This document shows positions 1-64,000 of a stretch of 64,000 bases of DNA, in pieces. The stretch is from Psammoneis japonica (taxonomy: Eukaryota). A program made the position numbers and the translations under genes. The notes beneath the pieces were generated by a model. It was not told where the DNA came from. It saw nothing but the letters and a program-made list of their open reading frames with translations, and did no database searches. The number at the start of each line of letters is the position of its first letter. The first letter of the stretch is position 1. Location: positions 868,001 through 932,000 of the forward strand of contig QPGO01000003.1 of assembly GCA_008632985.1 (NCBI GenBank), given 5' to 3'.

Positions 1-2
1 GC

Positions 3-207
3 AATTCCAAATTGGTGCGCGTCATGGAGACACCAAGTCTCTTTGTACTGGAGCAACCGCTGTAAAAGCCCGAGCTACTCCTTTGTCTATGATGTGGCGT
101 CAATCATTAGTCGTCATCTAAAATCAATAATATGCTTATCAAGACGCTTCATCGGGAACGAACCATGTTGTACAGGCTTCTACCAATCCTTTTCGCCCAA
201 CTTGATG
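3..207 (+). repeat. Diverged ~205 bp duplicate of the Deg protease 3' end and downstream region (11808-12016)
   Basis: AATTCCAAATTGGTGCGCGTCATGGAGACACCAAGTCTCTTTG...CTACCAATCCTTTTCGCCCAACTTGATG occurs at both loci with scattered substitutions; TA sites are retained in both. Confidence 0.9.
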
Positions 208-374
208 AAAAGAAAATAGTTCAGCACTAGCTAGCCGTCACGCACTGCAAGTCATACTGTAATATCATTTTGTCTCTAATGTTGTTGCGTCTAGCTTGTG
301 TGCTTCTCTCGTCTATCAACGCCTTCATCCACAATACTGTTTGGAGCTCGTTGCCAACAAACATATAGCTGCTG

Positions 375-1354
375 TTGTTCAAGGGCTTCTTTTGAGCGAC
401 AATAAACCCCCAAACGATGTTCTTCTCTCCCAGATCGCGCCAGGTGCACAAGCCTGCTTTCATTTTTTCTTGAAAGGGTTTGGTAATGCCAAAGCCATCG
501 CCTTTGGCTTCTAGGACTTTGCATACCGTCCCAAGTGAGCCGACACATTGGTGGAAGCATTGGGCAAGGCTTCAAAGTTGGTAAATCCAGCTGCCTCCAT
601 GGCTGCTTTGTAGTTGGAAATGGTTCCCATTTTGGATGGGCCAATGCAATCATAAATGGGTTGCATCTCCTTTGGGTCAACCTCTTCCTGCTGCATGATG
701 TCAGAGAAGATCATAAATCCACCAGGTTTCACGGCACGAGCCACTTCCTTCATGGCTTGTTCTTGGCCTTTGGGTCCGACATGCAACAAGGCATCCATGC
801 CAATGACGAGATCACAACTCGCATTGGGCACGCTCTTCACTTCGAGATGGGATTCCTCATGAATGGCAATGTCCTTGTCACAACCCATTTCTGCATTCAT
901 CGACATGCCTTTTCACACATTTTGTTGGAAATGTCACAGCCAATCGTGCCAGATTGAAGGACACCGGCTTGCCACAAACGACACAGCAATCCACCACAGA
1001 GCCACATCCCACATCCAATGTCTTGACTTTGGCATTGTCAGGAAATTTGAATTTTGTCAGCTTGACAAATTCTTCCTCTTGGTGGATTTGAGCCTGAAAG
1101 ATTTGTTCCTGCAAGTCCTTCTGTTTGTCAGCATCGGTCAACAAATCACACCTGAAAAAGTTCGCGGTTGTTGCAACGACAACTCCAAATGTCAACAACA
1201 ACTGCTGAGCACACCAACAATGTCAGCAACTCATTGCCTTCCGAACATGCGTGTTGTCCCCCCAGATCCTGGTGCAAAACAATTGAGTGTCTTCCTTGTC
1301 ACAATGTTCTTTGGCCAAAGATGTGCCTTTGGTCCCTTGATCTTTCAACGACAT
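375..1354 (-). pseudogene. Glycine/sarcosine/dimethylglycine N-methyltransferase-like pseudogene (class I SAM methyltransferase)
   Basis: Fragments in several frames: MSLKDQGTKGTSLAKEHCDKEDTQLFCTRIWG, TLDVGCG (SAM motif I), DLVIGMDALLHV...ARAVKPGGFMIFSDIMQ, GLCTWRDLGEKNIVWGFIVAQK. Frameshifts and stops present. Probable Tyr to Cys changes (EHCD, LFCT). Confidence 0.75.
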
Positions 1355-3650
1355 GTTGGATGGATGCCGTTTGTCAGGGACACCAGCAGTTGAAGAGAGA
1401 ATCGAAGAGAAGATGTGTTGAAGAGCAAGTCTTAAAAAAATGCATTGAAGAGAAAGACCAGCTGTCGGACGGCACTTTGACAATTTCTCATTTTGTGGTT
1501 GTGTGGAATGCTTTGCCTTGTTGAGCAAGAAACCTTCTTCCAGTGTGCCTCAGACTGTTTCTGCCACCTCACCACTTTCTCTTCTGCCTTCCTTGATTGG
1601 ATTTTGGCTTCATTGCTGCCTCCTTTTCCTTCTCTGTTCCCTTCCGGTTTCCCTCACTTCCTTCTGATCTCTGGCTGGCAGCTCTCAGTTGTTTGGTTGT
1701 GTGGGTGCAAGCATGAGGAAAATGTCACTGACATGCTCAAAATACAAAACATGCAAACACCCCCAACTCATGTTGTGCTCGAGTGCCGCAAACATGCAAG
1801 GGGCCCAAAACACTCTGCAGAACATGAAGAATCCAAAAAGAACCCTTGCATGATGGTGGAGCATGCACAACATGAAACAGGGGTGTCTTGAAAACAAATG
1901 TTTGATGCATCATTGACGTTTCGTGTTAGAACAATGTGCACATTTTATGGAAATTTGCAAAAATCAGGCTCGACCTTCAATTTTCGAATCGCCAAAAAGA
2001 GATGAAGACAACAGAATGTCGCTTGACACACAAGGTGAGTTTGCCATTTTCATTGTTTGTGTTGAGTGTGTCATGCTTGACAATGCGGAATGTTGGTGGT
2101 TGTCGAGGAGGTGCGCTTTGCAACTGTTTTGAGTGTGCCAATGCCAGCGAATGTGCCAATGACATTTTTCTCTTGTGCAATGCATGGCCACACTTGTTTT
2201 CAGGGTTCTTAAATTGCAGAATGTGATCATGACATTGACCACAAATGATCACCAGATCTGATGTTTGATGATTGTAAAAGGCGTTTGTCAGACAGGAACA
2301 TTCTGATTGCAAGTGCCGTTGTCACAGTTGCAATTGCAATTGTTTGCAATCATTGTATGAGCTCTTTTTGAGAGCCAAGCAAGAGAATTTGGAATGTGGA
2401 ATCTTGCGTCAGGCACGTGCGCATCACATTTTTTGGAGGCACCACACCACCGCCGCTCTTTTTGGATGCCACGCAGTCTCCAGCTGCTGGCACTGTCTCG
2501 TTTTCGCATTGCACCTCTCAAGAAAAGAGAAACCAGAGAGACAGAAAAAAGCAATTGCCGCTCCTCATTTTGCCTCTCCTTGCAACAATTGCATCTTGGG
2601 ACAAGGTGGTGGAAAAGAGACAACTGCATCACAAGTGAAGCCACTGCTGCCAGCTTTCTGTGTGCGTGTTTCCAGTGTCATCTTAGACACTGTCTTTCAG
2701 GTCACCATCAAGGTCCAAATTGATGCTGCAAATGCACCCAGATCGTGCACTGCAGGCTCTGTTTTTCTTTGCCTGTGATGAGCATTTCTCCTGCATGGAG
2801 GGGGTGCTCCCACGTGGAGGGTGGCATTGCAATGTGATGATTGTGATGGAAGTGTGATTGCCAAATCAGCACATTCACAACTTTTTTACAATGACACACT
2901 CATGATTTCTTTGCAATGCAGCACATTTTTATAAACTGATTGTGACAGAAAATTCTGAACCCTGCTTGTTTTGGATCTTTCTCCACTCATCCGTCCATCA
3001 TCCGTTCGTGCGTGCAAACACGCTGTGCTGCAGTTGTCATGCGTGTGCTGGATTGCATTGTGGAGCAGCCAGTTTGGTGAGGGATGCATGACAACTGGCT
3101 GGCTGCAATCATCCAGATCATCCAATGCATGGTGCAGCATTCCCCAATCATCACCCAAACAGAGCTGCCGTGCAGTGCATTCCCCACAGGGCTGAGTTGA
3201 GTGAAGGTCATGTTTGAGCTTGGAGTTTGTGGTGCCGCCAGGCACAAAATGGCATCGTTGCATCCAGGCCCAACATCAAGGGAAAGTCATAAACCAGGTC
3301 ATTGTCACTCCAGCTTCTGGCGTTGTTGTGTTGACAAGGTTTGGCATCGTGAGATCCTACAACAGAGCATCCAACTGGCGCATTGCGAGGCCCGCACTCA
3401 ACCATGTGCAACTTGCGAACCGATTCCTCCGCAAGTGCAAACCACAGGAAGATGCCAGTGTGTCTGACCTGTTTGTCCCTTGTGCCAAAGAGTGCAAAGC
3501 CACCAATCCTGATGGCTCCATCAGAGAGAGGCAACTCCATTTGGCCAATGTTGAGGCCATTTTGGACCCTGTTGCCGTCATTCCAGAGGTTGGTTCTGAG
3601 AACAAGATGCGATGCTTGCATGTGAAGAAGTCTCAAGATCAGTTGGATGT
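716..3650. other. TA-depleted tract 1 (eroded pseudogene plus degenerate repeat DNA)
   Basis: No TA seen between 716 and 1432 and very few after that; TG/CA-rich; ORFs are Cys/His-rich and Tyr-poor. Boundaries approximate. Confidence 0.85.
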
Positions 3651-3732
3651 AGAGGATTTGCCTTTCCTCGAGGAAATGCCCAGTCCACCTTTAGCTCCAG
3701 AAGATTCATTCTTTGGGACTATTGGGATCTGA
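3214..3732 (+). pseudogene. Degenerate ORF remnant, possibly the C-terminus of a transposon-encoded protein
   Basis: 172 aa frame with the segment RQLHLANVEAILDPVAVIPEVG; lies in eroded DNA; family assignment uncertain. Confidence 0.3.
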
Positions 3733-4345
3733 GAATTTTAATTAAGACGAAGGAAGATCTTCTTCATCTGGCGGAATTGCACCATGTTCGAGTGAACACT
3801 GTAGTGAATGGACTCCACAACAACAGGAACCCCGGTCAAACAACATTGCAACAGAATTGCTGCAGCTCTGGCTCTCTGACTGAACAACAACGCTACAAAA
3901 TCACACCTTTGCACAAGTCCGTGGAGGATTGGATCGAAAAAAACTTGGAGCAAACCACTCATTTGTGACATGTGCAGGGCGAGATTTAGCTACATGTTCT
4001 CCTTACTGTACCGGTTGGAGGATCATTTTCCCCGTTGTTGTTGCACGTTACGGAGCAGTCAACAACGCTAGTATTGATTAATCTTCAGGTGCACCATTCT
4101 CACACCACACCGTCGAGGATTACGTACTTCGAGCAAAAAACAAAGTATTGTTGACGAGTAATTCGGCAGCCAGTGCCATGGCAAGGACGAGGTCGTCTGC
4201 GGTCGGCGATTGTCTTCTCCCAATCAAGCGAGTCCAGCAGTCTAAGCCAGTCACTCTCCTCCATTGTCCCAAACGACGACAAGAACAAGGTGAGCTAGGT
4301 CTATGTCTATTTAAAATGAGGTATCCGCATATACCCCTTTACTTT

Positions 4346-5911
4346 TTACTGTCTATTCATCATAGTGAACGATTCAAGATCAATTGCGACGAGCCTCTCT
4401 GACCCAGTCTTTTCGTCAAAAATGAAAATCATATTGCCGTCGGCCGCATCTTCGTGGCGAAAGCCGTATTCATTCTCCAATGCGGACAACACGTTGTTCC
4501 GTTGAGAAACATCATCTCCTGGTCCTGGTTCTCGTCCTAGCTGTAGGCCAATAAACTTGATCCAACCCGCCCAAGATTCGGAAACAAACAGCGGTGTGGG
4601 CACCAACGAGCCCCAAGCATCCCGCAATGCTTCGTAGGCTTGAACTTCCTTCTCGAAGTATTCATAACCATCCTTTCCAACATCGAACTGCTTCAGGGCA
4701 ACTTTCTGGCCGTGCCAATTGGCCAAGAACACAACTCCATTGCGACCATACCCCAGAGTTCCGACAATCTCAACATGGTCAATCGGTGTCTCGGGCAAAG
4801 AGCATGTATTACCTTGTTTCTCGGAGGTTGCAGACATTTCATCATTGGAGTCTTCGCTCTCGTTACCTTCAGGGATTGCACCAGCAGAGAGTAATCCACC
4901 ACGAGTGCCTTTGGCTTCGGGTGTTCGTTTATCCTTGCTGGTCAATCTCCATTGAAGGTTGGTATTGCCCAGTACCCCCGACTGCCCGGACGCCAAAGAG
5001 TCCATGTAAGCCCATGCCCGCAAGAAATTCGGCTGGCCAACAAACATGGGGTCGCTGACGCGAACTATGGCATCAGCGCCGTCTCCTTCAATGAAGATGA
5101 AATAGGAACGCGTCGCCGACGACAAAACCCCATACCGTCGACCATTTTCGACCAGGTAGCCAAGAGTTTGCCCGATCGGATGACAAACCCTAGACCAATC
5201 GGGCGTTCGCCCGCATCTGGCAACCACAACATCATGGTATGCTTGGTTGTATGCATCACAAACACCCTTGGAGGTCATAGGCAAGGGAAGGTTGTGTGTC
5301 GACTTGAACTCGACAATGAGTCCAATGTCACTGGGACCAGGATATTCAGCATCGGTCGTCAAAGTTAGAGCGTCCGGTTTGCCAACTCCTCCCCGAGTCG
5401 TAACTGGCCCGATGACACCGGCTAACATCAATGATTTCTTCAAAACCAAAAGCAAGTGGGTTTGCTCTTCATTCTCATCGGAAAGAGCAATCGGTGGCGT
5501 CGTTTGTTCAAGGGAGAAGGCGAAGATATCTGAACGTTTCGGATTAAGAACTTTGTGTTGGGGTTGGAATGCCGCAACTCGCTCGAGGAAACCAGCCCAT
5601 TCAGAAATCGCTGAAGGGTAACGCCTTCCTTTTCGAGCTTCCTTGAACTGCGAGCGAGAACTCACAGAAGCTGCCCCTAAATTAGGTACCATAACGCGCT
5701 GCTGTAAAAGCAACTCTGTTGTTGTTACTTGTGGCGGATCAACGTCATCGTAATGGCGAAGGATGGCGAGATATTTGTTGCTCCAGTTTTCACGCTCGGT
5801 CTTTTCCGCCGGAGTCAAGGAACGCTCTGGCAGATCCACTAAAGCCCTCAAATCAGTGTCAAAGACTCTCCCGCCATTCGTTTCCTTGTCAAAGTGATCG
5901 TAGTAGCTCAT
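4346..5911 (-). CDS. PD-(D/E)xK nuclease-like domain fused to a C-terminal protein-kinase-like domain (Crinkler-related REase+kinase architecture)
   Basis: 521 aa intact ORF. GKPDA...LIVEFKS...IGQTLGYLVENGRRYGVLS is REase-like; LGYGRNGVVF, VALK, RHEDAADGN and AIDLE are kinase-like. Confidence 0.75.
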   Translation of the reverse strand: MSYYDHFDKETNGGRVFDTDLRALVDLPERSLTPAEKTERENWSNKYLAILRHYDDVDPPQVTTTELLLQQRVMVPNLGAASVSSRSQFKEARKGRRYPSAISEWAGFLERVAAFQPQHKVLNPKRSDIFAFSLEQTTPPIALSDENEEQTHLLLVLKKSLMLAGVIGPVTTRGGVGKPDALTLTTDAEYPGPSDIGLIVEFKSTHNLPLPMTSKGVCDAYNQAYHDVVVARCGRTPDWSRVCHPIGQTLGYLVENGRRYGVLSSATRSYFIFIEGDGADAIVRVSDPMFVGQPNFLRAWAYMDSLASGQSGVLGNTNLQWRLTSKDKRTPEAKGTRGGLLSAGAIPEGNESEDSNDEMSATSEKQGNTCSLPETPIDHVEIVGTLGYGRNGVVFLANWHGQKVALKQFDVGKDGYEYFEKEVQAYEALRDAWGSLVPTPLFVSESWAGWIKFIGLQLGREPGPGDDVSQRNNVLSALENEYGFRHEDAADGNMIFIFDEKTGSERLVAIDLESFTMMNRQ

Positions 5912-8592
5912 AGCTGCGTTCTAGCTAGTCAGCAGTGGTTGATGTTCTGTTGTTGCTGTGCTGCTGCAGCAGCGCTGCGGCGGGGTACAGTCGTTTCAGG
6001 CATCCGTTGAAAATGCGCGCGTGCATGCAAACGCGAAAATTCCAACAGTCACTGCGGGAGTTTTTGACATGCCCTTGCGCGCAGAAATCTCCAAGACGAA
6101 AAGTGAGAAAACACGTGGGTTTCTACGCATTTCTGGTACAAAAAAGCAATGCATGGCTCCGCGGACAGCGGATCGCCAACCAACACTGATGACACCCAAC
6201 ATGCCATCTCTTACTTTCGGTCGATTGTTGTCGTTGTCGTCCAAAAGCACCTTCAGCCATGACATCCCAGCGGTCTGATGCAACAGAAGTTCAGGAACCA
6301 CGTGTGTTTGATCTTGGAGCTCTCGCAGTGCAGCACCCTCAGGGTGAAATCATGCCGGGCATCAAGCGACTGAAGAAGTCAGATTTCGTTGAGGTTGTGC
6401 TCCCGTCTACAGAAGAACTGGATGTTGGATGTCATCCCTGTCTGTCTCAGCATCAAGGCATGGACTCCCGAGAAGGAAAAGCCAAATCGGGTGAAAAGGA
6501 GCAAACAACCCAGCACACATGAGTGCACTGTGGAGCACCCGACTGGCAGCAGTGGACACAGCGGAATGACTGGCAGGAGCTGGCAGCTCAATCTAGGATC
6601 CTCGTTCCATTCCCTCAAAAGAGAGGTTGAAAGAATCCTGGAGATGGAGGATCATGAGCAGAAAGGTGATTTAAGTGCGTCGAAGAGCCCGCGGATGAGA
6701 ACAGCGAAACACTCTCCACTTGACGGCACCACCAAACAAAGGTTTCGGAGAAGTTTTTCTCAGCTTAGTTGCAACAAAGCTGCTCCAATCTCTCAATCTG
6801 GGTGACTTCAGTGAGCTCAGAACTCAATGTCATTGGCAGCGACGTGTGCTTGCATGCAGGAGCATTGACCTCAGCGACTCGATGAAGCTTCCTTGAACAC
6901 TCCAATTCGGCTTGACCAAAAGTTGACAAGCTTGTCATCTTGGAAACAACACGAGACAAACGCAACTGGCATTCATGTCAAATTCTTTCCACTTTTGATC
7001 ACTGGCTTGGACAATCTGATGACACAAGATGGGGGTGCCAAATCATTCAGCCGGCACTGCACAGTGTGCCGACTGCCACGTTGGCCAATGTCAATTGGCT
7101 GGGTGAGGCAGCAAAAGTCAAAAGCAATCCACCATTGTTCTTGCAATGCAGATGTCATTCAATGTTAGGACTGGAATTGTTCTAAATGCAAAATGCTCAT
7201 GGTGAACAGGCCAGGCATTGCAGCATGTGGATGAAGCCTCTCAAGCAAAACAGCAGTGATGTGGTTTTTGATGACAACGAGATTGTGCAAGGACAAGGAC
7301 CTGTTTGACCAAAAAGCTGCATCAACAAACAAGTTCCACACATTTGTTCTAGATGCCACTGAATGATTGCCTTCATTTGCAACCACAAAGAGGAGCCGCC
7401 ATCCTTTCCAATGTGTTGACAAAGCCGTTCCGTGATGCCAATGCTCACCTGACAAACGAAGTTGTCCAAGCGGACTTGTGCGATTGTGTCCTGCTGTGTG
7501 GACTTTCACAATCAACTCCGAAAAGGCCAAAATCACCGCCACCAATGCAGTGGTGATTTCCATCAACATGGCAGTGCTTCCCACAACAGCGCAGCTGGTT
7601 TTTCTTCCATCAGACCCACTCGCAATGGCTTGGATGTGACATGCATCGCCTCGGAGGTGGGGCCCAGGTCGGAGGTTGTTTTTGGTTGTCAGTGGTGAGC
7701 ATGCTGTAAAAATTGACTCTCTTTGCACCAGAAACATGTGGGAAGGCAACCGGCACATTCTTCCTTGTTTTTGACTTCAAGATTCTGAGCGAGGGCGCGA
7801 AGAAAAACTCGTGCAGTGACACTGGATTTTTGGGGTGTGTGTCGCGCAATTTTCAACGGATGGCTGAAACGACTGCAAGCTGGCTGCTTCTGGCTAGCCA
7901 GCTGTGGTGCTCCATGCTGCAGCCAAAATGCCGTGCAATGCATGCACACCAGCGAATCTCAATGTGTCGCATCACAGGGAAGTCTGGAAATGTCTGTCCT
8001 TTGCAGGTTCTTCCGCGAGCTTTGCACAACAACTGGCTCTTGCACATCACTCGAGGAAAAACTGGTTCTTGCATGAACATTCGTGCAACAAACTGTGTTT
8101 TTGTGCAAAGCTCACACAAAAACCCTGCAGAAATTGCACCAGGTTCTACATGGGTCATGCAACACCCAAGGTTTTTGCATGAACCTCGTGGAACAACTGA
8201 CTCTTGCGCGATCACTCAAGGAACAACTGGCGCTTGCACAACAGGCAGTTGAGCAATGCTCAGAGGATCCAGAGAGTCTGAGGGGACCGTGGACTTGTGG
8301 ACTTTGGAAGATTTTTGCAGCTGTTCCACCACTGGAAACATGACAAAACACCCTCTGAGGGCGCGCAGCCCCGTGGCACAGAGAACCCCAAGCATTTCCC
8401 AACAGCCTGAGTGATCAATGCACAGGCCAAACAGAGTGATGTGCACATGTGCAACCGGCTCACCAGTTCAAGGACACTGAAACATCCCTCCGACAAAGGC
8501 CTCAGCTAACTTCCTTCCAAGCAGGTTTGGAGCAACTCCCCAAATCCTTGACACTCTCACAATCAGGCCACTGCCATTCTGCTTCGACCACC

Positions 8593-11361
8593 ATGGGTGA
8601 AGGTGAAGACATTGAGAGACTTGCTCTGGCTGCAATCACTCGTGCAGAAGATGAGGAGTTCAAATCATTGCAAGACCTGAGGGACAATGAAGCAGCCAGC
8701 AACAAGACGGAACCAGCTGGTGTCCAACAGTTCAATCTCTTTGTCAAGAAGCACTGTGATTCCAAGGGAATCAATGGTTGCAAAAGTTTTGATCCGATTG
8801 CCAAGGCTGAGCAGCTTCCATGTGAAGGGTTGTGTGTCTCCCATGATGAGTCGATGAATCCCAATCACCAACACTGGCGGTCAGATTGTTTTGGCTCCTT
8901 TTTCAATTGTCTTGCCTGTGATGCATGCAACTGGAAGAGCCAGAAGACCAAAGTCCTTGTGGGGCATGAGGTGGCGACCGGTTGCAGCACCAGCACAATG
9001 AAAGCATGCTTCATGAGGAAGTTCCACAGCAAGCAACCCCTCTTCATTTTGGCAAGGAGGAATGGTCTCCACTTCACAGCCTGTTGCTCAAGAAATTCAA
9101 GGAACGAGCAAAGCGGGCTGGTCAACGTGTCTCCAAACCCAAAGAAACTTTGACGTCTGCCGATTGACAAGCCACAGCCACAGGCAGTTTCTTGTGTGGC
9201 ACTGCGGACACCACGGAATTCTGTGGAGTGAATGCAACGACACTCCATTTGGTTGGAAGATGACCTGCATCTCACTGATGTTCCCTCCAATGCACGTGGA
9301 TGTTTGCTGTCTGTGTTGCTGCAATGCGATGAGGGAGGGGATCCACAGGAGTTGCACCCCCTCACAAAGATGCACTTGAGGAAGACGTGCATTTTGGCTT
9401 GGCGTGTCATGCCTGGTTGTTGACGGTTGTGGCAAACCCGGCATCTTTCCAAGGTTTTCTAAGGTGGCTTCCTTTGTCAACAAAAATGACAAGACAGAGT
9501 CCCGTGTGTCCATGGTTTGGAAGCAGTTCTTTGCACCCATTGGAAAACAACACAGTGCTCTGGCAGCTGCAGCAGAATCAGCCCACGGCCTCAATCTGAA
9601 TTTGACCTCTTGCCAGGGGAGGAGAGGTGCAAGCCAGCTGCTGGCTGAAAGCAATTCAGCAAGTGGGCTGCCCCAGTGCAGCATGCATGCAGACAAAAGG
9701 TCATTTTTGTTGCGCCCTTTGTGACATTTGAAGGCTGCAACACGTCGCCGTGACACATTGACTCTTGTCAGTGGCTGCACACTGCACTCCTCCCCATGTG
9801 TCATGCATCCGTGCGGCTCTTCACTAACATGTGCTGACACTGCACGGTTTTGGCAGAACAGTGTGGGCACGTGCGAAGGAACACACAGAACTGCACAGAG
9901 TTTTGCGCGTTCGACAGTGATCAACGTTGCTGCAGACAACTCCCACTCAGGGTTTCGAACCCCTGGCCTCCTGCCTGATGGTTGCGATGAACCACTCCGC
10001 TGTGAATTCACAACGCAGCATGCATGCAGACAAAAGGTCATTTTTGTCACGCCCTTTGTGACATTTAAAGGCTGCAACACGTCGCCGTGGTGCATTGACT
10101 CTCACCAGTGGCTGTGTGTTGCACCAGGTCATGCACATGGGGTGGAATCCAAGCAGCACCCTTGCCCTCTTTAAACACGTCATCAGTTCAAAGGCCCCAA
10201 CCAACAGCGCTGGCAAGACATTGGCGGGTTGGCATTGCAATGATGGCAGATTGCCCCCTGTGTTGGCATCCATTTGAAGTCACCCAGAGCAAGTGCAAGG
10301 TTTCATCCAGGCCTTGTTCAGTGGTGACATCAATGATCAGTGGCCCACAATCATGATGAGGGACATCTTGGCCGCATCCCTTCTCTGCCATTGTGCCGAC
10401 TTCATCCTCATCATCAAGTGACATCCGGAAGGACTCTACAAGGATGACTCTTGTCATCCATTTGTCCACAAGATTCAGAAAGCCACGGGCATTGCAGGTG
10501 TGCCCCAAGACACATTTGCCACCTGGTGCAGAGAAGTCCGGGAAGGTTTTGCACAGGACAACTTCCAGGCTCTGCTGATCAACCTCTTGTCACGCAACAT
10601 GGCTCATGACACAAAAGCAGATCCACGCTGTTTGTTCAGCTGTTTCAACAAGATGTGTGCAGCCGTCAACAGCTTGCATGCCCAGAAGATGAGCGCCAAC
10701 AAAGAGAATGGACTGCTCTGCCTTGGTGTGGTTGATCTCATTCACACAACCCGGACTTTGCAAGCACAAGCAGCAGAGCTGAAAGACCAGGTTTCCCGCC
10801 AAGCAGACCTCCTTGAAATTGAGTTCAACAAAAAACCAAAAGAGGTGGTTGAAGCACCCCCTGAGAAGATCATGTTGTTCTCAGACTCTGTGAAACACTG
10901 GAGCAACAACTTCTCCTTGGAGGATGTCTTCTTCCATTTCTTCAAGCAAGGGTCAATGCATTGAAGGGTGTGACCACAAGAAAAGCACACCTGAGTGTAA
11001 GAAGAAACTGCCCAGTGAGCAAAAGAAGATCACAGGCAAGTGTGAGCATTTGAAGCATGCAATGAAGGTCCTCCTCTGCTTCTGTGACAGCTGTCCAAAG
11101 CCCGCACCTCAAGAACCCGGAAGTCTCCCCGCCTGGCACCGTGATCTCTCATCCATGGTGAAACAGGCTGTCAGTGGTTCAGCAAAGTCGCTCCCAGACC
11201 CACCCAGCTGTGGGGTTGCCCCAGCCCATCTGATGAAAGCCACCATCGTCAAGGATTGGGATGATCCGGATGGCCCCAAAGCCAAACGCCTGCCCGAAGA
11301 CATGCCAGAAAGCGCCCCCACTCATTTCACCAAATGTGGCCCAGGTCAATTGGCAGTCTAA
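8593..11361 (+). mobile_element. Degenerate tyrosine-recombinase (CryptonS-like) element, interrupted by a TRIM
   Basis: After removing 9677-10123 the protein reads LTSCQGRRGASQLL...P/QVMHMGWNPSSTLALFKHVISS...AGKTLAGW. This resembles the HxxR...GW...Y box of stramenopile Crypton recombinases. Multiple frameshifts; ends not defined. Confidence 0.55.
9677..10123 (-). mobile_element. TRIM-like non-autonomous LTR element, copy A (447 bp)
   Basis: 110 bp direct terminal repeats at 9677-9786 and 10014-10123; element ends TG...CA; PPT GGGGAGGAG abuts the 3' repeat; 4 bp TSD CCAG (9673-9676 / 10124-10127). Confidence 0.9.
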
Positions 11362-11988
11362 AGCATTTGTTGTCTAATCTAATGTGAGTCATAAATTTAA
11401 TTGTGCAGCCATTGTGTCATCGAACTGCTGGGGACAACAAAATGTCTTTCACCAAGAGTGCACCACAGCCAGTCAAACAAAAACAGACAAGGTTGGGCAG
11501 CCCATGTCACCTGCCCAAGCGCTCTCTTCCCTTTTTCATGCATTTATTTAGCGTTCATCATTGTCATTTATCATTCATTGTAAGAGTTTGTTGATGATGA
11601 AACTGTCATCAATGGAGCAACACTCGGGCCTCTCTCCGCGTGGTTGCGAGCGAGCCGCAAAGTCATGAACGACAAAGACATTAACGTAAAATTTCTGGAA
11701 ACCACAGTACTGTAAAGTTGTTTGGACAGACTGTTATTCAAAAAGACATATCGGGCGGAGGCGTGTGGAAATACTTATTTATTGGAAAGGTTCAAGATAA
11801 AAATGGAAATTCCAAATTGGTGCGCGTCATGGAGACACCAAGTCTCTTTGTCCTGGAGCAGCCGCTGTAAAAGCCCGAGCTACTCCTTTGTGTATGATTT
11901 GGCGTCAATCATTAGTCGTCATCTAAAGTCTATAATGCGCTTTATCAAAGCGCTTTATCGGAAACGAACCATCGTGGTGTATAGGCTT

Positions 11989-13491
11989 CTACCAATCCTT
12001 TTCGCCCAACTTGATGTAAACGACTCGTCGCTCCTCCGACTCATTTTCCAACGTCACTGCTATTTCTTCGCCAGCTACACGGCCTTCCAATTCCTTTTGC
12101 AACTCATTGTAGCTTTCAATAGTATTTCCTCCGACAGCAACAATGCAATCACCAAACTCCAAGCTGCCATCCTCCGAGATGGTGAGCGGTTTGATTTCTG
12201 CAAGAGCTGCAGGAGAGCCCTCTGCTACCTTTGAGACCCAAACACCGTTTCCTTTGTCCTTCAAAAGTGAACTGGTTCCCTTGTAGATGCCAATTCCCAA
12301 GAATCCAACACTTGGTCGTTGTCCGTTTTCGACTCGGTCATGGACAGTCATGCTGGACACTACCGGTTTCATTGCGTCCGCGGGCACGGCAAAACCAATT
12401 CCAGCATTCGATCCCGACGTGGAATAAATAGCAGTATTCATGCCCACAACCTTGCCGCTACGATCCAACAAGGGACCACCGGAATTGCCTGGATTAATGG
12501 CACAATCGGTCTGAATGCATCCTCTAAGCACTGGGCCTCGCACGGTTGTTGCAAGTTCTCGATTCAAGGCCGAAACTACACCCGTTGTGACTGTATTGTC
12601 CAAGCCGAATGGATTGCCAATTGCAATGAGACTTTGTCCCACCAAGAGATCCGACGACTGACCAAATTCCAATCGACTCGATGGAGAAGTGCTGTTGCCA
12701 TTATTGTTGTTTAATGCTTTCAGCACAGCAACGTCGAGTTCTGGTTTCACATTGACAATACGACATTCTTGATATTGCGTGGCACTGTCTATTCTAACAT
12801 ACACCTTCGGATCCACCACCAGATTTGCCAAAGAACCATCAACAGACTTTAGTAGGAACTGTTGTATCGTAGAGTTAACCAGGGACTTGTCTATTCCCGT
12901 CCACGCCGTCACATTGTTGACTAGGTACTCTTGACTGTTTTCAAGCATTTTGGTCGTTTGTTGCATCTGGTAAGCCCGCTCAATTACCTTTGAGACGCAA
13001 CAAGCACACAAAATATGTGAGAATTGGATTGTTACCCAGCAAAATCAATCTGATCCAGTACTCACATGATAGTTCGTCACAATGTATCCATCGTTCTCAA
13101 TGACAAAACCCGATCCCGACCCAAGACTTTGACCTGGCGGCAAGTTTGTTTTACGACTTTTAGGTCTCGGTTTTCGTCGTTGCCAGCCTTGCTCATCTTC
13201 AGGTAAACGAGGAATAATTGACGTCACAAATGCGACGCTTGGGCCGCAATTGCGTACAACTTGAATAACGGCACGTTCCTCATCCGACATGTTTTCTTCG
13301 AGTTCTGCGACCGGTACCGCAATTCGATTGTCGGAAGCTTTCAATTCAACCGGGTGTTGGTTTATTCTCTGGAACTGACTCCTCCTTGTTGCTTCCGGGA
13401 ACAGGCTAAAGCCGTCAACAGCACTCTTCGTTGTCATTGCAAGAATCCAGAGAGCCGCATGCCTACCGCCACAACCATGTAAAACCTTCAT
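11989..13491 (-). CDS. Deg/HtrA serine protease with PDZ domain, probably plastid-targeted; exons 13491-13066 and 12987-11989
   Basis: GSGSGFV, IVTNYH/VI, DVAVLK, AIGNPFGLD, IQTDCAINPGNSGGPLLD; GT-AG intron 12988-13065; signal peptide ending AVDG-F. Confidence 0.95.
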
Positions 13492-14413
13492 ACTCCCGAG
13501 ATGTTCTGCTTGGGGTTACCACAACGACAAGCCAATGGCTTCTCTCAGTTTCGGCTATGGTTCGTGACCTGCACAAGACAAACAAAGAAATAAAACGATG
13601 CAAGGGGTGAGGTGTGTGGAATAGAAGAGAGGGTGTTATTCATCGAGTGAGAAAGATGTTGTGAGTCAGTCGCAGATGCGGGATAAAAAATGAAGAAAAA
13701 GCAAAAAAACACCGAAAATACAAAAAAACACGCCAAATTTGCAGTCTTGGCCGATCGCTTTCCAAGACTCGATCCTTGATTACATCTCTTTGGTGCTGCA
13801 TGCATCAAGCGCAAGAAACAACAACACGTGCAATCATGTGAAGGTCCCCAACTACTTTTTCGGAGGGTTGAGCTGAAGAACGGGATCGTCAACATGTGGC
13901 GAAAGGATTTCGAGACCTGAATTCCGAGGACGAAAGACGAGACAGACAAAGGACAGATTTGGTCGTTAGTTGGATGGACAGACGATCCACAAACCAAATG
14001 GGGCGGGCTCTACTATTAGAGAGCCAGAGCTACTCTAGCTAGAGGAGGCCATGATAGGGACTTAAGTGTACTGTAGTCCCTAGCAGTAGTAGGGATAGTG
14101 TGAAGGGAGCACAATTGATGGTAAGACACGAGCAAGTCACAACGACCATCTCTGGTGTTTATCGTATCCAAATGATGAATTATTGACTTGTATCCTCTTC
14201 AAGACATTTCAAAATATAGCATTCCTTGACAACACCACATCCTCGACTCGCGTGAACGAGGGTAAGAAAGATGATTGTATGTGGGAACCAACAATGCAAT
14301 TAGGTAACAAAGCTATTGGCATTATCAGACTCCGGATTTCCAAACGAAACTTGCGATGTACGATTTGTCAACGAGGGTTCGAGATCCTCCTCACATCGCA
14401 GAGGACTTGGTGT

Positions 14414-15415
14414 TCAGTGCTTGCGACGTTTTGTCGGCCGTTTTGTTGTGGCATTTGCACTCCTGCCGTTCACCTCTTTGACAAGAGACAGCTTTTGATC
14501 TGCCCAACTGGCGTCGGCTGTCAATCCAAGGTCACGCAATGCATCGCTCAATTCCGTGTACCGACTCACAACATAGTCCACGACAACGTTTGGATTACTA
14601 AAGTCTTTCGGTTTGATTACATGGACCCATTTTTTCAGATTCAACGGAGACAAGAACAAGAATTCATGGTCATCAACTTGATGCGAATTCATGAGACACT
14701 GCCACGTAATGCAATGGTCCAGACCGAAGCAGTGGAGCGCTTCGTGAGTGGTTGTCGAGAGGAGCGTGCGGAGTTGCTTCTTGGTATCTGCATTCGTGCT
14801 GATGTCGGATACTCTACCCGAAAAACGAGTATCTACAACGCAAACACGATCGCCACAGGCCCGACCAAGTACTTGCTGATCATAATCGTCCCAAGCTTCG
14901 AACAGCCCATGCTCCGCCAAGGCAATCATGCAGTAATGATGAGGCTCGACCGCATGAACCAGTGCATCAAAGAGAGAAAAGACCTCGAGACAGTCGTCAC
15001 CATCCACCATCTTTCGAACGACTGGGAACGTGCTACTGCCAAGGGTAAGCCTAGCATCTGAAGATTTCTTGGGCTTCTTGACAGTTCCTCTGGCTAGAGA
15101 GTGAATTTCCACATGCATTCCATACAAAAACGCCGTCAGATATTTCTTGACGCAATTCAAAACGTCCTCGTTCACGTCTCCAATGGCTAGAATAGCCACG
15201 GTCCTTTTGGATTCCGTTACGAGCCATCGACCAGTACCTCTCTCGTTGGGTTCTCGGCGTCCCATGTTTGCAAACATACGAAAGGTCTGCTCCTCGTCTT
15301 CGTCGTGAATGGATCCCGGCAAAGCTGGGCGATGAAGAGAGGAATATGTGTCATCCCATAGCCATGCTGGCGCTGCCCCAAGAGCTTTGGTGACAGAGGT
15401 AGGTAGGCTCGGCAT
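14414..15415 (-). CDS. Archaemetzincin-like zinc metallopeptidase (M54)
   Basis: HEALHCFGLDHCITWQCLMN matches HExxHxxGxxHCxxxxCxM. Confidence 0.85.
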   Translation of the reverse strand: MPSLPTSVTKALGAAPAWLWDDTYSSLHRPALPGSIHDEDEEQTFRMFANMGRREPNERGTGRWLVTESKRTVAILAIGDVNEDVLNCVKKYLTAFLYGMHVEIHSLARGTVKKPKKSSDARLTLGSSTFPVVRKMVDGDDCLEVFSLFDALVHAVEPHHYCMIALAEHGLFEAWDDYDQQVLGRACGDRVCVVDTRFSGRVSDISTNADTKKQLRTLLSTTTHEALHCFGLDHCITWQCLMNSHQVDDHEFLFLSPLNLKKWVHVIKPKDFSNPNVVVDYVVSRYTELSDALRDLGLTADASWADQKLSLVKEVNGRSANATTKRPTKRRKH

Positions 15416-15979
15416 GGGAATTTGCTTCAGCGAACAGGATCAAAAATTATTACACGTTGATCATCGCTCACGGGTTGGCCCCGGTAGCATTCTTCCAAGC
15501 GGTTTGGTTCAGACAACTCTAGAAAACAATGGAAACCAATCGAAGTTGCAGACTGCAGATCTGATAGTAAGGTAGAGTGTCGGTCTCGTCCAAGTTGGTG
15601 GATGATGATGAGTGGGGTCTATCCAGGTTGTCATCTGGCGGGTCTCGGTCGAGACGTGAGGCGAGGCATCAAGCTCCGCTTTCAGCTTGGTGTTCGCCCT
15701 ACCGGTACTACATATTGTAGCGGCTCGTGAATCACGACTAAAAACATAGTTGTATGCAATACTCTAGAAATTAAAGTTATTTTTATATTCGTGCTTGAAG
15801 ATAATTTTATCGCGCTATTTGTTTCTACAATCAGGCAGAATGGCATTTGATTCAACGTTCGAATTTCAAATTTTTGAAGCGCAGAAATTGTTGGATGGAT
15901 GCGTTGGTCTCAAAAAGAGAACCCGCCACTGCGCCGATGGTCGCATTTCCTCCTTACAATATGTACAAGGAGAGCAAAA

Positions 15980-17142
15980 ATGGCGAAAACTACCCCCGCA
16001 GATGCGGTTAATGCCGCAGATACTGGAATGCAAAAGAAAAAGAACAACACGGAAAGTTCCTGGTTTGAGTGTGCTGCAGACTTCTCGGACGAAGTCATCG
16101 AAGGACTTGGGAGGGTGATGCTGTGGTCAATTGACCCAGAAGTGTGGGAGCCTGCAGCAGAGCAGAGTAGTGTCTCATCTGGAACGGAAGATAGCAGCTC
16201 GGTCGAAAGCCTTGATTTCTCAAGCGACGCATCCGTTGAGTCGTTCGAATACGATGGAGCCAGCGTCGAAGGGAGTATGGAAGGCAAGGGAAAGGATTCT
16301 GATCTTCTATATTCCAGTTTTAATAAAGACAAGAAGAAAGAGCTAATTCAAATTGGGAAGGATGGCGCTGCTGTTTTGGTCAGCGTCGAACATCCTCCCC
16401 AAATTGTTCAATTGGATGATGATGAGTCTTTTGATACAAAGTTGTCCCCTTCTCGTAGTGTCGAGGAAGCCTCGAAAGTGAACGATTCAACTAATGGGTC
16501 CCAACGATCCTCGAGGGAACCGATCGATAATGAGTCAAGTGAAGCGGTCTGGGTTGGTATGAGGCGAATGGATACCAAGCCTCATGTCATCAAGCCACTC
16601 GACATGGATCCGACAATGAATGAGGACCAGATGTACAAAGAGTTCATCGCAGGTGATAAGAAACAAGGTTCCAGACTTTCTGGATATTCTTTTGATTATT
16701 TTGCAACTTCGTCATCTATCAAAGACATTGATGAGGTTCAAGGTGACGACGAATGGGAGCCGACACACTCAAAACTTTCTCCCGAAGACAGATTCTTCAG
16801 CTTGACGACTACAGCTGTTGCATCGCGCCACCCGATTCGCAAAGCTGCGTCTGAAGTAAGTGCCACCCGAAGAGATTTAATTTCTTTAAAAAACACTCAG
16901 CGAGTTACTCATGTTTATTTGCTTGTTTGCAACGGCAGAATACTTCTCTGTCTAGCGAAGACCCAAAAGAATCAACGTCATTTGAAGAAATCGAGAACAG
17001 GCATCGGAAGGACTACTCTACCCGCAGCAGTGAACGCAAGGCGGCGTATCGGAAGCAAAGGAGGAAGAAGCTTGCTCGTGTACTTGCATGCGTCGTATCG
17101 CCAGAGCAGATTCACCAGACAGGAGCACAGCCTGAAGGATAA
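15980..17142 (+). CDS. Acidic Ser-rich protein of unknown function (paralog 1), probable intron near 16855-16935
   Basis: Long ORF with SSWFECAADFSDEVIEGLGRVMLWSIDPEVW shared with paralog 2; GTAAGT at ~16855; final exon ends KKLARVLACVVSPEQ. Exact start uncertain. Confidence 0.6.
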
Positions 17143-18150
17143 ACTCTTGCTTCACAAAACAGAAAAAATACAAGATTGTGTACGTAGCAAGCTTGTACCA
17201 ATTTTGAGAACTCTACTAGAAGATAGAAGGCACCAAACGGAGACCCAACTCATCAGACAAAGGTTTTTGCCACGCCAGGGACATTCAAAACATTTAAAAT
17301 TCATAACAATTGAATGCATGTCTCTCTTTTCATAGATGAATTGTTGAATGGAAGAAGATGTCATGGAGCAAAATCAGTGCATTTATCCCTGATGAATGAA
17401 AGCTTGTTAACCTCCTGGGGCTGTTGCTTCCATGTGTTCCAAGTTGCCACAGGAAACACATGGTTGTTTCTCGTCAACTTGTCCACCTGCATAAAAATTG
17501 TGTTCAATGCATGATTCATCATGAACAGAAGAATGGCATTCTGAGGTCCAGAGGTGACCTTGCCATTGGCTGGCATGAGCATGACCTCATGAGCAAATTC
17601 TGCTGGTCTCATCTTGTCCCAAAATTGCAATGACTGGACCAGCACAAAAAAAAACAATCAACTTTCTGTTGGCACAAACAATCTTCTCAGCTTGACTGTT
17701 GCCACACCGAAGCAGAGGAGCCATGCCAGACGAGAACCACCTTGTTGCTTGCTCCCAAGTTGAAGGGGGCCGCTGTGCAAAGAGGCAAAAAAGAAGGGTT
17801 GTGATGGCCAGACTCAAGTGATTTGAGATCTGCCAAGATGGGGGCTGTGACAGGGGTGTGCCCTGCCACTGGGTTGGAAGAGCATGTGCTGTGCTGCTGC
17901 TGGCACAAAAGAACTCTGCTTTGGTCCTGCCCTGCAGAGGAATCAGCACATTGATGAGAAGCACCCGCAAGCAAGAGCTGCCCAAATGAGAACTTTTGAG
18001 AAGAGCAAATGCCCACAATGCCATCTCACAAATTGGGGGGACACACATGCACCAATGAATGAAGACTCCCTGTCAGACAACAAAAATCTTTCCCACGACC
18101 CACCCGCCCGAGTTGGAAGGAGTGATGTGTCAATCTTGAAAAAGAAAGGG

Positions 18151-21064
18151 TGCAACACACAGCTGCTGACAAGAGTCAATGCATCACGGCGACGTGTTGC
18201 AGCCTTTGAGGTTCCGAACGGACCTTCCAACCGGCCAACTCTCAGCACTTGTGTGCATTTGCTCACATGCGACCCATTCTCGTGGCATCATGCTGGAGAA
18301 TGACATCAGGGTAGAATGACCTCGCAAGCATCAAAATGAAAAGTGAACAGCACGAGACATCATCGTGGTTTTGACCATGGCTGTTCCGGACGACAATGCG
18401 GAAAATCCACACCCGTGAGTGTTGACATTTTTGACACATGTTGTCGTTTCTAATGTGCTCATTTCACATCCATTGGAATGTCAACACTCACCCACTTGTT
18501 TGCTGTGATTTCATGGGGTTCTGGAAAAGTGACGATGATGCCGGCGATTGCACGGCACAGCTGCAGCGTCGAGAACAAGGAGAGTCAGAGAAGCTCCTAC
18601 AAAGTTTAAATGTGGCTCTCACGACTGTTGGGACTTAATCCATTCCCTGGTTGAATGACAAGTTTGCACGGCTGAGACAGTTTGTGTGCACCGTGTCCCA
18701 TCACCCTGAATGGCATCCACCATTGCACCCCAGAGAAGCGGCGCAATTGCCATCCAACGCCGGATCAGAGACTTTTGCTTTGACCAAAGACATTGCAAAA
18801 TGTCTGACAGCTCGAGAATCTTTATCTCCTGCCCCCATTGTTGTAAAAGTTCCCGTCAAGGACAAAAGAACAGAGCGACGACACAACAAGAAAGATTTTA
18901 CAAAAGTGACACCCCATGCTTTGGACGGCAACAATGATGTTGTGACAATCAAACTCAGTGCTTTTCTCAATCCTTCTTCTTCTCTCATTCAGAGTGGTTC
19001 TGCATTGAAGCTGCTAGATTTTGGTCCAATTTATTTCAGCTTTAGCAATCTCACCGATCGACGTGTCAGGTTGCTGGTTTCCAAATTTGAAGTTGTCGGA
19101 TTGGAAGCGGTCGACAAGAAGTGCATGTCTCGGTCAGAAGACAGCTCAAGACAGGGGAGAAGGCAAGCAATGGACAGCTGTGACAGTGAGAATTCTCAGT
19201 GTGGTGGCGATTCTGATGAAAAGGCGGACTTCAATCCAATCTGCACTTGTGCCAGCTTTTTGGTTGGCAGTGGGTGCGCATTTGAGACGTGGGGTGTCGA
19301 TTCTCTTGTTGTGAGAGAATTGGCTTTTGACCACCAATTGGCAGATAAAGAAGCATTCCACATGACTTTAGCTGAAAAGTGCTTTTTGCTTTGTTGCTTG
19401 CATGCAACAAATGTCTTTCATGTGAATGGACCGAATGATCGAGCAAGGCTACGCCGGGCTGCATCATCTCTGCCGTCCCGAAACGATTCCCAATCTACAA
19501 AGGACACAAAGACACCGGGAACTTAGATCTAGCAGCAGGTGCAAATTGTGAAGCTTTTCAACTGTCCAATTGTCGAACATTCCAAGTGGGCCCATGTCGT
19601 CTTCTGTCCAATCGTCACTCGTCACCTGCCTTGCTTCCTTGGTGCCACTCGTGCACGGTCTGGCATTTTGATTCGGGACAGTCTCGTTTAAAGTGCTTTC
19701 AACCACATTGGACGCAAGGGCTCTTTGAAGTGTTTGGCAGCAGGTTTAAAATTAACAAGCTTTTCAACTGTCTAATTGCCAAACATCATTCCAACCATGT
19801 CGTCCATCGCCAAACTTCTTTCGAGACGAATGACAGATTGTTGCTGGCCACCAAGCTCGTGTCATGAATCATGACCGCACTTTCGATTGTGATTGAACAC
19901 ATTTTGCATGCTGGACTTCTTGTGGCCAGTCATGTTGTCAAATGATGAGTGTCTGACGCGCAGCACAATTTTCTTTGTTGTCTGCAGTGGAACCGATTCT
20001 TCCACTCTCATGAGGAGTTGCAGGAGAGCTGTCACCCTCATCCATTTCGCAGACACCCTCCTCCACATCATGGTTGAATCTAGAGTCATTCCCATTTGAT
20101 GTGCTTGTCACACTTGTCTTGGACACAGCATCTCCCGTCTTTCCATTTCGATTTGGGGCATGAGCAGTGCAGCCGACATTCTCCAAAACTTTGTGAGCAA
20201 AAAGAAACAGCGTCTTGTTTCAAATGAAGCAGTTTGGCACAATCTTTGGAATGGTGACAAACCCATCACACTGTTCTTCATGACACTTGAAACCATTTTC
20301 TCGAAATCCAAACTCACAGTGAGTGTGATGAGCGTCGTGGTTGTTGAATCGGACTCGTCCAGCACGGCTGCATCATGCTTCCCACGCATTGCATTGACCG
20401 CATCACAGAGGGGGGGCAACCGTCAGCCATCACGCTTCAGAACTGTGTGTGTCATTGAGTTGTCCATCCAATGCCCCTTGACATTGGGTGGAAGGTGAAG
20501 GAGCACTGTCGACACAGCGTTGCAAACGCCATTGTCATTCACACTGATCCTGAGATTCTCACGATTTCTGAGAACTGTGGCATGTTTGTGTGGCTTTCAA
20601 CGAGTTTCCCTTCACGTGGCGTCAGTGCATTTTTCAACGGAGTGCACCCTGGTTGCAGGTCCCATCGGAACCTTAAATGTCACAAAGGGCGTGACAAAAA
20701 TGACCTTTTGTCTGCATGCATGCTGCGCTGTGAATTCACAGTGGAGTGGTTCATCGCAACCATTGGGCAGGAGGCCAGGGGTTCGAAACCCTGTGTGGGA
20801 GTTGTCTGCAGCAACGTTGATCACTGTCGAACGCGTAAAACTCTGTGCAGTTCTGTGTGTTCCTTCGTGCGCACCCACACTGTTCCACCAAAACCGTGCA
20901 GTGTCAGTGCACGTTGGCAAAGAGCCGCATGGACGCGTGACACATGGGGAGGAGTGCAACACACAGCTGCTGGTGAGAGCCAATGCATCACGGCGACGTG
21001 TTACAGCCTTTAAATGTCACAAAGGGTGTGACAAAAACAACCTTTTGTCTGCATGCATGCTGCA
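18151..21064 (+). mobile_element. TRIM-like element copy B, with its 5' terminal repeat split by a 2.46 kb insertion
   Basis: Starts TGCAACACACAGC at 18151, resumes at 20673 TTAAATGTCACAAAGGG and ends GCATGCTGCA at 21064; TSD AGGG (18147-18150 / 21065-21068); PPT GGGGAGGAG precedes the 3' repeat. Confidence 0.9.
18210..20672. mobile_element. TIR DNA transposon inserted at TTAA (Kolobok-like signature), degenerate
   Basis: Imperfect TIRs GGTTCCGAACGGACCTTCCAACC / GGTTGCAGGTCCCATCGGAACC; flanks TTGA and TTAA; removal restores the TRIM repeat GCCTTTAAATG. ORF remnant 18651-19526 (+) and possible minus-strand remnants. Confidence 0.8.
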
Positions 21065-21836
21065 AGGGGGCTGGCTGTCTGTGACATGGGGGGTCATCCC
21101 TGCAATTTTTGTCCCAAAGCTGCCATTGCACTTGAATGAGGTCATTTGTTGGTGTCCATTTCTGAGCACAAAAGTCGCTCTTGTTGTCCCCACCTGACCG
21201 CCTGGGGTTGTGCACGAAAACGCGCGAAGCAAAGTCAGCAGCTGCGGTCGAAGCACGACGATGATGACAATCATCGACATTTCTCAAAAACACTTTTCAT
21301 GTGTGTGAGAATTTTGATGCATGAGGAAAACAAAACAGACAGGAGTTTGAAGACTGGTGACCTCTGTCACAGACGACTTGTGGCTTGTTGTTTGCACTGC
21401 GCTCTGCCGCGGCGAAGTTCAGGAAAAATGATGCAAAACACAAGCCATTTGGCCAAATTCGAGCTAAAAAAGCAGCAACTGGCCACCCTTGATGGATTGG
21501 CCCTTCTTGCATTTTTTGTGTCTGTAGTCCAGCTGCTTGGATCGGCATCCCGTTGTGCCCTTCGGTGATGGCTGACACTCAGATGGCTTGCGGAGTGTGC
21601 GCGAGCACGCTAGCGCATGGTGTGGGGTGAGAAAACATATTTTTATACATTATTCAGAGCTATATACAATTCAATTGACATTTGTTTTCATGCCTCTCCC
21701 AACGTTCGAATTTCGAATTTTTGAAGCGCCAAAAATGTTGGAGAATGCGTTGCGGTCAAAGTGTCAACGTGGCCACCCCTCCAACAATGCAATAGTTGAA
21801 TGGTCATTTCCTCTCCCTTACAAAGAAAGCCAAAAA

Positions 21837-23941
21837 TGGTGGACCCCGCCACCGCATGCGCGTCTACGTGTAGTGCCAATGATGAAACGCGGAAGAAAAT
21901 AGACGACGCGCAGAGTTCCTGGTTTGAAAGTGCCGTAGATTTTTCGGATGAAGTTATCGAAGGACTTGGGAGGGTCGTGCTGTGCTCGCTCGACCCAGAA
22001 GTGTGGGCCCCTGATGTAGAGCAGAGTAGCGTCTCTTCTGGAACGGACAATAGCAGCACGGTCGAAAGCCTCGATTCTTCAAGCGACGGATCGGTTGAGT
22101 CCGCCTCGATCACCTACGACAGAACCAGCATCGAAGGTAGCGAAGAAAAGATTGATTCTGATTCTAGTTCTTTCAACTTTGATGAAGATAGCCAGAAGGA
22201 AAGAGATCTTGTTCATAACGAGAAAGAGGGCGGTTTACTGTTCGAAGACGCCGAACATCCGCCTCAAATTGTTCAAGTTGAAGCAAACATCAATGCCGAA
22301 ATCTGCGAAGGCACTCGTTACCTTCTTGATGATGAGGAGTCATTTAATTTAAAATTGTCTGTTGAAGAAGAAAGTCTCGACTATGTGAGCTCTGCGGAAG
22401 CCTCTACCAACGAGCAACAAGATCTTGTATTTGGTTACACGATATCAAGCAGCAGTACCGCTACTGAAATCATCGTCGGTGCCGCAGCTCTTCCATCAAG
22501 TAAAAGCTCATTTGAAGAGAGAAGAAAACCGAATGAACCAGAAGATTCCTCCCGAGTTGTTGCTACAGATATCATCGATCCCAAGACAAACGAGCAAATG
22601 TCCGAGATAATTGACAATGAAGAATTTGTTGATGTAGATATCTCAGAAGAACCCCGTGAACTTATCAAGGATGAAACCTTTGACGAATTATTTGCCCTAG
22701 ATGATACTTTTCGTACTGTGGAACATGGTATGGACTCTGGATGTATGATTTCGACCAACACCACTGCTACTGAAATCATCGCTGTCCCCGAGACTCTTAC
22801 GTTGCGAGATGAAACAGAAGTACCACAGAGCTCGTGAGTCTCGTGATGTTGCTCTTCTTTGCACAGCATTATCAATTTTCTTGCTTGGCTCACTGCCCAT
22901 GTCTTGTTTGTGCTGTATCTGGTGTAGAAAGCGAGAGGCAGAGGAGCTTAGACTATCCCGTGAAGTTAGGAGGCTGCTTGAAGAAACGCACGACCACCAG
23001 CTCGAACCACTCTATTCGGATATGTTAACAAGGTTTTATGAGGAAAAAGCAGAAATGAAGAAAGCAGGGTTCAATGCGACCTCAAAAGTGAACGATGCAG
23101 CTGATGGGTCCCAGCAGCACTCGAAGGATCAGGCAACTACCGAATCCAGTCTAACGACCCAGAATGATTCAACGGAACCCAAGGCGCAAGTCTCCAACCT
23201 TGTCAAAGAGTCTTCAAAGGCCAAGAAAGTCATGCCCAGCCTTGTCCCTGCTCCTCATGAAATCGAGTGGCTCGACATGGATCCGACAATGAAAGAGGAC
23301 CAGATGGACCAAGCATTCATCGCTGTCGAGAAATCTAGAAGCTCGAGACTTCCAGGACACACTTTTGAACATTGCGTGGCTTTATCGTCAATCAAAGAGA
23401 ATGACGAGTCACAAGGTGACGGTATTTGCGACCCCAAACAGTCCAAAAGCACAAAGCTTTTGTCGAGTCCACCCCAGGACAAATTGAACGCGACCTCTGA
23501 AACAGGGGTCTCGCGTCCTCCCATTCCGAACGCCATGTCTGATGTAAGTGAACAACATGAAAGACCTTGACACACCCAGAGGCTCACCTTATCTATGCTT
23601 GTTTCAAATTGCAGGTTACGTCTTCGACGTGGTCAACTACGTCGACAGTAACGGAAAGCGACGATATGGAAGAATTGATTCCATTTGACGAAATCGAGGG
23701 CACACGTCCAGGAGACCACGATAGAGTCGCAAGCATGGGGAATAACCCGCAAAAGGATTATGCAGCAATCAAGAGGCGATTTCTGATACGCAAAGCGGAG
23801 AGTCGGATTGAAAGAAAGAAACGGCTTGCGAACGTGATTGCACGCGTCATGACTCCAGCGCGGTTTCGCAACATTTCGTCCCACGACGAGAGCACAACGT
23901 ATCTACTCATGCAATGCGAGACAGAAACGGAAACGGGATAG
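21837..23941 (+). CDS. Acidic protein of unknown function (paralog 2), probably spliced (introns near 22834-22927 and 23544-23613)
   Basis: SSWFESAVDFSDEVIEGLGRVVLCSLDPEVW, EHPPQIVQ, LDMDPTM and KKRLANVIARVMTP match paralog 1; GTGAGT/GTAAGT donors and TAG/CAG acceptors join the ORFs. Confidence 0.6.
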
Positions 23942-24215
23942 GTCCAGTCCCTGAAGACATTTTAAGAAGACCCTTTGCTTAGTCGACACGATCAACGATT
24001 TGTACGGCACAGGGGAAATTCGGTATAGGGACCAAGTCGACTGAATAATTGTAACTCTCCATATTCTACATCTCTAGACGCACAACCTGTACCGTGGCGT
24101 ACGCTGATGTAATCAGAGCATCAGGGCATCGCTGCTTTCAACTAATAATCGGAACGAAACAAGAAAAGTGAATATGCATGTGCGTTTCCTATAGACTATA
24201 CTTTTTGTACGAAGA

Positions 24216-24925
24216 TCATGCGGTAGCTTCTACACCACCACCAGCCACAAACTCATCTAGCCACTCAGTGCTTGCACCCGTTGGTCCATAAAACTGCTTC
24301 GCCGATCCACGAAAGAGTACCAACTTGGTCTTCTCGGCCTCCGATTCGACAATCGTTGCCAAGGCATCGTCAAAGGGCATCCCAGACACCTTGGTCGTCC
24401 CAACAGCTACCAACTGGTCTCCGGCTTTCAAGACGCCGTTCTTTTCAGCAACGCCATCCTCCTTGAGACTTTGCACGAATATTCCACCAAATTCTTCATC
24501 ATTTTCTTCAAACACAATTCCCATGGGCTTTTCCAATTCAACTGCAACATAGTTCGATGCGTCCATAGCATCAACAAAATTTTGTTGAACTGCGAATAAC
24601 GATGGATCAAAATAGTATGTTAGTAATACTTTCACATACGACGACCGAATCCGCCCTTAAGCTATAGCGACTATCGCCACATACCTGCTTGGGCTTTCTT
24701 CTGCTCTTCATCGGTGGTAACACTCCATCCCATCCATCGATCGATTGGTGTTTCTCTTTCGTTGTTAATTGTGGATCGTTCCAACGCGGGTGCCGAAAAG
24801 GCATCCTTGACACCATCGAAAAGACCCATTTGCAACTGAGTACTACTGGATGTCGAGGTCTTGGGCACAAAAGCAAAGCCAGAAGCCGACCCAATCACGA
24901 GAGCAGCGGTCAATTTCGAAGGCAT
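24216..24925 (-). CDS. Plastid-targeted PDZ-domain protein; exons 24925-24685 and 24589-24216
   Basis: [19 protein letters not shown] bipartite presequence; [11 protein letters not shown]...[16 protein letters not shown] fold; GT-AG intron 24590-24684. Confidence 0.85.
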
Positions 24926-25329
24926 GGTTGTGGTTGTTTCTTGAGTTGATTGAGGAAGTGAGAGATATAGCCGCAGGCTTTGTTTTTCGTACAAACAAGT
25001 TAGTCGGTGCCAGCACAGGGTGTGAAGCAGCAGCTTACTCAACGTATTTAGACAACAAGAGATCTCCCTTTGGTGTCCTCTATTCCCTCAGCCAGATAGA
25101 TCAAAAGCTCACAAACGACAACGTTCAACGTGTTGACTGTGTCAGAACTCGCGGGTGGCGATTTTCGTCCGTCGTGTTCAGTTGAGTGACGTGTCTGGTA
25201 TTGTCCTACTGAGTTCCTACGTACACAAGAAAAGTACGAAACGCAAAGTACGTTGTGATTGAAATAAAATACTTTAACTACGAAGAAAGCATTAATTTTT
25301 GACATTTTGCGCGGATGACGGACGGGCTT

Positions 25330-26720
25330 TCGAAAGGACCAGAAGACCAGAACGCACATGGGTTGTGTTGGGAGAGGAGCTTCGCAACTGGCTTGAACTG
25401 ATGCTTTCTCTGGTTTCAGCTTTGTAACTTTTGAGCATGACATGGCTCTCTTGCATTCTTCTTCTTGCCATCTCTCTGCCACCAGACCCAGCCAGTCAGC
25501 TGTTCTTGTTGTTGTTCTTCTTTGTGTGCGAGAGGAGGTTGCTTTTTCAAATGTGAGAAAAAGAGAAAGAGAGGAGAGCAAAAAGTGGTGCGCCATTGTT
25601 GCACGTGCTGCTCTCTCAACCCAACCATGGCCACAAACATTGACACAAGGTGACTCTTCTTTCTCTGATCCTGACAACCTCTCCTGAGAAATTGCCAGTG
25701 ACTCGCCTGCCAGCTCCTGCTGTGTGCGCACTTCTTGAAGGTGCCAGTGCTGCATGCCTTCTTGCAAATGGCATGGACCTCACACCCTGAGAAACAACAG
25801 CACAGCAGCTGCTGCAACCTTTTGCTTGTCGGCAACACCAGAGGTGCGTGAGCCATCTGTTTTTATTTGCACACGCGCAGTTTTGCACGCTCAGCGCACA
25901 TGAATGAAAAAACAACCACTCATTGTTTTTTCACTTGTGCATGGATTGCATGCAAAGAAGTGCATGTGCTGATGACAACAGAGAATTTGTGCACCTCTGG
26001 GCATCATTGCAAGGGTCAACGAGCTCATGATTCCAAACATTTTTCGTGGCCTTGACTGTCATGTGCAGCACATTCAATGTGCCATGACTGCTGTTGTGTC
26101 TGGCACATGACTGGGAGGAGCATGTGATTGTTGACAAGCAAGACTTGGTGGACTTCTCATTGCTTTGTGTGTGCTCTGCTGAGTTCTCATTTCTCCATCC
26201 ACTGCTGAGCCTCATTTTGCTGACCATGCTCATCGTGCATGTGAAGACACTCAAAATGGACAGCTCTTTTCACAAGGGGTGCAAGGCTGGTGTTGCAACA
26301 TGAACTCAAGAGAGACAAGAGTGAAGCCCTGTTGGGGAGGGAATTCAGTCGCGTGGGCACAGGCAGCACATGGGTGTTTTTTCTCCACGGCGCCCTCCTC
26401 CCAACATGATGCAGCTGCTTTTTTTTGGCGAAGCAGCAATGCCTGCTGCCCATGGAGCCCTGGCACCTTCAAGCAGACCTTGCCATTGTCATCATCCAAG
26501 GAAGAAGGAAACCAGCAACCAAAGATCGAGGCACATCGAAGTACAGACCTCCCAAGCCGGGAAGGTAAATGCCCATCGCCCGGCCACAGCTGTGCGATTT
26601 TTTTAGTTTTCCCGCCTTCACCCTTCACCGATCACCGCGTGTGCTGTGTCACCGCTTTCAAGCTTCACGCTTTCAATGCTTTTGCGTCAAGGATTCAAAC
26701 CTTCTTTGTTGCCTTGGTTT
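25330..26720. other. TA-depleted tract 4 (unclassified degenerate insertion between host genes)
   Basis: Very few TA in ~1.4 kb, flanked by TA-normal DNA. Confidence 0.75.
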
Positions 26721-26730
26721 TATCAGTTGG

Positions 26731-27800
26731 AATGCAGTTAGTGTTTGATGTGAACCTCTTTGTGTTCGCCACCATCCTTGCTGTCGTTGATGCTGCTGCA
26801 CCCTCGAAGAATCAACCTCATCTTTCGGTACGTTTCTTGCTTCGGAAGTAATGAGCAATTGCTGCAGATTCCGATGTGCTTCTGATGTCGGACTGGACAT
26901 GAGAGAGAGAAAAAAACATGTCGCCCCATGTTTAGAAGTGAAAGAAACAGCCCTCTGTCTGTTGTAGAACATCCCGTTTTGAAACTGGGCAAATTATATT
27001 TATTGCTTTTGAACGGATAGCGAAGTACTTACCAAGTGTCGTCGCTCTGTCTTTTCTTCCGAAATGCAATTCAGTTCAGGATCCAGGATGGCAATTACAA
27101 TGGATTGGAAGGACTTGATCCTACATTGACTTGGCAGTATTCCTCAAAATCTGGAGACATTGATCTTAACTATGGAATTGAAGCAGCTGCGACGCCCACC
27201 ACTGATCTTGCCACGCTACCACGCAGAGTCTGGGGCAAGGCCAGCACAGATGTTTCGGGTTGGAGCCTGAGCACTTGTGCAGATGTCGACTGGCAAGATC
27301 GTAGTCTGGTGGATTTAGAAATCAACGCTCAGCACAACAAGAATGATTTAGCGCTACACATTGTTGCCACTGCGGGTGATACTCTTAGTATACGACGAGT
27401 CGAGGCCACAAAGGGATTAGATCAGCAGAATGGGGATCGCGTGACTCTCACACCGCGATACGATATCGAGACAGGCCAAGCGGATGTCATTGTTACCTAT
27501 GACAATGGTGAAACTGGTTTGAAGCTTATTGCCTCGCCACAAGAACAGCAAGTGACTCTGACACGACAAATTGACGAAGACAATCGCGTGGCTCCCACTA
27601 TCAATAGCAAGGGTGACGTCGCTGTTGAGTGGAAGCGGCGACTTGGAGACGACGGTTCCATTACAACAGCCATTCGACCCAACAGCAGCGTTGACATCGA
27701 ATGGAATGATGGTGGCTGGACAGCCAACATGAACATGCCCGTTGACGGCGCCACCATTAGCGGCGCGAATGTGAGCATTAAGAAGGATGTCAAATTCTAA
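26731..27800 (+). CDS. Signal-peptide-bearing beta-strand-rich protein, possibly OEP24-like beta-barrel; exons ~26731-26827 and 27075-27800
   Basis: Hydrophobic N-terminal exon followed by GTACGT donor; second exon has alternating polar/apolar strands and ends VSIKKDVKF. Family call is from pattern only. Confidence 0.5.
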
Positions 27801-27854
27801 CAATGTGTCCGCACTGTCGTATGAAAGACTTTGCACTGACACCCAATCGCAAAA

Positions 27855-29271
27855 CTAGGAAAATTTACTTGTGTCTTTGTCTTCACTGATTCCAATGGGG
27901 AGCTTGAATTTTACGGGTTTGTACTCGTATTGTTGGTGCGGACGTACTCCATCTTTCCATTGGCATTTACGGTGGCTTCGGTGCGAATATGAACAGGAAT
28001 AATTGCTACTTATCAGCAAACTCCAGTAGCCGTAGCCCCTGTAAGAAAGAAGAAATGCTGTCTTCAGCGAGATCTGTTCAATCTAAACACAATCAACAAG
28101 GAATAGACTAGACTCACCCGATTCCGTATGTTACGCAGTTGCCCAGTGCAAGGATGTACAAATCTCGAAAGACTGAATAGTATTCAGAAGGATGCCGCTT
28201 TTCCAAGTTATCGCTCTTGTCTATATGCAACGGGTCCTCATCGGCTTGTATTGTGGCAATCATACTTGAGTTTCCGTGGGCGAATGTCTCGGCGAACAAC
28301 AGCGCATCCTTGGAATCGGAAGCGAAATAGATAGCATTACCAGGGTTGAGAGTGGATGCGCAATTGAGAGCGTTAGTTGCCATCTCTTGAATGTTCTCTA
28401 GCGAGTTCTCCTTCATCGCGTACAAGGCCCGTACATGTGCCGAAGTGTATTGTCCGGGGTTTAATCTCATGCTCTTCATGCTTTGTTGAATCATTCTCAC
28501 TACTGGAGGGGACGGGGTAAAACATATATGCCACAAATCATGGTACACACTTTCAAAGGATGAATTCTGTTCACTGCCGGTATGCACCTTATACCATGTT
28601 GCCCCTCCTTGATACTCTTGCAGTCTAATCGGGACAAAACGGTGCTTCTCATCATATGCAATGTCGCTCTCAAGCATTGTCACAAGAGGATTGAGGGGAA
28701 TAAACGGCGCCAGCCATTCAGGAACACGCCAATCGAGGCCGCCTTGTGGTGGTAGTAAGAAATCCTCCAACTTACATGGTTTTTCCCACATAATTAATAG
28801 AATACGATTGGTTTGACTAGCAAGCCCAATCAATGATGGCAATGGTTGGAGCCGGTCCGATGTTCCTCCACATTTAGGGTCTTGTTTTAGGCAACGCAGC
28901 ACCAGAAACTTTTTCTCCTTTACGGTTTCAAAGCTTAGATCCATCATTTGCTTCTTATGCCAGTCAAGGTAGTCTTTCATCCATTGTGGAATCTGCGTAG
29001 ACCGGCTCCACAAGTTATCGCTATTATTGGCTGGCGATGTGTAGAGTGAGCTAAGGCTCTCTCTGTTTGAAATTTTGGTCTCGTTCAACGGCATCAAATC
29101 TCGCGATGCTTCAATTTCGACAGGAACGAACTCGTGGATTTGAGACAAAGGAAGCGTTCGGAGAATGGCAATCAGCTGGAGCGCTATAAGTCCTGGAAAA
29201 ACCATCCATATTCCAGGATGCTTTGCCTGATGAATTTGCGCTTTGTATTTTGTCGAAACTTCTTCACACAT
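27855..29271 (-). CDS. Fucosyltransferase-like (GT23/O-FucT-type) type II membrane glycosyltransferase, last intron near 28042-28117
   Basis: N-terminal TM segment; CGGTSDRL, SAHVRA, IYFASDS, DLYILALGNCVTYGIG/GYG motifs; GTGAGT donor at the ORF end. Confidence 0.65.
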
Positions 29272-29599
29272 CGCTCTTCATTCACTTTCAAAGGCGTTCT
29301 CTTTTTGCAGAGTTTAAAACGATGTGAGTGCTTGGTCCTTGCGTGTGTTGTAGCGCAGGCGACCATTCAATTGCACAAAAGACTTGCGGCGCTTTGCATG
29401 CAGGGAGTGGACTTTGTGAGAGGTTGACGAAAGTCCAAGTTCAAAGTCGTGAGTTGAGAGTAACGGTATGACGCACGGACAGTAGTCAAATTTCCGAAAA
29501 TGTCCAAAGGGCAATAGACATTATGGTTAATCGACAAGCCGCGCTTCCACCCGACTCCCGACTGCGCAACAAAAACCACAACACAAAAAGAAATGTGAA

Positions 29600-29865
29600 T
29601 GACAGAAATTGAAGGCAAATGGCAAGAATTCAAACAACAACCCCTTGCTGCTGTCTAAACAGCAGATGAGTCTCTGCCCAGAGACCGTCACAGGAGCCGA
29701 AAGACGTGCAAGTCGGCACAATCGGGCTGCTGCTGTCATTCTTGTGAGCCGAGTGGCTCGAAAGCAAACTGCATCGCGCGCGTGTGCACGGAACTAAAGA
29801 GCACGCGGCAAACTAAACAGCACGAGACATTTCGCGTGCACCCAAATCCTGCTCAAATCCTGTCA
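29600..29865 (-). repeat. 3' LTR of the Copia element
   Basis: TGACAG...CTGTCA termini; near-identical to 36800-37077 apart from a short indel and mostly transitions. Confidence 0.95.
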
Positions 29866-32800
29866 CTCCCCAGTTTGCTTGGGGAGTCACAGAAACAGGT
29901 TCGACTTCGGATGGAATGAAGTTCCAAAACATGAGGGGACAGAGAAGGTCCCAGACTTGGGAGCAACCCCAATGCTTGCTGAGAATGTCAGCAGGGTTGC
30001 GGGAGCCTTCGATGAAGTGGAGCTCAAGGTGACCAGAGGCAATCGCCTTGCGCACACGGTGGAACGACAGTGCGGTGTGTCGCTTGTGTAACTTAGAGTG
30101 CAGGATGGTGGCACTGTCTGCAACCAACTTGTTGTCGCCGAACATGCAACTAATGTCACGGATTGGGATGCCAAGGCAACGCAGGGTGATGCGCAGGTCA
30201 ATGATCTGCTCGACACAAGTCCTTGCCGCAACAAATTCAGACCCGTGGGTCGCAGTCTCCACAGTGGCTTGCTTCTTAGAGAACCAATCAGCCAGGAATT
30301 TGTTGAGGAAGTGGAGCATTCCCATGACAGAGCATCCGGTGAGCATGCAATGATGCAAGTTTGCATCGACGCAGTGGGTGGCAGTGACAAACTTGCCAAG
30401 GGGTGGTGGAGCGTCCTTCGGGATCATCTCCTTTGCTTCGCCACGCACGGAATGCATCCATTCACAGGCCGGTGCAGGGAGATCCGAATGGTTGGGCTCT
30501 TCCGTGCGAACGTGGAGAGCGCCGTGTCACATCTTGGAGAGGTGTCCACAGACACGTTTGGCACGATCCAAGTGGCCTTGACGGGGCGCAGCTCGGAAGC
30601 CAGAGAGTGACATGACGGCCGTGGCAATGTCAACTCGACCAAGAGACACTGCCCATTGGAGGGAACCGACAAGAGACTGGAACTGTTGAATGCCATTGGG
30701 CTCCAGCAGTTCGGAAGTGTCCAGTTCAGGGTGGTCACCCTTTTCCAGAGGGGACAGGATGTTGGTGGCAGGTTTCTCCCCAAACAGTCGTGTGTGGCTG
30801 TCGACCATGCGTTCGATGCACTTGCGCGGAGACAGACACAAGGTGCTGTCAGGATCCCGGGAGAAGTCGCAGCTTGGATGGAACTCAATCGGTCCCGCAC
30901 CCTTGAGCTTGAACTTGCACTTTTCCGTGAGAGTGTCAACGAAAGATTGAGGATCCTTCATGGCAATGGCGAGGTCATCCACACAAATGACAACATGTTC
31001 GCAGTGGTTGCCGTTCCTGCGCATCCAAATGTCGGGTTCGGCATGGCAGGGGAAGAAACCTTCAGCTCGCAGGCAATCGGCGAAGCGCTCGTGCCAGCGG
31101 AGGCCAGAGCTGCGCAGTCCACACAGGGCCTTGTAGATGACGAGAATGTGGCCTTCGAGTTTGCCAAACTCGGGTCCAGCTACAATGCACAGCTTCTCCT
31201 TGGTGGTGGCTTCAAGGCAGGCATTGCCAATGTCGGTGGCCCATGTCTCCAACTCATTGAGTTCGGCCAGGAAAATCATCAGCCAAAGGCCACGAAGGGA
31301 CACTGCTCCAGAGCAGACACTGTCGATGGGTGCGTCTGTGAGGTGTCCATCGGCTGCGAGTCATGCCTTGTGGCGTCCGTCGTGTTTCACGTCGCACACC
31401 AGGTGCACTCGGATCTTCTTGTGTCCCGCAGGAGGAGTGGAAGACTCGGAGGGCCCGCAATCATGAAAGACTTCGCATTCATCGAGTTGGTCCATCTCGA
31501 GATTGGTTGCGTCTCCCCATTTGCAGTTGCCGTTGCGTTCGTCTGGGGACATGGCGTGTTTGCAGTTCCGGGGAACTTCGCACCCGCACTTGCAGTGAGG
31601 TGCAGTGCGGAAGGAGCGAAGCTTGGCTTGGTTGGCCATGCGGAACAGCTTCTTCTGGCACCTCGCGATGGTGCGGAACCGCTTCCAGCCATCAGTGTCG
31701 AGAAGTCCATTCTCTCGTGCACAGATGGCGCAGGTGACAGGGTCGTCCTTGGCGATGATGGCAAGAGGCTTGGACGTGATCTCCCCACTTTCCCATTCAA
31801 GCATGATGTTGTAGCTTGAGCCTTTCCAGGTTGGGTCATGAGGCTTCAGAGGTCCTTCGTGTGACACAACGCGTCGAAATTTCCAAACAGCAGTGTCTTC
31901 GTCTTCTTGCTCAATGTGATTCATGATGTCGTTGCAGGCCAGGACTTCCTCGTATTCGTCATTGTTGACAGAGCAGACGAACTTGGTGAGCTCGGGGTTG
32001 CCGTTCACTTTCCAGTCATGATCTTCGACGGCCTTGATGATGCGAGCTCTGTGGCGTTGTCCATCCTCTTGTGGCTGCATGAGGAAGGTGCGTCTGATGA
32101 TGTCTTGCGGATCGAAAACTGGCATCTTGGGTGTCCTGATCTCCCCATCAGGTGAATCGATGGGGTCGTCATCATGGCAAGATTTGATGATGGGTTCAGG
32201 TGGCTCTCCATCAGGAGGATCAAGACGCAGGTTTCGAACGGAGGGATCAGTGGCAGCGGATCATACATTGGACCGGCAGAGGATCTTCTGAGTGTCATCA
32301 GAAAGAATCTTAAAGGTCATCTGGTGGCCGACGTGTTCAGCAATGCCAACAAAGCGTCCACGCAACTCACGGGATTCGGACAGCCAATCGGAGTCATTGA
32401 GGTGGAAGTGCACGGGTTCCCACCAGTGAAAGCGAAGCAACAGGCTGATGTCCGGGGTGGAGCCAGTGAGAGTCTCGAGGGGCGTGTGCCAGTGGAGACG
32501 TGGGGATGCTGTGTGGTTGAGTGTGAAGCAAACGCACATGAGTGCCAGCAGCCATGTGTGGGCAGGCGAACCGAAACGGTCCATGATGGTGTTTGCCATG
32601 CGCTTCACGGTCTGGTGTTGGCGTTCGGCAAAGTTTTGGTGTTGCTGGTGAGGCTCACTTTGCCAGCTGGAGATGAAGAGGGCTCGTAGAATCCCCAGCA
32701 CCTTGTTGCTGATCTCAACTTGAGCACGGTCGCTGATGAGTTTGGATGGAGCACCACGCTCACGGATCTGATCCTCGAGTGTGTTGACAAACTCTTTGTC

Positions 32801-33401
32801 GGTTTTGGTGCCGCAGATGTCAGTGACGGTAGACTCGGCACCAACAAACAGTTGGGCGCTGGTGCAACCAGAGTCGACGGCCGGGTGTCAGCACAAACGG
32901 TGTCAGTGGCAATGGGCTCGTTGCGGCGGTGCACATTGAGGGCTGGGTCAGGTGATTTGCAGGCCTTCTTAAGGTGCGCACCGGCGGGCATGCGGGCGCA
33001 TTGCGTGGTGCAGTCGAAAGTACAACGAACTGTGTCGGCAGGTTGGAAACCAAAGTGGGGCCGAAGAGACTCGCAGGGGGGGTCCTTGGGCTGCACATTG
33101 CGCTCCGGAGGCGGAACATCATCGTCCTTGGGGTCAATCGCGTGTGGATGACACTCGTAGAACACGTCTTCATTCGAAATGAGGTGGTCATCGAGGGTGA
33201 ACGCGTGATCGTTAGACAAGGAGGCGGACATGATGGCCTTGTTGACAATGACACGGTGACGGCAGTTGCCTCACTTGTCAAACAGGTTGGCGGTGGGATC
33301 GTCCTGTGGGTCAGAGATTGCGTCGCACCGCTGGTCGTCGTCAGTGATGGAGTGATTGAGGACGGAAGGGTCCCATGTGTCATCACCGGCAAGGATGACA
33401 T

Positions 33402-33797
33402 GACGGGTTCCAGTCCCAGGTGGGACTTTTTGTGACATTGGGCCCACAGAATTCTGCGTGCGAGCTCCGCAGTAAAATTGTTGAGCGGTGGACACATGAA
33501 TGATCGCCAACAGAAAAAGAGGCAATTTTGCGAATGCATCTCCTCCTCCACACTTGAAGCACATTCTTTGCAGCATGCCCGGGTGTGTTCTTTAGACATT
33601 AATGAACACACCCAGTTCATTTTTGTTGACACAAGTGCAGACAACAGAAAGCCTTTGGCTTCGCAAAACAGGCAGTGTGGAACAATTTTTTACAATGGAA
33701 CATGTGGAAATGCACGTGCGAAACACACGACGGATGACAAAAAACAATTGTGTCACAGTTCAGTGGTGCGAGGTCCCACCTAGAGCTGGAACACGTC
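33402..33797. mobile_element. 396 bp MITE, copy 1, inserted in Copia pol
   Basis: Imperfect TIRs GACGGGTTCCAGTCCCAGGTGGGAC / GTCCCACCTAGAGCTGGAACACGTC; 4 bp TSD ACAT; excision restores ...TLPHVILAGDDTWDP. Confidence 0.93.
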
Positions 33798-36700
33798 ACA
33801 TGTGGCAGGGTGTCCCATTCGTCATCAGTGCAGGGCCGCATGGCAACACAAGGCAGGCCACCTTTGATGTCAACAGGGATGACACAGCCATCAGGGGTGG
33901 CGACACGCTGCAAGCCGTTGGGCACCTTGACAGAGCGATCATTGACATCGTGTTTGTGCCATTCGAGCTGGCCACAGGAGTGAATGGTCTTGCCCTTTCC
34001 CGTGCATGCGCACTGATGGAGGATGGCAATGATGGGACCACGCTGTGTCTCAATGATGGCACCAGCGGTGACAATGGGGATGTCCACCAATTGATGGTCG
34101 TCAATGCCCTGAACGTCGACTTGGCAAGAGGTGCGTGCAATGACGCGAACGTCGTCGCCAGCAATGCCGCCGTTGGCTCCACGATCGACCAGAGCACCAG
34201 TGCGTGTGGAGCGATGAGCGGAGGCAGAGTGAATGACATTGTGGTTGTTGACGCGGCGGCAAGTGCGGCCGCCAAGTTCTGTGTCATCTGGAGGAGCAGG
34301 CAAGGCAGAGGGAGCGGCGGATGGGCCCGGTCGACTGGCCTTGGGGGCTTGGTTAGGAGACAACAGGCATTGCAGATCACCGGGTGGCAGTGGCTTGCGC
34401 TTGGTGAGATGTGCCAGAATGGGATTGTCTGAAGTGGCGTCCACATTCGGAGCGGGATCACCAGAGTCCGCTAGAGTCATGGCGGACAAGTTGACATCAC
34501 CGTCACTCCCAAGTCATTGGTCGTGAAGGTTGACCGCAACAGACTCATGGCAGTTGACTGCTTGTGGGTTGCGAGGAGGTGGACGAGAATGCTCAAGGAT
34601 GATCGCCTTGGAGGAATGGGGCAATGAATCCCAAATCCATTGGTGGTCGGGAGGCAGACGTTTCCATTGGTCGTTGGTGAGGCTGGGACCACGGGTGCAG
34701 GCAGCGTCAGCCTGCAGGACGTCAATGTCACTGTCGATGTCATAGAACACATCATCGGATGGTTCCTCGGAGCAGACGTCGTGTGCACACATGGCGCGGC
34801 GGGGAGCTCGAGGTGTTGTCTTGGGTTGAAACATGCTGTCACATTGAGCCGCCGCGGAGAGGAGCAAGCCACAATGTTGATCACACGTGAGGCTCTTGCC
34901 ACTCTGCGTGCGATGTTGGTCAGCTTGGTTCTTGACGGCGCGGAGTTCCTCGACAGGATGTGTGGCATTCTCGAGCATGACGCGCTTCTGTCCTTCAGAG
35001 AAGTGGTCACTGGCCGGGATGAGTGCCTCGCACTTGCGCAACTGATCCTGCCAATGAAGGATGAACCCGTGGGTCGGACCTTTCCAAGCACCATCACCAA
35101 GGCGTGTGGTGGTGAGATGTGTGAGCAAGGTGGAGGACTCGACAGATGCGTGGGTGGAGGCGAGCGCACACTCGGACAAGGTGCGGTGGACGGTCTGGGC
35201 ATCAGAAGATCCCACATTTTTGCGAATGAGAGCTTTGCCCTTGTCGGTGAGAAGGATGCGTTCGAAGACGGCGAACATGTGCTTTTGCTGTTCAGCAAAG
35301 AGCAGTTTGTCTTCGGGGCTGGTCGGTTTGTACGACGAGTCTAGAGTGCACTCAACGTCTTGGGCACGGGCTTGTGCCACAAGTGAGGTGTGCCAAGTGT
35401 GCCATTGCTTGTCAGATTTGAGAGCCGTGAAAGCAGTGGGGTCGCGCTTGATGCCTCGCTTGAAGTCTCGCACTGGGTCGCGTGCCTTGGTTGGGTTGGT
35501 GACGTGCGGAGGTGCAAGAGGTGAGTTGCCGACAGACACAGAAGACATGCAGTCAGGACTGAGGCGGCAGGCAAGGAACTCATCATGCGTGAACAACGAA
35601 GAGTCATTGGCAACATCGAGGCCCTTGTGTGCTTTGACAATGTGCAGACTGACTAGAGCTGCTGACATGTTCTTGTGACCTCGGGGCAATGGGATGACAT
35701 TGGTGCCGTTGTCGCACTCAAGCAAGTCGATTTGGGAAGGTGTGAACGTGAACAGTTCTTGGCACGAGTCCGTGCCGTCGTGGGTCAAAGCCAAACAAAG
35801 AGGACTTCCAGCACCTTGGGCAAGCACGGTTCCAACAACGTGCTCGAAACCATCGGTTTGTTGCTGACGAGTGAGAACCATGACAGGCAAAAGCGGTGTC
35901 AGTGCAAGCGATTCTTGGCAGGACGCAGAGGCAGACTTGAAACTTGGGCAGAAATGGACTTGACTTGAAATCTTGAACTGTCTTAAAATCAGAAGTCGCC
36001 GGGCTGTGCTGTCCTGTTTGTTGTCAAGTGCTGAACCTCCCATCCGGTCCGTAGAGTTGTGCCAGCACGTCTGAACCCGCAGCCAGCGGCGCTTTGGGTT
36101 GCTTGCAAGCGGAGCAGTGGGTTGTAAACCCCTGCAGGCAAGCTGACTGGAGGTGGACAAGACCCCCGAACCGTTCTCATTTTATGTTGGTTGGATTTCC
36201 CGATCAGGCTGGCCAGTTGACGCAGGCGCCAGGCGCTGTGGACGAACGAACAAACGCGGGAAAATGCCCTCGCCCCAACGCAGGCTGCAATCACGGCTGC
36301 TTGCTCTCACAGTCATCCTCATGGACCTGGTGGAACTGCAGAGCACCAGCAGTCCGGGGCAGATCAGGTGCAACAGACTCGGTGTGCTTGTGGAGTGGCA
36401 GCAAAGCCGCAGTCCAAAGAGTGGGTTCAAGTTCTTGGCCGTGAAGACACACGTGTGTGTCTTCAGCGATGAAGATCTTTGAATGTGCAGGGTTCTTGAC
36501 CATCAACCGTTGAATGGGCACATCAAGGAATGAGGATCAAGGACAGACTTGGATGCAACCGTTGAGTGCATGTCTTCAGCGACAAAAGGCAGCACAATCA
36601 ATCCAGACATCCAGCGGCAAGGAGACTTGACGGTGACGTTAAATTCCTGCCGATGCCTGGTGTTGAATGCACGTGGACTTGCCGATGTACACGCAGAACA

Positions 36701-36799
36701 CACACGGAGGTCCGCGCAGAATTGAAACAGCGTTGTCGGTAAATCAACGATGACGATGGCGGTTGCTCAATGGGTTGACAATGAGCAAGACTGTCAATC

Positions 36800-37077
36800 T
36801 GACAGAAATTGAAGGCAAATGGCAAGAATTCAAACAATGGCTCCTTGCTGCTGTCTAAATGGCAGATGAGTCTCCGCTCAGAGACCGTCACAGGAGCCGA
36901 AAGACGTGCGAGTCGGCACAATCGGGCTGCTGTCATCATTCTTGTGAGCCAAGTGGCTCGAAAGCAAACTGCATCGCGCGCGTGCGCGCGGAACTAAAGA
37001 GCACACAAAACTGTGCGCGGCAAACTAAACAGCACGCGACATTTCGCGCGCACCCAAATCCTGTTCAAATCCTGTCA
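36800..37077 (-). repeat. 5' LTR of the Copia element
   Basis: Pairs with 29600-29865; TG...CA termini. Confidence 0.95.
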
Positions 37078-37129
37078 GTGAATGGCGGACACCATGGACT
37101 GGCTTGTTGATTCTGCCAACGTTTTGTCT

Positions 37130-39530
37130 TTGTCAAAGGTCACACTGCCATTCCTTTCAACGTTTGTGAGGGTTGGGCTTCTTGTCTGCCTTTCCCACAA
37201 CTGTCCGTTCTGGTCAGAGGCGCGACACCCTCAGATTGTTGCGAAACGCGCTCTTCTTGCAAATCTTCCATGAAGTCATCCACCACGTAAAGAGGTTTTG
37301 GTGAAATCAGGGCCCAATTAAAACATCTTTTGTTCAACACAAAATCATGGTGTGTGGCAGGCGTGGAGCTGGGAAAACAATGGCAGCAACTGAGGCTCTG
37401 TTTTGGACAAGCGACAGGCACGACAACAAGGTGGAGTCTCGCGGCTGCGAACATGCAACTGCAGAAATGAAAGAACATTGGAAAAACTTGTTCAATCCTG
37501 TGAACCTGACCCACATGCAGCATGTCTGTCTCAAGATCAAGAGCGCCTGCAAACCTCTTGTTGTCGCGGCTTCTTCCGCCGAAGCACAGGGTGAGTCAAA
37601 AACAGTGCTGAGGAGCTTGCTGCATTCTTGCAAGACAGAATCACAGCACAACACAAAACGCATTTGACTTGCTGTCAATGTGTCATCTTCTTGTGCCAAC
37701 CTCCACATGAAGACAATCTTCACAGTGCTTTGAGCATGTCCCGCATGTTTTTGTTGGACTCCTCACCCCAAATGAAGCACATGCCCTCATTTGGTAGAAG
37801 AGTTGCCGTCAAAGTGGGCTCAAACACAGAAACGGACAGTGTCACTTAAGATCACTTCAAAGCTGGGGTGTCACATTCTTTCTGTCAATGCAGCAGATGT
37901 GGGAGTTTGTTCAGCGCAGCTGGAAAAGGCAGTCTCCAGCTGGGTCTGGAGCGCCATGGTGCGTGTGGGGCATGCTTGGAGCACCAGTGCAAGAGCTCCA
38001 GACTTCAGGACACCACACCTGTTGGCTTGAACACTCAGCACTCCTTTTGTGAGTGTCAGGAAACCAGTGGGAAATGATGTCCTTTCTGGGCTTGGAGCAA
38101 CAGCAAAGACAAATCGACATCCCGGGAACGCTTGCCACCACAGCTTGTGGTCACTCAAGGCATCCATCCAGACCTGAAGCAACCTTGCAATGCTCTGTGA
38201 AGCATGCCATGCTGCGCTGGAGCGCGCCACAGTGATGACACCAATTGCATCATGCCCAGGCAAGTGCTTTTGAAAAATGAGGTTTTGAAGCAAAAAGAGG
38301 GAAAAAAGGGGGGTTTTGAAATTGTTCCTGCATTTTGGAGTGTGGGACGGGACCTGTTTTGGGTCACAAAGCAAAAAAGTGGTGATGGTTGATGAAAGTC
38401 ATGCATGAAAGACAGTCAAATTTTCAGAATGTGTCACAGGTGCAATGGACAATGCCCCCAGTGTGCGCCAAGAATGACGTGCACAAAATCTCCCCAATGG
38501 AGTTTTTGCCAAAAATCCACACAGTCTGCAACCTGGTCTTGTTGGGGATGCAAAACATGCACCCTCGGCAGACCAAGTTGGTTGTTGCCAACATGCAGCA
38601 TTGGTGCACTCATGGCAGCCTTCAGATGATGCACCTCCTTGCACAGTGAGGTTTGCTCCTGCGATGGCTGCTTTGGCCCCAAAAATCTCCCAATGCCGGC
38701 ACCCCCCCACCCACCTGATCCACTGTGGCATGTGCGGCACAGTGCAGCCCACCTGGACTGGCATGTTAATTTTGCCAATGTTTTCCCTTTGTTGAAGGTC
38801 ACACTGACACTCCTTTAAATCTTTCTGATGGGGTGGGCTTGTCTGCCTTTCTTGCAATGGCTCGTTTGGTGGGTCAGGTGTGAGGACGCCTTTGGATTGT
38901 TGAAAGGTGCTGTTTTTTTGCAAATCTTCCAGAAAATCTCCTGCCATGCAACAAGGTCTTCAGTGAATTCAGGGCCCAATTGAAACATTCTTTGTTCAAT
39001 GCAGTCACCATGGTGTGCGGCAGACATGGAGCTGGAAAACAATGGCAATCAAAGCTGTTTTTTGGACAAGCAACAAGGCCATGACAGGGTAGAGTCTCAT
39101 GGCAGATGTGCACGAATCTGCAACTGTGGAAATGAAAGAACTTTGGAAAGACTCATGTTCAATCCTGTGGACCCAACCCATGTGCAAGATGTCTGTCTCA
39201 GGATCAAGAATGCCTGCAAACCTCTTGTTGTCATGGTTTCCATTGAAGCACATGCCAAGCCAAAAACGCTGGGGAGCTCACCACATTTTTGCAAGACAAA
39301 ATCGCACAACACAAAAAGCACTCAATCTGTTGTGGATGTGTCACCTTCTTCTCAACAAGAAGACAGACTTCAAAGCATTTCAAGCATGGCACATTCCACA
39401 TTGTTGTTGGACCCCTCACCCCAAGTGATGCAAGCACATTTCCATTTGATGGAAGAGCTGTCATCAAATTAGACTCAAACCCAGAAACAGACAGCATCAC
39501 TTGAGATCACTTCAAATCTGGGGTGTCTTG
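37130..39530. repeat. Two diverged copies (~37130-37875 and ~38790-39530) of an eroded ~750 bp segment
   Basis: Shared anchors AAGGTCACACTG, CAGGGCCCAATT, GGAGCTGGAAAACAATGGCA, CTGCAAACCTCTTGTTGTC, AGATCACTTCAAA-CTGGGGTGTC; both copies are TA-poor. Confidence 0.75.
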
Positions 39531-40305
39531 TTCTTGCTCTCAATGTCATCTGTGCCGAACTGTCAGACGGAATGAGCACTGATGAAGCACTGAGAGTTGT
39601 GCATGCAACCTGCCAAGAATGCAAGAACAGTGCTTTGAATCGACTTGGCAAGTTTTACAGCTTCGCAGCTGTCAAGTTGAAGAAACTGCCAGACAGTCCA
39701 CGCTCTCTGGTTCTATAAAGATGTGATGGTCTGGACACAAATGGAATCCGAAGCCTCATTGCATGCCTCACTGTCACCAGCTTTGCGACCCCAATCAAAG
39801 GACTTGGTTCACCCCACATCTTTGAAATCAACCCTTCCTCAGAAGAAGTGACACTGGGCGGATCAGGGATGAAGGATGTTTTTCTGGAGCATTGTCGAGA
39901 ATAAATTTGCCTGCAGATCACAGTCGGAGTGGCGAAGCAGGATTGAACACATAATGAACATTGCCAACTTATTGCAACTCACGGGTGCCCGGGGTTTCAA
40001 ATCGAACGACTCTCTAGCTAGAACTATCGGCAAAAGTTGTTTTGGTGGGAATGAAAGGAAACCGACTCTATTGTCTCCCCGGTCTACGTCTCTTTCTGCC
40101 ATGCGGTACTCTCCATGTGGGAGTTCGGACAACACAATTTCGAAAAACTCAATGGCGCACCATTCCGCCACAGCAAAGTACAGTAGCTACTCACTCCCAT
40201 TGTCACGGAATCAAATATTCTATTGTTTTTAGTACATCCACCGTCATGCATACACAATATCTCTAAAGCAACAAAAGCCCTCTTCATGCAGCCACGCCAT
40301 TTTCT

Positions 40306-42496
40306 TCAATGACTCGGAGGATCCGACAAGAGAAGATGCGTCGGTTCATTCTGTCCATCATCCACGGTCGTCATTTCTTTCTTGTCCATGAGACAGACCC
40401 GCTCTTCGTGACAACCGTACGCGTGTGGTGTCATTTTAATCACGGAATGCAACGGAATGGATACATACGGTGCATCCTTGCGGTCCAGGCCCATAAAGTA
40501 GGCATAAATAATGCGCAAAATGCCCTGATGGGCAACAATGAGAATGGGTTCACGGGTGCGTTCCATTTCGTGTGCCAATGGTTCCAACCGTAACGTCACG
40601 TCCATGTAGGATTCGCCTGAATTGTAAATTATTGTGAAAACGGGGGAGAGTGGTGTTGACCATATTTGTAGGTTGCACGGCGGCGACGTGTGTGAGCGGA
40701 TGCGACATCATGTTGTAAACGAGACAGGGCGAAATAACATCATCATCATCATGTGGAATCATCATTGGGCAATTGTTGTTCATCTTGACCATCAAAGAAA
40801 TCTTCCTTGTCCATGAGACAATGTTCCTTGACATGACATCCGTAGGCATGAGGCGTCAATTCGAGAATATTATTGAGAGGAACCTTGACGTAGGGAGCCA
40901 TGTTTCGATCCACTCCCATAAAGTAGGCATAGATAATTCTCAAAATGCCTTGATGACACACAATCAAGACGGGTTCTCGGGTCCGTTCCATTTCGAGTGC
41001 GATGGGTTCGACACGCAAAATGACATCCATATAAGACTCACCTTTTTTAGTATCATTGTTGAAGATTATGGGTTGAATACCACAGAAATACAATGATATA
41101 ACAAGACTCAATCAAATTGAGCAAGAACTTCCCATTCAATACACACACACTCATTACAAAAAAAATAATAAACTCACCTCGCGGATACCGGTACGCGAGT
41201 TTGTCGTGTTGACGTCTTGCAAATTCTTCGGGAAACAATTCTTCAATCTCCTTATAGGTCATGCCATCGCACGTTCCGGCATACAATTCATCCAGATTAC
41301 GCCGTGCCATGGGACGGAATTGCATCCACGGTCCCGATTCGTCATTGTCCCAACGGTGTTGCATCATGTCGTGCTCGATAAATTGCGCCGTCTCCTTGGT
41401 ACGACGCAGTGTGGACGTCCAAAGACGAGCCGGGCGTTGTTTGGTCACCTCCAAACCCGTTTCTTCATCCACGTGGGTTTCGACGGCAATGTGCTCCTTG
41501 GCAAACTTGGCAAGGCGTCGGGCATACTCGGTTCCGGCCGGTGTCAGACCCGAATCTCCACCAATTTTGCCCAACAAGTTGTATTCGCTTTGACCGTGTC
41601 GGGTTAGGAAAAAGGTGCGAGGCAAGAGGTGCAAATTCATCACAAAATGCACAACCTTGAGGGGTAGATATCCCCGAATGTTGTTCACGACGAATCGGCT
41701 GCAATCATAAATCTTGACAAAGGCACCATCCTGTTCGTCAATGGGTTCATAGACGGATTCATATTGGGCACGACGTTCCTTGAAATCCGCCATGGCCTTC
41801 TTGTACTCCATATCACGATAATCCGGTGTGGAGAGCTTCACTTTTTTAATATTTTCTTCGAGAATCTGTAAGAGAGTGGAACAAATAGGAATACTTTAGT
41901 GACTTGTAGATACATCACAACAAACATCCATACAAAACAAACAACACAAACACTCATACCTGTTCGGATTCACAAATGCTTTCAATAAACATTTTCTTAC
42001 ACCCAATCCCGGCCCGTTCGAGTGTTTCGACGATATGCACACGCCGATCACGCGTCGTGTTGGTCGCATCAAAGGCTGCCACACGCACACCATCCTTTTT
42101 CATGAATTGTACCAAATCCGCCAAGGCCGCATCACAGGCTTGATGACGTGCGGCCACCGCTTCGGCATTGGTGGGATCATAAAACGAAGCCGGCAATTGT
42201 GCTCCACACATTTGACGACGGTAATCGCCCACATTGAAAATTTGAGATGGAATGTCGTGGAAGAAGCTTAGGAAACGACAAATGCGTTTGGCCACGTGCG
42301 TCTTGCCCGTGGCGGGCAAACCCACCATGATAATGACGAGCTTGTCCGTGGCTGTGCTTCCAATCACTTCGAGCGGAGCGGCGTTTTCGCCTTCGGCGAG
42401 CGTGTGGGGCATGGGATTGTCTACCATGGTGCTGATGCTAGCAGAAGATGATGTAGTGGAGGAGGAAACGGGCTTTTGAGTTGGGTCGGGTGCCAT
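40306..42496 (-). CDS. PFKFB: 6-phosphofructo-2-kinase/fructose-2,6-bisphosphatase; exons 42496-41960 and 41865-41178, then terminal exon 41041-40749 or 40616-40306
   Basis: MVGLPATGKT P-loop, FNVGDYRR, FDATNTT, LTRHGQSEYN, YRYPRGESY and (C/A)HQG motifs; GT-AG introns in phase. Confidence 0.93.
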
Positions 42497-42948
42497 TGTA
42501 ACATATATATTAGAGTATAAGAAGAAGGCTTGAGTTCAGCGTCAATGCTGTTGTTGTTGTTGTTGTTGTGAGTTGTGAAGCGAAGCGGCATGCGGTCACA
42601 TGCGCGGTCACAACGCTGGCAAAGTTCGTTTTGAAAATTTCGGTCGTTGAGAAGGCTCTTGTGTACAATCTACGTAAGATTGGTAATGAAGCAATTGATT
42701 CGTGATTTTGTATGCTAAGAATTTCAAAAATGACGTCATCAAAACGGACAGCAATCATTCTGTCTGTCCCTCAGCCGTCAGTGACTCATTGATTGCGGCT
42801 TTCTCAAACTCCACGTAGAATCAGTACCAGGTCATACTGTGGATCGGCGCTGTCACGCACGACTTCAACTCAAAAGATACGCACCGTTGTTTTTTGTTGT
42901 TGTGCTGTTGTTGTTGCTAGCACTGTTGGCTTGATTTGTTGTATCACC

Positions 42949-43631
42949 ATGAAGTTGTCCTTGCTCTGTTCTGCTGCTCTTTTGGGTGCTGTTACTGCCT
43001 TTGCTCCCTCTGTTCACACTGGACGTGGCGCAACGTGTTTGGCTGCCACGACGAATCGCAGGAATTTTGTGCAGACAACCGTTGCCATTGGATCGGCTAC
43101 AGCAACGACGCTAGTACTCCCGACTGCAGCCTTTGCCAAAGAGTATGTACCCAAGTTTGACGATGTCAAAATTATTCTAGTTTTGGTGAGTGTGTGACTG
43201 TGTTGTGTGTTCATTGATTTTTGACAAAACACATCACTGTTAACCAACTCACTCTTTTCTTTGTTCAGGGCATGTCCTTGGATCGGTTGATTGCCAAAAT
43301 GGAGGACCCCGACAAGATTGGTGCCGCCTTGGAAAATTTGGGTACGTTTAATCGCGATCCCGACTTTTATCCCGGGTACGCCAAGAATTTTATTTCCAAA
43401 ACTGTGAAAAAACGTGCCGACGAAGATGTGAGGGTGGGGTACATGAAGCAAGCGTGCAAGCTCATTGGATCGACGGAAGAATTGTTGGCCAGTGCTGCCG
43501 TGGACAAGAGTGCCGCGACCGAAGCCATTGATCGTGTAAAGAAAGCGCAGCAACTTATTGCCAAGTTTTTAGCCGAAAGTGGTGTCGAGGATGAAAATGT
43601 GGCCAAGTTTGTGGCGGAACACAAGTCGTAA
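42949..43631 (+). CDS. Predicted thylakoid-lumen protein (signal peptide, transit peptide, twin-arginine signal); intron 43186-43268
   Basis: MKLSLLCSAALLGAVTA-FAP, TNRRNF, hydrophobic stretch ending AFA; helical mature domain. Confidence 0.8.
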
Positions 43632-43864
43632 TGCGTGAGGACGTATAGCATGATAATATATTTGACCAAGCTAGCGAGAAACTAACAAACTAATGTATAG
43701 CTACAATGAATTGCTGCAGGTTATTATCAATGGATTGCTACAGTTACGACTATATAGTCAATCCAATCAACGTGCTCATAAACGTCTGTCTTGTTTGCCT
43801 TTACAACTATTTCTTCTGTAAGAGTCGGCTCAATAGACTGCATTCTGTTCCATATGCATTCTAA

Positions 43865-44980
43865 TTATTTAGTCTCAGTAGACTCAGTAGCAGCTGTACC
43901 CTTTTCAATCAAATCAACTTGCTCCTCTGCATCCTTCTCACTCTTGTTTATCGCTGTTGGCTTCACGGGATTCTTCGTCACAGAAGTGTCTTCTATGGGA
44001 GTCGGATCAAATGCATAATTGCAAATGGATACAATCACCAGCATGCCACCAATGACCATGACGGGTGTCATGATCCCACCCAACCACATGTTATCAATCG
44101 AGGCACTCAGCACAATAGCCGATGTGGTGGCAAGCGTCTTGACGACGGAATCACCGTGCTTGATGGCAAGCGCCACGAGAAGACCACCGGCCGCGCCCAC
44201 GACCGCCAACATGACGGCCACGGGGGACCATCCACCGCCGTAGCCCACGTCGCCACCGCCTCCGGCCACGATGAAACACATGTAAATCGGAAAACTTCCC
44301 AATGCCAATTGAAAGTTGCGTTCCCAAATGCCTAGTTTGGCACTTTCGGGATCATCCTTGATGACTTTTTCAAAGTAAATGGAACAAAAGCCACTCAACG
44401 TGACTTCGGTAACGCATGCAATAATTCCCACAATAACGGCACTCTTGTGTTCCGGCTTGGGTCGATTCGAGTCCTCGACGGACCAAATGGGTTCGGTAAA
44501 CAAGATGACTCCCAGCATGAGGGTAAACAAGGCTCTCCATCGGGACCACGAGTAACTTCGTTTCAGTATAAATGTACTACACAGTGCCGTGGATAGAATT
44601 TTGCATTGCGCCAAAATCGTAAAGGTTCCAGCATCAATGGTCCGTAGTGCGACAAAGCCCAATATATTCATGAGTCCATAAATACACGCCAACAGAATCA
44701 TTTTGCGACTGGATAAAAGGAGAAACCACAAGTACTTGACTCGAGATTTTGTTTGTTCGGACGGAACGGAAACCATAAAGATGGAAAAGATCAATTTCAA
44801 AACTTCTGCCACGAGCAACACTTCATGCTTGGAGTAGGTTTCTTGCAACACCCCGAGGGAATACCGTCGCAGCGTCGTGTACATTGTATTCTGAAGACAT
44901 AACAACACCAACACAAGCAGTTTGGTCTTGTTGATGCTGTCGAGTACTTCTGAAATCGATGAGAGTGAAATCAACGTCAT
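43865..44980 (-). CDS. Nucleotide-sugar transporter (SLC35A family)
   Basis: Multi-TM protein; AEVLKL, DAGTFTILAQCKILSTA, SGFCSIYFEKVIK, IWERNFQL, GGLLVALAIKHGDSVVK. Confidence 0.92.
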   Translation of the reverse strand: MTLISLSSISEVLDSINKTKLLVLVLLCLQNTMYTTLRRYSLGVLQETYSKHEVLLVAEVLKLIFSIFMVSVPSEQTKSRVKYLWFLLLSSRKMILLACIYGLMNILGFVALRTIDAGTFTILAQCKILSTALCSTFILKRSYSWSRWRALFTLMLGVILFTEPIWSVEDSNRPKPEHKSAVIVGIIACVTEVTLSGFCSIYFEKVIKDDPESAKLGIWERNFQLALGSFPIYMCFIVAGGGGDVGYGGGWSPVAVMLAVVGAAGGLLVALAIKHGDSVVKTLATTSAIVLSASIDNMWLGGIMTPVMVIGGMLVIVSICNYAFDPTPIEDTSVTKNPVKPTAINKSEKDAEEQVDLIEKGTAATESTETK

Positions 44981-45224
44981 GGTTGTTGTTGTTTACAATG
45001 TGGTACGAACATGAGTCGCGGGAGGAAAAATGCGACCATTTTTCGGGCCGTTGGGAGGAACAAAATTTCGCTTTTTTGATTTAGTCTTGCGTCCGATCAC
45101 GTAGAAGTTGGTACAAAACCTACGTTCGGTCATTGCTGTAAACTGACCGGGCCTCGCGTCACCTTGTTCCATTATTTTAGGCGATCATGCTGCAAATGCG
45201 TGGTGTACGTGTGTTCCCATCTAT

Positions 45225-46650
45225 CCTGCCTGCCTGCCTGTCCTGTGCCTGCGCCTGTGGCGCCTGTGGGACTCTGGAGTTTGACTCGAGCTGGGCCCAG
45301 TCACAAGATGTTCAATGCAATGCATTGTGGAGATGGTTGACAGTGTGAGAAGAAGGTTCTTGTGGAGCCACAAAGCTGCTGAGCCGGGGAGCACAACAAA
45401 CAAGCCACGCCCCCAGATTGCAGCAAGAAACGTCGCCAGTTGCCACACAAACATGTGACCCACATCACTGGCCTGATTGGTTTGAGCGACCTGAAAGCCC
45501 TCAAATCTCCTCTGTCACTGCTGCACAAGGACATGTGCAAGAAAAAACAGCAGCCCCCATGGCACGACGTGTTCCAGCACCAGGTGATGTGCAAAACGAC
45601 AACTCTGTCAGTTTGCACATGTTGGCCACACTTGGCACCAATTGCCCCAAACTCCAGCATGTCAAAAATGCCTTGTCCATGCTCCAGGGAGCTGTTTTCT
45701 CAATGAGAAGCAAATTCCCAAAGTGGTGCCCAACACACATCATGACAGTGAGCGTGGTTGCGCACACAGCAACAGCAGGTGCTTTCCACCTTGTTGTGGC
45801 AACAAAAGTGCACCATCAGAGCCCCCGCATTTTCCGTTTCTCTCTTGTCCAGTGCAATGGCTGCCAACTGATGGAGATTTTGGCAACTTTCAAGTGCAAA
45901 GTCATCATTGTTGCATCCTCTTTTTTGGCCATTTTGACCTCTTGCTCAAAAGAGCAGCACTCGCGACATGAAAACAACGCTGTTGAACCCTTCATGTCCA
46001 TCCAAGCCAGCTTGTGTCATCATTTCTACATCACACAGATCTGTCAAAGTGACCTCATGCAGCAACTTTTGGGTGAATGCAGTGGGTCTGTTTTGGCATG
46101 AAATGTGCCACACAACTGAACAGCAGTTCTTTCATGACACATGTGTCACATCTGCTGTTTCATGTTGTCAACTGGCACACCACTTTCATGGAAGATTGAG
46201 TCTTGCTGTTGCGATGCAGATGGATGCCAATGTGGTGGGATGCAACACTGGTGCAGCACATGACAGGACGCTCATCAACAGACTGTCCAATTGTCAAGCT
46301 AAGACTGCACAGCAAAGATTGTCATCCTCAACCACTGTTGGTGGGACAACATGATGTCTCCAGTGGATGCATCCCAATGAGGTTTATACACTTCCAACCT
46401 GCCTGTCTGGAAGTTTCTTCACTGCCGCAAGTGCTCCTGGAGAGGCGCAGGATTGCGACGACCCTTCGACGTGCGTTGTTTTGGCGAGTTGCGCAAACTG
46501 AGAGAGCATGCTTTACAATGCAATGTGGTTTTCCAAGACGAATTCAAATCCCGTCGTCGGCGATTGCTCGAGTGACGTTTCCACATGCCACTCGAGATTG
46601 GAATGTTTCACTGTGTTGTGAAGAGTTGCAATGACCGGTGGAAAAAAAGA
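45225..46650. other. TA-depleted tract 6 (unclassified degenerate insertion)
   Basis: Essentially no TA from ~45225 to ~46025 and very few after; lies between two TA-normal genes. Confidence 0.8.
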
Positions 46651-46835
46651 ATGGGGTGTGCTCCGGACGAGTGTATGCTCTTTGACATAACGCGTGTGAT
46701 TTCTCATCTTTTCGTTATTTTATTTGTCGTCTATCCCCCTTTTTCGACAAGAGAGAACAACTGGTCGGCATTCGATCGAGTCCAGAAACAACCTCTGTCT
46801 CGCAGAAGTATTGTTTCACATCCATTGCTGCTGTT

Positions 46836-47582
46836 TTATGTAATGACGGGTCGTTGTTCGTACCGTACCTTGGGATCATCGGGTAGTTTCCATGCACAGG
46901 GGGTCATATAGCTCCTGTATAAAACAAAGTTTCGCATCATAAATCGAAGCATCATGGCGGGAGGAAACGATTTATGGCCTTGTTGTTGAATGTCTTGATT
47001 TTTTGCCCATTGGGTATTTACAATATATATGGGTTCCGGCATGATTGATTCTTCTTCCACAATGTTTCCGACAAAGAATCCAACAGAGGGAAAGTTTCGC
47101 CAACAGGCGGAAAACATGGGAGTGTTGCAACAAGTAGCATGTCCCCGAAACATGATTTGAGGATGATGTGGCGCAATCTTGGGATCCAATACGGTCCACT
47201 GCAATTTGTCAGTCGAGCCTTCTTTTGCCTCGGTAATTTCCGACTTGAACACCTGACACACGTGGCATCCCCCGTCGTCGTCCATGAGTGTTGCTGCTTT
47301 CTTATTCTCCTTGCTGTTATCGTTTGTTTCATTTTTATCGGTCACCCACTTGACGTAGCCTTGACAATCATCGCAATAACACAACAACGGCAAAGCGTGT
47401 GTGGAACTGATCCGAAAACGAACATCACCACAATTGCACGCAATCTCCACTTGCAGCGGGGCGGGCTTTCTTGTGTCCTTGTTGTTTCGACGTTTCATCC
47501 ACCAGGCCAACGAAGCTGCCGCTACTAACGATGTTGTTGCAACCAACACGGGCGTCTTATTGTCAGCAGAAATCATCGTCAT
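46836..47582 (-). CDS. GFA/Mss4-like zinc-binding protein with N-terminal membrane anchor
   Basis: IACNCGDVRF, LCYCDDCQ and HATCCNTPM cysteine pattern. Confidence 0.75.
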   Translation of the reverse strand: MTMISADNKTPVLVATTSLVAAASLAWWMKRRNNKDTRKPAPLQVEIACNCGDVRFRISSTHALPLLCYCDDCQGYVKWVTDKNETNDNSKENKKAATLMDDDGGCHVCQVFKSEITEAKEGSTDKLQWTVLDPKIAPHHPQIMFRGHATCCNTPMFSACWRNFPSVGFFVGNIVEEESIMPEPIYIVNTQWAKNQDIQQQGHKSFPPAMMLRFMMRNFVLYRSYMTPCAWKLPDDPKVRYEQRPVIT

Positions 47583-48154
47583 GGCGAAGAATTATCACCA
47601 GAATGCGATGTGCGTTCATGCTCTGCGCGCGCAACACGACTTTTTGCCCGCACGAACGGAGCTGGCAAGGAAGCTGCGGGAAAATCAGGTTATGAGCCAA
47701 AACTAGCGCTCTGATGCTGTCGTGAAACAAGACTGTGTCGTGCGCTGGGTAGGCCATCCACGACCCCATGTTGGCGGAAACAGTCTGCGTGCGGTTCACG
47801 TGAAAGACGCGTTTTTTCAAGAGAACAAGACGATTTCGGCCCTCTAGTTCAAGTTTAAGCCTAGGACCAGATTTAATTCTTGATGGGGTGCTGCCACCAC
47901 AATTGAGAGCCATTGAGCAGCCAGTTTGCATGATGGCAGTGACACAGAAATCTGATGGAAAGAAAATGCAAAAATGAGTGCGCTGCGGCACAGCATTTTT
48001 GTCCGCATTTGGAATCCCTGTCGCAGGCTCCAGCAGCTTACAACAGATGCATCATGCACAGCATCTAAACACACATCATGACTGATGAAAAGAAACAGTT
48101 TGCCATCCATTGCAAATGGAGACAGTGCAGATTGCAGCAACATGCCATTGCGAT

Positions 48155-49277
48155 TCAATCCCTGCGAAATTGCGACCCCGACTGAACCTTGTCTGGCTTC
48201 GGCAATGGAACGTCTTTCGGACTCGGCTTCAGATTTCCACACAAATCTTCTGTGCTAAAAAGACCTTTGCCATGCTCAAATGACAATTGTGCCGCAACAG
48301 CGCAGGCACGGAAACATTGGCCATGCAGGCGGATGTCGTGACGAAAGCGTTGCGAAAGACACCCAAACAGCTTGAGACGATCATTTGCCGTCTCTTGTTT
48401 GTTGCGCACAGCCCCTCTTGCCTTGGCGACAACTTTTGGCTCCATGTGGCGAATCCCACTCGTGCTCTTTACACACTCCGGGTCCTCCGCTCCGTAGCCG
48501 TCATCGGCTTCAACCCTCTCGTTCTCTCCCAAATGGTGCTTGACAGAGTGACGGAAGATTTCGAGATCGGGCCAATCTCCACAAGGAAATGGCCCGTTGA
48601 TCCACACAATGTTGCCGGTCAAAATGCACACACAAACTTCACACCGGAGGCCAGCCTTTTTGAACTTGAAAGAATGAAATGCCTTTGGGTTTTTCCCTTG
48701 GCTGGTCGCTTGACAATCGGTGCAATCGACTGTCGCCAAGCAGTCGAGGCCCTTGTCTCCAACGAGACGATTCGACCACACAATCTGTGAAATCCGCAGA
48801 GGAAAAGGTTAGACTGAGCATCATTCACATGACACAATCAGGCTGAAAACTCACCACTTCGAACTCCAGGTGCGAAACTCGGTCAATGAAGAACCAACCC
48901 CACTTGCGAAACATCTGTTCGTCAACTCCGCCGCATTTACAAGCAAGGTCTTCTTCGGTTTTGCATGTTTTCACCAAAAGCAATGCCCAGAGCAGATGAA
49001 CTGGCTTTGCATGTTTCTCATCTTTATCTGGCTCTGATTCTGGGTCGGGAACGCCAATCCTCAGCCTGGTCCAGACGTCGACACAGACAGCGGGCTCAAC
49101 AGCAAAGTGAGATGTCCACCGTCAGTCGAACACCACTTCGCTCCCAGTCCACGGGTGGCAGTTCATGATTTCACTGCCAAGTTCAATGAATGTGTCGTGG
49201 TTGGGACCCAGCTTCTTCTTTGTGGGGGGTCCTGCCGCGGCATCGCCCTGTGGGCGTCGTCGAGTCAACGACATCGT
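48155..49277 (-). mobile_element. PIF/Harbinger-ISL2EU-type DDE transposase pseudogene
   Basis: TVDCTDC, FHSFKFKKAGLRCEV, GNIVWINGPFPCG-WPD, VEADDGY, QETANDRLK; N-terminal HLLWALLLVK segment; frameshifts and stops. Confidence 0.85.
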
Positions 49278-50349
49278 GGAGTGTCGTTTTCTCCGCAAAA
49301 CTGGGCCCGCCAAGATGGATGCAACATCAATGATTCTTACACAGTCTCGAATGTGCATTTTTTGGTGAGCCGTTAAAAGTCATGCTTTGATGCAGTGCGG
49401 TTGTGCGACGACACAGGCGAACGCTTTCGAACTGCTTCGCACAGCACCGTGATGTGCGATGCTCAACAGCTGTGATTTGAATTAGAGTTCTCAATCCATT
49501 GAGGTCACATGACAAAATGCAACACATTGGCTTGTGTGTGTGTGAAGTGTGGTTTTTGCATCTGTGGATGTGCAATTTTTCAGAATCTGGAATTTTGACC
49601 GGACTTTTCGATTTTGACCGAAAAGAGAAAGTCCGGTCAAAATTCAAATTTTCGGTCAAAATGAGCCGAAAAAAAAGAGGTGTTTTCGGCTCACTTCAGT
49701 GGCCTGCTGTCTGTAACCAAAGCCCGTTTGATGGCAGGCCGATGCTTGTTCAAGGAGCACCACACAACTGCTGTTCAGAATCATCCTTCTTCATGTTGTC
49801 TGCGGATTAAATCCAAAGATGTACAAGGTTGCACAGACATGAAAAAACTGACCTGAAAATGGTTTTCAGCTCACTTCAGCCTCATTCACATTTTGTGTGA
49901 TTGCATCAGACGGCAGTGCTGAGGCACTTTCTGATTGCTTGTTTGTGCAACTCTTTGATGGTGTGTCATTGTGTTGTCCAACGGCCTTTCGTGTGAAGAT
50001 GGGAAGGATTGAAGTGACCGGAAAATGAAAAAGACCTGTTTGAAATTTCGGGCCGAATTCGATTTTTCCGGTCGGATTAATCGGACATTTGTTGCTTGAC
50101 CAGAATTCTCTCAACTGACCGGAAATTTGGCGTTGATGTCCAATGATCACATTCAGTTTTAAAGCTGTCATTGTCAGTGTTGCCACAAAAGCTTGCATGT
50201 GATTTCATTGCATGTCTCTGCGTCACTTGCACAACGAAAACGTGGCATGGTGCATGCAGGCAGCCCAAACGAAGTCTCTCGATGGCTTTCGAAGAACAAA
50301 GCCAAGGCTCCACGCTCACTCAGGAGCCAAGATGCAGACGCATCCACCC

Positions 50350-52059
50350 GCACTTCTGAGCTTGATCATTGTTGTTTGCTTGCTCCTGTCAATGGGACCG
50401 CGTTGGGGAACAAAGCAACGTCACGAGTGCACTGAGCACTTTAACTTGTTCCACACCAGCAAAGGCAAAGAGGGCTGGGACCCGAACAACACCGAGGAGG
50501 CGCATGTCAAGTCCAAGGTCACGACGTCGGAAATCATCCGCCCGTTTCTGCATCGAAACCTTGGTGGTCACAAGGATCACAAATCGTCTGACAAGGCTCT
50601 TGGTGGCTACAAAAGAGCCTCCAGTGAGCATTTTGTTGAATTGGCCATTGACGGAACCCATCGAAGTGCATGAATTGTCGCTTCACCCTGTTGGTTGTTG
50701 TTCATGCTCACATTCGCCGCGACTCACGATGATCTTTTTTTTCCTTGAGACGCGTTCCAGCTCTGGGTGGGACCTCGCACTGCTGAACTGTGACACAATT
50801 GTTTTTTGTCATCCGTCGCATGTTTCGCACGCACATTTCTGCATGTTCCATTATAAAAAATTGTTCCACACTGCCTGTTTTGCGAAGCCAAAGGCTTTCT
50901 GTCATCTGCATTTGTGTCAATGAAAATGCGCTGGGTGTGTTCTTCAATGTCTGAAGAATGTGCCCGGGCATGCTGTAAAGAATGCACTTCAAGTGTGGAG
51001 GAGGAGATGCATTTGCAAAATTGCCTCTTTTTCTGTTGGCTGTCATTCATGTGTCCATTGCTTGACAATTTTACTGCGGAGCTCGCATGTAGAATTCTGC
51101 GGGCCCAATGTCACAAAAAGTCCCACCTGGGACTGGAACCCGTCTTGACAGAAGCATGCCTGGCAGACAAGGAGAAAACAGGCGCATGGGCAACTCAAGA
51201 AACAGCAGGACAAGGGGTCGCATGGCTGCCGCAAGGAGGAGATGACAACGACGACTGCGACAGTGCCGACGACAGCGACTGCGAGTTCGAGGAGCAAGAA
51301 GATGAATCTGAGGAGGAGGCGGATGACAAAGGCAACAGCGACGAGCAACAAGAACCCATGAGCACTGGCAATGTGAAGAGCCCCAGTGCTGCACCAAGCA
51401 AGAAGTCCAAGACAAAGAGGACTCCCAAGAGCTCCTCGAAAAAGAAGCAGGGCGCAGAAGACTCTCGTCTTGCAAGAGAAATGCAGGAGAAGCTGAACAT
51501 CTCCAGCTGCGCGCGCCACGTCCGAGACGACATTTTGCCATGCTCCCTTCATGTCTGGATGGAGCCGGACTCGGGGATCAACTACGTCACGATCGAAATC
51601 GAGCTCCTTGGCACGATGGTGGCGCAGGACTGCAAGCCGAGCATCGCACGCGATGGTGCAGAGGCAACTGTGGAGTGCAGGTTCCCAAATGGCGGGGACC
51701 TGATGGACCCAGCACACCTTTTGTTGACTCACAAGGATCACATTGATTTTTCAGATCAGCACCCGAAGCATTCAGCTAAGCAGAAAGCAATGAGGGCCTT
51801 GAAAGAGTTGAGCTTTGACAAGGAAGAAGACAGGAAGCTCCACATTGAGCTTCCTTTCCCTTGCGATTCGAGTGGATTCTATGATCCACTCAAGGATGAG
51901 GATAACCAGCATCCAGCGGTCAACCTGCATCCGATTCATCCATGGGAGAGTGTTCCTGAAGGTGCACCGAAAGCATCTATGAAGAAACTAGAGCTGACCC
52001 TGGAGAGCTTGGAAAAACCTGGGCGTGCGCAAGAGGTCGTGTCGGCCAGTTTCTTCTAG
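50350..52059 (+). pseudogene. Probable second (accessory) gene of the Harbinger-like element, divergent from the transposase and carrying a MITE
   Basis: Coding-like segments ~50450-50670 and 51150-52059 (acidic tract, then YVTIEIELLG...LHIELPFPC); head-to-head with the transposase in the same eroded tract. Confidence 0.45.
50749..51144. mobile_element. 396 bp MITE, copy 2 (inverted relative to copy 1)
   Basis: Same TIRs and length as 33402-33797; 4 bp TSD TTGA (50745-50748 / 51145-51148). Confidence 0.93.
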
Positions 52060-52879
52060 GCAGCAGCACACAATGTAGTTGTAAATCTAGATTGCATTGT
52101 TTGGGGTGCTTTTGGCTAGCTCTAATTTTTCTGTAGGATGTTTTTCAAATCTAGCTCTTGCTTGTGCAAGGCACTTGCTTGCGAGCAGCATGTGCTGGGC
52201 CGACTGATGGGGTCCAGCACTCCTGGATGAAATCAGAGTGAGAATGTCAGCCTGGCAAGACATCTGGACAAACTCCTTTCACATCGTAATTGACCTGCCG
52301 TTCACGGCAGTGGTCTTCTTCCCGTGTGGATCCGCAGCTGACCTGGATGCACAGACGACTGATCTGCGCCGAATCCCGTTTCGCGTTTGCAGAACAGGCA
52401 TCCAAACTTTGCGCATCAGAACATGACTTTCCCGCAGCTTCAAGAAGCGCACAGCGCAGATTGCAAGCGAGACTGCATCTGTCTTGCCCCCCGCTTGCTC
52501 TTGCAGTGGACGAGAACATGCAACAGATGCAGATGTGAATGACTGTGATGCAACAACAGATGATTCAGCAAGGTGCACAACTTCAGGCTGGTCTTGATGA
52601 CCGGACACCTGCAGCTCAGGCACTCTTCACCTCAAGAGGACCAAGGCGATTGCTCTCCTTCATCAGCTGCCTTGACGGAAAGAAAGCTGATGTTGCTGAT
52701 TGTTGTTTGAACAAGAACTTGGCAGCCAATTCTGCGATCAAGCACAACAAGGTCTGGGGTCACACAGAAATGAAGCTCCAAATCTCTGACTTTGAGCAAG
52801 CTGGCAATGGGCATTGTCATCTGCATCAGAGCTTGGATGATGACAAATCGAGAACAACACTCTCATGATGACACCGCCA

Positions 52880-53141
52880 GGCCTGTTCCAGCTCCAGGTG
52901 TTCCGCACGGGTTCAATTTCCATCATTTGGAAATTTGTGCATTTGGCGCAATTGACTTTTTCCAAATCCGTTTTTTGCCAAATCGAAGGGTGAGCGCACA
53001 CTTTACATGCATTTTCGGGTGTACACTCACCTTTCGATTTTCGAAACGATCAAAATTGAAGGAGTCAATTGCACCAAACTGCACAGAAAATCGGCCTCTC
53101 TTGCGTGATGAAAAGCAGAGCACCTGGAGCTGGAACAGGCC
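52880..53141. mobile_element. ~260 bp MITE of a related family
   Basis: 21 bp perfect TIR GGCCTGTTCCAGCTCCAGGTG / CACCTGGAGCTGGAACAGGCC; TSD not clear. Confidence 0.8.
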
Positions 53142-53736
53142 AACATGAGATTGATCAGTGATGCTGTGACCCCATTCTTCAGATGACCAACAAGAATGAA
53201 CCTGCATCATCGTGTGATTGATTTGCAATTTTTGACTTCCGATCAATTCTGCATGATCATTCTGACCTTTGTGCGCATCCACGATTGGCGTGCAAAACAC
53301 ATCAGTCATGTGGAGAACCGTTCGGCACATCAAGAAAGGTGGAATCAAATGATGGAACCCTCCCATGCCGACAATGCAAACAACATCGGACGAGACAACA
53401 TCGCCAGCAGGACAATCCCAGGAGAGGCATCCCCCCCATGATTTCATTTCCGGCATGACCGCAGTGGAAACTGCCACCTGGTGAATCATTGCTTCCTCCG
53501 GTTCTCCAAAACACTGACTCCACCGATTGCACATCCTGGAAAATCCATTTCAATCCGTTCCAGTGCAGATTGGTTGCGCAGATCGTTGTGGGTGGACACC
53601 TGAATGATTCCAAAAACATGATGCCCCAAATCCAGAAAATCCGCTTCCTTGGCTTGTCGGCAACCACAATCTGGCAGAGGCGAGACAACAAGTCTTTATC
53701 TGCGAGTGAAGTGTCATGTTGTTTTAGATCAGCACA

Positions 53737-54966
53737 TCAAAGGAAGTGTTCAGAAGCACCTCTTTGGTTCTTCTGATTGCTCCGTGAGTCAATGAAGCAC
53801 TCGTTGAAAGCTTGGCAGTCAGAGACTGCTGTAGACTGCAAAGGGAGCCGCCAATCACAAATGTCTCGAATCTTGTCCAGACGCACAACCAGGTTGTTTC
53901 CTCCAACCAGATGGGGTGCAGGATCCCCGTGAACGTCCACGGCCCCTTGAATCAATTGCACAGCAGGAACTGCAATGTTGTCCGATGGCGACGGGTGTGA
54001 AATCTTGGGAACAGGAGCTAAATTTCCACGTGCCGCAGCAAACGCACTGGCGCTGTCACGATGAAGGGCACCCATGCCGAATGACCAAACTCCCACAAAC
54101 TGTGCTGGTTGTCCAGCAGGCATGTTTGCACGATGCCACAATGCTGCCAGTGCAGCAAATGGACGTTTTCCATTGGCAACTGCAGGTCCTGACCATTTGT
54201 AGATTTTGACACCGAGGGCATGGTCTGATTCAGGTTGTTGCAAGCAAGTGCCGAGCTGCTCCATCAGCCCCTTTGGGCCACGATTGCCAATCTCGAGCTC
54301 CACAACAAGAGGAGATCTGAGTTGAGGATTCGTCGGTGGCTGGTTTGGACAGCTGCGCTGCAAAAACGCGTCTGGAGCAATGGTGGTGCCCAAGATTAAA
54401 ACATGATCTCCATCACTGTCGACATCAAATGTTCCGTCACATTGATCCAAAAAGGTGCCAAGGTCAAGAATTGGACGAGCCACGCTCTTTGAGTGGGCAT
54501 CTCCATGTGAAATCTTGACAATGAGTGAGCCCTTCTCTTTCGTCAATGCATGCCAGAGCTTGGCAATCCCTGTCCCCACCAGGGCTTCTCGTTTGAACTC
54601 CAAGCTTGGTGATTTGGAGACATTTTGCAAGACCAACAAAGGCCCGGCAAGATTTGGTTCTTCCTCACCTCGTTTCTCAAACTCAAGAGCTGCAGTTCGA
54701 AGGTGATCTTTGGTGAGAGTCGTCGTGGAGCTTGCTGGCTTGCAAACACACTCGCTGCTGCCTGTTTCATTCTTGTTCTCGCAACGCAACAACTCGGATT
54801 TGACCGCAGCCGTGAACGAGTCTCCTTTGCTGTTCTTCTCGGATGATTCGGCAGACGGCATTGACACGACGGCACTTTGCCCAAGAGACGGCAAGGGTGC
54901 CGGTGTGAGGTTCGACAGCGCCAGCAGTGCAAGAAGGCATCGTCGAAGGAGGCGGGGCAAGAACAT
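53737..54966 (-). pseudogene. TA-eroded but still open gene for a Uma2/PD-(D/E)xK nuclease-like (Crinkler-related) protein
   Basis: 409 aa frame with GDAHS, IAPDA, PLVVELEIGNR and ALGVKIY; only one Tyr in 409 aa. Confidence 0.5.
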
Positions 54967-55595
54967 TTGTGCTGTTCCTCTCTGTCATGCCGTTGTGTTG
55001 AACACCAATGATGACTTGAAATTTTGTACGAACAACAGCCCCACATGTGATACATCGATGGAAAGCTGAGAGTCTGCTCATTCCATTGGGGGGAGAATGG
55101 GGGGTAAGCACTAACGGTTTGTTCGGAAGATGAGGTGTAAGTTTTAGGTGTGATCATTGAAATATATATATTTATTAAAATAATAAATGTTGCGCCTTAT
55201 TTCTCTGATTGGCGAGGAACCGAAATGGGGGAACGTTTTTGATTGAGACGCTAAACACGATTTGATTTGGACCGTTGATATTTTAGTGCATTCTCCAGAC
55301 ATGAAGGCGTGCACTAAAATACACAGGTCCCGGTGTCAAAAACTCCAATGCGCGACCCTCAAGCATAGTGTTCCCCCATTTCAAAGTCATCGAAAATATC
55401 CAGAAACACGGTACTTCTATACGGTACGATTTTAAAGCGCGACCGTCTGCCTTGCCCCCCGCTCTTGCACTTACTGTACTTCGCGAAATCATCACGACAA
55501 TGGTGCGATGGGGGAGAGTGCGGAGGCGCAACTACATCATGAACATTATGGTGGCGACGAAATATGCAAAACCCATAACATAATGATTATTAGCC

Positions 55596-57360
55596 ATGTC
55601 AAGTAGAGATTTTGTTGCTGAAGAAACCCTCCGCCAGCAGGCTGAAGAGGGATCCGCTCGATTACCCGATACGTTGCAAAGTTTTCTGTCTCATGTAGGA
55701 GTTGTCAACCCAGCAGCAGTCGCATCATCATCGTCCGACGTGATTCTTGGAAATAATAATGACACGACGGAACAAATTATAAGCGATGAGAATGGTGAAG
55801 AATCCATTTTTGAATCCATTCTTGACCTAACAGCCGAGCGACTCCAATACGTCTTTGATATGTTTGATGCCGACAAGGACGGGAGAATATCGTATGAAAC
55901 CTTACGAAATGGAATCGAGTTTCATACGGCGGGCCTTCATGATTCTTCCTTGTTGGACGAAACGAGCTTTCAACAGCTAGTCAAGTATCTTGACTTGGAT
56001 GGGAGTGGTGACATTTCGTTTGAAGAATTTTCCGAGGGAATTCGTCTCCTTATGCTTCGAAACATTGTTCTTTGTTCCTCGTCTGAGGAAGGACCGCCCG
56101 AGGAGCCATCGCTCGAGGTGATTGACTATGAGCCGATTCAGTTTGAACGAAAACTTGTTTTCAATAGAGGCGCTCATCTTCCAAATAATCAGCAACAAGA
56201 ACCATGGACTCGAGGGATTTTTATTTTCAAAGGAGAGCGGACTGGGTCAAGACTCGATGGATCAATGTGTACCCATCCTCGCCGGTGGCAGCATCCGCCA
56301 TGGACATGAAGCGCTTGGCAATCAAATATCTATTGCATCCATTGGCACTTGAGGATGCTCTGTCACCAGAAATTCAAAGACCCAAGGCAGAATTGTATTC
56401 CAATCATTACTTTATCATGATTCCCGTGTTTGATTTGGAATGGACCACGTTGGAACGAAACCCTAGCCCTGGTGCTGCGTCATCATTTCGGAAAACAGTC
56501 AAGGCGATTCTGTGTTTTTTCCCTGTTCTGATCCGTGGGTGGTTTCAAAAATGCAAAATAGTCCATCCAATCGTACTGAAACGACAAGAGAAAAGCCTGG
56601 AATCAAGCACATTACCAGTATATGCGTGAGGCTGGTTAGTATCTTTGTCAATGTTCCCAAAGATGACACAATCATTACCTTTACCAACAATGGCGTTCAT
56701 GCTACAACTTTAGACATGAGCAGTAGTGGATTCAAGCACCATCTTTGGCGACGTGTTCAACACGAGCTGGAAAAGAGTTACTCCAAATTGAGACAATACG
56801 ATGCGCAATATCTGACTTATGCTCTCTTGGATGAAGCTGTGGATTTGATCCATCCCATTGTGAAAAAGATGAGGCATGAAATCGAGCAAGAAAGAGATTT
56901 TTAGAAAAGAAAAATAGCTATCGAAACCTCAAGCGCATTCACAAGCTCAAGAGCGAACTGGAAAAGATGGGCCGAAGACTCAAGCCCTTTACGAGACTAC
57001 TAACGCACATGATTGAAGACGACGCCATCAAGGACGGCGTTACCGTGTACCTCCGAGATGTGCTTGACAATTTGGAGAGCGCCGACGAAGAGGTCAAGCA
57101 GCTTATTGTGGATTGCGAGTCTGTCGATTCCGATGCTGACAAGTTCCAGTCGCAGCAAATGGATTCCACCCTGTACGCTCTAACTGTCATTTCAGCCGTG
57201 TTTTTGCCGGCACAATTCTTGACGGGGGGTTTATGGAATGAACTTTACTCACATGCCAGAATTGTCGGAAGAGTGGGCGTATCCCACGTTTTGGATCTTG
57301 TCGGTCTTTTTAATGGTTACTTTGTTTGTCGCGTTGAATTTTGGTCGACTAAAGCGATGA
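55596..57360 (+). CDS. EF-hand-containing CorA/MIT-family Mg2+ transporter (frameshifted in this sequence)
   Basis: DADKDGRISYE and DLDGSGDISFEEF EF-hands; YLLHPLALED, RPKAELY, YALLDEAVD, YLRDVLDNL, LTVISAVFLP; GVYGMNF appears after a one-base shift at the G run ~57225; about four frame changes. Confidence 0.85.
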
Positions 57361-58233
57361 CGAGGAGCCGTAGTTGTGGGCCGCTCTTATGTATGAGCTT
57401 GAAGCCTGTCATGAAAGGAAATACTACCACTTCGTTGCAAACAACAGAGTTTAATTACGCTCCTTTTGGAATTTTTCATTTTGAAAGGCCGTATCGGTTT
57501 TTACAGTGATGTACATGAGCTGGTATCGTTTGGTGATTAAATAAATCGCTACAAATGCTCACAGCAGCTTTCATCACGAGTTGACGTACCGTATACGCTT
57601 GGATGAATTTGTACTGTAGATAGGATTTGTCCAATCGTCGAAAGAGGCGGCACAAGATTGAAGAAAAGGAAAGTTCCCAAGTAAGTAGCTCTCTGCTTGG
57701 CCAAGGCATCTGATATGTAAGAAGGCGCATAGCTACCGTTTGTATGACGTCCATCAAAAACTAAAAGGATAGTAGAGTGCATCTACGGCACCATCGCTAC
57801 GCATTTACTACACAACTTACGCACTAGCGATTTTGCGGCTATGGTGCCCTGACCTGGAACATTTCCGAACCATTCTTACCGTGAAACAACGTCCCTGCAG
57901 CGACACATACTAGTCGGGAAACGCAACGTGGCTTTCGGGCCGACGAGACAATGAGAGGTCCGTGCGATATACCCGTAGCAATTGTTTGAAGTAGTGTGTT
58001 CTTTTGTTGGATGGCAATACGATACGTCAACTTCTCACGGAAAATGGTTGCATTGGGGAAGGTATTGGTTGAACACAAAGAGCACAGCTACAATCTGAAT
58101 GGCATCAACGAGGAAAGTCATTGGGTCTAGCTAGTTCGTATAGCAAGCTACATGGCGCTAGTCTACACAACATCTACCGTCACATGGAACTGAGACCGAC
58201 ATGCACGTTCTCAAAACATCCACTAAAAACTTG

Positions 58234-59330
58234 CTATTCTTCGAGAGCTCTCTTGACGCCTCTTTTTCCAACTCCTTTCTTGACAAAGCTCGGGTTGTGC
58301 TTTAAGAACCAAAACACAAAGTTATCGTCGCTTTGACGACCAGCCAACACGTGCGGCCAGAGAGCATCAGGAACTCCATTTTCTCGGCGCAGCAGGTGTC
58401 GTCCGGCACGGTTCATTTTGCAGTAGCAGTCCATTTCATCTTGAGATGCACGGTTGGGCATTTCCACAGAAGTCAAAGAATACGAAGCCTCGCCGATTTC
58501 TTCGGGTGAAATGGTGAGCACAGTGCAATTCCGCAATACGAGACTTTTGAGAGTCGGCAGTGATAGAACCTCTTTGCTAATTTGAGTCAATTCTGTACAG
58601 GCAGCCGCATCCAGCTCCTCCAGGTTTCGAAGCGATCCCATTGCAGGATGCAGCTCTTCAAGACCACGACAACCGTACAAAATCAAGTTTGTCAGATTCG
58701 ACAGACTGCTTGTGCGAATGCTTTCCAAGAATTCTCCTGTGCAATGCAAAATGCCACGCAAAGAGAGAGTTTTCAGCTTGGACAGCTGACCAATTTCAAC
58801 AGGAACTTCAGCGAGACTGACACACTTAGAAAGTTTGAGGACCTCCAACTGATGCAACTGTCCAATTCCCGGGGGCAGCCGAGTGAGGGAAAAGCAATTA
58901 ACCAATTCCAACCGCTTCAGACGCAACAGCCGAATCAAACCATGAGGCAATCGTTCGAGCTTCAAGCAATTGTTCAATCGCAATTCCTTTAAGCTTGTCA
59001 ATTGTCCCAACTCATCAGGCAACTCAGTCAGTCTCTGCAACATCCAAGGTCCAACACTTCGAGTTTTGTCAAACGCCCAATCTCTGGAGGCAGTCGCTGG
59101 AAATTTACACAATTCTTCACGTCTAACTCCACCAGTCGGCGCAACATGCCGATCTCGGGTGGCAACTCAACCAATCTTGAGGTCCACGACACGCAAATTT
59201 TTTTTGCATGAGCACACCCTTCGCATCCTGGTTCAACTTCAACACTGCAGAATGTCGTGAATGCCTTCTCTGACAGTCCTACAGCTCGCACCATGGCACC
59301 GAGGATTCTGGCAGATGCGCCGTCCGCCAT
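58234..59330 (-). CDS. Leucine-rich-repeat protein, frameshifted near 59040, 5' part TA-eroded
   Basis: Repeats of LxxLPxxIGxLxxLxxLxLxxC; C-terminal NRAGRHLL...LWPHVL motif typical of diatom LRR families. Confidence 0.8.
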
Positions 59331-62300
59331 TCTGCAGCAAATGTCGAGCTAGATGCGCGGCCCTCAAAAGGCGATGTGTCTTTGCGCACTCAGCACCGTC
59401 TTTCACAAAAAACGAAAGACCTCACGAGTTGGACGATGAACGCAAACAGTCGATGGTGACTGTTGTCGACAGCAACGTTTGTGCCGGCCGCGGGTGCTGG
59501 CTGTAGAGCACGCACGCACGTGCGTGTGAGGAGGTTGCGTGCAACGTCACCCAGTGGTGCGGTGTGAAGTGCAGACGGCGCAGTGGGATGAAACGGCGTC
59601 ATGCAGGTGGGGAACGGGTTGCAACTTTAAACTTGCTGTGCCACCTGTCGTCACAACAATCAGTCATGCAATCGAAAGCCTTTGTCTCCAGTCTGCCTGA
59701 TGGCGCACTCCTTTCGTGTCTTGATGGTCCTGCTCATAAATTTCACCTGGACTCTCCTTCTTGACCAAATCCATTGTCCAGTCATTGACTGTCCTGGGTG
59801 ACAAACAAAAGAACTCAGCTCCACAACAAAGCCAAAGCTTTTCATGGTTGTCCCACACTGTTTCATGCTGGAACCACTTTGCCAGCTTCATGGCATCAAA
59901 TGCGATCTCCTCTTTGTCCATCACCAGTCTGCAAAAGTACCTCCTCGCCTGGATCTTTCTCCAAGTGGTCCACACATTCCTTTTTTGTCCATTCCACAAG
60001 TTGGCATGCTGATGCTGGACATGTCCTTCAAAGCACAAAAATGCCAATCCTGTCCATGGCTGATTTCATGTCCCTTGACACCACTGCAAACTCATCTCTC
60101 GTCTCACTCTCTCCATTGTCATGGCAATGAGTGCTGACACAATGCTTCTCACCTTGCCTGTCCTGGTGGGTCGTGATGTGGTCCCAATGCTCCTTGCACT
60201 TGTGTGCATTTGCCCCATGATTGACAATTGTATTCACCCAGCTGATCTCATCATTCATGGAGAACATGTGGGTGCTGGCATGCATGTGCTCAACTGCTTT
60301 GTCACTCCACTCTCTTGCATGAGCCAAAATCAAAACCATCAACCTGCATTTGTTTTTCCATTGTCCTTCCACACCCACCGGAGTTCCTCATCATCCACAC
60401 AAAATTGAGCACTGTCCAACATGCAAAACATGTTTGTGCAGTCTTGGCGGAGGTGCGGGCCATCTGCATCTTTCCCTCCTCCCCTTCTTGATCCAGCACT
60501 CCCCATTGTCATCAGTGTGTTCCCTTCTCCCAGAGTCAATCAAGCGCTCCACCTCGTTGTGAGCTGTGCCACACTCTGCTGCTGCAATTTGTTCTCTTGT
60601 TTCATCTGTCATGTTTGTCATCTCCTCAAACATTTTTGCCAGCATTTGTTTGGCCAACGGGCCAATGATCTGTCATTTTGCACAACTGGACACATGGTTT
60701 GTGGCAAGGTGTTGTCTCCTCGGAATGGGTGCACCTCTGCTTTTACATTCAATCAAAATTCATGGCAAGATGCATCCAGACATCAGAGGCTGCAACACAG
60801 TGATCATCACATGCCTTCTCACAGTGATTTTTGTTCCTTTTGCAGATGCTGTTTTTACAGTTTCAAACCTCATCAGTTGTGCAGCTGGCAACAAATTTTA
60901 ATCCACAAAAGGCAATTAATTTGGCTGTGGAGACATCTTTTTATCCACAAGAAATCAACTTTAACTTTCAAAAAGCCCCCCTCTTTTCCCATTTTGTGTG
61001 TGCTTTCCTTCACCATGGAAGCTGACAATCATCATCATTGGTTTGTTTCACGTCACATGCTGGTTTTAACATTTAAAGTGACATGTGCAATGAATTCAGT
61101 CCACTGTTCTCAATTGGCTGTGATGCATTGCTTTGGCTTTTTGACATTGATCATCAATGAATGCCAAGTCAATGCTGTGGTCCCGGTTGTTCTGCACCTC
61201 CAATTGGCTTGTGTTGGAGTGTTGCTTTCCTTGCCTCCGTTGCTGTCTTCTTGGCCAGCTGCATCTTCCTCCTCATCTCTTTCATTGCCTGGTGCATCCA
61301 TTGTGTTGTCGTCCTTCTCATCATCACCAGAAAGTTCCATTGTTGCTTGAGTTCTCATCTCCAATTCTGCTTGTTTTTTAGTGTTTCTTCCCTTTTTTCC
61401 TTCACCTTTGCTCTCCTTTTTCTTTCTGCTGTTGGTGCACCACATGTCAAAATGCACACCCTTCTCACTTGCCCTGTCTTCCTTTGCCTCCCCAAGCAGT
61501 TTGTTGAAGCACAGCATTCCTCCATCCTTCCAAGAGTCATGCTGTCATGATGGGTCTGTGTGCAACAGCGCCGGTTTCCCCTCTTCACTCCCTTCATCAT
61601 TTCCCTCCTGCTTGGTCTTGCACTCCCAAACCTTCCAGTGGCTTTCCATCATCAACAGGGCCAGTGCCTTGTTGCTTGCCACAGCCAGATCTGCAGCCTT
61701 GGTGCTGCTGGACTCTGCCATCCTTCTCCACATTGCAGCGCTCTTTGTGAATTTTAGGACATTGTTGCAGAACCATGCACGCACGCCTCCCTGTTCTTTC
61801 TCTTCTCAGACACAACGGTGTCAACCGTCTCATCCTCCCAAGTTGCAAGGAGCTCTTCTTCAATGTTGGCTTTGTCCTGTTTCTGCTTCCTGGTGGATTT
61901 CTTCCTTGCTTCTTTTTTTCTTTTTCTTGCGGATTTCCCTGGCTTGTTTTTCTGTCATGACGACTTCAGCAAAATGAGAACGTCATTGGCAGCCAGCACC
62001 ACACCTGTTCCCACTTTGGAAATGCCCCACTCTGCCACACTTGCCACTCATTGCACTCTTCATTGTCATCTGACACATGGTGTTTCTTTTTCATTGATCG
62101 CACTGAGCATGCTTTTCTTCGCCCAGTCCTCCCATGGTCCTGCCCAGCCCATTCGCGCTTGCTGAACTTGCCATCTGCCATGTTTTTCCGCATCAGCCAT
62201 GACACCTTGCTGCCACTTGCCATGTCCGCTTTCATGAGAAATTTTGCCTTTGGGAACAGCTCTCTCCGTGCCATCTCTTCCACCTCTCTCTTCAGCGATT

Positions 62301-64000
62301 GGTGATCAGTGGCAGCCCCCAACCGCTGCAACACTGCTGTTGGCCTCGGGCCATTGGGCACTGCCTCTGCCCCTGCCGCATCCTTCTTTGCAGCTTTCTT
62401 CCTCCTTGTTGACTCATTGCATCATTGTCAGTTCCTTCAGTTGCCAGAATCGTGTGGTGCAACAGGTCTTCAAAGGAAGACCGGCTTTGCACAATTTCAA
62501 ACCTCTTTCTTGACACTCTGATGGTGACACTGCTTCCCCTCATCATGCATTTTTAACTGGCATTTCTTTCCAAAACAATCACATTTGGCAATGTTCATGG
62601 TTTTTTTTTTGAAAACAACATCCTTGGTTGCATTTGTTCAAATTCAAGAGATGAAATGTTCAGTTCAAACAGTGTGGTTAATTGTTGATGATGAACTTGA
62701 CATGCAACTTGATTGTTGCATTTGAAACTTTTAACCACACAGATTCATGCATGAACATCAATCCCTTTGAAGGGCTGAAGTTTGCACCCATGCACTCTTA
62801 ACCTCTGATTGCTGCTTGGCGCCAAAATTGATCTCCAGTCCACTTCTTCCACAGCGTCCTCCTTGAAATGGACAATGACAAAATTGCTGCACCTTTCCTT
62901 GCACGAGCAATCAGTCATGTGATCAAATGCATTTGTCACCTCACAAACACAACCAATGAAATGCTCGACATGATCATGATGGATCTTTTCTTTCTTCATT
63001 TTTAGATGATGTCTCCACCATTGTCTCTCCTTCTTGTCCCCACAATGACAGTTGGAATCCTCACCTGATTCCATTTTCTCAATGATCTCCAATGTCCAAT
63101 CATTGACCGCCCTTGGTGTCAATTCAAAGAACTCCAATTCATTGCACCGCCACAACCTGTGGGGTTTGTCTTGCATGAGTTGTTGCTCAAACAATTCCGC
63201 CAGCTTCCTGGCATCAAATGCAACACCCTTTCTCTCCACAACCAGTGAGTGCACACCTCCCAAACCATTGTCCAATGAAAGCAGTCCGCATCTCCCGCTT
63301 TGGTCCATTCCACAGGCAGGCAAGCCAATGGTTGAGTCTTCTCTCAATGCATCAACGTCTTGCTTGTCAATTGCCAAACAAAGCTTGCCCCCCCTTGACC
63401 CAGCAGCTAAAAGATCTAGCACCTCATTGTTGTGACAGTTGTTCGACCAAAAACGGTTTTCCTTGCCTGTCCGGGTGTGTTGCTGTTAAGCTCCAATGCT
63501 GCCGGGTTCTGTGAGCATTCCTTGCACGCTCAATGATCTCACTTGCATGCTCGTCATTGTTGTGAATGGAGAACATGGCGTGGGTGGCATGCATGTGTTC
63601 CCCCACTTCTTTGCTCCATTCCTGCATGTCCTCATGCACCTTGCTCATGATCCTGCCCTTGGTTTCCCACAATTCCTTCCATTTTTCCTTGACGGTTTGT
63701 TCTTCCCTCTCTGTGTTTTTCCAACAAATCTTCCAAATTCCATCAACAGATGGAGGGTCTTTGCCCAAGTCACTCCTTGAGATGCTGCTGCATGACCCAA
63801 TTAAACAAAACATGTCCATGCAGTCTCTTTGCAGGTGCGGGTCCCAGGAGTGTTCCTTCCTCCCCGTGCCAAACAAGCAACTTGGCTCTTCTCATCTCCA
63901 TCTTTTCTTCTTTTCTCTCTTGTTTCAGACTGTTCGCCTCTTCAAATTTCTTTGAGTGGTCATCAGGCCAGCGTGCCAGCAACAAATTGTTCTGGATGAC
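59130..64000. other. TA-depleted tract 8: old degenerate DNA, also CG-poor, with two related segments (~59660-60660 and ~62745-63950)
   Basis: Minus-strand remnants FFCLSPRTVNDWTMDLVKK vs FFELTPRAVNDWTLEIIEK and HQDRQGE vs HPDRQGK. Confidence 0.75.

Follow-up and report, generated by a model that had tools for sequence, protein, structure and literature searches.

The closest described system is that of the chlorarachniophyte (Rhizaria) Bigelowiella natans, in which, according to the available text of a 2026 bioRxiv preprint by Mettrop et al. (10.64898/2026.01.13.699255), integrated NCLDV and virophage DNA undergoes an A>G/T>C hypermutation at TpA only. In that text, 230 of 231 de novo mutations in two viral regions are TpA-only A>G/T>C changes, for which an ADAT2-like (ADAT/TadA-like) deaminase is proposed, and the two viral insertions retain 3.3% and 9.2% TpA. 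The long-term footprint reported there combines clustered TpA loss with CpA and TpG gain, comprises 124 clusters of at least 3 kb in the 95-Mb genome and goes with an enrichment of RT and DDE-endonuclease Pfams in the TpA-depleted coding sequences. The signature that we analyse here, in a 64,000-bp stretch of diatom DNA (the window), is already described in this preprint, contrary to a sequence-only reading of the window, which knew of no description. Both cases consist of a TpA-only A:T>G:C change giving TpG/CpA in confined regions, foreign-derived in B. natans. The proven targets in the accessible account are two viral insertions, whereas here transposons are hit, a very high-copy copia family among them, and to saturation (0.47% TpA); the events were observed de novo there, whereas our evidence base is the end products in one 64-kb window. 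Relative to what that account covers, our analysis adds another lineage, transposons, saturation, a flank preference and a comparison with CpG decay.

Other known systems share part of this pattern. Fungal RIP is likewise a repeat-confined transition hypermutation in a dinucleotide context, which ruins coding capacity and mutates the copies independently after insertion; it involves duplication, a RID/DNMT4-type protein and a premeiotic stage. RIP converts C:G to T:A (CpA to TpA in Neurospora), enriching AT and raising TpA, whereas here the reverse is seen, TpA being erased and GC raised. A RID-related DNMT4 is present in some diatoms, as far as the consulted part of the source goes (PMC9998398). 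The decay of 5-methylated CpG also turns a palindromic YpR into TG or CA, on either strand and in silenced repeats, but it starts from CG and the process here from TA. The animal cytosine deaminases APOBEC3/AID and adenosine deaminase ADAR are comparable as enzymatic base editing directed against mobile or viral nucleic acid in a short context; APOBEC makes C>U changes in single-stranded cDNA with a strand bias and ADAR acts on dsRNA, whereas the changes here are A:T>G:C, on integrated dsDNA and both strands, and extend to DNA-type elements. In dinoflagellates, a TET/JBP enzyme is described, in the accessible text, as making 5hmU, a mark that is concentrated on transposons and keeps them silent, T being replaced preferentially in TA and TC (PMC11572971). 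This SAR-lineage modification resembles the present case in being aimed at transposons with the T of TA preferred, and differs from it as an epigenetic mark rather than a mutator, and by its preference for TC, which is undepleted here.

A 1-kb sliding scan combined with segmentation on TA density delimited 11 TA-poor tracts, which sum to 35,389 of the 64,000 bp (55% of the window) and hold 167 TA (0.47% TpA), against 1,050 TA in the other 28,611 bp (Fisher P = 2e-204). They correspond to the eight kilobase-scale TA-poor, TG/CA-rich tracts already picked out in the sequence-only reading, three of which are split by short intermediate stretches. Tract 1 (733-3589; 13 TA in 2,857 bp; O/E of TA 0.07, TG 1.74, CA 1.77 and CG 0.42) is an unclassified degraded repeat, in which a six-frame Pfam scan found no transposon domain. 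It is followed by tract 2 (6137-11242; 19 TA in 5,106 bp; TA O/E 0.06), tract 3 (17484-19346; TA 0.10, CG 0.49), tract 4 (19840-21488; TA 0.06), which includes a repeat copy at 20673-21071, tract 5 (25426-26571; 3 TA in 1,146 bp; TA 0.04), and tract 6 (29679-39752; 50 TA in 10,074 bp; TA 0.09, CG 0.70), which holds a copia element and an older repeat block at 37090-39545. The remainder are tract 7 (45324-46566; TA 0.06, CG 0.41), tract 8 (48013-51828; TA 0.10, CG 0.79), tract 9 (52274-54962; TA 0.05, CG 0.68), tract 10 (58729-60767) and tract 11 (61093-63999; TA 0.06, CG 0.31), which continues past the window end. For tract 10, the start near 59130 given earlier is better than the segmented one, since the first 400 bp are only mildly depleted and overlap an LRR gene.

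The TA O/E is 0.04-0.10 inside the tracts and 0.41-0.59 outside; TG reaches 1.48-1.90 and CA 1.46-1.80, CG stands at 0.31-0.79 against about 0.9-1.03 outside, and GC passes from 46.7% outside to 50.5%. The loss is restricted to the TA dinucleotide: neither AA (O/E 1.23 in tracts, 1.14 outside) nor TC (1.09 and 1.14) is depleted, and AT (0.88) and AA/TT are spared. The undepleted AA makes the WA signature of Pol eta, once a candidate, a poor fit, and the sparing of AT and AA/TT argues against GC-biased gene conversion. Because TG about equals CA in 11/11 tracts (TG/CA skew within +-0.09), both strands are affected, as had been claimed. Intergenic and intronic host DNA keeps the same TA O/E of 0.4-0.6, with no drift towards 0.05. 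Host regions are themselves TA-poor (0.41-0.59) compared with related environmental loci (0.72-0.93).

The copia element of tract 6 is a full-length hypermutated Ty1/copia LTR retrotransposon on the minus strand (29600-37077), with polyprotein homology at 29903-35881 and an RVT_2 domain at about 30851-31432 (E 5e-13). Its LTRs, both on the minus strand, lie at 29600-29865 (the 3' LTR when the element is read along its coding strand, with ends TGACAG...CTGTCA) and 36800-37077, and are flanked by the 5-bp target duplication GTGAA at 29595-29599 and 37078-37082. The coding region is interrupted by 5 in-frame stops, one frameshift region and a MITE insertion. Its relatives number 952 matches at E<=1e-20, with 47-68% identity among the 120 listed, and the family is very high-copy, because its summed contig depth in a public run (X1) is 2e4-1.2e5 against about 55 for the flanks. 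In the RT half, the 25 columns in which at least 80% of 40 intact relatives have Tyr read 16 Cys, 6 His, 1 Tyr, 1 Phe and 1 Arg in the window (Cys or His at 22/25), and the other conserved columns are preserved at 364/415; of the 48 conserved Tyr codons in the entire element, 29 have become Cys and 12 His (41/48), with 1 Tyr left. Four normal related loci preserve Tyr at 100/140 positions and show Cys or His at 7/140 (P = 6e-19 versus the window element), and the 120 listed relatives contain 2.9-4.6% Tyr and 0.7-1.2% Cys, against 0.38% and 4.68% in the window fragment. This replacement of Tyr by Cys or His against intact relatives, already noticed in the sequence-only reading, settles the direction of the change, as judged from the aligned sequences, as TA to TG/CA. 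Of 26 related metagenome loci, 25 have a TA O/E of 0.72-0.93. Between the two LTRs, 17/18 mismatches are transitions, and 3 reciprocal CA/TG doublets occur where double CpG decay predicts 0.28 (P = 0.003); because LTRs are identical at integration, such doublets place the changes in the DNA after insertion.

The other affected repeats differ between copies mostly by transitions, including TA/TG, TA/CA and reciprocal TG/CA differences, in line with what had been noticed. A MITE-like non-autonomous DNA element with 26-nt terminal inverted repeats (33401-33798; arms 33401-33426 and 33773-33798, 85% complementary) lies inside the copia element, and other family copies in run X1 contigs do without it, 33399 being joined to 33804. 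A second copy in inverted orientation (50746-51150) is 90% identical to the first; the pair shows transitions at 35/41 mismatches, 3 TA/TG, 3 TA/CA and 10 reciprocal CA/TG differences (0.28 expected from double CpG decay). The repeat of about 400 bp at 9670-10068 in tract 2 is 89% identical to 21071-20673 in tract 4, with transitions at 40/43 mismatches and 13 reciprocal CA/TG doublets (0.30 expected from CpG decay), and the older pair 37090-37890 / 38750-39545 is 74% identical, with transitions at 116/159. A hypermutated gene copy (53740-54984, minus strand, 415-codon open frame) belongs to a non-RT family of about 375 aa without a name (32 homologues at E<=1e-3, the top one having E 1.4e-75 and 50% identity), and a Pfam scan of 8 of the homologues gave no family; 9 majority-Tyr columns of 7 homologues read 4 Cys, 2 His, 1 Tyr, 1 Ser and 1 Ile in it. 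As the MITE-like element and this non-RT frame are both affected, the process is not limited to retroelements, and the earlier claim of a DNA-level action reaching beyond them stands. The claim that every recognisable transposon, of retro and DNA type, lies in the tracts is confirmed in part, by one Ty1/copia RT, the only element recognised by Pfam, and by one MITE-like element standing for the DNA type; domain scans of the other tracts gave no transposon domain. Outside the tracts, a duplicate of 213 bp (91.5% identity) and a pair of paralogues sharing 71% identity are unaffected, and may be too short or diverged to inform.

Towards the copia LTR, TA density stays normal as far as about 70 bp from the start of the repeat, and the target-site duplication has been preserved, so that at this one judgeable boundary the hypermutation is confined to the repeat to within about 70 bp. 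Survival of TA depends on the flanking bases: relative to host frequency, TTAA is retained at 69%, CTAA/TTAG at 32% and CTAG at 19%, GTAC at 6% and ATAC/GTAT at 3%, and ATAG/CTAT (1%) and ATAT (0%) are wiped out. An unrelated metagenome contig, L001, shows the opposite trend, with TAC codons converted at 10/15 and TAT at 5/15 (not significant). The outcome was His at 5/8 Tyr codons preceded by A and at 7/33 others (P = 0.034; small numbers), and neighbouring sites were resolved independently, strand-coordinated runs appearing in none of 5 tests.

Per 100 dinucleotides, 3.50 TA and 1.78 CG are lost, 5.28 in all, and 5.32 TG+CA are gained. CpG decay appears in this balance as a second component, and within the same copia element TA conversion is roughly tenfold or more faster: in the RT half, CpG decay cost 5/32 conserved Arg (27/32 preserved, 84%) and TA loss cost 24/25 Tyr (1/25 preserved). 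CpG decay is unable to turn TAY into TGY or CAY. Because Arg is preserved and the reciprocal doublets number 3, 10 and 13 against 0.28, 0.28 and 0.30 expected, the signature is not that of CpG decay, and the earlier exclusion of it is borne out. The CpG depletion, taken alone, suggests 5mC in the tracts.

We propose that the tracts derive from transposons (the high-copy Ty1/copia, the MITE-like element, the gene whose family has no name and older repeats that defy classification) and that this DNA, after insertion, underwent a transition hypermutation at TpA only, TA becoming TG or CA (A:T to G:C on either strand), until almost no TA sites were left. The target would be silenced or foreign DNA, silencing being suggested because the tracts are also CpG-depleted, as expected of 5mC-marked transposons in diatoms. 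The adenine following T would be deaminated enzymatically to hypoxanthine, which is read as G, with a preference for a pyrimidine and against A on the 3' side of the target base, although the TAY preference comes from small numbers. Such a TpA hypermutation of integrated transposon DNA is, on the sequences compared, highly probable; adenine deamination as its chemistry is put forward tentatively, at somewhat less than even chances. The process would be of the same kind as the TpA hypermutation in B. natans mutation-accumulation lines. We would infer a dedicated defence system, in which the acting enzyme might be an adenine deaminase. The repeat-targeted inverse of RIP put forward in the sequence-only reading is a candidate form of it, copy number, silencing marks and foreignness all being possible directing signals.

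An unlikely alternative, although the best of those considered, retains the same targeted process and places the modification on the T of TpA, where a TET/JBP-type dioxygenase would make a 5-hydroxymethyl- or 5-formyl-uracil silencing mark. Oxidised thymine mispairs with G, and an occasional pairing of this sort would give T>C and, on the other strand, A>G after T. As TA is palindromic, deamination of an A that follows T and alteration of a T that precedes A lead to the same products, which sequence cannot tell apart. We know of no 5hmU-type modification in diatoms. The tracts are, however, transposons with a second silencing-type footprint, the CpG loss, and the dinoflagellates, also SAR, use TET/JBP 5hmU on transposons in the consulted part of the account (PMC11572971); the sparing of TC here (O/E 1.09 in tracts, 1.14 outside) points the other way.

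Less probable still is the absence of any dedicated defence, TA>TG/CA being a by-product of silenced-repeat chromatin (an error-prone polymerase or biased mismatch repair in heterochromatin, for example) or of a genome-wide TA mutability masked by selection in genes. A weak genome-wide pressure would fit the host TA O/E of 0.41-0.59 against 0.72-0.93 in environmental loci, and the independent resolution of neighbouring sites (5/5 tests) is as expected from many small events. Against this reading, intergenic and intronic host DNA stays at 0.4-0.6 without moving towards 0.05, the step at the LTR end is sharp to within about 70 bp, AA, AT and TT are spared, and the B. natans process, in the available text, is on in some lines only, at up to 1000-fold background (10.64898/2026.01.13.699255).

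RNA-level A-to-I editing of retroelement transcripts by an ADAR- or ADAT-like enzyme, fixed by reverse transcription, is very improbable: RNA adenosine deaminases typically prefer a 5' U/T, as stated in the accessible text of the B. natans preprint (10.64898/2026.01.13.699255), and our best-characterised target is a retrotransposon, but this reading is contradicted by the equal effect on both strands, the reciprocal doublets between the LTRs of one insertion, the fact that an element with terminal inverted repeats and a gene other than an RT are also hit, and the reciprocal doublets by which a contig of run X1 differs from the window at one locus. The latter lie in tract 5 (CA/TG at 26196-7, 26271-2 and 26301-2), where position 25622 also reads CA in the window and TA in the X1 contig, in a CTAA context.

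Equally improbable is an artefact of base calling or assembly at modified bases, or CpG decay on natively TA-poor transposons. No sequencing platform is on record for the assembly or for run X1, and the CG O/E of 0.31-0.79 shows that decay does occur in the tracts. Yet the tract sequence recurs in contigs of X1 that are about 55x deep, Tyr and TA are both at normal levels in intact relatives, 84% of the Arg columns are preserved, and TAY to TGY/CAY is impossible by CpG decay. The recurrence includes a 1,759-bp piece over 37052-38810 with 0 differences from the window, but X1 is possibly the window's own source sample and weak as independent evidence. The signature nevertheless appears not to be peculiar to one assembly record, since contig L001 carries it half-saturated, in a half-converted relative with a TA O/E of 0.31, whose 30 conserved Tyr codons read 15 Tyr, 9 Cys and 6 His.

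Along the window, long stretches in which the observed/expected ratio (O/E) of the TA dinucleotide falls to 0.02-0.19 alternate with stretches at 0.4-0.78 in a 1-kb sliding scan, and segmentation on TA density resolves 11 TA-poor tracts with sharp steps to the host segments: 733-3589, 6137-11242, 17484-19346, 19840-21488, 25426-26571, 29679-39752, 45324-46566, 48013-51828, 52274-54962, 58729-60767 and 61093-63999 (tracts 1 to 11), in total 35,389 of the 64,000 bp. They contain 167 TA against 1,050 in the remaining 28,611 bp (Fisher P = 2e-204), so that the TA-poor, TG/CA-rich tracts noticed in the sequence-only reading are real and strong; the limits of the eight described there agree with ours, three of them being split here by short intermediate pieces. 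The TA O/E is 0.04-0.10 in the tracts and 0.41-0.59 in the rest of the window, that of TG 1.48-1.90 versus about 1.2, that of CA 1.46-1.80 versus about 1.2, and that of CG 0.31-0.79 versus about 0.9-1.03; the GC content is 50.5% in the tract cores and 46.7% in the rest. The other dinucleotides of the tracts remain close to expectation or above it (AA 1.23, TT 1.21, AT 0.88, GA 1.05, TC 1.09), with TA at 0.07. Per 100 dinucleotides, the deficits of TA (3.50) and CG (1.78) add up to 5.28 and the surplus of TG and CA amounts to 5.32; if the tracts began with a host-like composition, about two thirds of this surplus would come from TA and about one third from CG. The host segments themselves, with TG and CA at about 1.2, lie below the related environmental loci in TA (O/E 0.72-0.93), which may reflect either the usual bias of coding sequence or the same pressure acting weakly over the whole genome.

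The reading that we propose with high confidence is a DNA-level mutator specific for TpA, which would convert A:T to G:C and would be aimed at silenced or mobile DNA, of the kind described in Bigelowiella natans. Its chemistry would tentatively be the deamination of adenine, our leading idea. The alternative is a modification of the T of TpA instead of the A, which would be equally symmetrical: in dinoflagellates, a TET/JBP enzyme marks transposons for silencing with 5hmU, reportedly with TA and TC as preferred sites (PMC11572971), but TC is undepleted in our tracts. The error-prone synthesis by a Pol eta-like polymerase, also put forward in the sequence-only reading for its WA motif, is an unlikely source, since it would target AA as well as TA and AA is spared (O/E 1.23 in the tracts versus 1.14 outside). 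GC-biased gene conversion is rejected as improbable, AT, AA and TT being spared.

The element at 29600-37077, coding on the minus strand, is by its structure and homology a full-length Ty1/copia LTR retrotransposon. Self-comparison reveals its LTR pair (29600-29865, 266 bp, and 36800-37077, 278 bp; 89% identity) with the ends TGACAG...CTGTCA, and the target duplication on either side is a perfect repeat of 5 bp (GTGAA, 29595-29599 and 37078-37082). Between the LTRs lies a copia-type reverse transcriptase (RT) on the minus strand (Pfam RVT_2, E 5e-13), and residues 1-1850 of an intact 1,859-aa polyprotein are covered in a tblastn comparison, in which the alignment contains five in-frame stops, a single insertion and one change of frame. 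In the contigs of X1, a public sequencing run matching the window, the summed depth of the element reaches 2e4-1.2e5 against about 55 for the single-copy flanks, and the copia family must therefore be very abundant in that genome; the variants among these copies are mostly transitions (A>G at 125 places, T>C at 101, G>A at 96, C>T at 70; 4-16 per transversion). A MITE-like DNA-type element with 26-nt terminal inverted repeats is inserted in the copia element at 33401-33798 and is missing from the other copia copies, the X1 contigs joining 33399 to 33804; self-comparison places a second MITE-like copy at 50746-51150.

The direction of the change can be read from the proteins. The RT-RNaseH half of the copia element, translated with X at stops, has 952 relatives at E<=1e-20, and the 120 listed among them are long intact polyproteins with 47-68% identity. 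Tyr represents 2.9-4.6% and Cys 0.7-1.2% of the residues in these 120 relatives versus 0.38% and 4.68%, respectively, in the window fragment. When the fragment is aligned to the first 40 of the 120, 440 columns are conserved in at least 80% of them; in the window, the 25 conserved Tyr columns hold Cys 16 times and His 6 times, with one Tyr, one Phe and one Arg, and 364 of the other 415 columns are unchanged. Further changes in this half (three Val>Ala read as GCA, two Leu>Pro as CCA, one Ile>Met as ATG) are consistent with GTA, CTA and ATA codons having lost their TA. Over the whole copia element, 48 conserved Tyr codons read 29 Cys, 12 His and 1 Tyr, and Cys or His thus occupies 41 of the 48 positions versus 7 of 140 in four normal related loci, which keep Tyr at 100 of the 140 (P = 6e-19). 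In the 415-codon open frame at 53740-54984 (minus strand), which belongs to a gene other than RT, six of nine majority-Tyr columns (7 of its 32 homologues used) have changed to Cys (4) or His (2), the others holding one Tyr, one Ser and one Ile. The claim that TA was converted to TG or CA, made from conserved Tyr codons reading Cys or His, is upheld by these comparisons, which show this direction of change.

The decay of methylated CpG, which would also yield TG and CA, does not dominate these changes: 27 of the 32 conserved Arg columns of the RT half are unchanged versus one of the 25 Tyr columns, the five Arg changes (2 Cys, 1 Trp, 1 His, 1 stop, TGA) bearing the pattern of CpG decay. As sole cause it is excluded by this difference and by the reciprocal doublets, that is, TG in one repeat copy where the other has CA, which occur 10- to 40-fold above the CpG-decay expectation. 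A family natively poor in TA is likewise excluded, as intact relatives are normal in Tyr and in TA, the TA O/E being 0.72-0.93 in 25 of 26 related metagenome loci. An adaptive avoidance of TA by the element is rejected, the catalytic YVDD of its RT having become CVDD.

The hypermutation acts on both strands. The skew between TG and CA remains within +-0.09 in all 11 tracts, and mismatches between repeat copies are transitions in 17/18, 35/41 and 40/43 cases in three pairs. LTRs start out identical when an element integrates; the pair of the copia element now presents 18 differences, of which 17 are transitions, and has three reciprocal TG/CA doublets, with 0.28 predicted under double CpG decay (P = 0.003). 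The MITE pair holds 10 reciprocal doublets and the pair of repeats at 9.6k and 21k holds 13, with about 0.3 expected from CpG decay (P < 1e-12), and an old pair at 37k and 38.7k, with 20 versus 18 expected, is uninformative, its CpGs being nearly all lost. The X1 contig of the locus 25.4-26.5 kb, from either another strain or the other haplotype, shows three reciprocal CA/TG doublets against the window; at one further site, in a CTAA context, it still has TA and the window CA. Conversion in strand-coordinated (processive) blocks was not seen in run tests, made on four repeat pairs and on the Tyr outcomes (P = 0.26-0.88): neighbouring sites are resolved independently. The strand symmetry, the LTR doublets, the non-retro targets, the same-locus differences and the independence of sites combine to indicate repeated small events on duplex DNA, and the action on both strands at the DNA level that had been claimed from the sequence is borne out, the LTRs having diverged by reciprocal doublets after integration. 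An ADAR-type or sense-strand RNA editing fixed by reverse transcription is excluded by the strand symmetry, by the MITE-like and non-RT targets and by the LTR pair.

The process would also be rapid. As an indirect measure of rate, -ln(retention) in the RT half is 3.2 for the TA of Tyr codons and 0.17 for the Arg columns and, some Arg codons being devoid of CG, the loss of TA would be roughly at least ten times faster than a loss of CpG of the methylated type. The copia element is otherwise young (its target duplication is intact, its stops are few and TA or CG accounts for all but 6 of its 18 LTR differences) and yet saturated, which places saturation early. On its left side, the TA density is normal until about 70 bp from the LTR start; the right side adjoins an older TA-poor repeat, so that one edge can be judged. 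The hypermutation thus appears to be confined to mobile DNA and to spare the neighbouring host DNA, the tract contents identified being the copia element, the MITE-like element and one gene family.

The 150 TA that remain in the tract cores are non-random in their flanks. Expressed as surviving tetranucleotides relative to the host frequency of each, retention is 69% for TTAA, 32% for CTAA/TTAG, 19% for CTAG, 13% for GTAA/TTAC and for CTAC/GTAG, 7% for ATAA/TTAT, 6% for GTAC, 3% for ATAC/GTAT, 1% for ATAG/CTAT and 0% for ATAT, and the three TA conserved in both LTRs all lie in CTAA. From these counts, TTAA and TAA-type sites are spared; the finer ranking of flanks is provisional. An additive per-strand model fits the retention values, by hand arithmetic on the figures and not by a formal fit. 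TA being palindromic, survival alone cannot separate the base 3' of the A from the base 5' of the T, and the excess of xTGy versus xCAy tetranucleotides, which would assign the effect to one side, gave too noisy a signal, transposons and host differing in composition. The Tyr outcomes offer a partial answer: His, the bottom-strand outcome, is found at 5 of 8 Tyr codons preceded by A versus 7 of 33 otherwise (P = 0.034), which fits, to a small degree, a target 5'-T-A-(T>C>G>>A), and the excess of Cys over His (29:12) would be explained by context and not by strand. L001, an environmental metagenome contig carrying a copia relative, points the other way, with 10 of 15 TAC codons converted and 5 of 15 TAT codons (not significant). 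The natural site of bacterial TadA is U-A-C in a tRNA loop, and ADARs prefer G after the edited A.

An assembly artefact is opposed by two sets of data. The X1 contigs (about 55x) reproduce the tract sequence without a difference over a 1,759-bp piece (37052-38810) and a 314-bp piece; this run consists of contigs of the one study in which the sequence occurs, possibly the assembly's own sample, with no platform on record and no RNA run listed, and would alone lend weak support. L001 (2,759 bp), whose copia relative has 62% protein identity, has a TA O/E of 0.31 and a TG O/E of 1.54, and its 30 conserved Tyr codons read 15 Tyr, 9 Cys and 6 His (P = 1e-8 against the 7/140 of the controls), so that it carries the same footprint at half saturation, independently of run X1. 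L012, a contig from a microbial-mat metagenome, gives a weaker hint (Cys/His at 5/19, P = 0.007; TA O/E 0.80). The process would accordingly leave traces in environmental sequence from other organisms.

RIP, the standard example of a cell that mutates its own repeats, is known from fungi only and as C>T only. The fungal process (C:G>T:A) raises TpA and lowers GC, whereas here TA is erased and GC is raised. The resemblance is instead to the B. natans type: the changes consist almost entirely of A>G and T>C, as the Tyr codons and the higher GC of the tract cores indicate, they are restricted to TpA, both products TpG and CpA are formed and the neighbouring host DNA is spared. In mutation-accumulation lines of that alga, the accessible part of the preprint (Mettrop et al., bioRxiv 10.64898/2026.01.13.699255) reports 302 new point mutations, of which 231 lie either in an integrated region from a giant virus or in one from a virophage; these are A>G or T>C in 230 cases, each at TpA, and arose at a rate about 1000x background and in some lines only. 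It further describes 124 clusters poor in TpA and rich in CpA and TpG, with RT and DDE-endonuclease domains enriched among the TpA-depleted coding sequences, gives the main target as single-copy and transcriptionally silent, and proposes an ADAT2-like DNA adenine deaminase; diatoms are unmentioned in that part of the text (10.64898/2026.01.13.699255). The sequence-only reading was thus right on the signature, the strands and the level of action, but its remark that it knew of no such description is overtaken by this preprint: the process in the window is not new in kind, and is a new, much more extreme instance in a new lineage. What is added is the second lineage, the transposon targets, the saturation, the comparison with CpG decay and the flank preference. 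Diatom transposons are CpG-methylated via DNMT5a and some diatoms possess a RID-related DNMT4, TpA and deaminases being unmentioned in the accessible part of that account (PMC9998398), and we found no account of TpA loss in diatom transposons in the full-text literature searched, a scope that leaves subscription journals outside.

The targeting signal may be sought in silencing or in repetition. As every tract is depleted in CpG, the simplest idea links the process to the 5mC or heterochromatin state. A sensing of copy number, as in RIP, may also operate: the high-copy copia element and duplicated elements are affected, and old tracts are now single-copy by depth. Host duplicates outside the tracts are untouched: 3-211 versus 11808-12020 (213 bp, 91.5% identity) and the paralogous genes at 15853-16411 and 21700-22276 (71%), which flank tracts 3 and 4, have conserved 9 and 7 TA, respectively, with ordinary substitution patterns. 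The main B. natans target being single-copy and silent, silencing or foreignness is favoured over repetition.

These elements could be integrated into a wider proposal, for which our confidence stops a little short of even: diatoms and chlorarachniophytes alike would possess a dedicated defence that edits the DNA bases of transposons and removes TpA from them, one that would hence be old or widespread in SAR; in this diatom it would act faster than 5mC decay and saturate soon after insertion. A motif that favours T-A-pyrimidine and spares TTAA would suggest, as the agent, either a mutagenic thymine dioxygenase or a natural TadA/ADAT-type DNA adenine deaminase, and each of these would, if this is true, be a new eukaryotic genome-defence enzyme. 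To our knowledge, the only DNA adenine deaminases known are laboratory-evolved, and a natural one would be relevant to biotechnology. The mirror image of RIP, A:T>G:C at TpA, has so far appeared in one 2026 preprint only, for two viral insertions of one rhizarian alga; the window presents the same signature, saturated, on the transposons of a second, ecologically dominant lineage, and the process would become a general feature to seek in SAR genomes. Hundreds to thousands of independently mutated copia copies would offer a much richer substrate for defining its rules, and the comparison of diatoms with and without the footprint, by phylogenetic profiling, a route to the enzyme. For annotation, the removal of Tyr codons and of TAA and TAG stops means that gene callers will annotate dead transposons as Cys/His-rich orphan proteins: as TAA and TAG stops cannot persist, dead elements retain Cys- and His-rich open frames that are very long, 415 codons in the present case.

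That frame (53740-54984) has 32 homologues, the best at 1.4e-75 and 50% identity, in a family of about 375 aa without Pfam domain, which could be either transposon-borne or a host gene family; its members share the motifs APD...VELE..NRGPK, LGIK.Y, FAA.A.LW and WSFGT. A transposon domain is recognisable in 1 of the 11 tracts. Pfam found no transposon family in six-frame translations of four tracts (24 translations), the sole match, at the margin of tract 1, being part of a methyltransferase, nor in 80 of the 148 tract open frames of at least 90 codons, where one LRR match lies at a tract edge; the other 68 frames sit in the four tracts covered by the six-frame scan. A search among near lengths gave no homologue for the open frame 50857-52056, and an Atlas search nothing usable for 9100-10101 (best score 0.77). 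The observation that every recognisable transposon, of retro and DNA types, lies in the tracts is thus verified in part, through the copia and MITE-like elements, the other ten tracts being without a recognisable transposon domain.

Among 21 long open frames, Pfam recognised only an HtrA-type protease (11989-13011), a nucleotide-sugar transporter (43865-44980) and a sub-threshold Peptidase_M54, all in host regions; the organism-named homologues among the 120 listed for the protease all come from pennate diatoms (Cylindrotheca, Nitzschia, Pseudo-nitzschia, Fistulifera; 40-51% identity). The host is accordingly most likely a diatom, and is not B. natans. The SAM-methyltransferase fragment spans the left boundary of tract 1 (520-864, minus strand) and retains only the C-terminal half of Methyltransf_11 (profile positions 45-95 of 95, E 4.5e-6). 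Upstream, it runs into TA-free DNA with an in-frame stop and the N-terminal half of the domain is absent, which would result either from truncation of a host gene by a repeat insertion or from a hypermutation extended about 150 bp inward. At the edge of tract 10, an LRR gene on the minus strand (58234-59348; LRR_14, E 2e-14) coincides with a TA density that declines gradually, without a step. A short unit of about 50-110 bp, 90-94% identical, recurs within and between tracts 2, 3 and 4 (9678-9777, 10015-10114, 18150-18207, 20673-20726 and 20954-21063) and probably represents the termini of a further family of small non-autonomous elements. Over 37674-39007, the X1 contig depth is about 33 versus 52-65 in most other single-copy bins, and this old TA-poor repeat block may be carried by one haplotype only.

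Follow-up and report, generated by a model that had tools for sequence, protein, structure and literature searches.

A Ty1/Copia LTR retrotransposon of a diatom genome lies on the minus strand at positions 29600-37077 of the window, by which we mean the whole 64-kb stretch of DNA that was analysed. Its features are as follows.

29595-29599 and 37078-37082: left and right copies of the target site duplication GTGAA, read directly and identical
29600-29865, minus strand: LTR of 266 nt, the 3′ LTR in the sense of the element, with termini TGACAG..CTGTCA
29813-32887, minus strand: pol frame (P0001) with a putative integrase C-terminal part, reverse transcriptase (RT) and RNase H, and three in-frame TGA codons
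29866-29876, minus strand: polypurine-tract-like run, in the sense orientation AAACTGGGGAG, adjoining the 3′ LTR and recognised by eye
30527-30529, minus strand: in-frame TGA; Arg in 7 of 20 homologs, and CGA in 26 of 26 contigs of other copies in run X1 (30529 A>G)
30851-31432, minus strand: reverse transcriptase domain RVT_2 (PF07727), residues 486-679 of P0001
30971-30988, minus strand: RT catalytic motif ICVDDL, for which an alignment of 20 homologs has the consensus vYVDDL
31361-31363, minus strand: in-frame TGA; Arg in 20 of 20 homologs
32261-32263, minus strand: in-frame TGA; Arg in 16 of 20 homologs
32882-32884, minus strand: frameshift; a G behind 32882 is present in other copies and absent here, and the tblastn match changes frame at 32884
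32884-33402, minus strand: putative integrase N-terminal part in a third frame, from a tblastn match to residues 690-880 of P0003
33401-33798: nested non-autonomous element of 398 nt with 26-nt terminal inverted repeats (TIRs), absent from other Copia copies
33617-36181, minus strand: gag-protease frame (P0002) with in-frame TGA at 34514-34516 and 33617-33619
36800-37077, minus strand: LTR of 278 nt, the 5′ LTR in the sense of the element, carrying a 12-nt insertion that the other LTR lacks

The intact target site duplication had already been recognised in an initial sequence-only reading of this DNA, whereas the similarity of the LTRs is lower than that reading implied: they are 89% identical by blastn when the 12-nt indel is included and 93% identical over 205 nt. 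The element, which that reading called structurally young, is near-intact in structure; besides containing the nested TIR element, it has lost 1 nt and has five in-frame TGA codons. In its entirety it is collinear with a protein of 1881 amino acids, P0003, its closest full-length relative; residues 1-700 of the latter align to 33773-35881 and residues 881-1878 to the pol frame, with 59% identity. The RVT_2 match in the pol frame scores 51.4 bits (E=1.5e-13, cut-off 31.6), and the Tyr-bearing P0003 scores 96.9 bits. Pfam searches of the element and of P0003 gave no rve domain; upstream of the RT, an integrase-like SEP..QN..E stretch was recognised by eye only. A phmmer search gave 30,361 matches with E of 0.001 or less, and the only named one of the ten best-hit clusters that were looked up was P0006 of Fistulifera solaris, the best named relative (53% identity), which its source labels Ty1/copia-type. 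The contigs of other copies join 33399 to 33804 at a depth of 927 in run X1, which may be the window's own assembly data and is not fully independent; a second copy of the TIR element lies at 50748-51145.

The pol frame has lost its tyrosines. When a consensus-Tyr column is defined by Tyr in at least 60% of at least eight homologs in the 20-homolog alignment, Tyr is retained in none of 22 such columns, which now contain Cys (12), His (6), Phe (2), Trp (1) and Arg (1); the outcomes expected of TAY to TGY (Cys) or TAY to CAY (His) make up 18 of the 22. The other conserved columns are retained in 382 of 447 cases (Fisher p=7e-18), with retention per residue class of 50-100%, or 71-100% apart from Met (2/4). 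This bears out the claim of the sequence-only reading that Tyr had systematically become Cys or His, and the even spread of substitutions over residue types that it had itself set against that claim is clearly not seen. All eight motifs that it listed, including ICVDDL, are in place, and the homolog consensus (n=20) has a Tyr in each: vYVDDL, ALYGLrSSG, GNAYLEA, PkYKFGVqVPRnyqEA, DPvTvAiYA, TYVDANLmH, ATYGSEF and KHwgysqiw. The composition of the frame (Y 0.3%, C 4.0%, H 5.2%) departs in the same sense from the medians of 150 homologs (Y 3.8%, C 1.2%, H 3.2%), and the 63 Tyr of P0003 that align to the element are matched by 28 Cys, 13 His, 7 Phe and only 3 Tyr. With an RT that reads CVDD and not YxDD (YVDD in the homolog consensus), this Copia copy is a dead member.

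At the nucleotide level, the element has exactly 40 TA dinucleotides in 29597-37077 (7481 nt; observed/expected, o/e, 0.11), in agreement with the ~40 counted in the sequence-only reading; the corresponding values for CA, TG and CG are 1.62, 1.44 and 0.80. The three residual TA of the LTR at 29600-29865 are each in a CTAA context. The direction of the change is revealed by outgroups: at 12 positions with TA in at least 70% of seven outgroup Copia loci, the element has TG in seven, CA in three, CG and TT in one each, and TA in none. Against a single outgroup (L001), 36 TA have become CA (14), TG (13), TT (6) or TC (2), with one retained, and dinucleotides other than TA are retained at 29-67%. 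Both strands have been hit, as had been proposed; Cys and His outcomes both occur, and the coding strand has 667 TG and 736 CA, without strand bias. This loss of TA and Tyr is not a trait of the Copia lineage: among 36 related loci on metagenome contigs, all but one have an RT-segment TA o/e of 0.58-0.94 and mostly 4-6% Tyr.

Nor is the loss peculiar to this element, as the sequence-only reading had taken it to be: it is present there, but also in every other repeat-like domain of the window. In 500-nt bins the TA content is bimodal, and approximately 59% of the window consists of sharply bounded, TA-depleted domains.

501-4000: TA o/e 0.03-0.25, CG 0.24-0.55
6001-11500: includes a repeat family common to 18149-18230 and 20673-21071
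17501-21500: delimited by 500-nt bins
25501-26500: 1 TA per 1000 nt
29597-40000: the Copia element and an adjoining old tandem repeat; the left edge is the LTR end, and the last TA of the flank is at 29528
45501-46500: delimited by 500-nt bins
48001-55000: contains the second copy of the TIR element
58501-64000: lowest CG (o/e 0.17-0.41 from 60001), with strong GC and AT skew

The depleted domains (37,904 nt) have o/e values of 0.09 for TA, 0.57 for CG, 1.58 for TG and 1.63 for CA, as against 0.54, 0.99, 1.20 and 1.22 in the normal, gene-bearing domains (26,096 nt); this low TA is partly circular, the depleted domains having been drawn by eye from TA content, and the normal domains do not represent the true ancestral composition of the repeats. 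The differences between contexts, the analyses of repeat pairs and the comparisons with outgroups are the only results that do not depend on how the domains were drawn. Apart from the Copia and TIR elements, none of the depleted DNA could be shown to be transposon, no transposon-type Pfam family being found in 103 ORFs. The segment at 37.1-38.4 kb is TA-depleted yet single-copy by depth at a likeness of at least 85%, so that a dependence on repeats cannot be taken as given.

The loss of TA depends strongly on the flanking bases. Residual TA in the depleted as against the normal domains is 0.05 for TAT, 0.11 for TAC, 0.20 for TAG and 0.30 for TAA, which gives an order of loss of TAT > TAC > TAG > TAA. 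The ten tetranucleotides extend from ATAT (0.00), ATAC and ATAG (both 0.04), GTAC (0.08) and ATAA (0.11), through GTAA (0.16), CTAC (0.17), CTAG (0.26) and CTAA (0.42), to an almost spared TTAA (0.74), and a per-strand multiplicative model fits all ten values. The choice between His and Cys lies in the predicted direction, with small numbers (4 His to 4 Cys after A or G; 2 His to 10 Cys after C or T).

A comparison of copies reveals when the changes occurred. Between the two LTRs there are 17 transitions and a single transversion, and the differences include three CA/TG doublets, in both orientations. Repeat pairs in the depleted domains differ by 245 transitions as against 56 transversions, with 56 CA/TG doublets, and those in the normal domains by 106 transitions and 105 transversions, with only 2 doublets. 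The decay of CpG on its own (CG/CG 61, CG/x 38) predicts approximately 3 doublets in place of the 56 seen. Since copies, the LTRs included, differ by transitions and by CA versus TG at the same dinucleotide, the change took place after integration, at the level of DNA and on both strands. In the family as a whole, the copies in run X1 differ from the present one by A>G at 154, G>A at 137, C>T at 119 and T>C at 138 sites, with 5-23 for each transversion. Among the younger repeat pairs 84% of the transitions are at TA- or CG-derived sites and about 16% (21/130) are outside them; an A to G change in the LTR at 36840 is likewise in a present-day context other than TA. The specificity is therefore high and not absolute, or a third process contributes.

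A separate decay of CpG has gone on in the same domains. In homologs the residue aligned with the three TGA codons of pol is Arg, a pattern indicative of such a decay (CGA to TGA), and the CG o/e ranges from 0.15 to 1.0 across the depleted domains, whereas the loss of TA is uniform, which argues for two processes. The decay of CpG to TpG/CpA most likely stems from 5mC on silenced transposons. Methylation of this kind is known in diatoms.

From the sequence of one 64-kb window, we propose that a DNA-level process directed at TpA, acting after integration and confined to transposon and repeat domains, has hit the Copia element, the TIR element and all other repeat-like DNA of the window; we would give this reading a probability of roughly three in four. 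The signature, its direction, its presence on both strands, its origin after integration and its confinement to domains are shown by the data above, while a role in defence and the chemistry are inferred. In such a process, A:T pairs of 5′-TA-3′ would be turned into G:C on either strand, TA becoming TG or CA, and the first conversion would remove the target of the second, so that TA to CG would be rare. The 3′ neighbour of the converted A would set the rate (T > C > G >> A), a rule under which the Tyr codons TAT and TAC would be lost first and TTAA and CTAA largely left. The product is a retrotransposon with an almost open frame and without Tyr in YVDD, LYGL, NAYL, YVDA and RNase H, a copy sterilised and not broken up; the disappearance of TAA and TAG leaves edited transposons with long open frames. 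The chemistry could be the deamination of adenine in DNA, for which a TadA/ADAT2-type polynucleotide adenosine deaminase is a tentative candidate with somewhat less than an even chance of being the right one. The natural tRNA target of such enzymes is U33-A34-N, and the motif TAT > TAC > TAG > TAA offers a concrete test for candidate enzymes. By analogy with fungal RIP, the loss of TpA may be a genome defence that works in the opposite direction.

Several other explanations deserve consideration. Whether the A or the T of the pair is the base under attack does not follow from the data, and the context, when read from the T strand, is equally a preference for the 5′ neighbour (A > G > C > T); an alternative with the same domain targeting is a TET/JBP-type dioxygenase that would convert T in RTA into 5hmU/5fU, mispairing with G and giving T to C. 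5fU is mutagenic, and the enzyme might oxidise 5mC at CpG too, which would suit the joint depletion in the same domains of TA and CG, both self-complementary pyrimidine-purine steps with a 5-methylpyrimidine. We consider this unlikely, since the decay of CpG is more simply ascribed to 5mC deamination and its variability beside the uniform TA loss points to two processes. More improbable still is editing during retrotransposition, in which an ADAR/ADAT-like deaminase would act on the genomic RNA and/or the minus-strand cDNA, and copies would be born mutated from a healthy master in an A-to-G counterpart of APOBEC3 restriction. Such a dead-on-arrival model would account for many sterile copies, and the Copia family is very abundant, with copies that differ by transitions, 13,892 contigs in run X1 and a summed word depth of 36,000-238,000 versus 33-59 in the flanks (depth not being the same as copy number). 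However, RNA editing cannot make U3/U5 differ between the LTRs of one copy, and here they differ at 18 sites, with TG-type and CA-type outcomes in each LTR; the lack of strand bias also speaks against it, as does the presence of the signature in the later-inserted, non-retro TIR element, in the tandem repeat and in unannotated domains. Moreover, the comparable events in the alga Bigelowiella natans arose in resident DNA (Mettrop et al. 2026, bioRxiv 10.64898/2026.01.13.699255).

The recognisable host genes are all in TA-normal domains, as would be expected if a neutral mutation bias against TA acted genome-wide and selection kept TA in genes only, the depleted domains being simply unconstrained DNA. 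This is highly improbable, because TA is most frequent of all in the non-ORF DNA within normal domains, at an o/e of 0.78 over 3850 nt, and the domains have sharp edges, that on the left of the Copia element being the LTR end. Furthermore, the LTRs, which were identical at integration, are already saturated for TA loss with few other changes, whereas gene duplicates in the normal domains have diverged to 70% identity with about as many transitions as transversions and have retained their TA. Finally, sequencing or assembly might misread modified bases of heterochromatin as TG/CA, the base in question being T or A at TpA and 5mC at CpG; both are plausible sites of modification, and no library type is recorded for run X1. 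Such an artefact is barely credible, however: word-based contigs of that run (depth 30-60 each) match 29312-29625 and 37052-38400, and hence both junctions and 1.35 kb of depleted flank, with 0 differences, and a misreading on two strands would yield mixed calls, not clean and reproducible TG/CA. Tyr-poor Copia fragments with Cys or His at the consensus-Tyr columns also occur in other, unrelated public assemblies (12/13 in P0083, 5/7 in P0127, 7/10 in P0140 and 8/12 in P0045), and in B. natans, Illumina sequencing of mutation-accumulation lines yielded the same signature (Mettrop et al. 2026).

The post-integration process at TpA that we favour would have a number of consequences. Edited transposons without Tyr give poor profile scores, which would affect the calling of genes and transposons in diatom genomes, and, judged by the divergence of their LTRs, edited copies would look older than they are. 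Being tractable and ecologically dominant, diatoms would allow the system to be studied directly. Going further, we suggest, as a bold view that we hold at rather less than even odds, that diatoms run an active, targeted editor which deaminates adenine at 5′-TAY-3′ in newly inserted transposons and in other silenced DNA and sterilises them within a short time, a mirror image of RIP. This natural editor of adenine in double-stranded DNA would be old within the SAR supergroup, since the same signature is found in a rhizarian alga, and would represent a general, overlooked arm of eukaryotic genome immunity; if it exists, such an enzyme would be of interest to base-editing work.

Among the known systems, the CoDi Ty1/Copia retrotransposons of diatoms resemble the present element in being of the Copia type; the deposited text of their description contains no mention of hypermutation, dinucleotides, deamination or tyrosine (Maumus et al. 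2009, PMC2806351). The decay of 5mC at CpG in the transposons of diatoms and other eukaryotes has its counterpart here in a CG o/e that drops to 0.57 in the TA-depleted domains and in the CGA to TGA stops of pol, but can neither turn Tyr into Cys or His nor remove TA. APOBEC3 (G to A) and ADAR (A to G) produce comparable deaminase-type clusters of transitions in the retroelements of animals; they act on cDNA or RNA during replication and with strand asymmetry, whereas the present footprint is symmetric between the strands and takes in the TIR element and other non-retro repeats, so that a strand-asymmetric, retro-only pattern is ruled out. The 3′ preference of ADAR does not match T > C > G > A. 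Its preference on the 5′ side is for U (Mettrop et al. 2026). An analogy in kind is fungal RIP, which also makes post-integration, DNA-level transitions on both strands, sterilises transposons, to which it is restricted with sharp edges, and leaves a dinucleotide footprint. RIP itself was rejected, because its direction is the opposite: it turns C:G into T:A, for the most part at CpA, so that TpA and AT content rise, while here A:T becomes G:C at TpA, CpA and TpG are gained and GC is raised from 0.467 to 0.502. RIP is, in addition, tied to sequence duplication and to a sexual phase. Diatoms encode RID-related DNMT4 enzymes, according to the text of PMC9998398; a cytosine methyltransferase of this kind cannot account for A to G.

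We found no literature report of a TpA to TpG/CpA signature in diatoms, and the single precedent is the 2026 preprint on B. natans, whose main text makes no mention of diatoms, stramenopiles, trinucleotides or retrotransposons (Mettrop et al. 2026). According to that text, mutation-accumulation lines gained A to G and T to C changes de novo in their integrated viral DNA, exclusively at TpA, and clusters poor in TpA and rich in CpA and TpG are enriched in RT and DDE domains. The two cases are alike in that A:T becomes G:C at TpA, with TpG or CpA as the outcome according to strand, and in that particular regions of foreign or mobile DNA are affected while the rest is ordinary, for which our own comparison was made within one 64-kb window. 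They differ in host, B. natans being a chlorarachniophyte (Rhizaria) and the present organism a diatom (Stramenopiles). A restriction to TpA alone, as reported there, may or may not apply here, where TA is lost almost completely and CpG changes and a minority of other transitions are mixed in. The main targets reported for B. natans are insertions of giant viruses and virophages with a mild depletion (Rho TpA 0.45 in the NCLDV region), whereas near-saturation (o/e 0.09) is reached here in an LTR retrotransposon, in a TIR element and in repeats that have no annotation. For B. natans there are measurements of de novo events and of their rates, the type being characterised by a raised rate in culture that is active in some lines only (Mettrop et al. 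2026). A hierarchy of 3′ neighbours and a co-located loss of CpG are seen here. If the process is the same in both, TpA hypermutation would reach a second major lineage and transposons proper, and the diatom case would add to it saturation, an abundant LTR retrotransposon family together with every repeat-like domain of the window, and a flanking-base rule.

On the minus strand at 29600-37077 lies a complete LTR retrotransposon of the Ty1/Copia type, organized as follows:

29600-29865, minus strand: LTR of 266 nt with termini TGACAG..CTGTCA
36800-37077, minus strand: LTR of 278 nt with termini TGACAG..CTGTCA
29595-29599 and 37078-37082: perfect 5-bp target-site duplication GTGAA flanking the element
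29813-32887, minus strand: pol frame with a Copia-type reverse transcriptase (Pfam RVT_2, E=1.5e-13)
~32882: 1-nt deletion, a private lesion of this Copia copy
33401-33798: nested 398-nt non-autonomous element with 26-nt terminal inverted repeats (TIRs), private to this Copia copy and absent from the others

The sequence-only reading had described an intact target-site duplication, which is indeed perfect on both sides, and closely similar LTRs; their measured similarity (89% with a 12-nt indel counted, 93% over 205 nt) is lower than this implied. Five in-frame TGA codons are likewise private lesions of this copy, and no primer-binding site was recognised by eye. A second, inverted copy of the TIR element is situated 17 kb away (50748-51145, 90% identity), and words of the 398-nt stretch also have a very high summed depth in X1, a public sequencing run whose contigs we compared with the element and its flanks. 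The full set of 1.84 billion protein representatives was scanned and yielded 30,361 matches. The top match, P0003 (1881 aa), parallels the element over its full length, gag through RNase H, in collinear order and is 59% identical to it over pol; the nearest relative with a name is a Ty1/copia protein from the diatom Fistulifera solaris. When seven homologs were used in tblastn, they matched the element alone, and hence no further Copia copies were found in the window.

The pol translation nearly lacks tyrosine: Y 0.3%, C 4.0% and H 5.2%, against medians of 3.8%, 1.2% and 3.2% for the 150 listed homologs. In an alignment with 20 long homologs, drawn from the top 26 of these 150, the element has Tyr at none of the 22 consensus-Tyr columns (Cys 12, His 6, Phe 2, Trp 1, Arg 1), whereas 382 of the 447 other conserved columns are kept (Fisher p=7e-18). 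The excess of change at tyrosine that had been proposed from the sequence alone is thus borne out, and the eight motifs quoted in its favor are all present where they were placed, the homolog consensus having a Y in each. In the comparison with P0003 alone, 63 aligned tyrosines correspond to C 28, H 13, F 7 and Y 3 in the element; the RVT_2 profile scores 96.9 bits for this Tyr-bearing relative versus 51.4 for the element. The relative serves here as a natural substitute for an element with TG/CA restored to TA, whose profile score would be bound to rise once consensus residues were put in.

In the DNA itself, TA occurs exactly 40 times in 7481 nt (observed/expected, o/e, 0.11), where some 40 in 7.5 kb had been estimated; the o/e of CA is 1.62, of TG 1.44 and of CG 0.80. 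Metagenome contigs scanned with the RT segment as the single protein query yielded 36 related Copia loci. In 35 of these the TA o/e of the RT segment is ordinary (0.58-0.94) and Tyr mostly 4-6%; TA-poverty is therefore not a trait of the Copia lineage, and a natively TA-poor lineage is ruled out by the 36 loci. The related RT of locus L003 (match 1599-2429, 66% identity) is intermediate, with a TA o/e of 0.31, Y 3.2%, C 2.5% and H 3.6%, and could represent partial editing of a copy in a different organism. Seven loci align gaplessly to the 831-nt RT segment of the element. There are 12 positions with TA in at least 70% of these loci, and in the element they read TG 7, CA 3, CG 1, TT 1 and TA 0. 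Compared with L001, the closest locus, 36 TA correspond to CA 14, TG 13, TT 6, TC 2 and TA 1, whereas retention of the other dinucleotides is 29-67%. That CG outcomes are rare (Tyr to Arg in 1 of 22) indicates that one hit abolishes the target for the other strand, which is a prediction of a requirement for an intact TpA step.

This depletion is a property of domains and not of the element. In 500-nt bins across the window TA is bimodal with sharp edges, the depleted domains being:

501-4000
6001-11500
17501-21500
25501-26500
29597-40000
45501-46500
48001-55000
58501-64000

Dinucleotide o/e by domain class (the low TA of the depleted class is partly circular, because the domains were drawn from TA content)
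Depleted, 37,904 nt: TA 0.09, CG 0.57, TG 1.58, CA 1.63
Normal, 26,096 nt: TA 0.54, CG 0.99, TG 1.20, CA 1.22

The sequence-only reading had correctly recognized the loss of Tyr and TA; the effect is wider than that reading saw. The left edge of the domain that holds the element coincides with the LTR, the last TA of the flank being at 29528 and the next at 29656. All the recognisable host genes (a DegP-like protease, 6PF2K, a sugar transporter, an EF-hand protein and an LRR protein) are in normal domains; the named matches of the nucleotide-sugar transporter gene at 43865-44992 are all from diatoms, at 52-60% identity, which marks the host as a diatom. A genome-wide bias against TA would also lower its frequency, but is unlikely: non-ORF DNA of the normal domains has a TA o/e of 0.78, so the depletion is not this genome's neutral state. 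Since TAA and TAG vanish, depleted DNA abounds in long spurious ORFs in every frame, in which gene callers would predict proteins. The 103 such ORFs of at least 110 aa have Y near 0% and high C and H, and contain no transposon-type Pfam family; their sole Pfam matches, a methyltransferase fragment and an LRR gene, are both at domain edges. The ORF at 514-912 (minus strand), at such an edge, has a weak class-I methyltransferase match (Methyltransf_11, E=1e-6).

Directly to the right of the Copia is an old tandem duplication (37090-37890 and 38750-39545; 74% identity, 115 transitions, 46 transversions) with the lowest CG of the neighborhood (o/e 0.15-0.4). This repeat seems to have been edited already when the Copia inserted at its edge. 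A short repeat family (9670-10125, 18149-18230, 20673-21071) has direct and inverted copies in two depleted domains, which differ by transitions and CA/TG doublets only. The most extreme domain, 60001-64000, has TA o/e 0.00-0.15, CG 0.17-0.41, TG/CA up to 2.0, and strong strand skews (GC about -0.2, AT -0.17 to -0.39). A gene-like segment in TA-normal DNA is duplicated at 70-74% identity (15853-16411 with 21700-22276, 16580-16748 with 23253-23421). Its ORFs match no Pfam family, and it serves as an internal control in which transitions about equal transversions and TA is retained.

The bases flanking TA have a marked influence on its persistence.

Residual TA, depleted versus normal domains
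ATAT 0.00, ATAC 0.04, ATAG 0.04, GTAC 0.08, ATAA 0.11
GTAA 0.16, CTAC 0.17, CTAG 0.26, CTAA 0.42, TTAA 0.74
By trinucleotide: TAT 0.05, TAC 0.11, TAG 0.20, TAA 0.30

By our own arithmetic, all ten tetranucleotide values are reproduced by a model in which the A on each strand survives independently with a probability set by its 3' neighbor (A ~0.86, G 0.5, C 0.2-0.3, T 0.1). Under this rule Tyr codons are the best targets. Of the element's 40 residual TA, 17 belong to CTAA, TTAG or TTAA; each LTR has three, every one in CTAA.

The two LTRs of one copy are identical at integration. Here they differ by 17 transitions and 1 transversion, with three same-dinucleotide differences of CA versus TG, in both orientations; the changes thus postdate integration and were made in DNA, on either strand. 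All the repeat pairs in TA-poor DNA together have 245 transitions, 56 transversions and 56 CA/TG doublets; those in TA-normal DNA, which are old gene duplicates, have 106, 105 and 2. From the CG/CG (61) and CG/x (38) pairs we calculate that CpG decay alone would predict about 3 doublets, and hence most of them descend from TA. GC-biased gene conversion among copies was considered and rejected; it is not TA-specific and yields no discordant doublets. Both strands had been claimed as targets, and the coding strand, with 667 TG and 736 CA, is in fact without bias towards the sense strand. Editing during retrotransposition might be envisaged as the source of TA loss in a retroelement, but RNA editing cannot be the cause of U3 or U5 differences between a single copy's two LTRs, and the nested TIR element, a later arrival that was not retro-copied, is equally depleted. 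Both observations argue against such editing, which we regard as unlikely.

A second process runs alongside. CpG to TpG decay is expected for methylated diatom transposons, and CG is also lowered in the depleted domains, unevenly (o/e 0.15-1.0). The three TGA codons of pol align with Arg in 16/20, 20/20 and 7/20 homologs, and the one at 30527-30529 is CGA in all 26 other-copy contigs; these codons are ordinary CpG to TpG decay.

An artefact could in principle create a TA-poor signature, and run X1, whose contigs have zero differences over the left junction (29312-29625) and over 37052-38400, may be the assembly's own data. Nonetheless, this explanation is unlikely. Other public assemblies contain four Tyr-poor Copia fragments, about 50% identical to the element, that have C or H at 12/13 (P0083), 5/7 (P0127), 7/10 (P0140) and 8/12 (P0045) consensus-Tyr columns, with Tyr still present in P0045 (3) and P0140 (2); the effect is thus not unique to this Copia family or assembly. 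On the element itself 13,892 X1 contigs were placed, with a summed depth, which is not copy number, of 36,000-238,000 versus 33-59 in the flanks. They differ from it at 675 places, the per-place readings covering the 40 best supported of these. Almost all differences are transitions (A>G 154, G>A 137, C>T 119, T>C 138; each transversion 5-23). The family is clearly abundant, and each copy has its own transitions. A second, diverged X1 contig of the left flank (29312-29599; 15 other letters, 30 gap letters, about half the depth) ceases to match at 29599, the exact insertion site, and could be the other haplotype without the Copia.

We consider it probable, at roughly three chances in four, that a domain-targeted, two-strand, TpA-erasing DNA hypermutation operates or has operated in this diatom. 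An adenine deaminase of the TadA/ADAT2 type would be a candidate enzyme, as a tentative first guess; thymine oxidation is the main chemical alternative to adenine deamination. Fungal RIP is a functional analogue of opposite direction, changing C to T at CpA and so making TpA. Diatoms have RID-related DNMT4 genes, to which no function has been assigned (PMC9998398), but A to G changes are not accounted for by a methyltransferase acting on cytosine. In the openly searchable literature we found no report of TpA loss in diatom transposons, nor did term look-up reveal any in two diatom transposon papers, PMC2806351 and bioRxiv 10.1101/2025.10.24.684338. In mutation-accumulation lines of the chlorarachniophyte Bigelowiella natans, according to the main text of a recent preprint (bioRxiv 10.64898/2026.01.13.699255, 2026), 231 of 302 new mutations fell in two regions of integrated viral DNA; of these 231, nearly all changed A to G or T to C at TpA. 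The long-term footprint there is low TpA with high CpA and TpG, in clusters enriched for RT and DDE domains, and its authors propose an ADAT2-like DNA adenine deaminase; that main text mentions neither diatom, stramenopile, trinucleotide nor retrotransposon. The footprint in this diatom matches that of B. natans as so described, the only described case, in a different supergroup branch, and adds to this very recently described kind of hypermutation information on its target class, saturation and sequence context.

Follow-up and report, generated by a model that had tools for sequence, protein, structure and literature searches.

Footprints of probable TpA-specific hypermutation in mobile DNA of the diatom Psammoneis japonica

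The stretch of Psammoneis japonica DNA analysed here (contig QPGO01000003.1, positions 868,001 to 932,000; 64 kb, hereafter the window) carries two inverted copies of a 396-bp repeat. The original prediction was that these are miniature inverted-repeat transposable elements (MITEs) that lost TA dinucleotides independently, on either strand, after their insertion. The locus thus raises the question of whether the differences between the copies record mutation of TA, and whether such mutation is directed at mobile DNA.

The inverted pair is real and its predicted limits are correct: copy 1 lies at 33402-33797 on the minus strand, inside a copia-type element, and copy 2 at 50749-51144 on the plus strand, with 90% identity between them. 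A repeat finder returned a single inverted pair (33396-33800 and 50746-51150, 405 nt, 90% complementary), and BLAST with copy 2 as query found only these two copies within the window. The terminal inverted repeats match at 22/27 positions in copy 1 and 21/27 in copy 2. Target site duplications were identified by sequence match as ACAT on the plus strand around copy 1 (33398-33401 and 33798-33801) and TTGA around copy 2 (50745-50748 and 51145-51148), and can also be read as 5 bp (ACATG and CTTGA). The duplication at copy 2 is also supported by a contig joint in sequencing run X1, which is probably the source sample and contains 0.76 of the sampled words of the window: one contig connects 50743 to 51144, omitting 400 bases with 5 letters shared, and represents the empty site. 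Pfam searches of the ORFs overlapping the copies gave no match, an Rfam scan gave no matches and Tandem Repeats Finder no arrays. The family is very abundant in X1, where it was represented by 3010 contig pieces and its word depth was 34,555-300,719 against 103-675 for the flanks, a 100- to 1000-fold difference; runs X2 and X3 yielded one and no matching contigs, respectively, and a metagenome scan with the 3' terminal inverted repeat, with Y or R at variable sites, yielded no matches. Terminal inverted repeats, target site duplications with an empty site, short length without a Pfam match and high copy number are the features of a MITE, and they support the earlier description of a non-coding element of DNA-transposon type.

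When the copies were compared gap-free over 405 aligned positions, 41 positions differed, 35 by transition and 6 by transversion. About 21 differing sites had been claimed by eye; inside the 396-bp element we counted 24 clusters, and the classes of change stood as described. All six examples of TA facing TG or CA were found again (three TA/TG, three TA/CA), no difference fell in an A-run, and the reciprocal CA/TG swaps, put at about nine, numbered 10 when CACA/TGTG was taken as two. The remaining pyrimidine-purine columns were CG/TG (5), CG/CA (0), CG/CG (11) and TA/TA (2). Each copy has kept 5 TA dinucleotides (observed/expected, o/e, 0.19 in both). When 35 random transitions were placed on copy 2 in 20,000 trials, the mean number of CA/TG swaps was 0.6 and the maximum 5. 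If every TA can be struck once, on either strand, independently struck copies will show TA/TG, TA/CA and, where opposite strands were hit, reciprocal CA/TG. If the probability of loss is set at 0.87 and the number of ancestral TA at about 26, such a model fits the 2 shared, 6 half-lost and 10 swapped sites of the MITE pair. With a single rate it predicts too little shared TA (2 observed where 0.45 were expected, and 1 where 0.15 were expected), and this shortfall, together with three TA that survive in both long terminal repeats (LTRs) of the copia element, means that heterogeneity among sites must be invoked. An ancestral TA is the best account of about nine of the MITE pair's ten swaps.

Two other origins of the swaps were rejected. 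Flips between CA and TG through a new TA, made by ordinary C>T change, would amount to about one swap against the 10 observed, judging from the 2-3 C/T differences outside pyrimidine-purine steps. A single symmetric process deaminating both C and A at all pyrimidine-purine steps predicts that the product of TA and CG equals the square of CA; TA and CG are both depleted.

The same signature was found in other repeats. A second inverted pair (20673-21071 on the plus strand, with its partner at 9670-10068) differs at 43/399 positions, 40 of them transitions, and its columns comprise 13 CA/TG swaps, 15 CG/CG and 1 TA/TA, so that the swap pattern of the MITE pair is replicated. Repeat comparison also showed 24 CA/TG swaps in an older tandem duplicate at 37090-39545 (37090-37890 and 38750-39545). 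As an anecdotal observation, one column in a five-sequence mini-alignment of a terminal segment of the second pair holds TA, TA, CA and TG.

The direction of the change was read from the copia-type LTR retrotransposon into which MITE copy 1 is inserted (29600-37077, minus strand; LTRs at 29600-29865 and 36800-37077 with TG..CA ends; duplicated target site GTGAA at 29595-29599 and 37078-37082). Its remnant pol frame (29816-32842, minus strand; 1009 codons with three TGA stops) covers the integrase end, reverse transcriptase and RNase H (RVT_2, E 6.8e-11) and is composed of only 0.3% Tyr, with 5.2% His and 4.0% Cys. Tyr is present in at least 80% of 60 homologues (P0121-P0180) at 24 pol columns; the window retains a single Tyr among these, the others being occupied by Cys (15), His (5), Arg (1) and Phe (2), and the YVDD motif reads CVDD. 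Another homologue, P0198, is likewise low in Tyr. Other conserved residues were retained (His 18/18, Asn 15/15, Trp 15/15, Phe 18/20), as were 31 of the 37 arginines encoded by CGN; the loss of 23/24 Tyr against 6/37 CGN arginines is highly significant (Fisher p = 4e-10). In terms of codons, 66 of the 482 conserved columns had been replaced, by TA>TG (18), TA>CA (10), both (1), CG>CA (10), CG>TG (7), other transitions (5) and transversions (15). Polarisation by these outgroups shows that the direction is from TA to TG or CA. The excess of Tyr>Cys over Tyr>His (15 against 5, p = 0.04) was considered as an effect of transcription and set aside, since the 3' pyrimidine of Tyr codons is fixed and confounds the comparison.

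At insertion, both LTRs of an element have identical sequences. Those of the copia element now differ at 18/266 aligned positions, 17 by transition, with 3 CA/TG swaps, 6 columns with CG in one LTR, 16 CG/CG and 3 TA/TA, the last all within CTAAA. This demonstrates that TA changed in place after integration, for the copia LTR pair alone. Other differences between the LTRs amount to about 1.1% per site and copy, compared with a loss of about 90% of TA, which as a rough estimate puts the ratio of the two footprints at two orders of magnitude or more.

Loss of TA follows the distribution of transposons in the window. In the block at 30001-40000 the TA o/e was 0.03-0.16 per kb, and similar TA-poor blocks lie at 1001-4000, 6001-11000, 48001-55000 and 59001-64000; all the affected blocks that were examined are repeats or transposons. 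Per kb, the transposon blocks have o/e of 0.03-0.19 for TA, 1.4-1.9 for CA/TG and 0.18-0.86 for CG. Pooled over 35 kb of transposon-like sequence the values are 0.098 for TA, 0.59 for CG and 1.6 for CA/TG, compared with 0.54 for TA and 0.96 for CG in 24 kb of genic sequence. Where the window is rich in transposons, about 90% of the TA has been removed. The edges of the blocks are about 100 bp wide, and across them TA leaps from 0-1 to 4-13 per 100 bp. Host genes are spared: three coding sequences in the genic islands have TA at 0.47-0.52 of expectation and the non-coding spacers between host genes at 0.47-0.91, and a nucleotide-sugar transporter used as control has retained 7 of its 8 conserved Tyr, with none changed to Cys or His.

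Survival of TA depends on the flanking bases, as an unpolarised contrast of the two compartments showed. Between transposon-like and genic blocks, ATAT was almost lost (1 against 71) and TTAA remained almost intact (40 against 38); intermediate counts were obtained for ATAC (5 against 132), ATAG (6 against 98), ATAA (22 against 133), GTAC (12 against 70) and CTAG (17 against 47). The gain of NTGN tetramers in transposon blocks relative to genic blocks was also tried for refining this rule, and was abandoned because baseline composition confounds it.

An obvious alternative is methylation and deamination of CpG alone, in which CA/TG columns would result from decay of CG on one strand in one copy and on the other strand in the other, with TA as a rare, derived state. 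CpG decay certainly occurs in these elements: it is seen in the five CG/TG columns of the MITE pair, in the lowered CG of the transposon blocks, in 17 of the 66 replaced pol columns and at four places (50843, 51011, 51014 and 51088) where CG is the family majority and the window copies have CA or TG. As the sole cause it would need near-complete loss of CG, whereas 11 CpG are intact in both MITE copies and 5 lost in one. The rate drawn from these classes (p = 0.185) predicts 0.28 swaps where 10 were observed (P(≥10) = 7e-13), and the expectation is likewise too low in the second inverted pair (0.30 against 13) and in the LTRs (0.28 against 3). Among the 40 of 156 variable family places listed from X1 (131 of the 156 being transitions), true CG columns retain CG at 70-97% of depth, whereas TA-related columns stand at 44-62%; in the only swap column with both positions listed (T 52%, G 45%), TA was ahead of CG by 7 points. 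CpG decay would also leave the survival of most CGN arginines beside a single conserved Tyr, and TA at 0.10 of expectation, unexplained, and we regard it as scarcely credible as a complete account. That TA and not CG was the ancestral state, as originally proposed, is supported indirectly but strongly by the polarity of the copia outgroups, the shortfall of CpG decay and the retention of CG in the family. It is also highly improbable that the signature is an artefact of sequencing or assembly, with modified TA in transposon chromatin misread as CA or TG. A compartment-specific effect is what one would expect of a base modification, the exact window sequence is incomplete in X1, and several places in the flanks differ in every contig. 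Contigs built independently from the X1 reads are, however, likewise poor in TA, and each locus has its own stable CA or TG state in contigs of depth 60-100. Among the 24 flank differences listed, only three create TA (50434, 51360 and 51517), two of them halves of double changes, and the remainder are exchanges between CG and TG or CA in both directions. With random misreads at strand ties, many TA should remain and new CG should arise, but CG is depleted, and in another alga the same signature was measured from Illumina data as heritable mutation, according to the available text of that report.

The two other alternatives accept that TA mutates. A genome-wide context-dependent bias from TA to CA or TG, visible only where selection is absent and not aimed at mobile DNA, would agree with the TA deficit of the three coding sequences in the genic islands and with CA/TG above 1 everywhere in the window. 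We consider it very unlikely: TA in the non-coding spacers of host genes is at or above the coding level, against 0.07-0.19 in transposon blocks, its counts rise abruptly at block edges, and the copia pol is little diverged outside TA and CG (20 changes of other kinds over 482 conserved columns). It is possible, if on balance doubtful, that the process is real and that the MITE copies inherited their differences from two diverged source copies, as subfamilies. MITEs require only their ends for mobility, so that mutated copies could still spread, and family shares near one half at many differing columns (0.44-0.62) would also be expected from two equal subfamilies. The LTR pair, on the other hand, proves in-place change in this genome, and 8 of the 10 swap columns have no position among the 40 of 156 variable places listed, which makes the state of copy 2 the majority one in the family at these columns, with shares other than 50:50.

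We therefore consider it probable that these MITEs belong to a very abundant diatom family, and that mobile DNA in this genome is under regionally targeted, TpA-specific A:T>G:C hypermutation. Each TA would be struck once, giving TG on one strand or CA on the other, after which the site would no longer be a substrate; ordinary decay of CpG to TpG or CpA would proceed more slowly in parallel. Most simply, the enzyme may be a DNA adenine deaminase whose substrate is 5'-TA-3', preferably with a pyrimidine 3' to it; an activity directed at T, with preference for a purine on the 5' side, would be equivalent. The analysis itself revealed no enzyme, modification or signal for targeting. Recruitment by silenced chromatin or by recognition of repeats, and a role in genome defence, are plausible on this footing; the process would destroy Tyr codons and raise G+C. 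More tentatively, it may be a programmed 'inverse RIP', in which silenced mobile DNA is recognised and nearly every accessible 5'-TA-3' is converted to TG or CA by a single hit on one strand or the other, with a 3'-pyrimidine preference and on the scale of the diatom genome.

The mutations that come closest are those of Bigelowiella natans, in whose mutation-accumulation lines TpA>TpG/CpA hypermutation strikes integrated giant-virus and virophage DNA at about 1000 times the background rate, in some lines only, and for which an adenine deaminase was proposed (Mettrop et al., bioRxiv 2026, doi 10.64898/2026.01.13.699255). As far as the available text of the preprint goes, all changes there are A>G or T>C within TpA and, depending on the strand, leave TpG or CpA; they occur in foreign or mobile DNA only, with long-term TpA-poor clusters rich in CpA and TpG and enriched in reverse transcriptase and DDE domains. 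The window likewise shows the TpA direction (21/24 conserved Tyr changed to Cys, His or Arg; 29/66 replaced columns), regional confinement and a per-kb footprint poor in TA and rich in CA/TG. Bigelowiella is, however, a rhizarian in which the proven targets are viral insertions with mild depletion (Rho TpA 0.45), and its de novo rates come from mutation accumulation; the diatom offers footprints only, in an LTR retrotransposon and MITEs, with more than half of the 64-kb window at 0.03-0.19. The available preprint text gives no flanking-base rule and makes no mention of diatoms, and our literature search for a diatom report of TpA-directed hypermutation found none among the papers covered. To our knowledge, no A:T>G:C hypermutation of invading DNA directed at TpA was known in any eukaryote before the 2026 preprint. 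Our results suggest that the process is also present in diatoms, as a second lineage, with transposons as its targets and near saturation.

RIP and APOBEC both operate via C>T, and ADAR prefers a 3' G. The pattern of surviving sites here, unlike ADAR, implies a preference for 3' T or C. ADAR also favours U 5' of the edited A (as stated in doi 10.64898/2026.01.13.699255, in its available text). The ADAR and APOBEC systems resemble the present case in their clustered, deaminase-type transitions that disable mobile or viral sequences, but their substrates are RNA or intermediates of reverse transcription. ADAR-type RNA hyperediting, in which edits made in an RNA intermediate ahead of integration would become fixed by retrotransposition, was rejected here because a DNA transposon is affected and because this signature also separates the two LTRs of an integrated element. 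The RIP of ascomycete fungi is similar in being a post-integration, dinucleotide-specific transition hypermutation of repeats on both strands that inactivates coding capacity and forms compositionally distinct blocks (PMC2621366, in the part available). RIP turns C:G to T:A at CpA and makes TpA, whereas here A:T becomes G:C at TpA, which destroys TpA and raises G+C; fungal RIP, which acts on duplicated sequence at a premeiotic stage through a RID-type enzyme and would give an excess of TpA and a deficit of CpA and TpG, was rejected since the window shows TA at 0.10, CA/TG at 1.6 and the direction TA>CA/TG. Deamination of methyl-CpG also turns a self-complementary dinucleotide into TG or CA, so that independent copies show reciprocal CA/TG, but its substrate is CG, of which about 0.16-0.19 is lost per copy here against about 0.9 for TA.

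If this reading is true, ordinary transposons (a copia element and MITEs) are struck in this diatom and the process can reach saturation: an element otherwise little diverged has lost about 90% of its TA and almost every Tyr codon. The loss of TAA and TAG stops from transposon blocks leads to spurious long ORFs in all six frames, and the window holds 72 ORFs of at least 150 amino acids. Dead transposon proteins would turn rich in Cys and His and elude domain searches, and dating of LTR elements and MITEs by divergence would be badly inflated. The flanking-base rule, under which ATAT is lost while TTAA survives, makes a concrete biochemical prediction about any enzyme responsible, with activity expected to fall in the order TAT > TAC > TAG > TAA. 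Together with the Bigelowiella case, the stronger reading as programmed inverse RIP would, if true, point to an old defence common to the SAR supergroup, whose enzyme could be traced by setting genomes that bear the footprint against those that lack it.

The terminal repeats, target duplications and empty site of the 396-bp element, together with the number and depth of matching pieces in a public sequencing run (X1), show that it is a genuine and very abundant MITE. A repeat search of 33000-51600 reported one inverted pair (33396-33800 and 50746-51150; 405 nt, 90% complementary), and BLAST of copy 2 (50749-51144, plus strand, 396 bp) against the whole window matched only this copy and copy 1 (33402-33797, minus strand, 396 bp). 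The termini are inverted repeats in which 21/27 and 22/27 bases match in the two copies. Direct duplications lie beside copy 2 (TTGA/TTGA) and copy 1 (ACAT/ACAT, plus strand), and they are 5 bp long when the last C of the element is counted in. Contigs of X1 and of two further public runs, X2 and X3, were compared with 50300-51600 at 80% likeness. It was found that 3010 X1 pieces matched the MITE (449 at ≥99% identity, 595 at 95-99%, 1241 at 90-95% and 725 below 90%), with a summed word depth of 34,555-300,719 versus 103-675 in the flanks, and that X2 and X3 contained one and no matching piece of this region, respectively. In one X1 contig, position 50743 was joined to 51144 with 400 bases missing and 5 letters common, which marks the empty site.

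An ungapped alignment of the two copies showed 41 differing positions among 405. Transitions accounted for 35 of these, 31 of which fell in pyrimidine–purine dinucleotide columns, and transversions for the other 6. Ten columns carried CA in one copy and TG in the other (swap columns), five were CG/TG, three TA/TG, three TA/CA and none CG/CA; CG was common to both copies in 11 columns and TA in two. Placing the 35 transitions at random 20,000 times yielded 0.6 swaps on average and 5 at most, against the 10 observed. The TA-related and CA/TG differences of the original prediction were thus confirmed, and all of its examples were found; the pattern stood, but the figure of about 21 differing sites did not, as 24 clusters of differences were counted.

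Over the whole window the observed/expected ratios were 0.29 for TA, 0.73 for CG, 1.46 for CA and 1.43 for TG, and the TA profile per kb was bimodal. TA was below 0.2 in 35 1-kb windows (pooled TA 0.098, CG 0.59, CA 1.63, TG 1.57, G+C 50.3%) and at least 0.36 in 24 (pooled TA 0.54, CG 0.96, G+C 46.9%), with five intermediate windows excluded from this comparison. The edges are sharp; for example, 54000-54999 contains 3 TA and 55100-55199 contains 13. The recognisable host genes (DegP-like, PDZ, PFK2/FBPase, transporter, EF-hand, CorA and LRR) lie in the TA-rich islands. Since TA in the non-coding spacers of the islands (0.47-0.91) equals or exceeds that of the coding sequences (0.47-0.52), the absence of coding constraint cannot alone explain the depletion, which reaches 0.10 in the copia interior and 0.07-0.16 in other TA-poor blocks. 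The single-exon nucleotide-sugar transporter (43865-44980, minus strand) had best matches of 52-60% identity, the named ones being from diatoms except for one Tiarina transcriptome record, and the 6-phosphofructo-2-kinase exon showed identities of 52-73% with named diatoms and of 59% with Triparma (best matches up to 79%). Both genes, like the copia pol described below, point to a diatom.

Long ORFs were seen in all six frames of the TA-poor blocks because TAA and TAG are scarce there; the window holds 72 ORFs of at least 150 aa and 123 stop-to-stop frames of at least 130 aa, most without a Pfam match. The most extreme composition was that of 60001-64000 (TA 0.07, CG 0.28, CA/TG 1.8), where GC skew is -0.21 to -0.24 and AT skew -0.20 to -0.28, so that pyrimidines predominate on the plus strand; neither a Pfam match nor a tandem repeat was found in this block. 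An LRR-domain ORF (58237-59166) is situated at the border of a TA-poor block, with TA of 0.37 in 58001-59000 and 0.14 in 59001-60000.

MITE copy 1 lies within a copia-type LTR retrotransposon (29600-37077; LTRs of 266 and 278 bp, TG..CA ends, GTGAA target duplication). Its pol frame (29816-32842, minus strand), whose matches include Nitzschia, is open except for three stops, all TGA, of which two are CGA>TGA. The frame contains 0.3% Tyr, 5.2% His and 4.0% Cys; Tyr is 3.2-5.2% in 119 of the 120 homologues listed and 1.7% in the remaining one. We aligned it with the best 60 of these 120 (of 1325 matches in total). At 24 columns with Tyr in at least 80% of the 60 homologues, the window had Cys 15 times, His 5, Arg once, Phe twice and Tyr once, and the catalytic YVDD motif reads CVDD. 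Other conserved residues were retained (His 18/18, Asn 15/15, Trp 15/15, Cys 4/4, Phe 18/20, Arg 33/37). Altogether 416 of 482 conserved codon columns were unchanged, and the 66 replacements comprised 18 TA>TG, 10 TA>CA, one with both, 10 CG>CA, 7 CG>TG, 5 other transitions and 15 requiring a transversion. CGN codons encode 31 of the 33 retained arginines. Within this single element and time span, TA fell by about 90%, whereas only 6 of 37 CGN codons disappeared (Fisher p = 4e-10). The host transporter, used as a control, retained 7 of 8 conserved tyrosines with none changed to Cys or His (copia versus host, p = 2e-5). The direction of change is fixed as TA>TG and TA>CA, because the copia tyrosines were lost while most CGN arginines and the host tyrosines were kept.

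The low-Tyr homologue, P0198, is from another source and has 2.2% Cys against a median of 1.1% among the 120 listed; it could come from a copia that has undergone partial TA erosion in a different organism. We also noticed that G+C of the TA-poor copia (30001-36000) was 55-58% versus 44-48% in the genic islands, a rise expected if every lost TA adds one G:C pair.

When an LTR retrotransposon integrates, its two LTRs are identical. In the copia, 18 of 266 aligned LTR positions differ, 17 by transitions, with three CA/TG, three CG/TG and three CG/CA columns, and with CG unchanged in 16 and TA in three. The hypermutation signature of these LTRs therefore arose after insertion, and it is for this pair that the predicted mutation after insertion was shown. 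The six other LTR differences give a background of about 1.1% per site in each copy; by this rough measure, TA would be lost at a rate at least two orders of magnitude over background and well over methyl-CpG decay.

Swap columns could also come from CG lost on either strand. The CG classes of the MITE pair (11 intact, 5 single) give a loss of 0.185 per copy and 0.28 expected swaps, against which the 10 observed have a probability of 7e-13. Similarly, this route predicts 0.28 swaps versus 3 in the LTRs, and 0.30 versus 13 in a second repeat pair, pair B (20673-21071 and 9670-10068; 43 differences, 40 of them transitions). If ordinary C>T instead made new TA that was later resolved, the MITE-pair comparison suggests a yield of only about one swap. 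If the ancestral state was TA, the 6 single and 10 swapped columns of the MITE pair are reproduced by about 26 original sites and a loss of 0.87, and pair B is likewise fitted by about 30 sites and a loss of 0.93; common TA is the misfit (0.45 predicted versus 2 observed, and 0.15 versus 1). The original prediction of TA rather than CG ancestry is thus supported by the copia-polarised direction and by the shortfall of the CG route, and we infer that the MITE's own CA/TG columns began as TA. The signature thus recurs in pair B, and also in an older duplicate (37090-37890 and 38750-39545) with 24 swaps; five further repeat pairs, with transitions about equal to transversions, have 0 to 3 each. 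The pair B element (about 400 bp; 20673-21071, 9670-10124) may be a MITE or a short satellite. A direct repeat with a spacing of about 337 bp lies inside it, and a 58-bp fragment stands alone at 18150-18207; a five-sequence alignment of its segment shows TA, TA, CA and TG in one column.

The surplus of common TA arises because survival of TA depends on its flanking bases. Counts in transposon versus genic blocks, a comparison of compartments that is unpolarised and that a tetramer-gain check, being too coarse, did not confirm, were 1 versus 71 for ATAT, 5 versus 132 for ATAC/GTAT, 6 versus 98 for ATAG/CTAT, 22 versus 133 for ATAA/TTAT, 12 versus 70 for GTAC, 31 versus 120 for GTAA/TTAC, 35 versus 121 for CTAC/GTAG, 17 versus 47 for CTAG, 43 versus 76 for CTAA/TTAG and 40 versus 38 for TTAA. 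A multiplicative model fits these counts, with the A of TA altered according to the 3' base in the order T > C > G > A, and it accounts for three CTAAA sites surviving in both LTRs.

The X1 contigs also gave family-level evidence. Transitions made up 131 of the 156 variable places of the MITE family, and state shares were taken from the 40 places listed. Among these, CG was the family majority at 50843, 51011, 51014 and 51088 (70-97%), so CpG is mostly intact in the family, and the TA-related places had shares of 0.44-0.62. At 50985/50986, the one swap column listed at both positions, T was 52% and G 45% (22 contigs each), which puts TA over CG by about 7 points; in eight other swap columns, without an entry among the places listed, the copy-2 state is the family majority. 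These shares agree with the TA reading, short of a full family alignment.

In the flanks of copy 2 (50300-50740 and 51180-51600), nearly all differences between X1 and the window were CG<>TG/CA changes; 50333, 50370, 51243 and 51303 are CG in every X1 contig and TG in the window, and across 51170-51312 two X1 contigs (depth 75 and 84) are about 9% apart. Diverged haplotypes, paralogous repeat copies or assembly errors at CpG sites could be the source. That the sequencing chemistry itself produced the CA/TG states is very improbable: independently assembled X1 contigs are likewise TA-poor, loci hold differing CA or TG states that are stable in contigs of depth 60-100, and TA was created in only 3 of the 24 flank rows listed (two being halves of double changes), the others being CG<>TG/CA in both directions. 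Such an artefact keeps this small probability because X1, the probable source sample, contains only 0.76 of the sampled words and has an unrecorded platform.

The process is not RNA hyperediting, since it has altered a DNA transposon as well as integrated LTRs. Fungal RIP is alike in consequence but not in its defining chemistry, since it changes C to T at CpA and so generates TpA. In the literature searched, no report of such hypermutation in diatoms was found. The likeness in chemistry and working is with Bigelowiella natans, as described in the main text of a preprint (doi 10.64898/2026.01.13.699255). In its mutation-accumulation lines, an integrated giant virus and a virophage acquired 231 mutations, of which 230 were A>G or T>C; all of these fell on TpA, and the rate was about 6e-7 per site and generation. 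Clusters poor in TpA and rich in CpA+TpG showed enrichment for RT and DDE domains, and the authors suggested an ADAT2 homologue as the responsible enzyme. The measured excess there is roughly 1000-fold, and our rough excess of TA loss is of the same order. Bigelowiella is a rhizarian, whereas the present case is a stramenopile in which the proven targets are copia and MITEs rather than integrated viruses, and TA is depleted to 0.03-0.19 compared with 0.45. Neither diatoms nor flanking context came up in a term search of the preprint's main text, and a flanking-base rule is what the present case offers in addition. In Psammoneis japonica, the TA-directed change would be effected by a putative enzyme together with a putative targeting signal.
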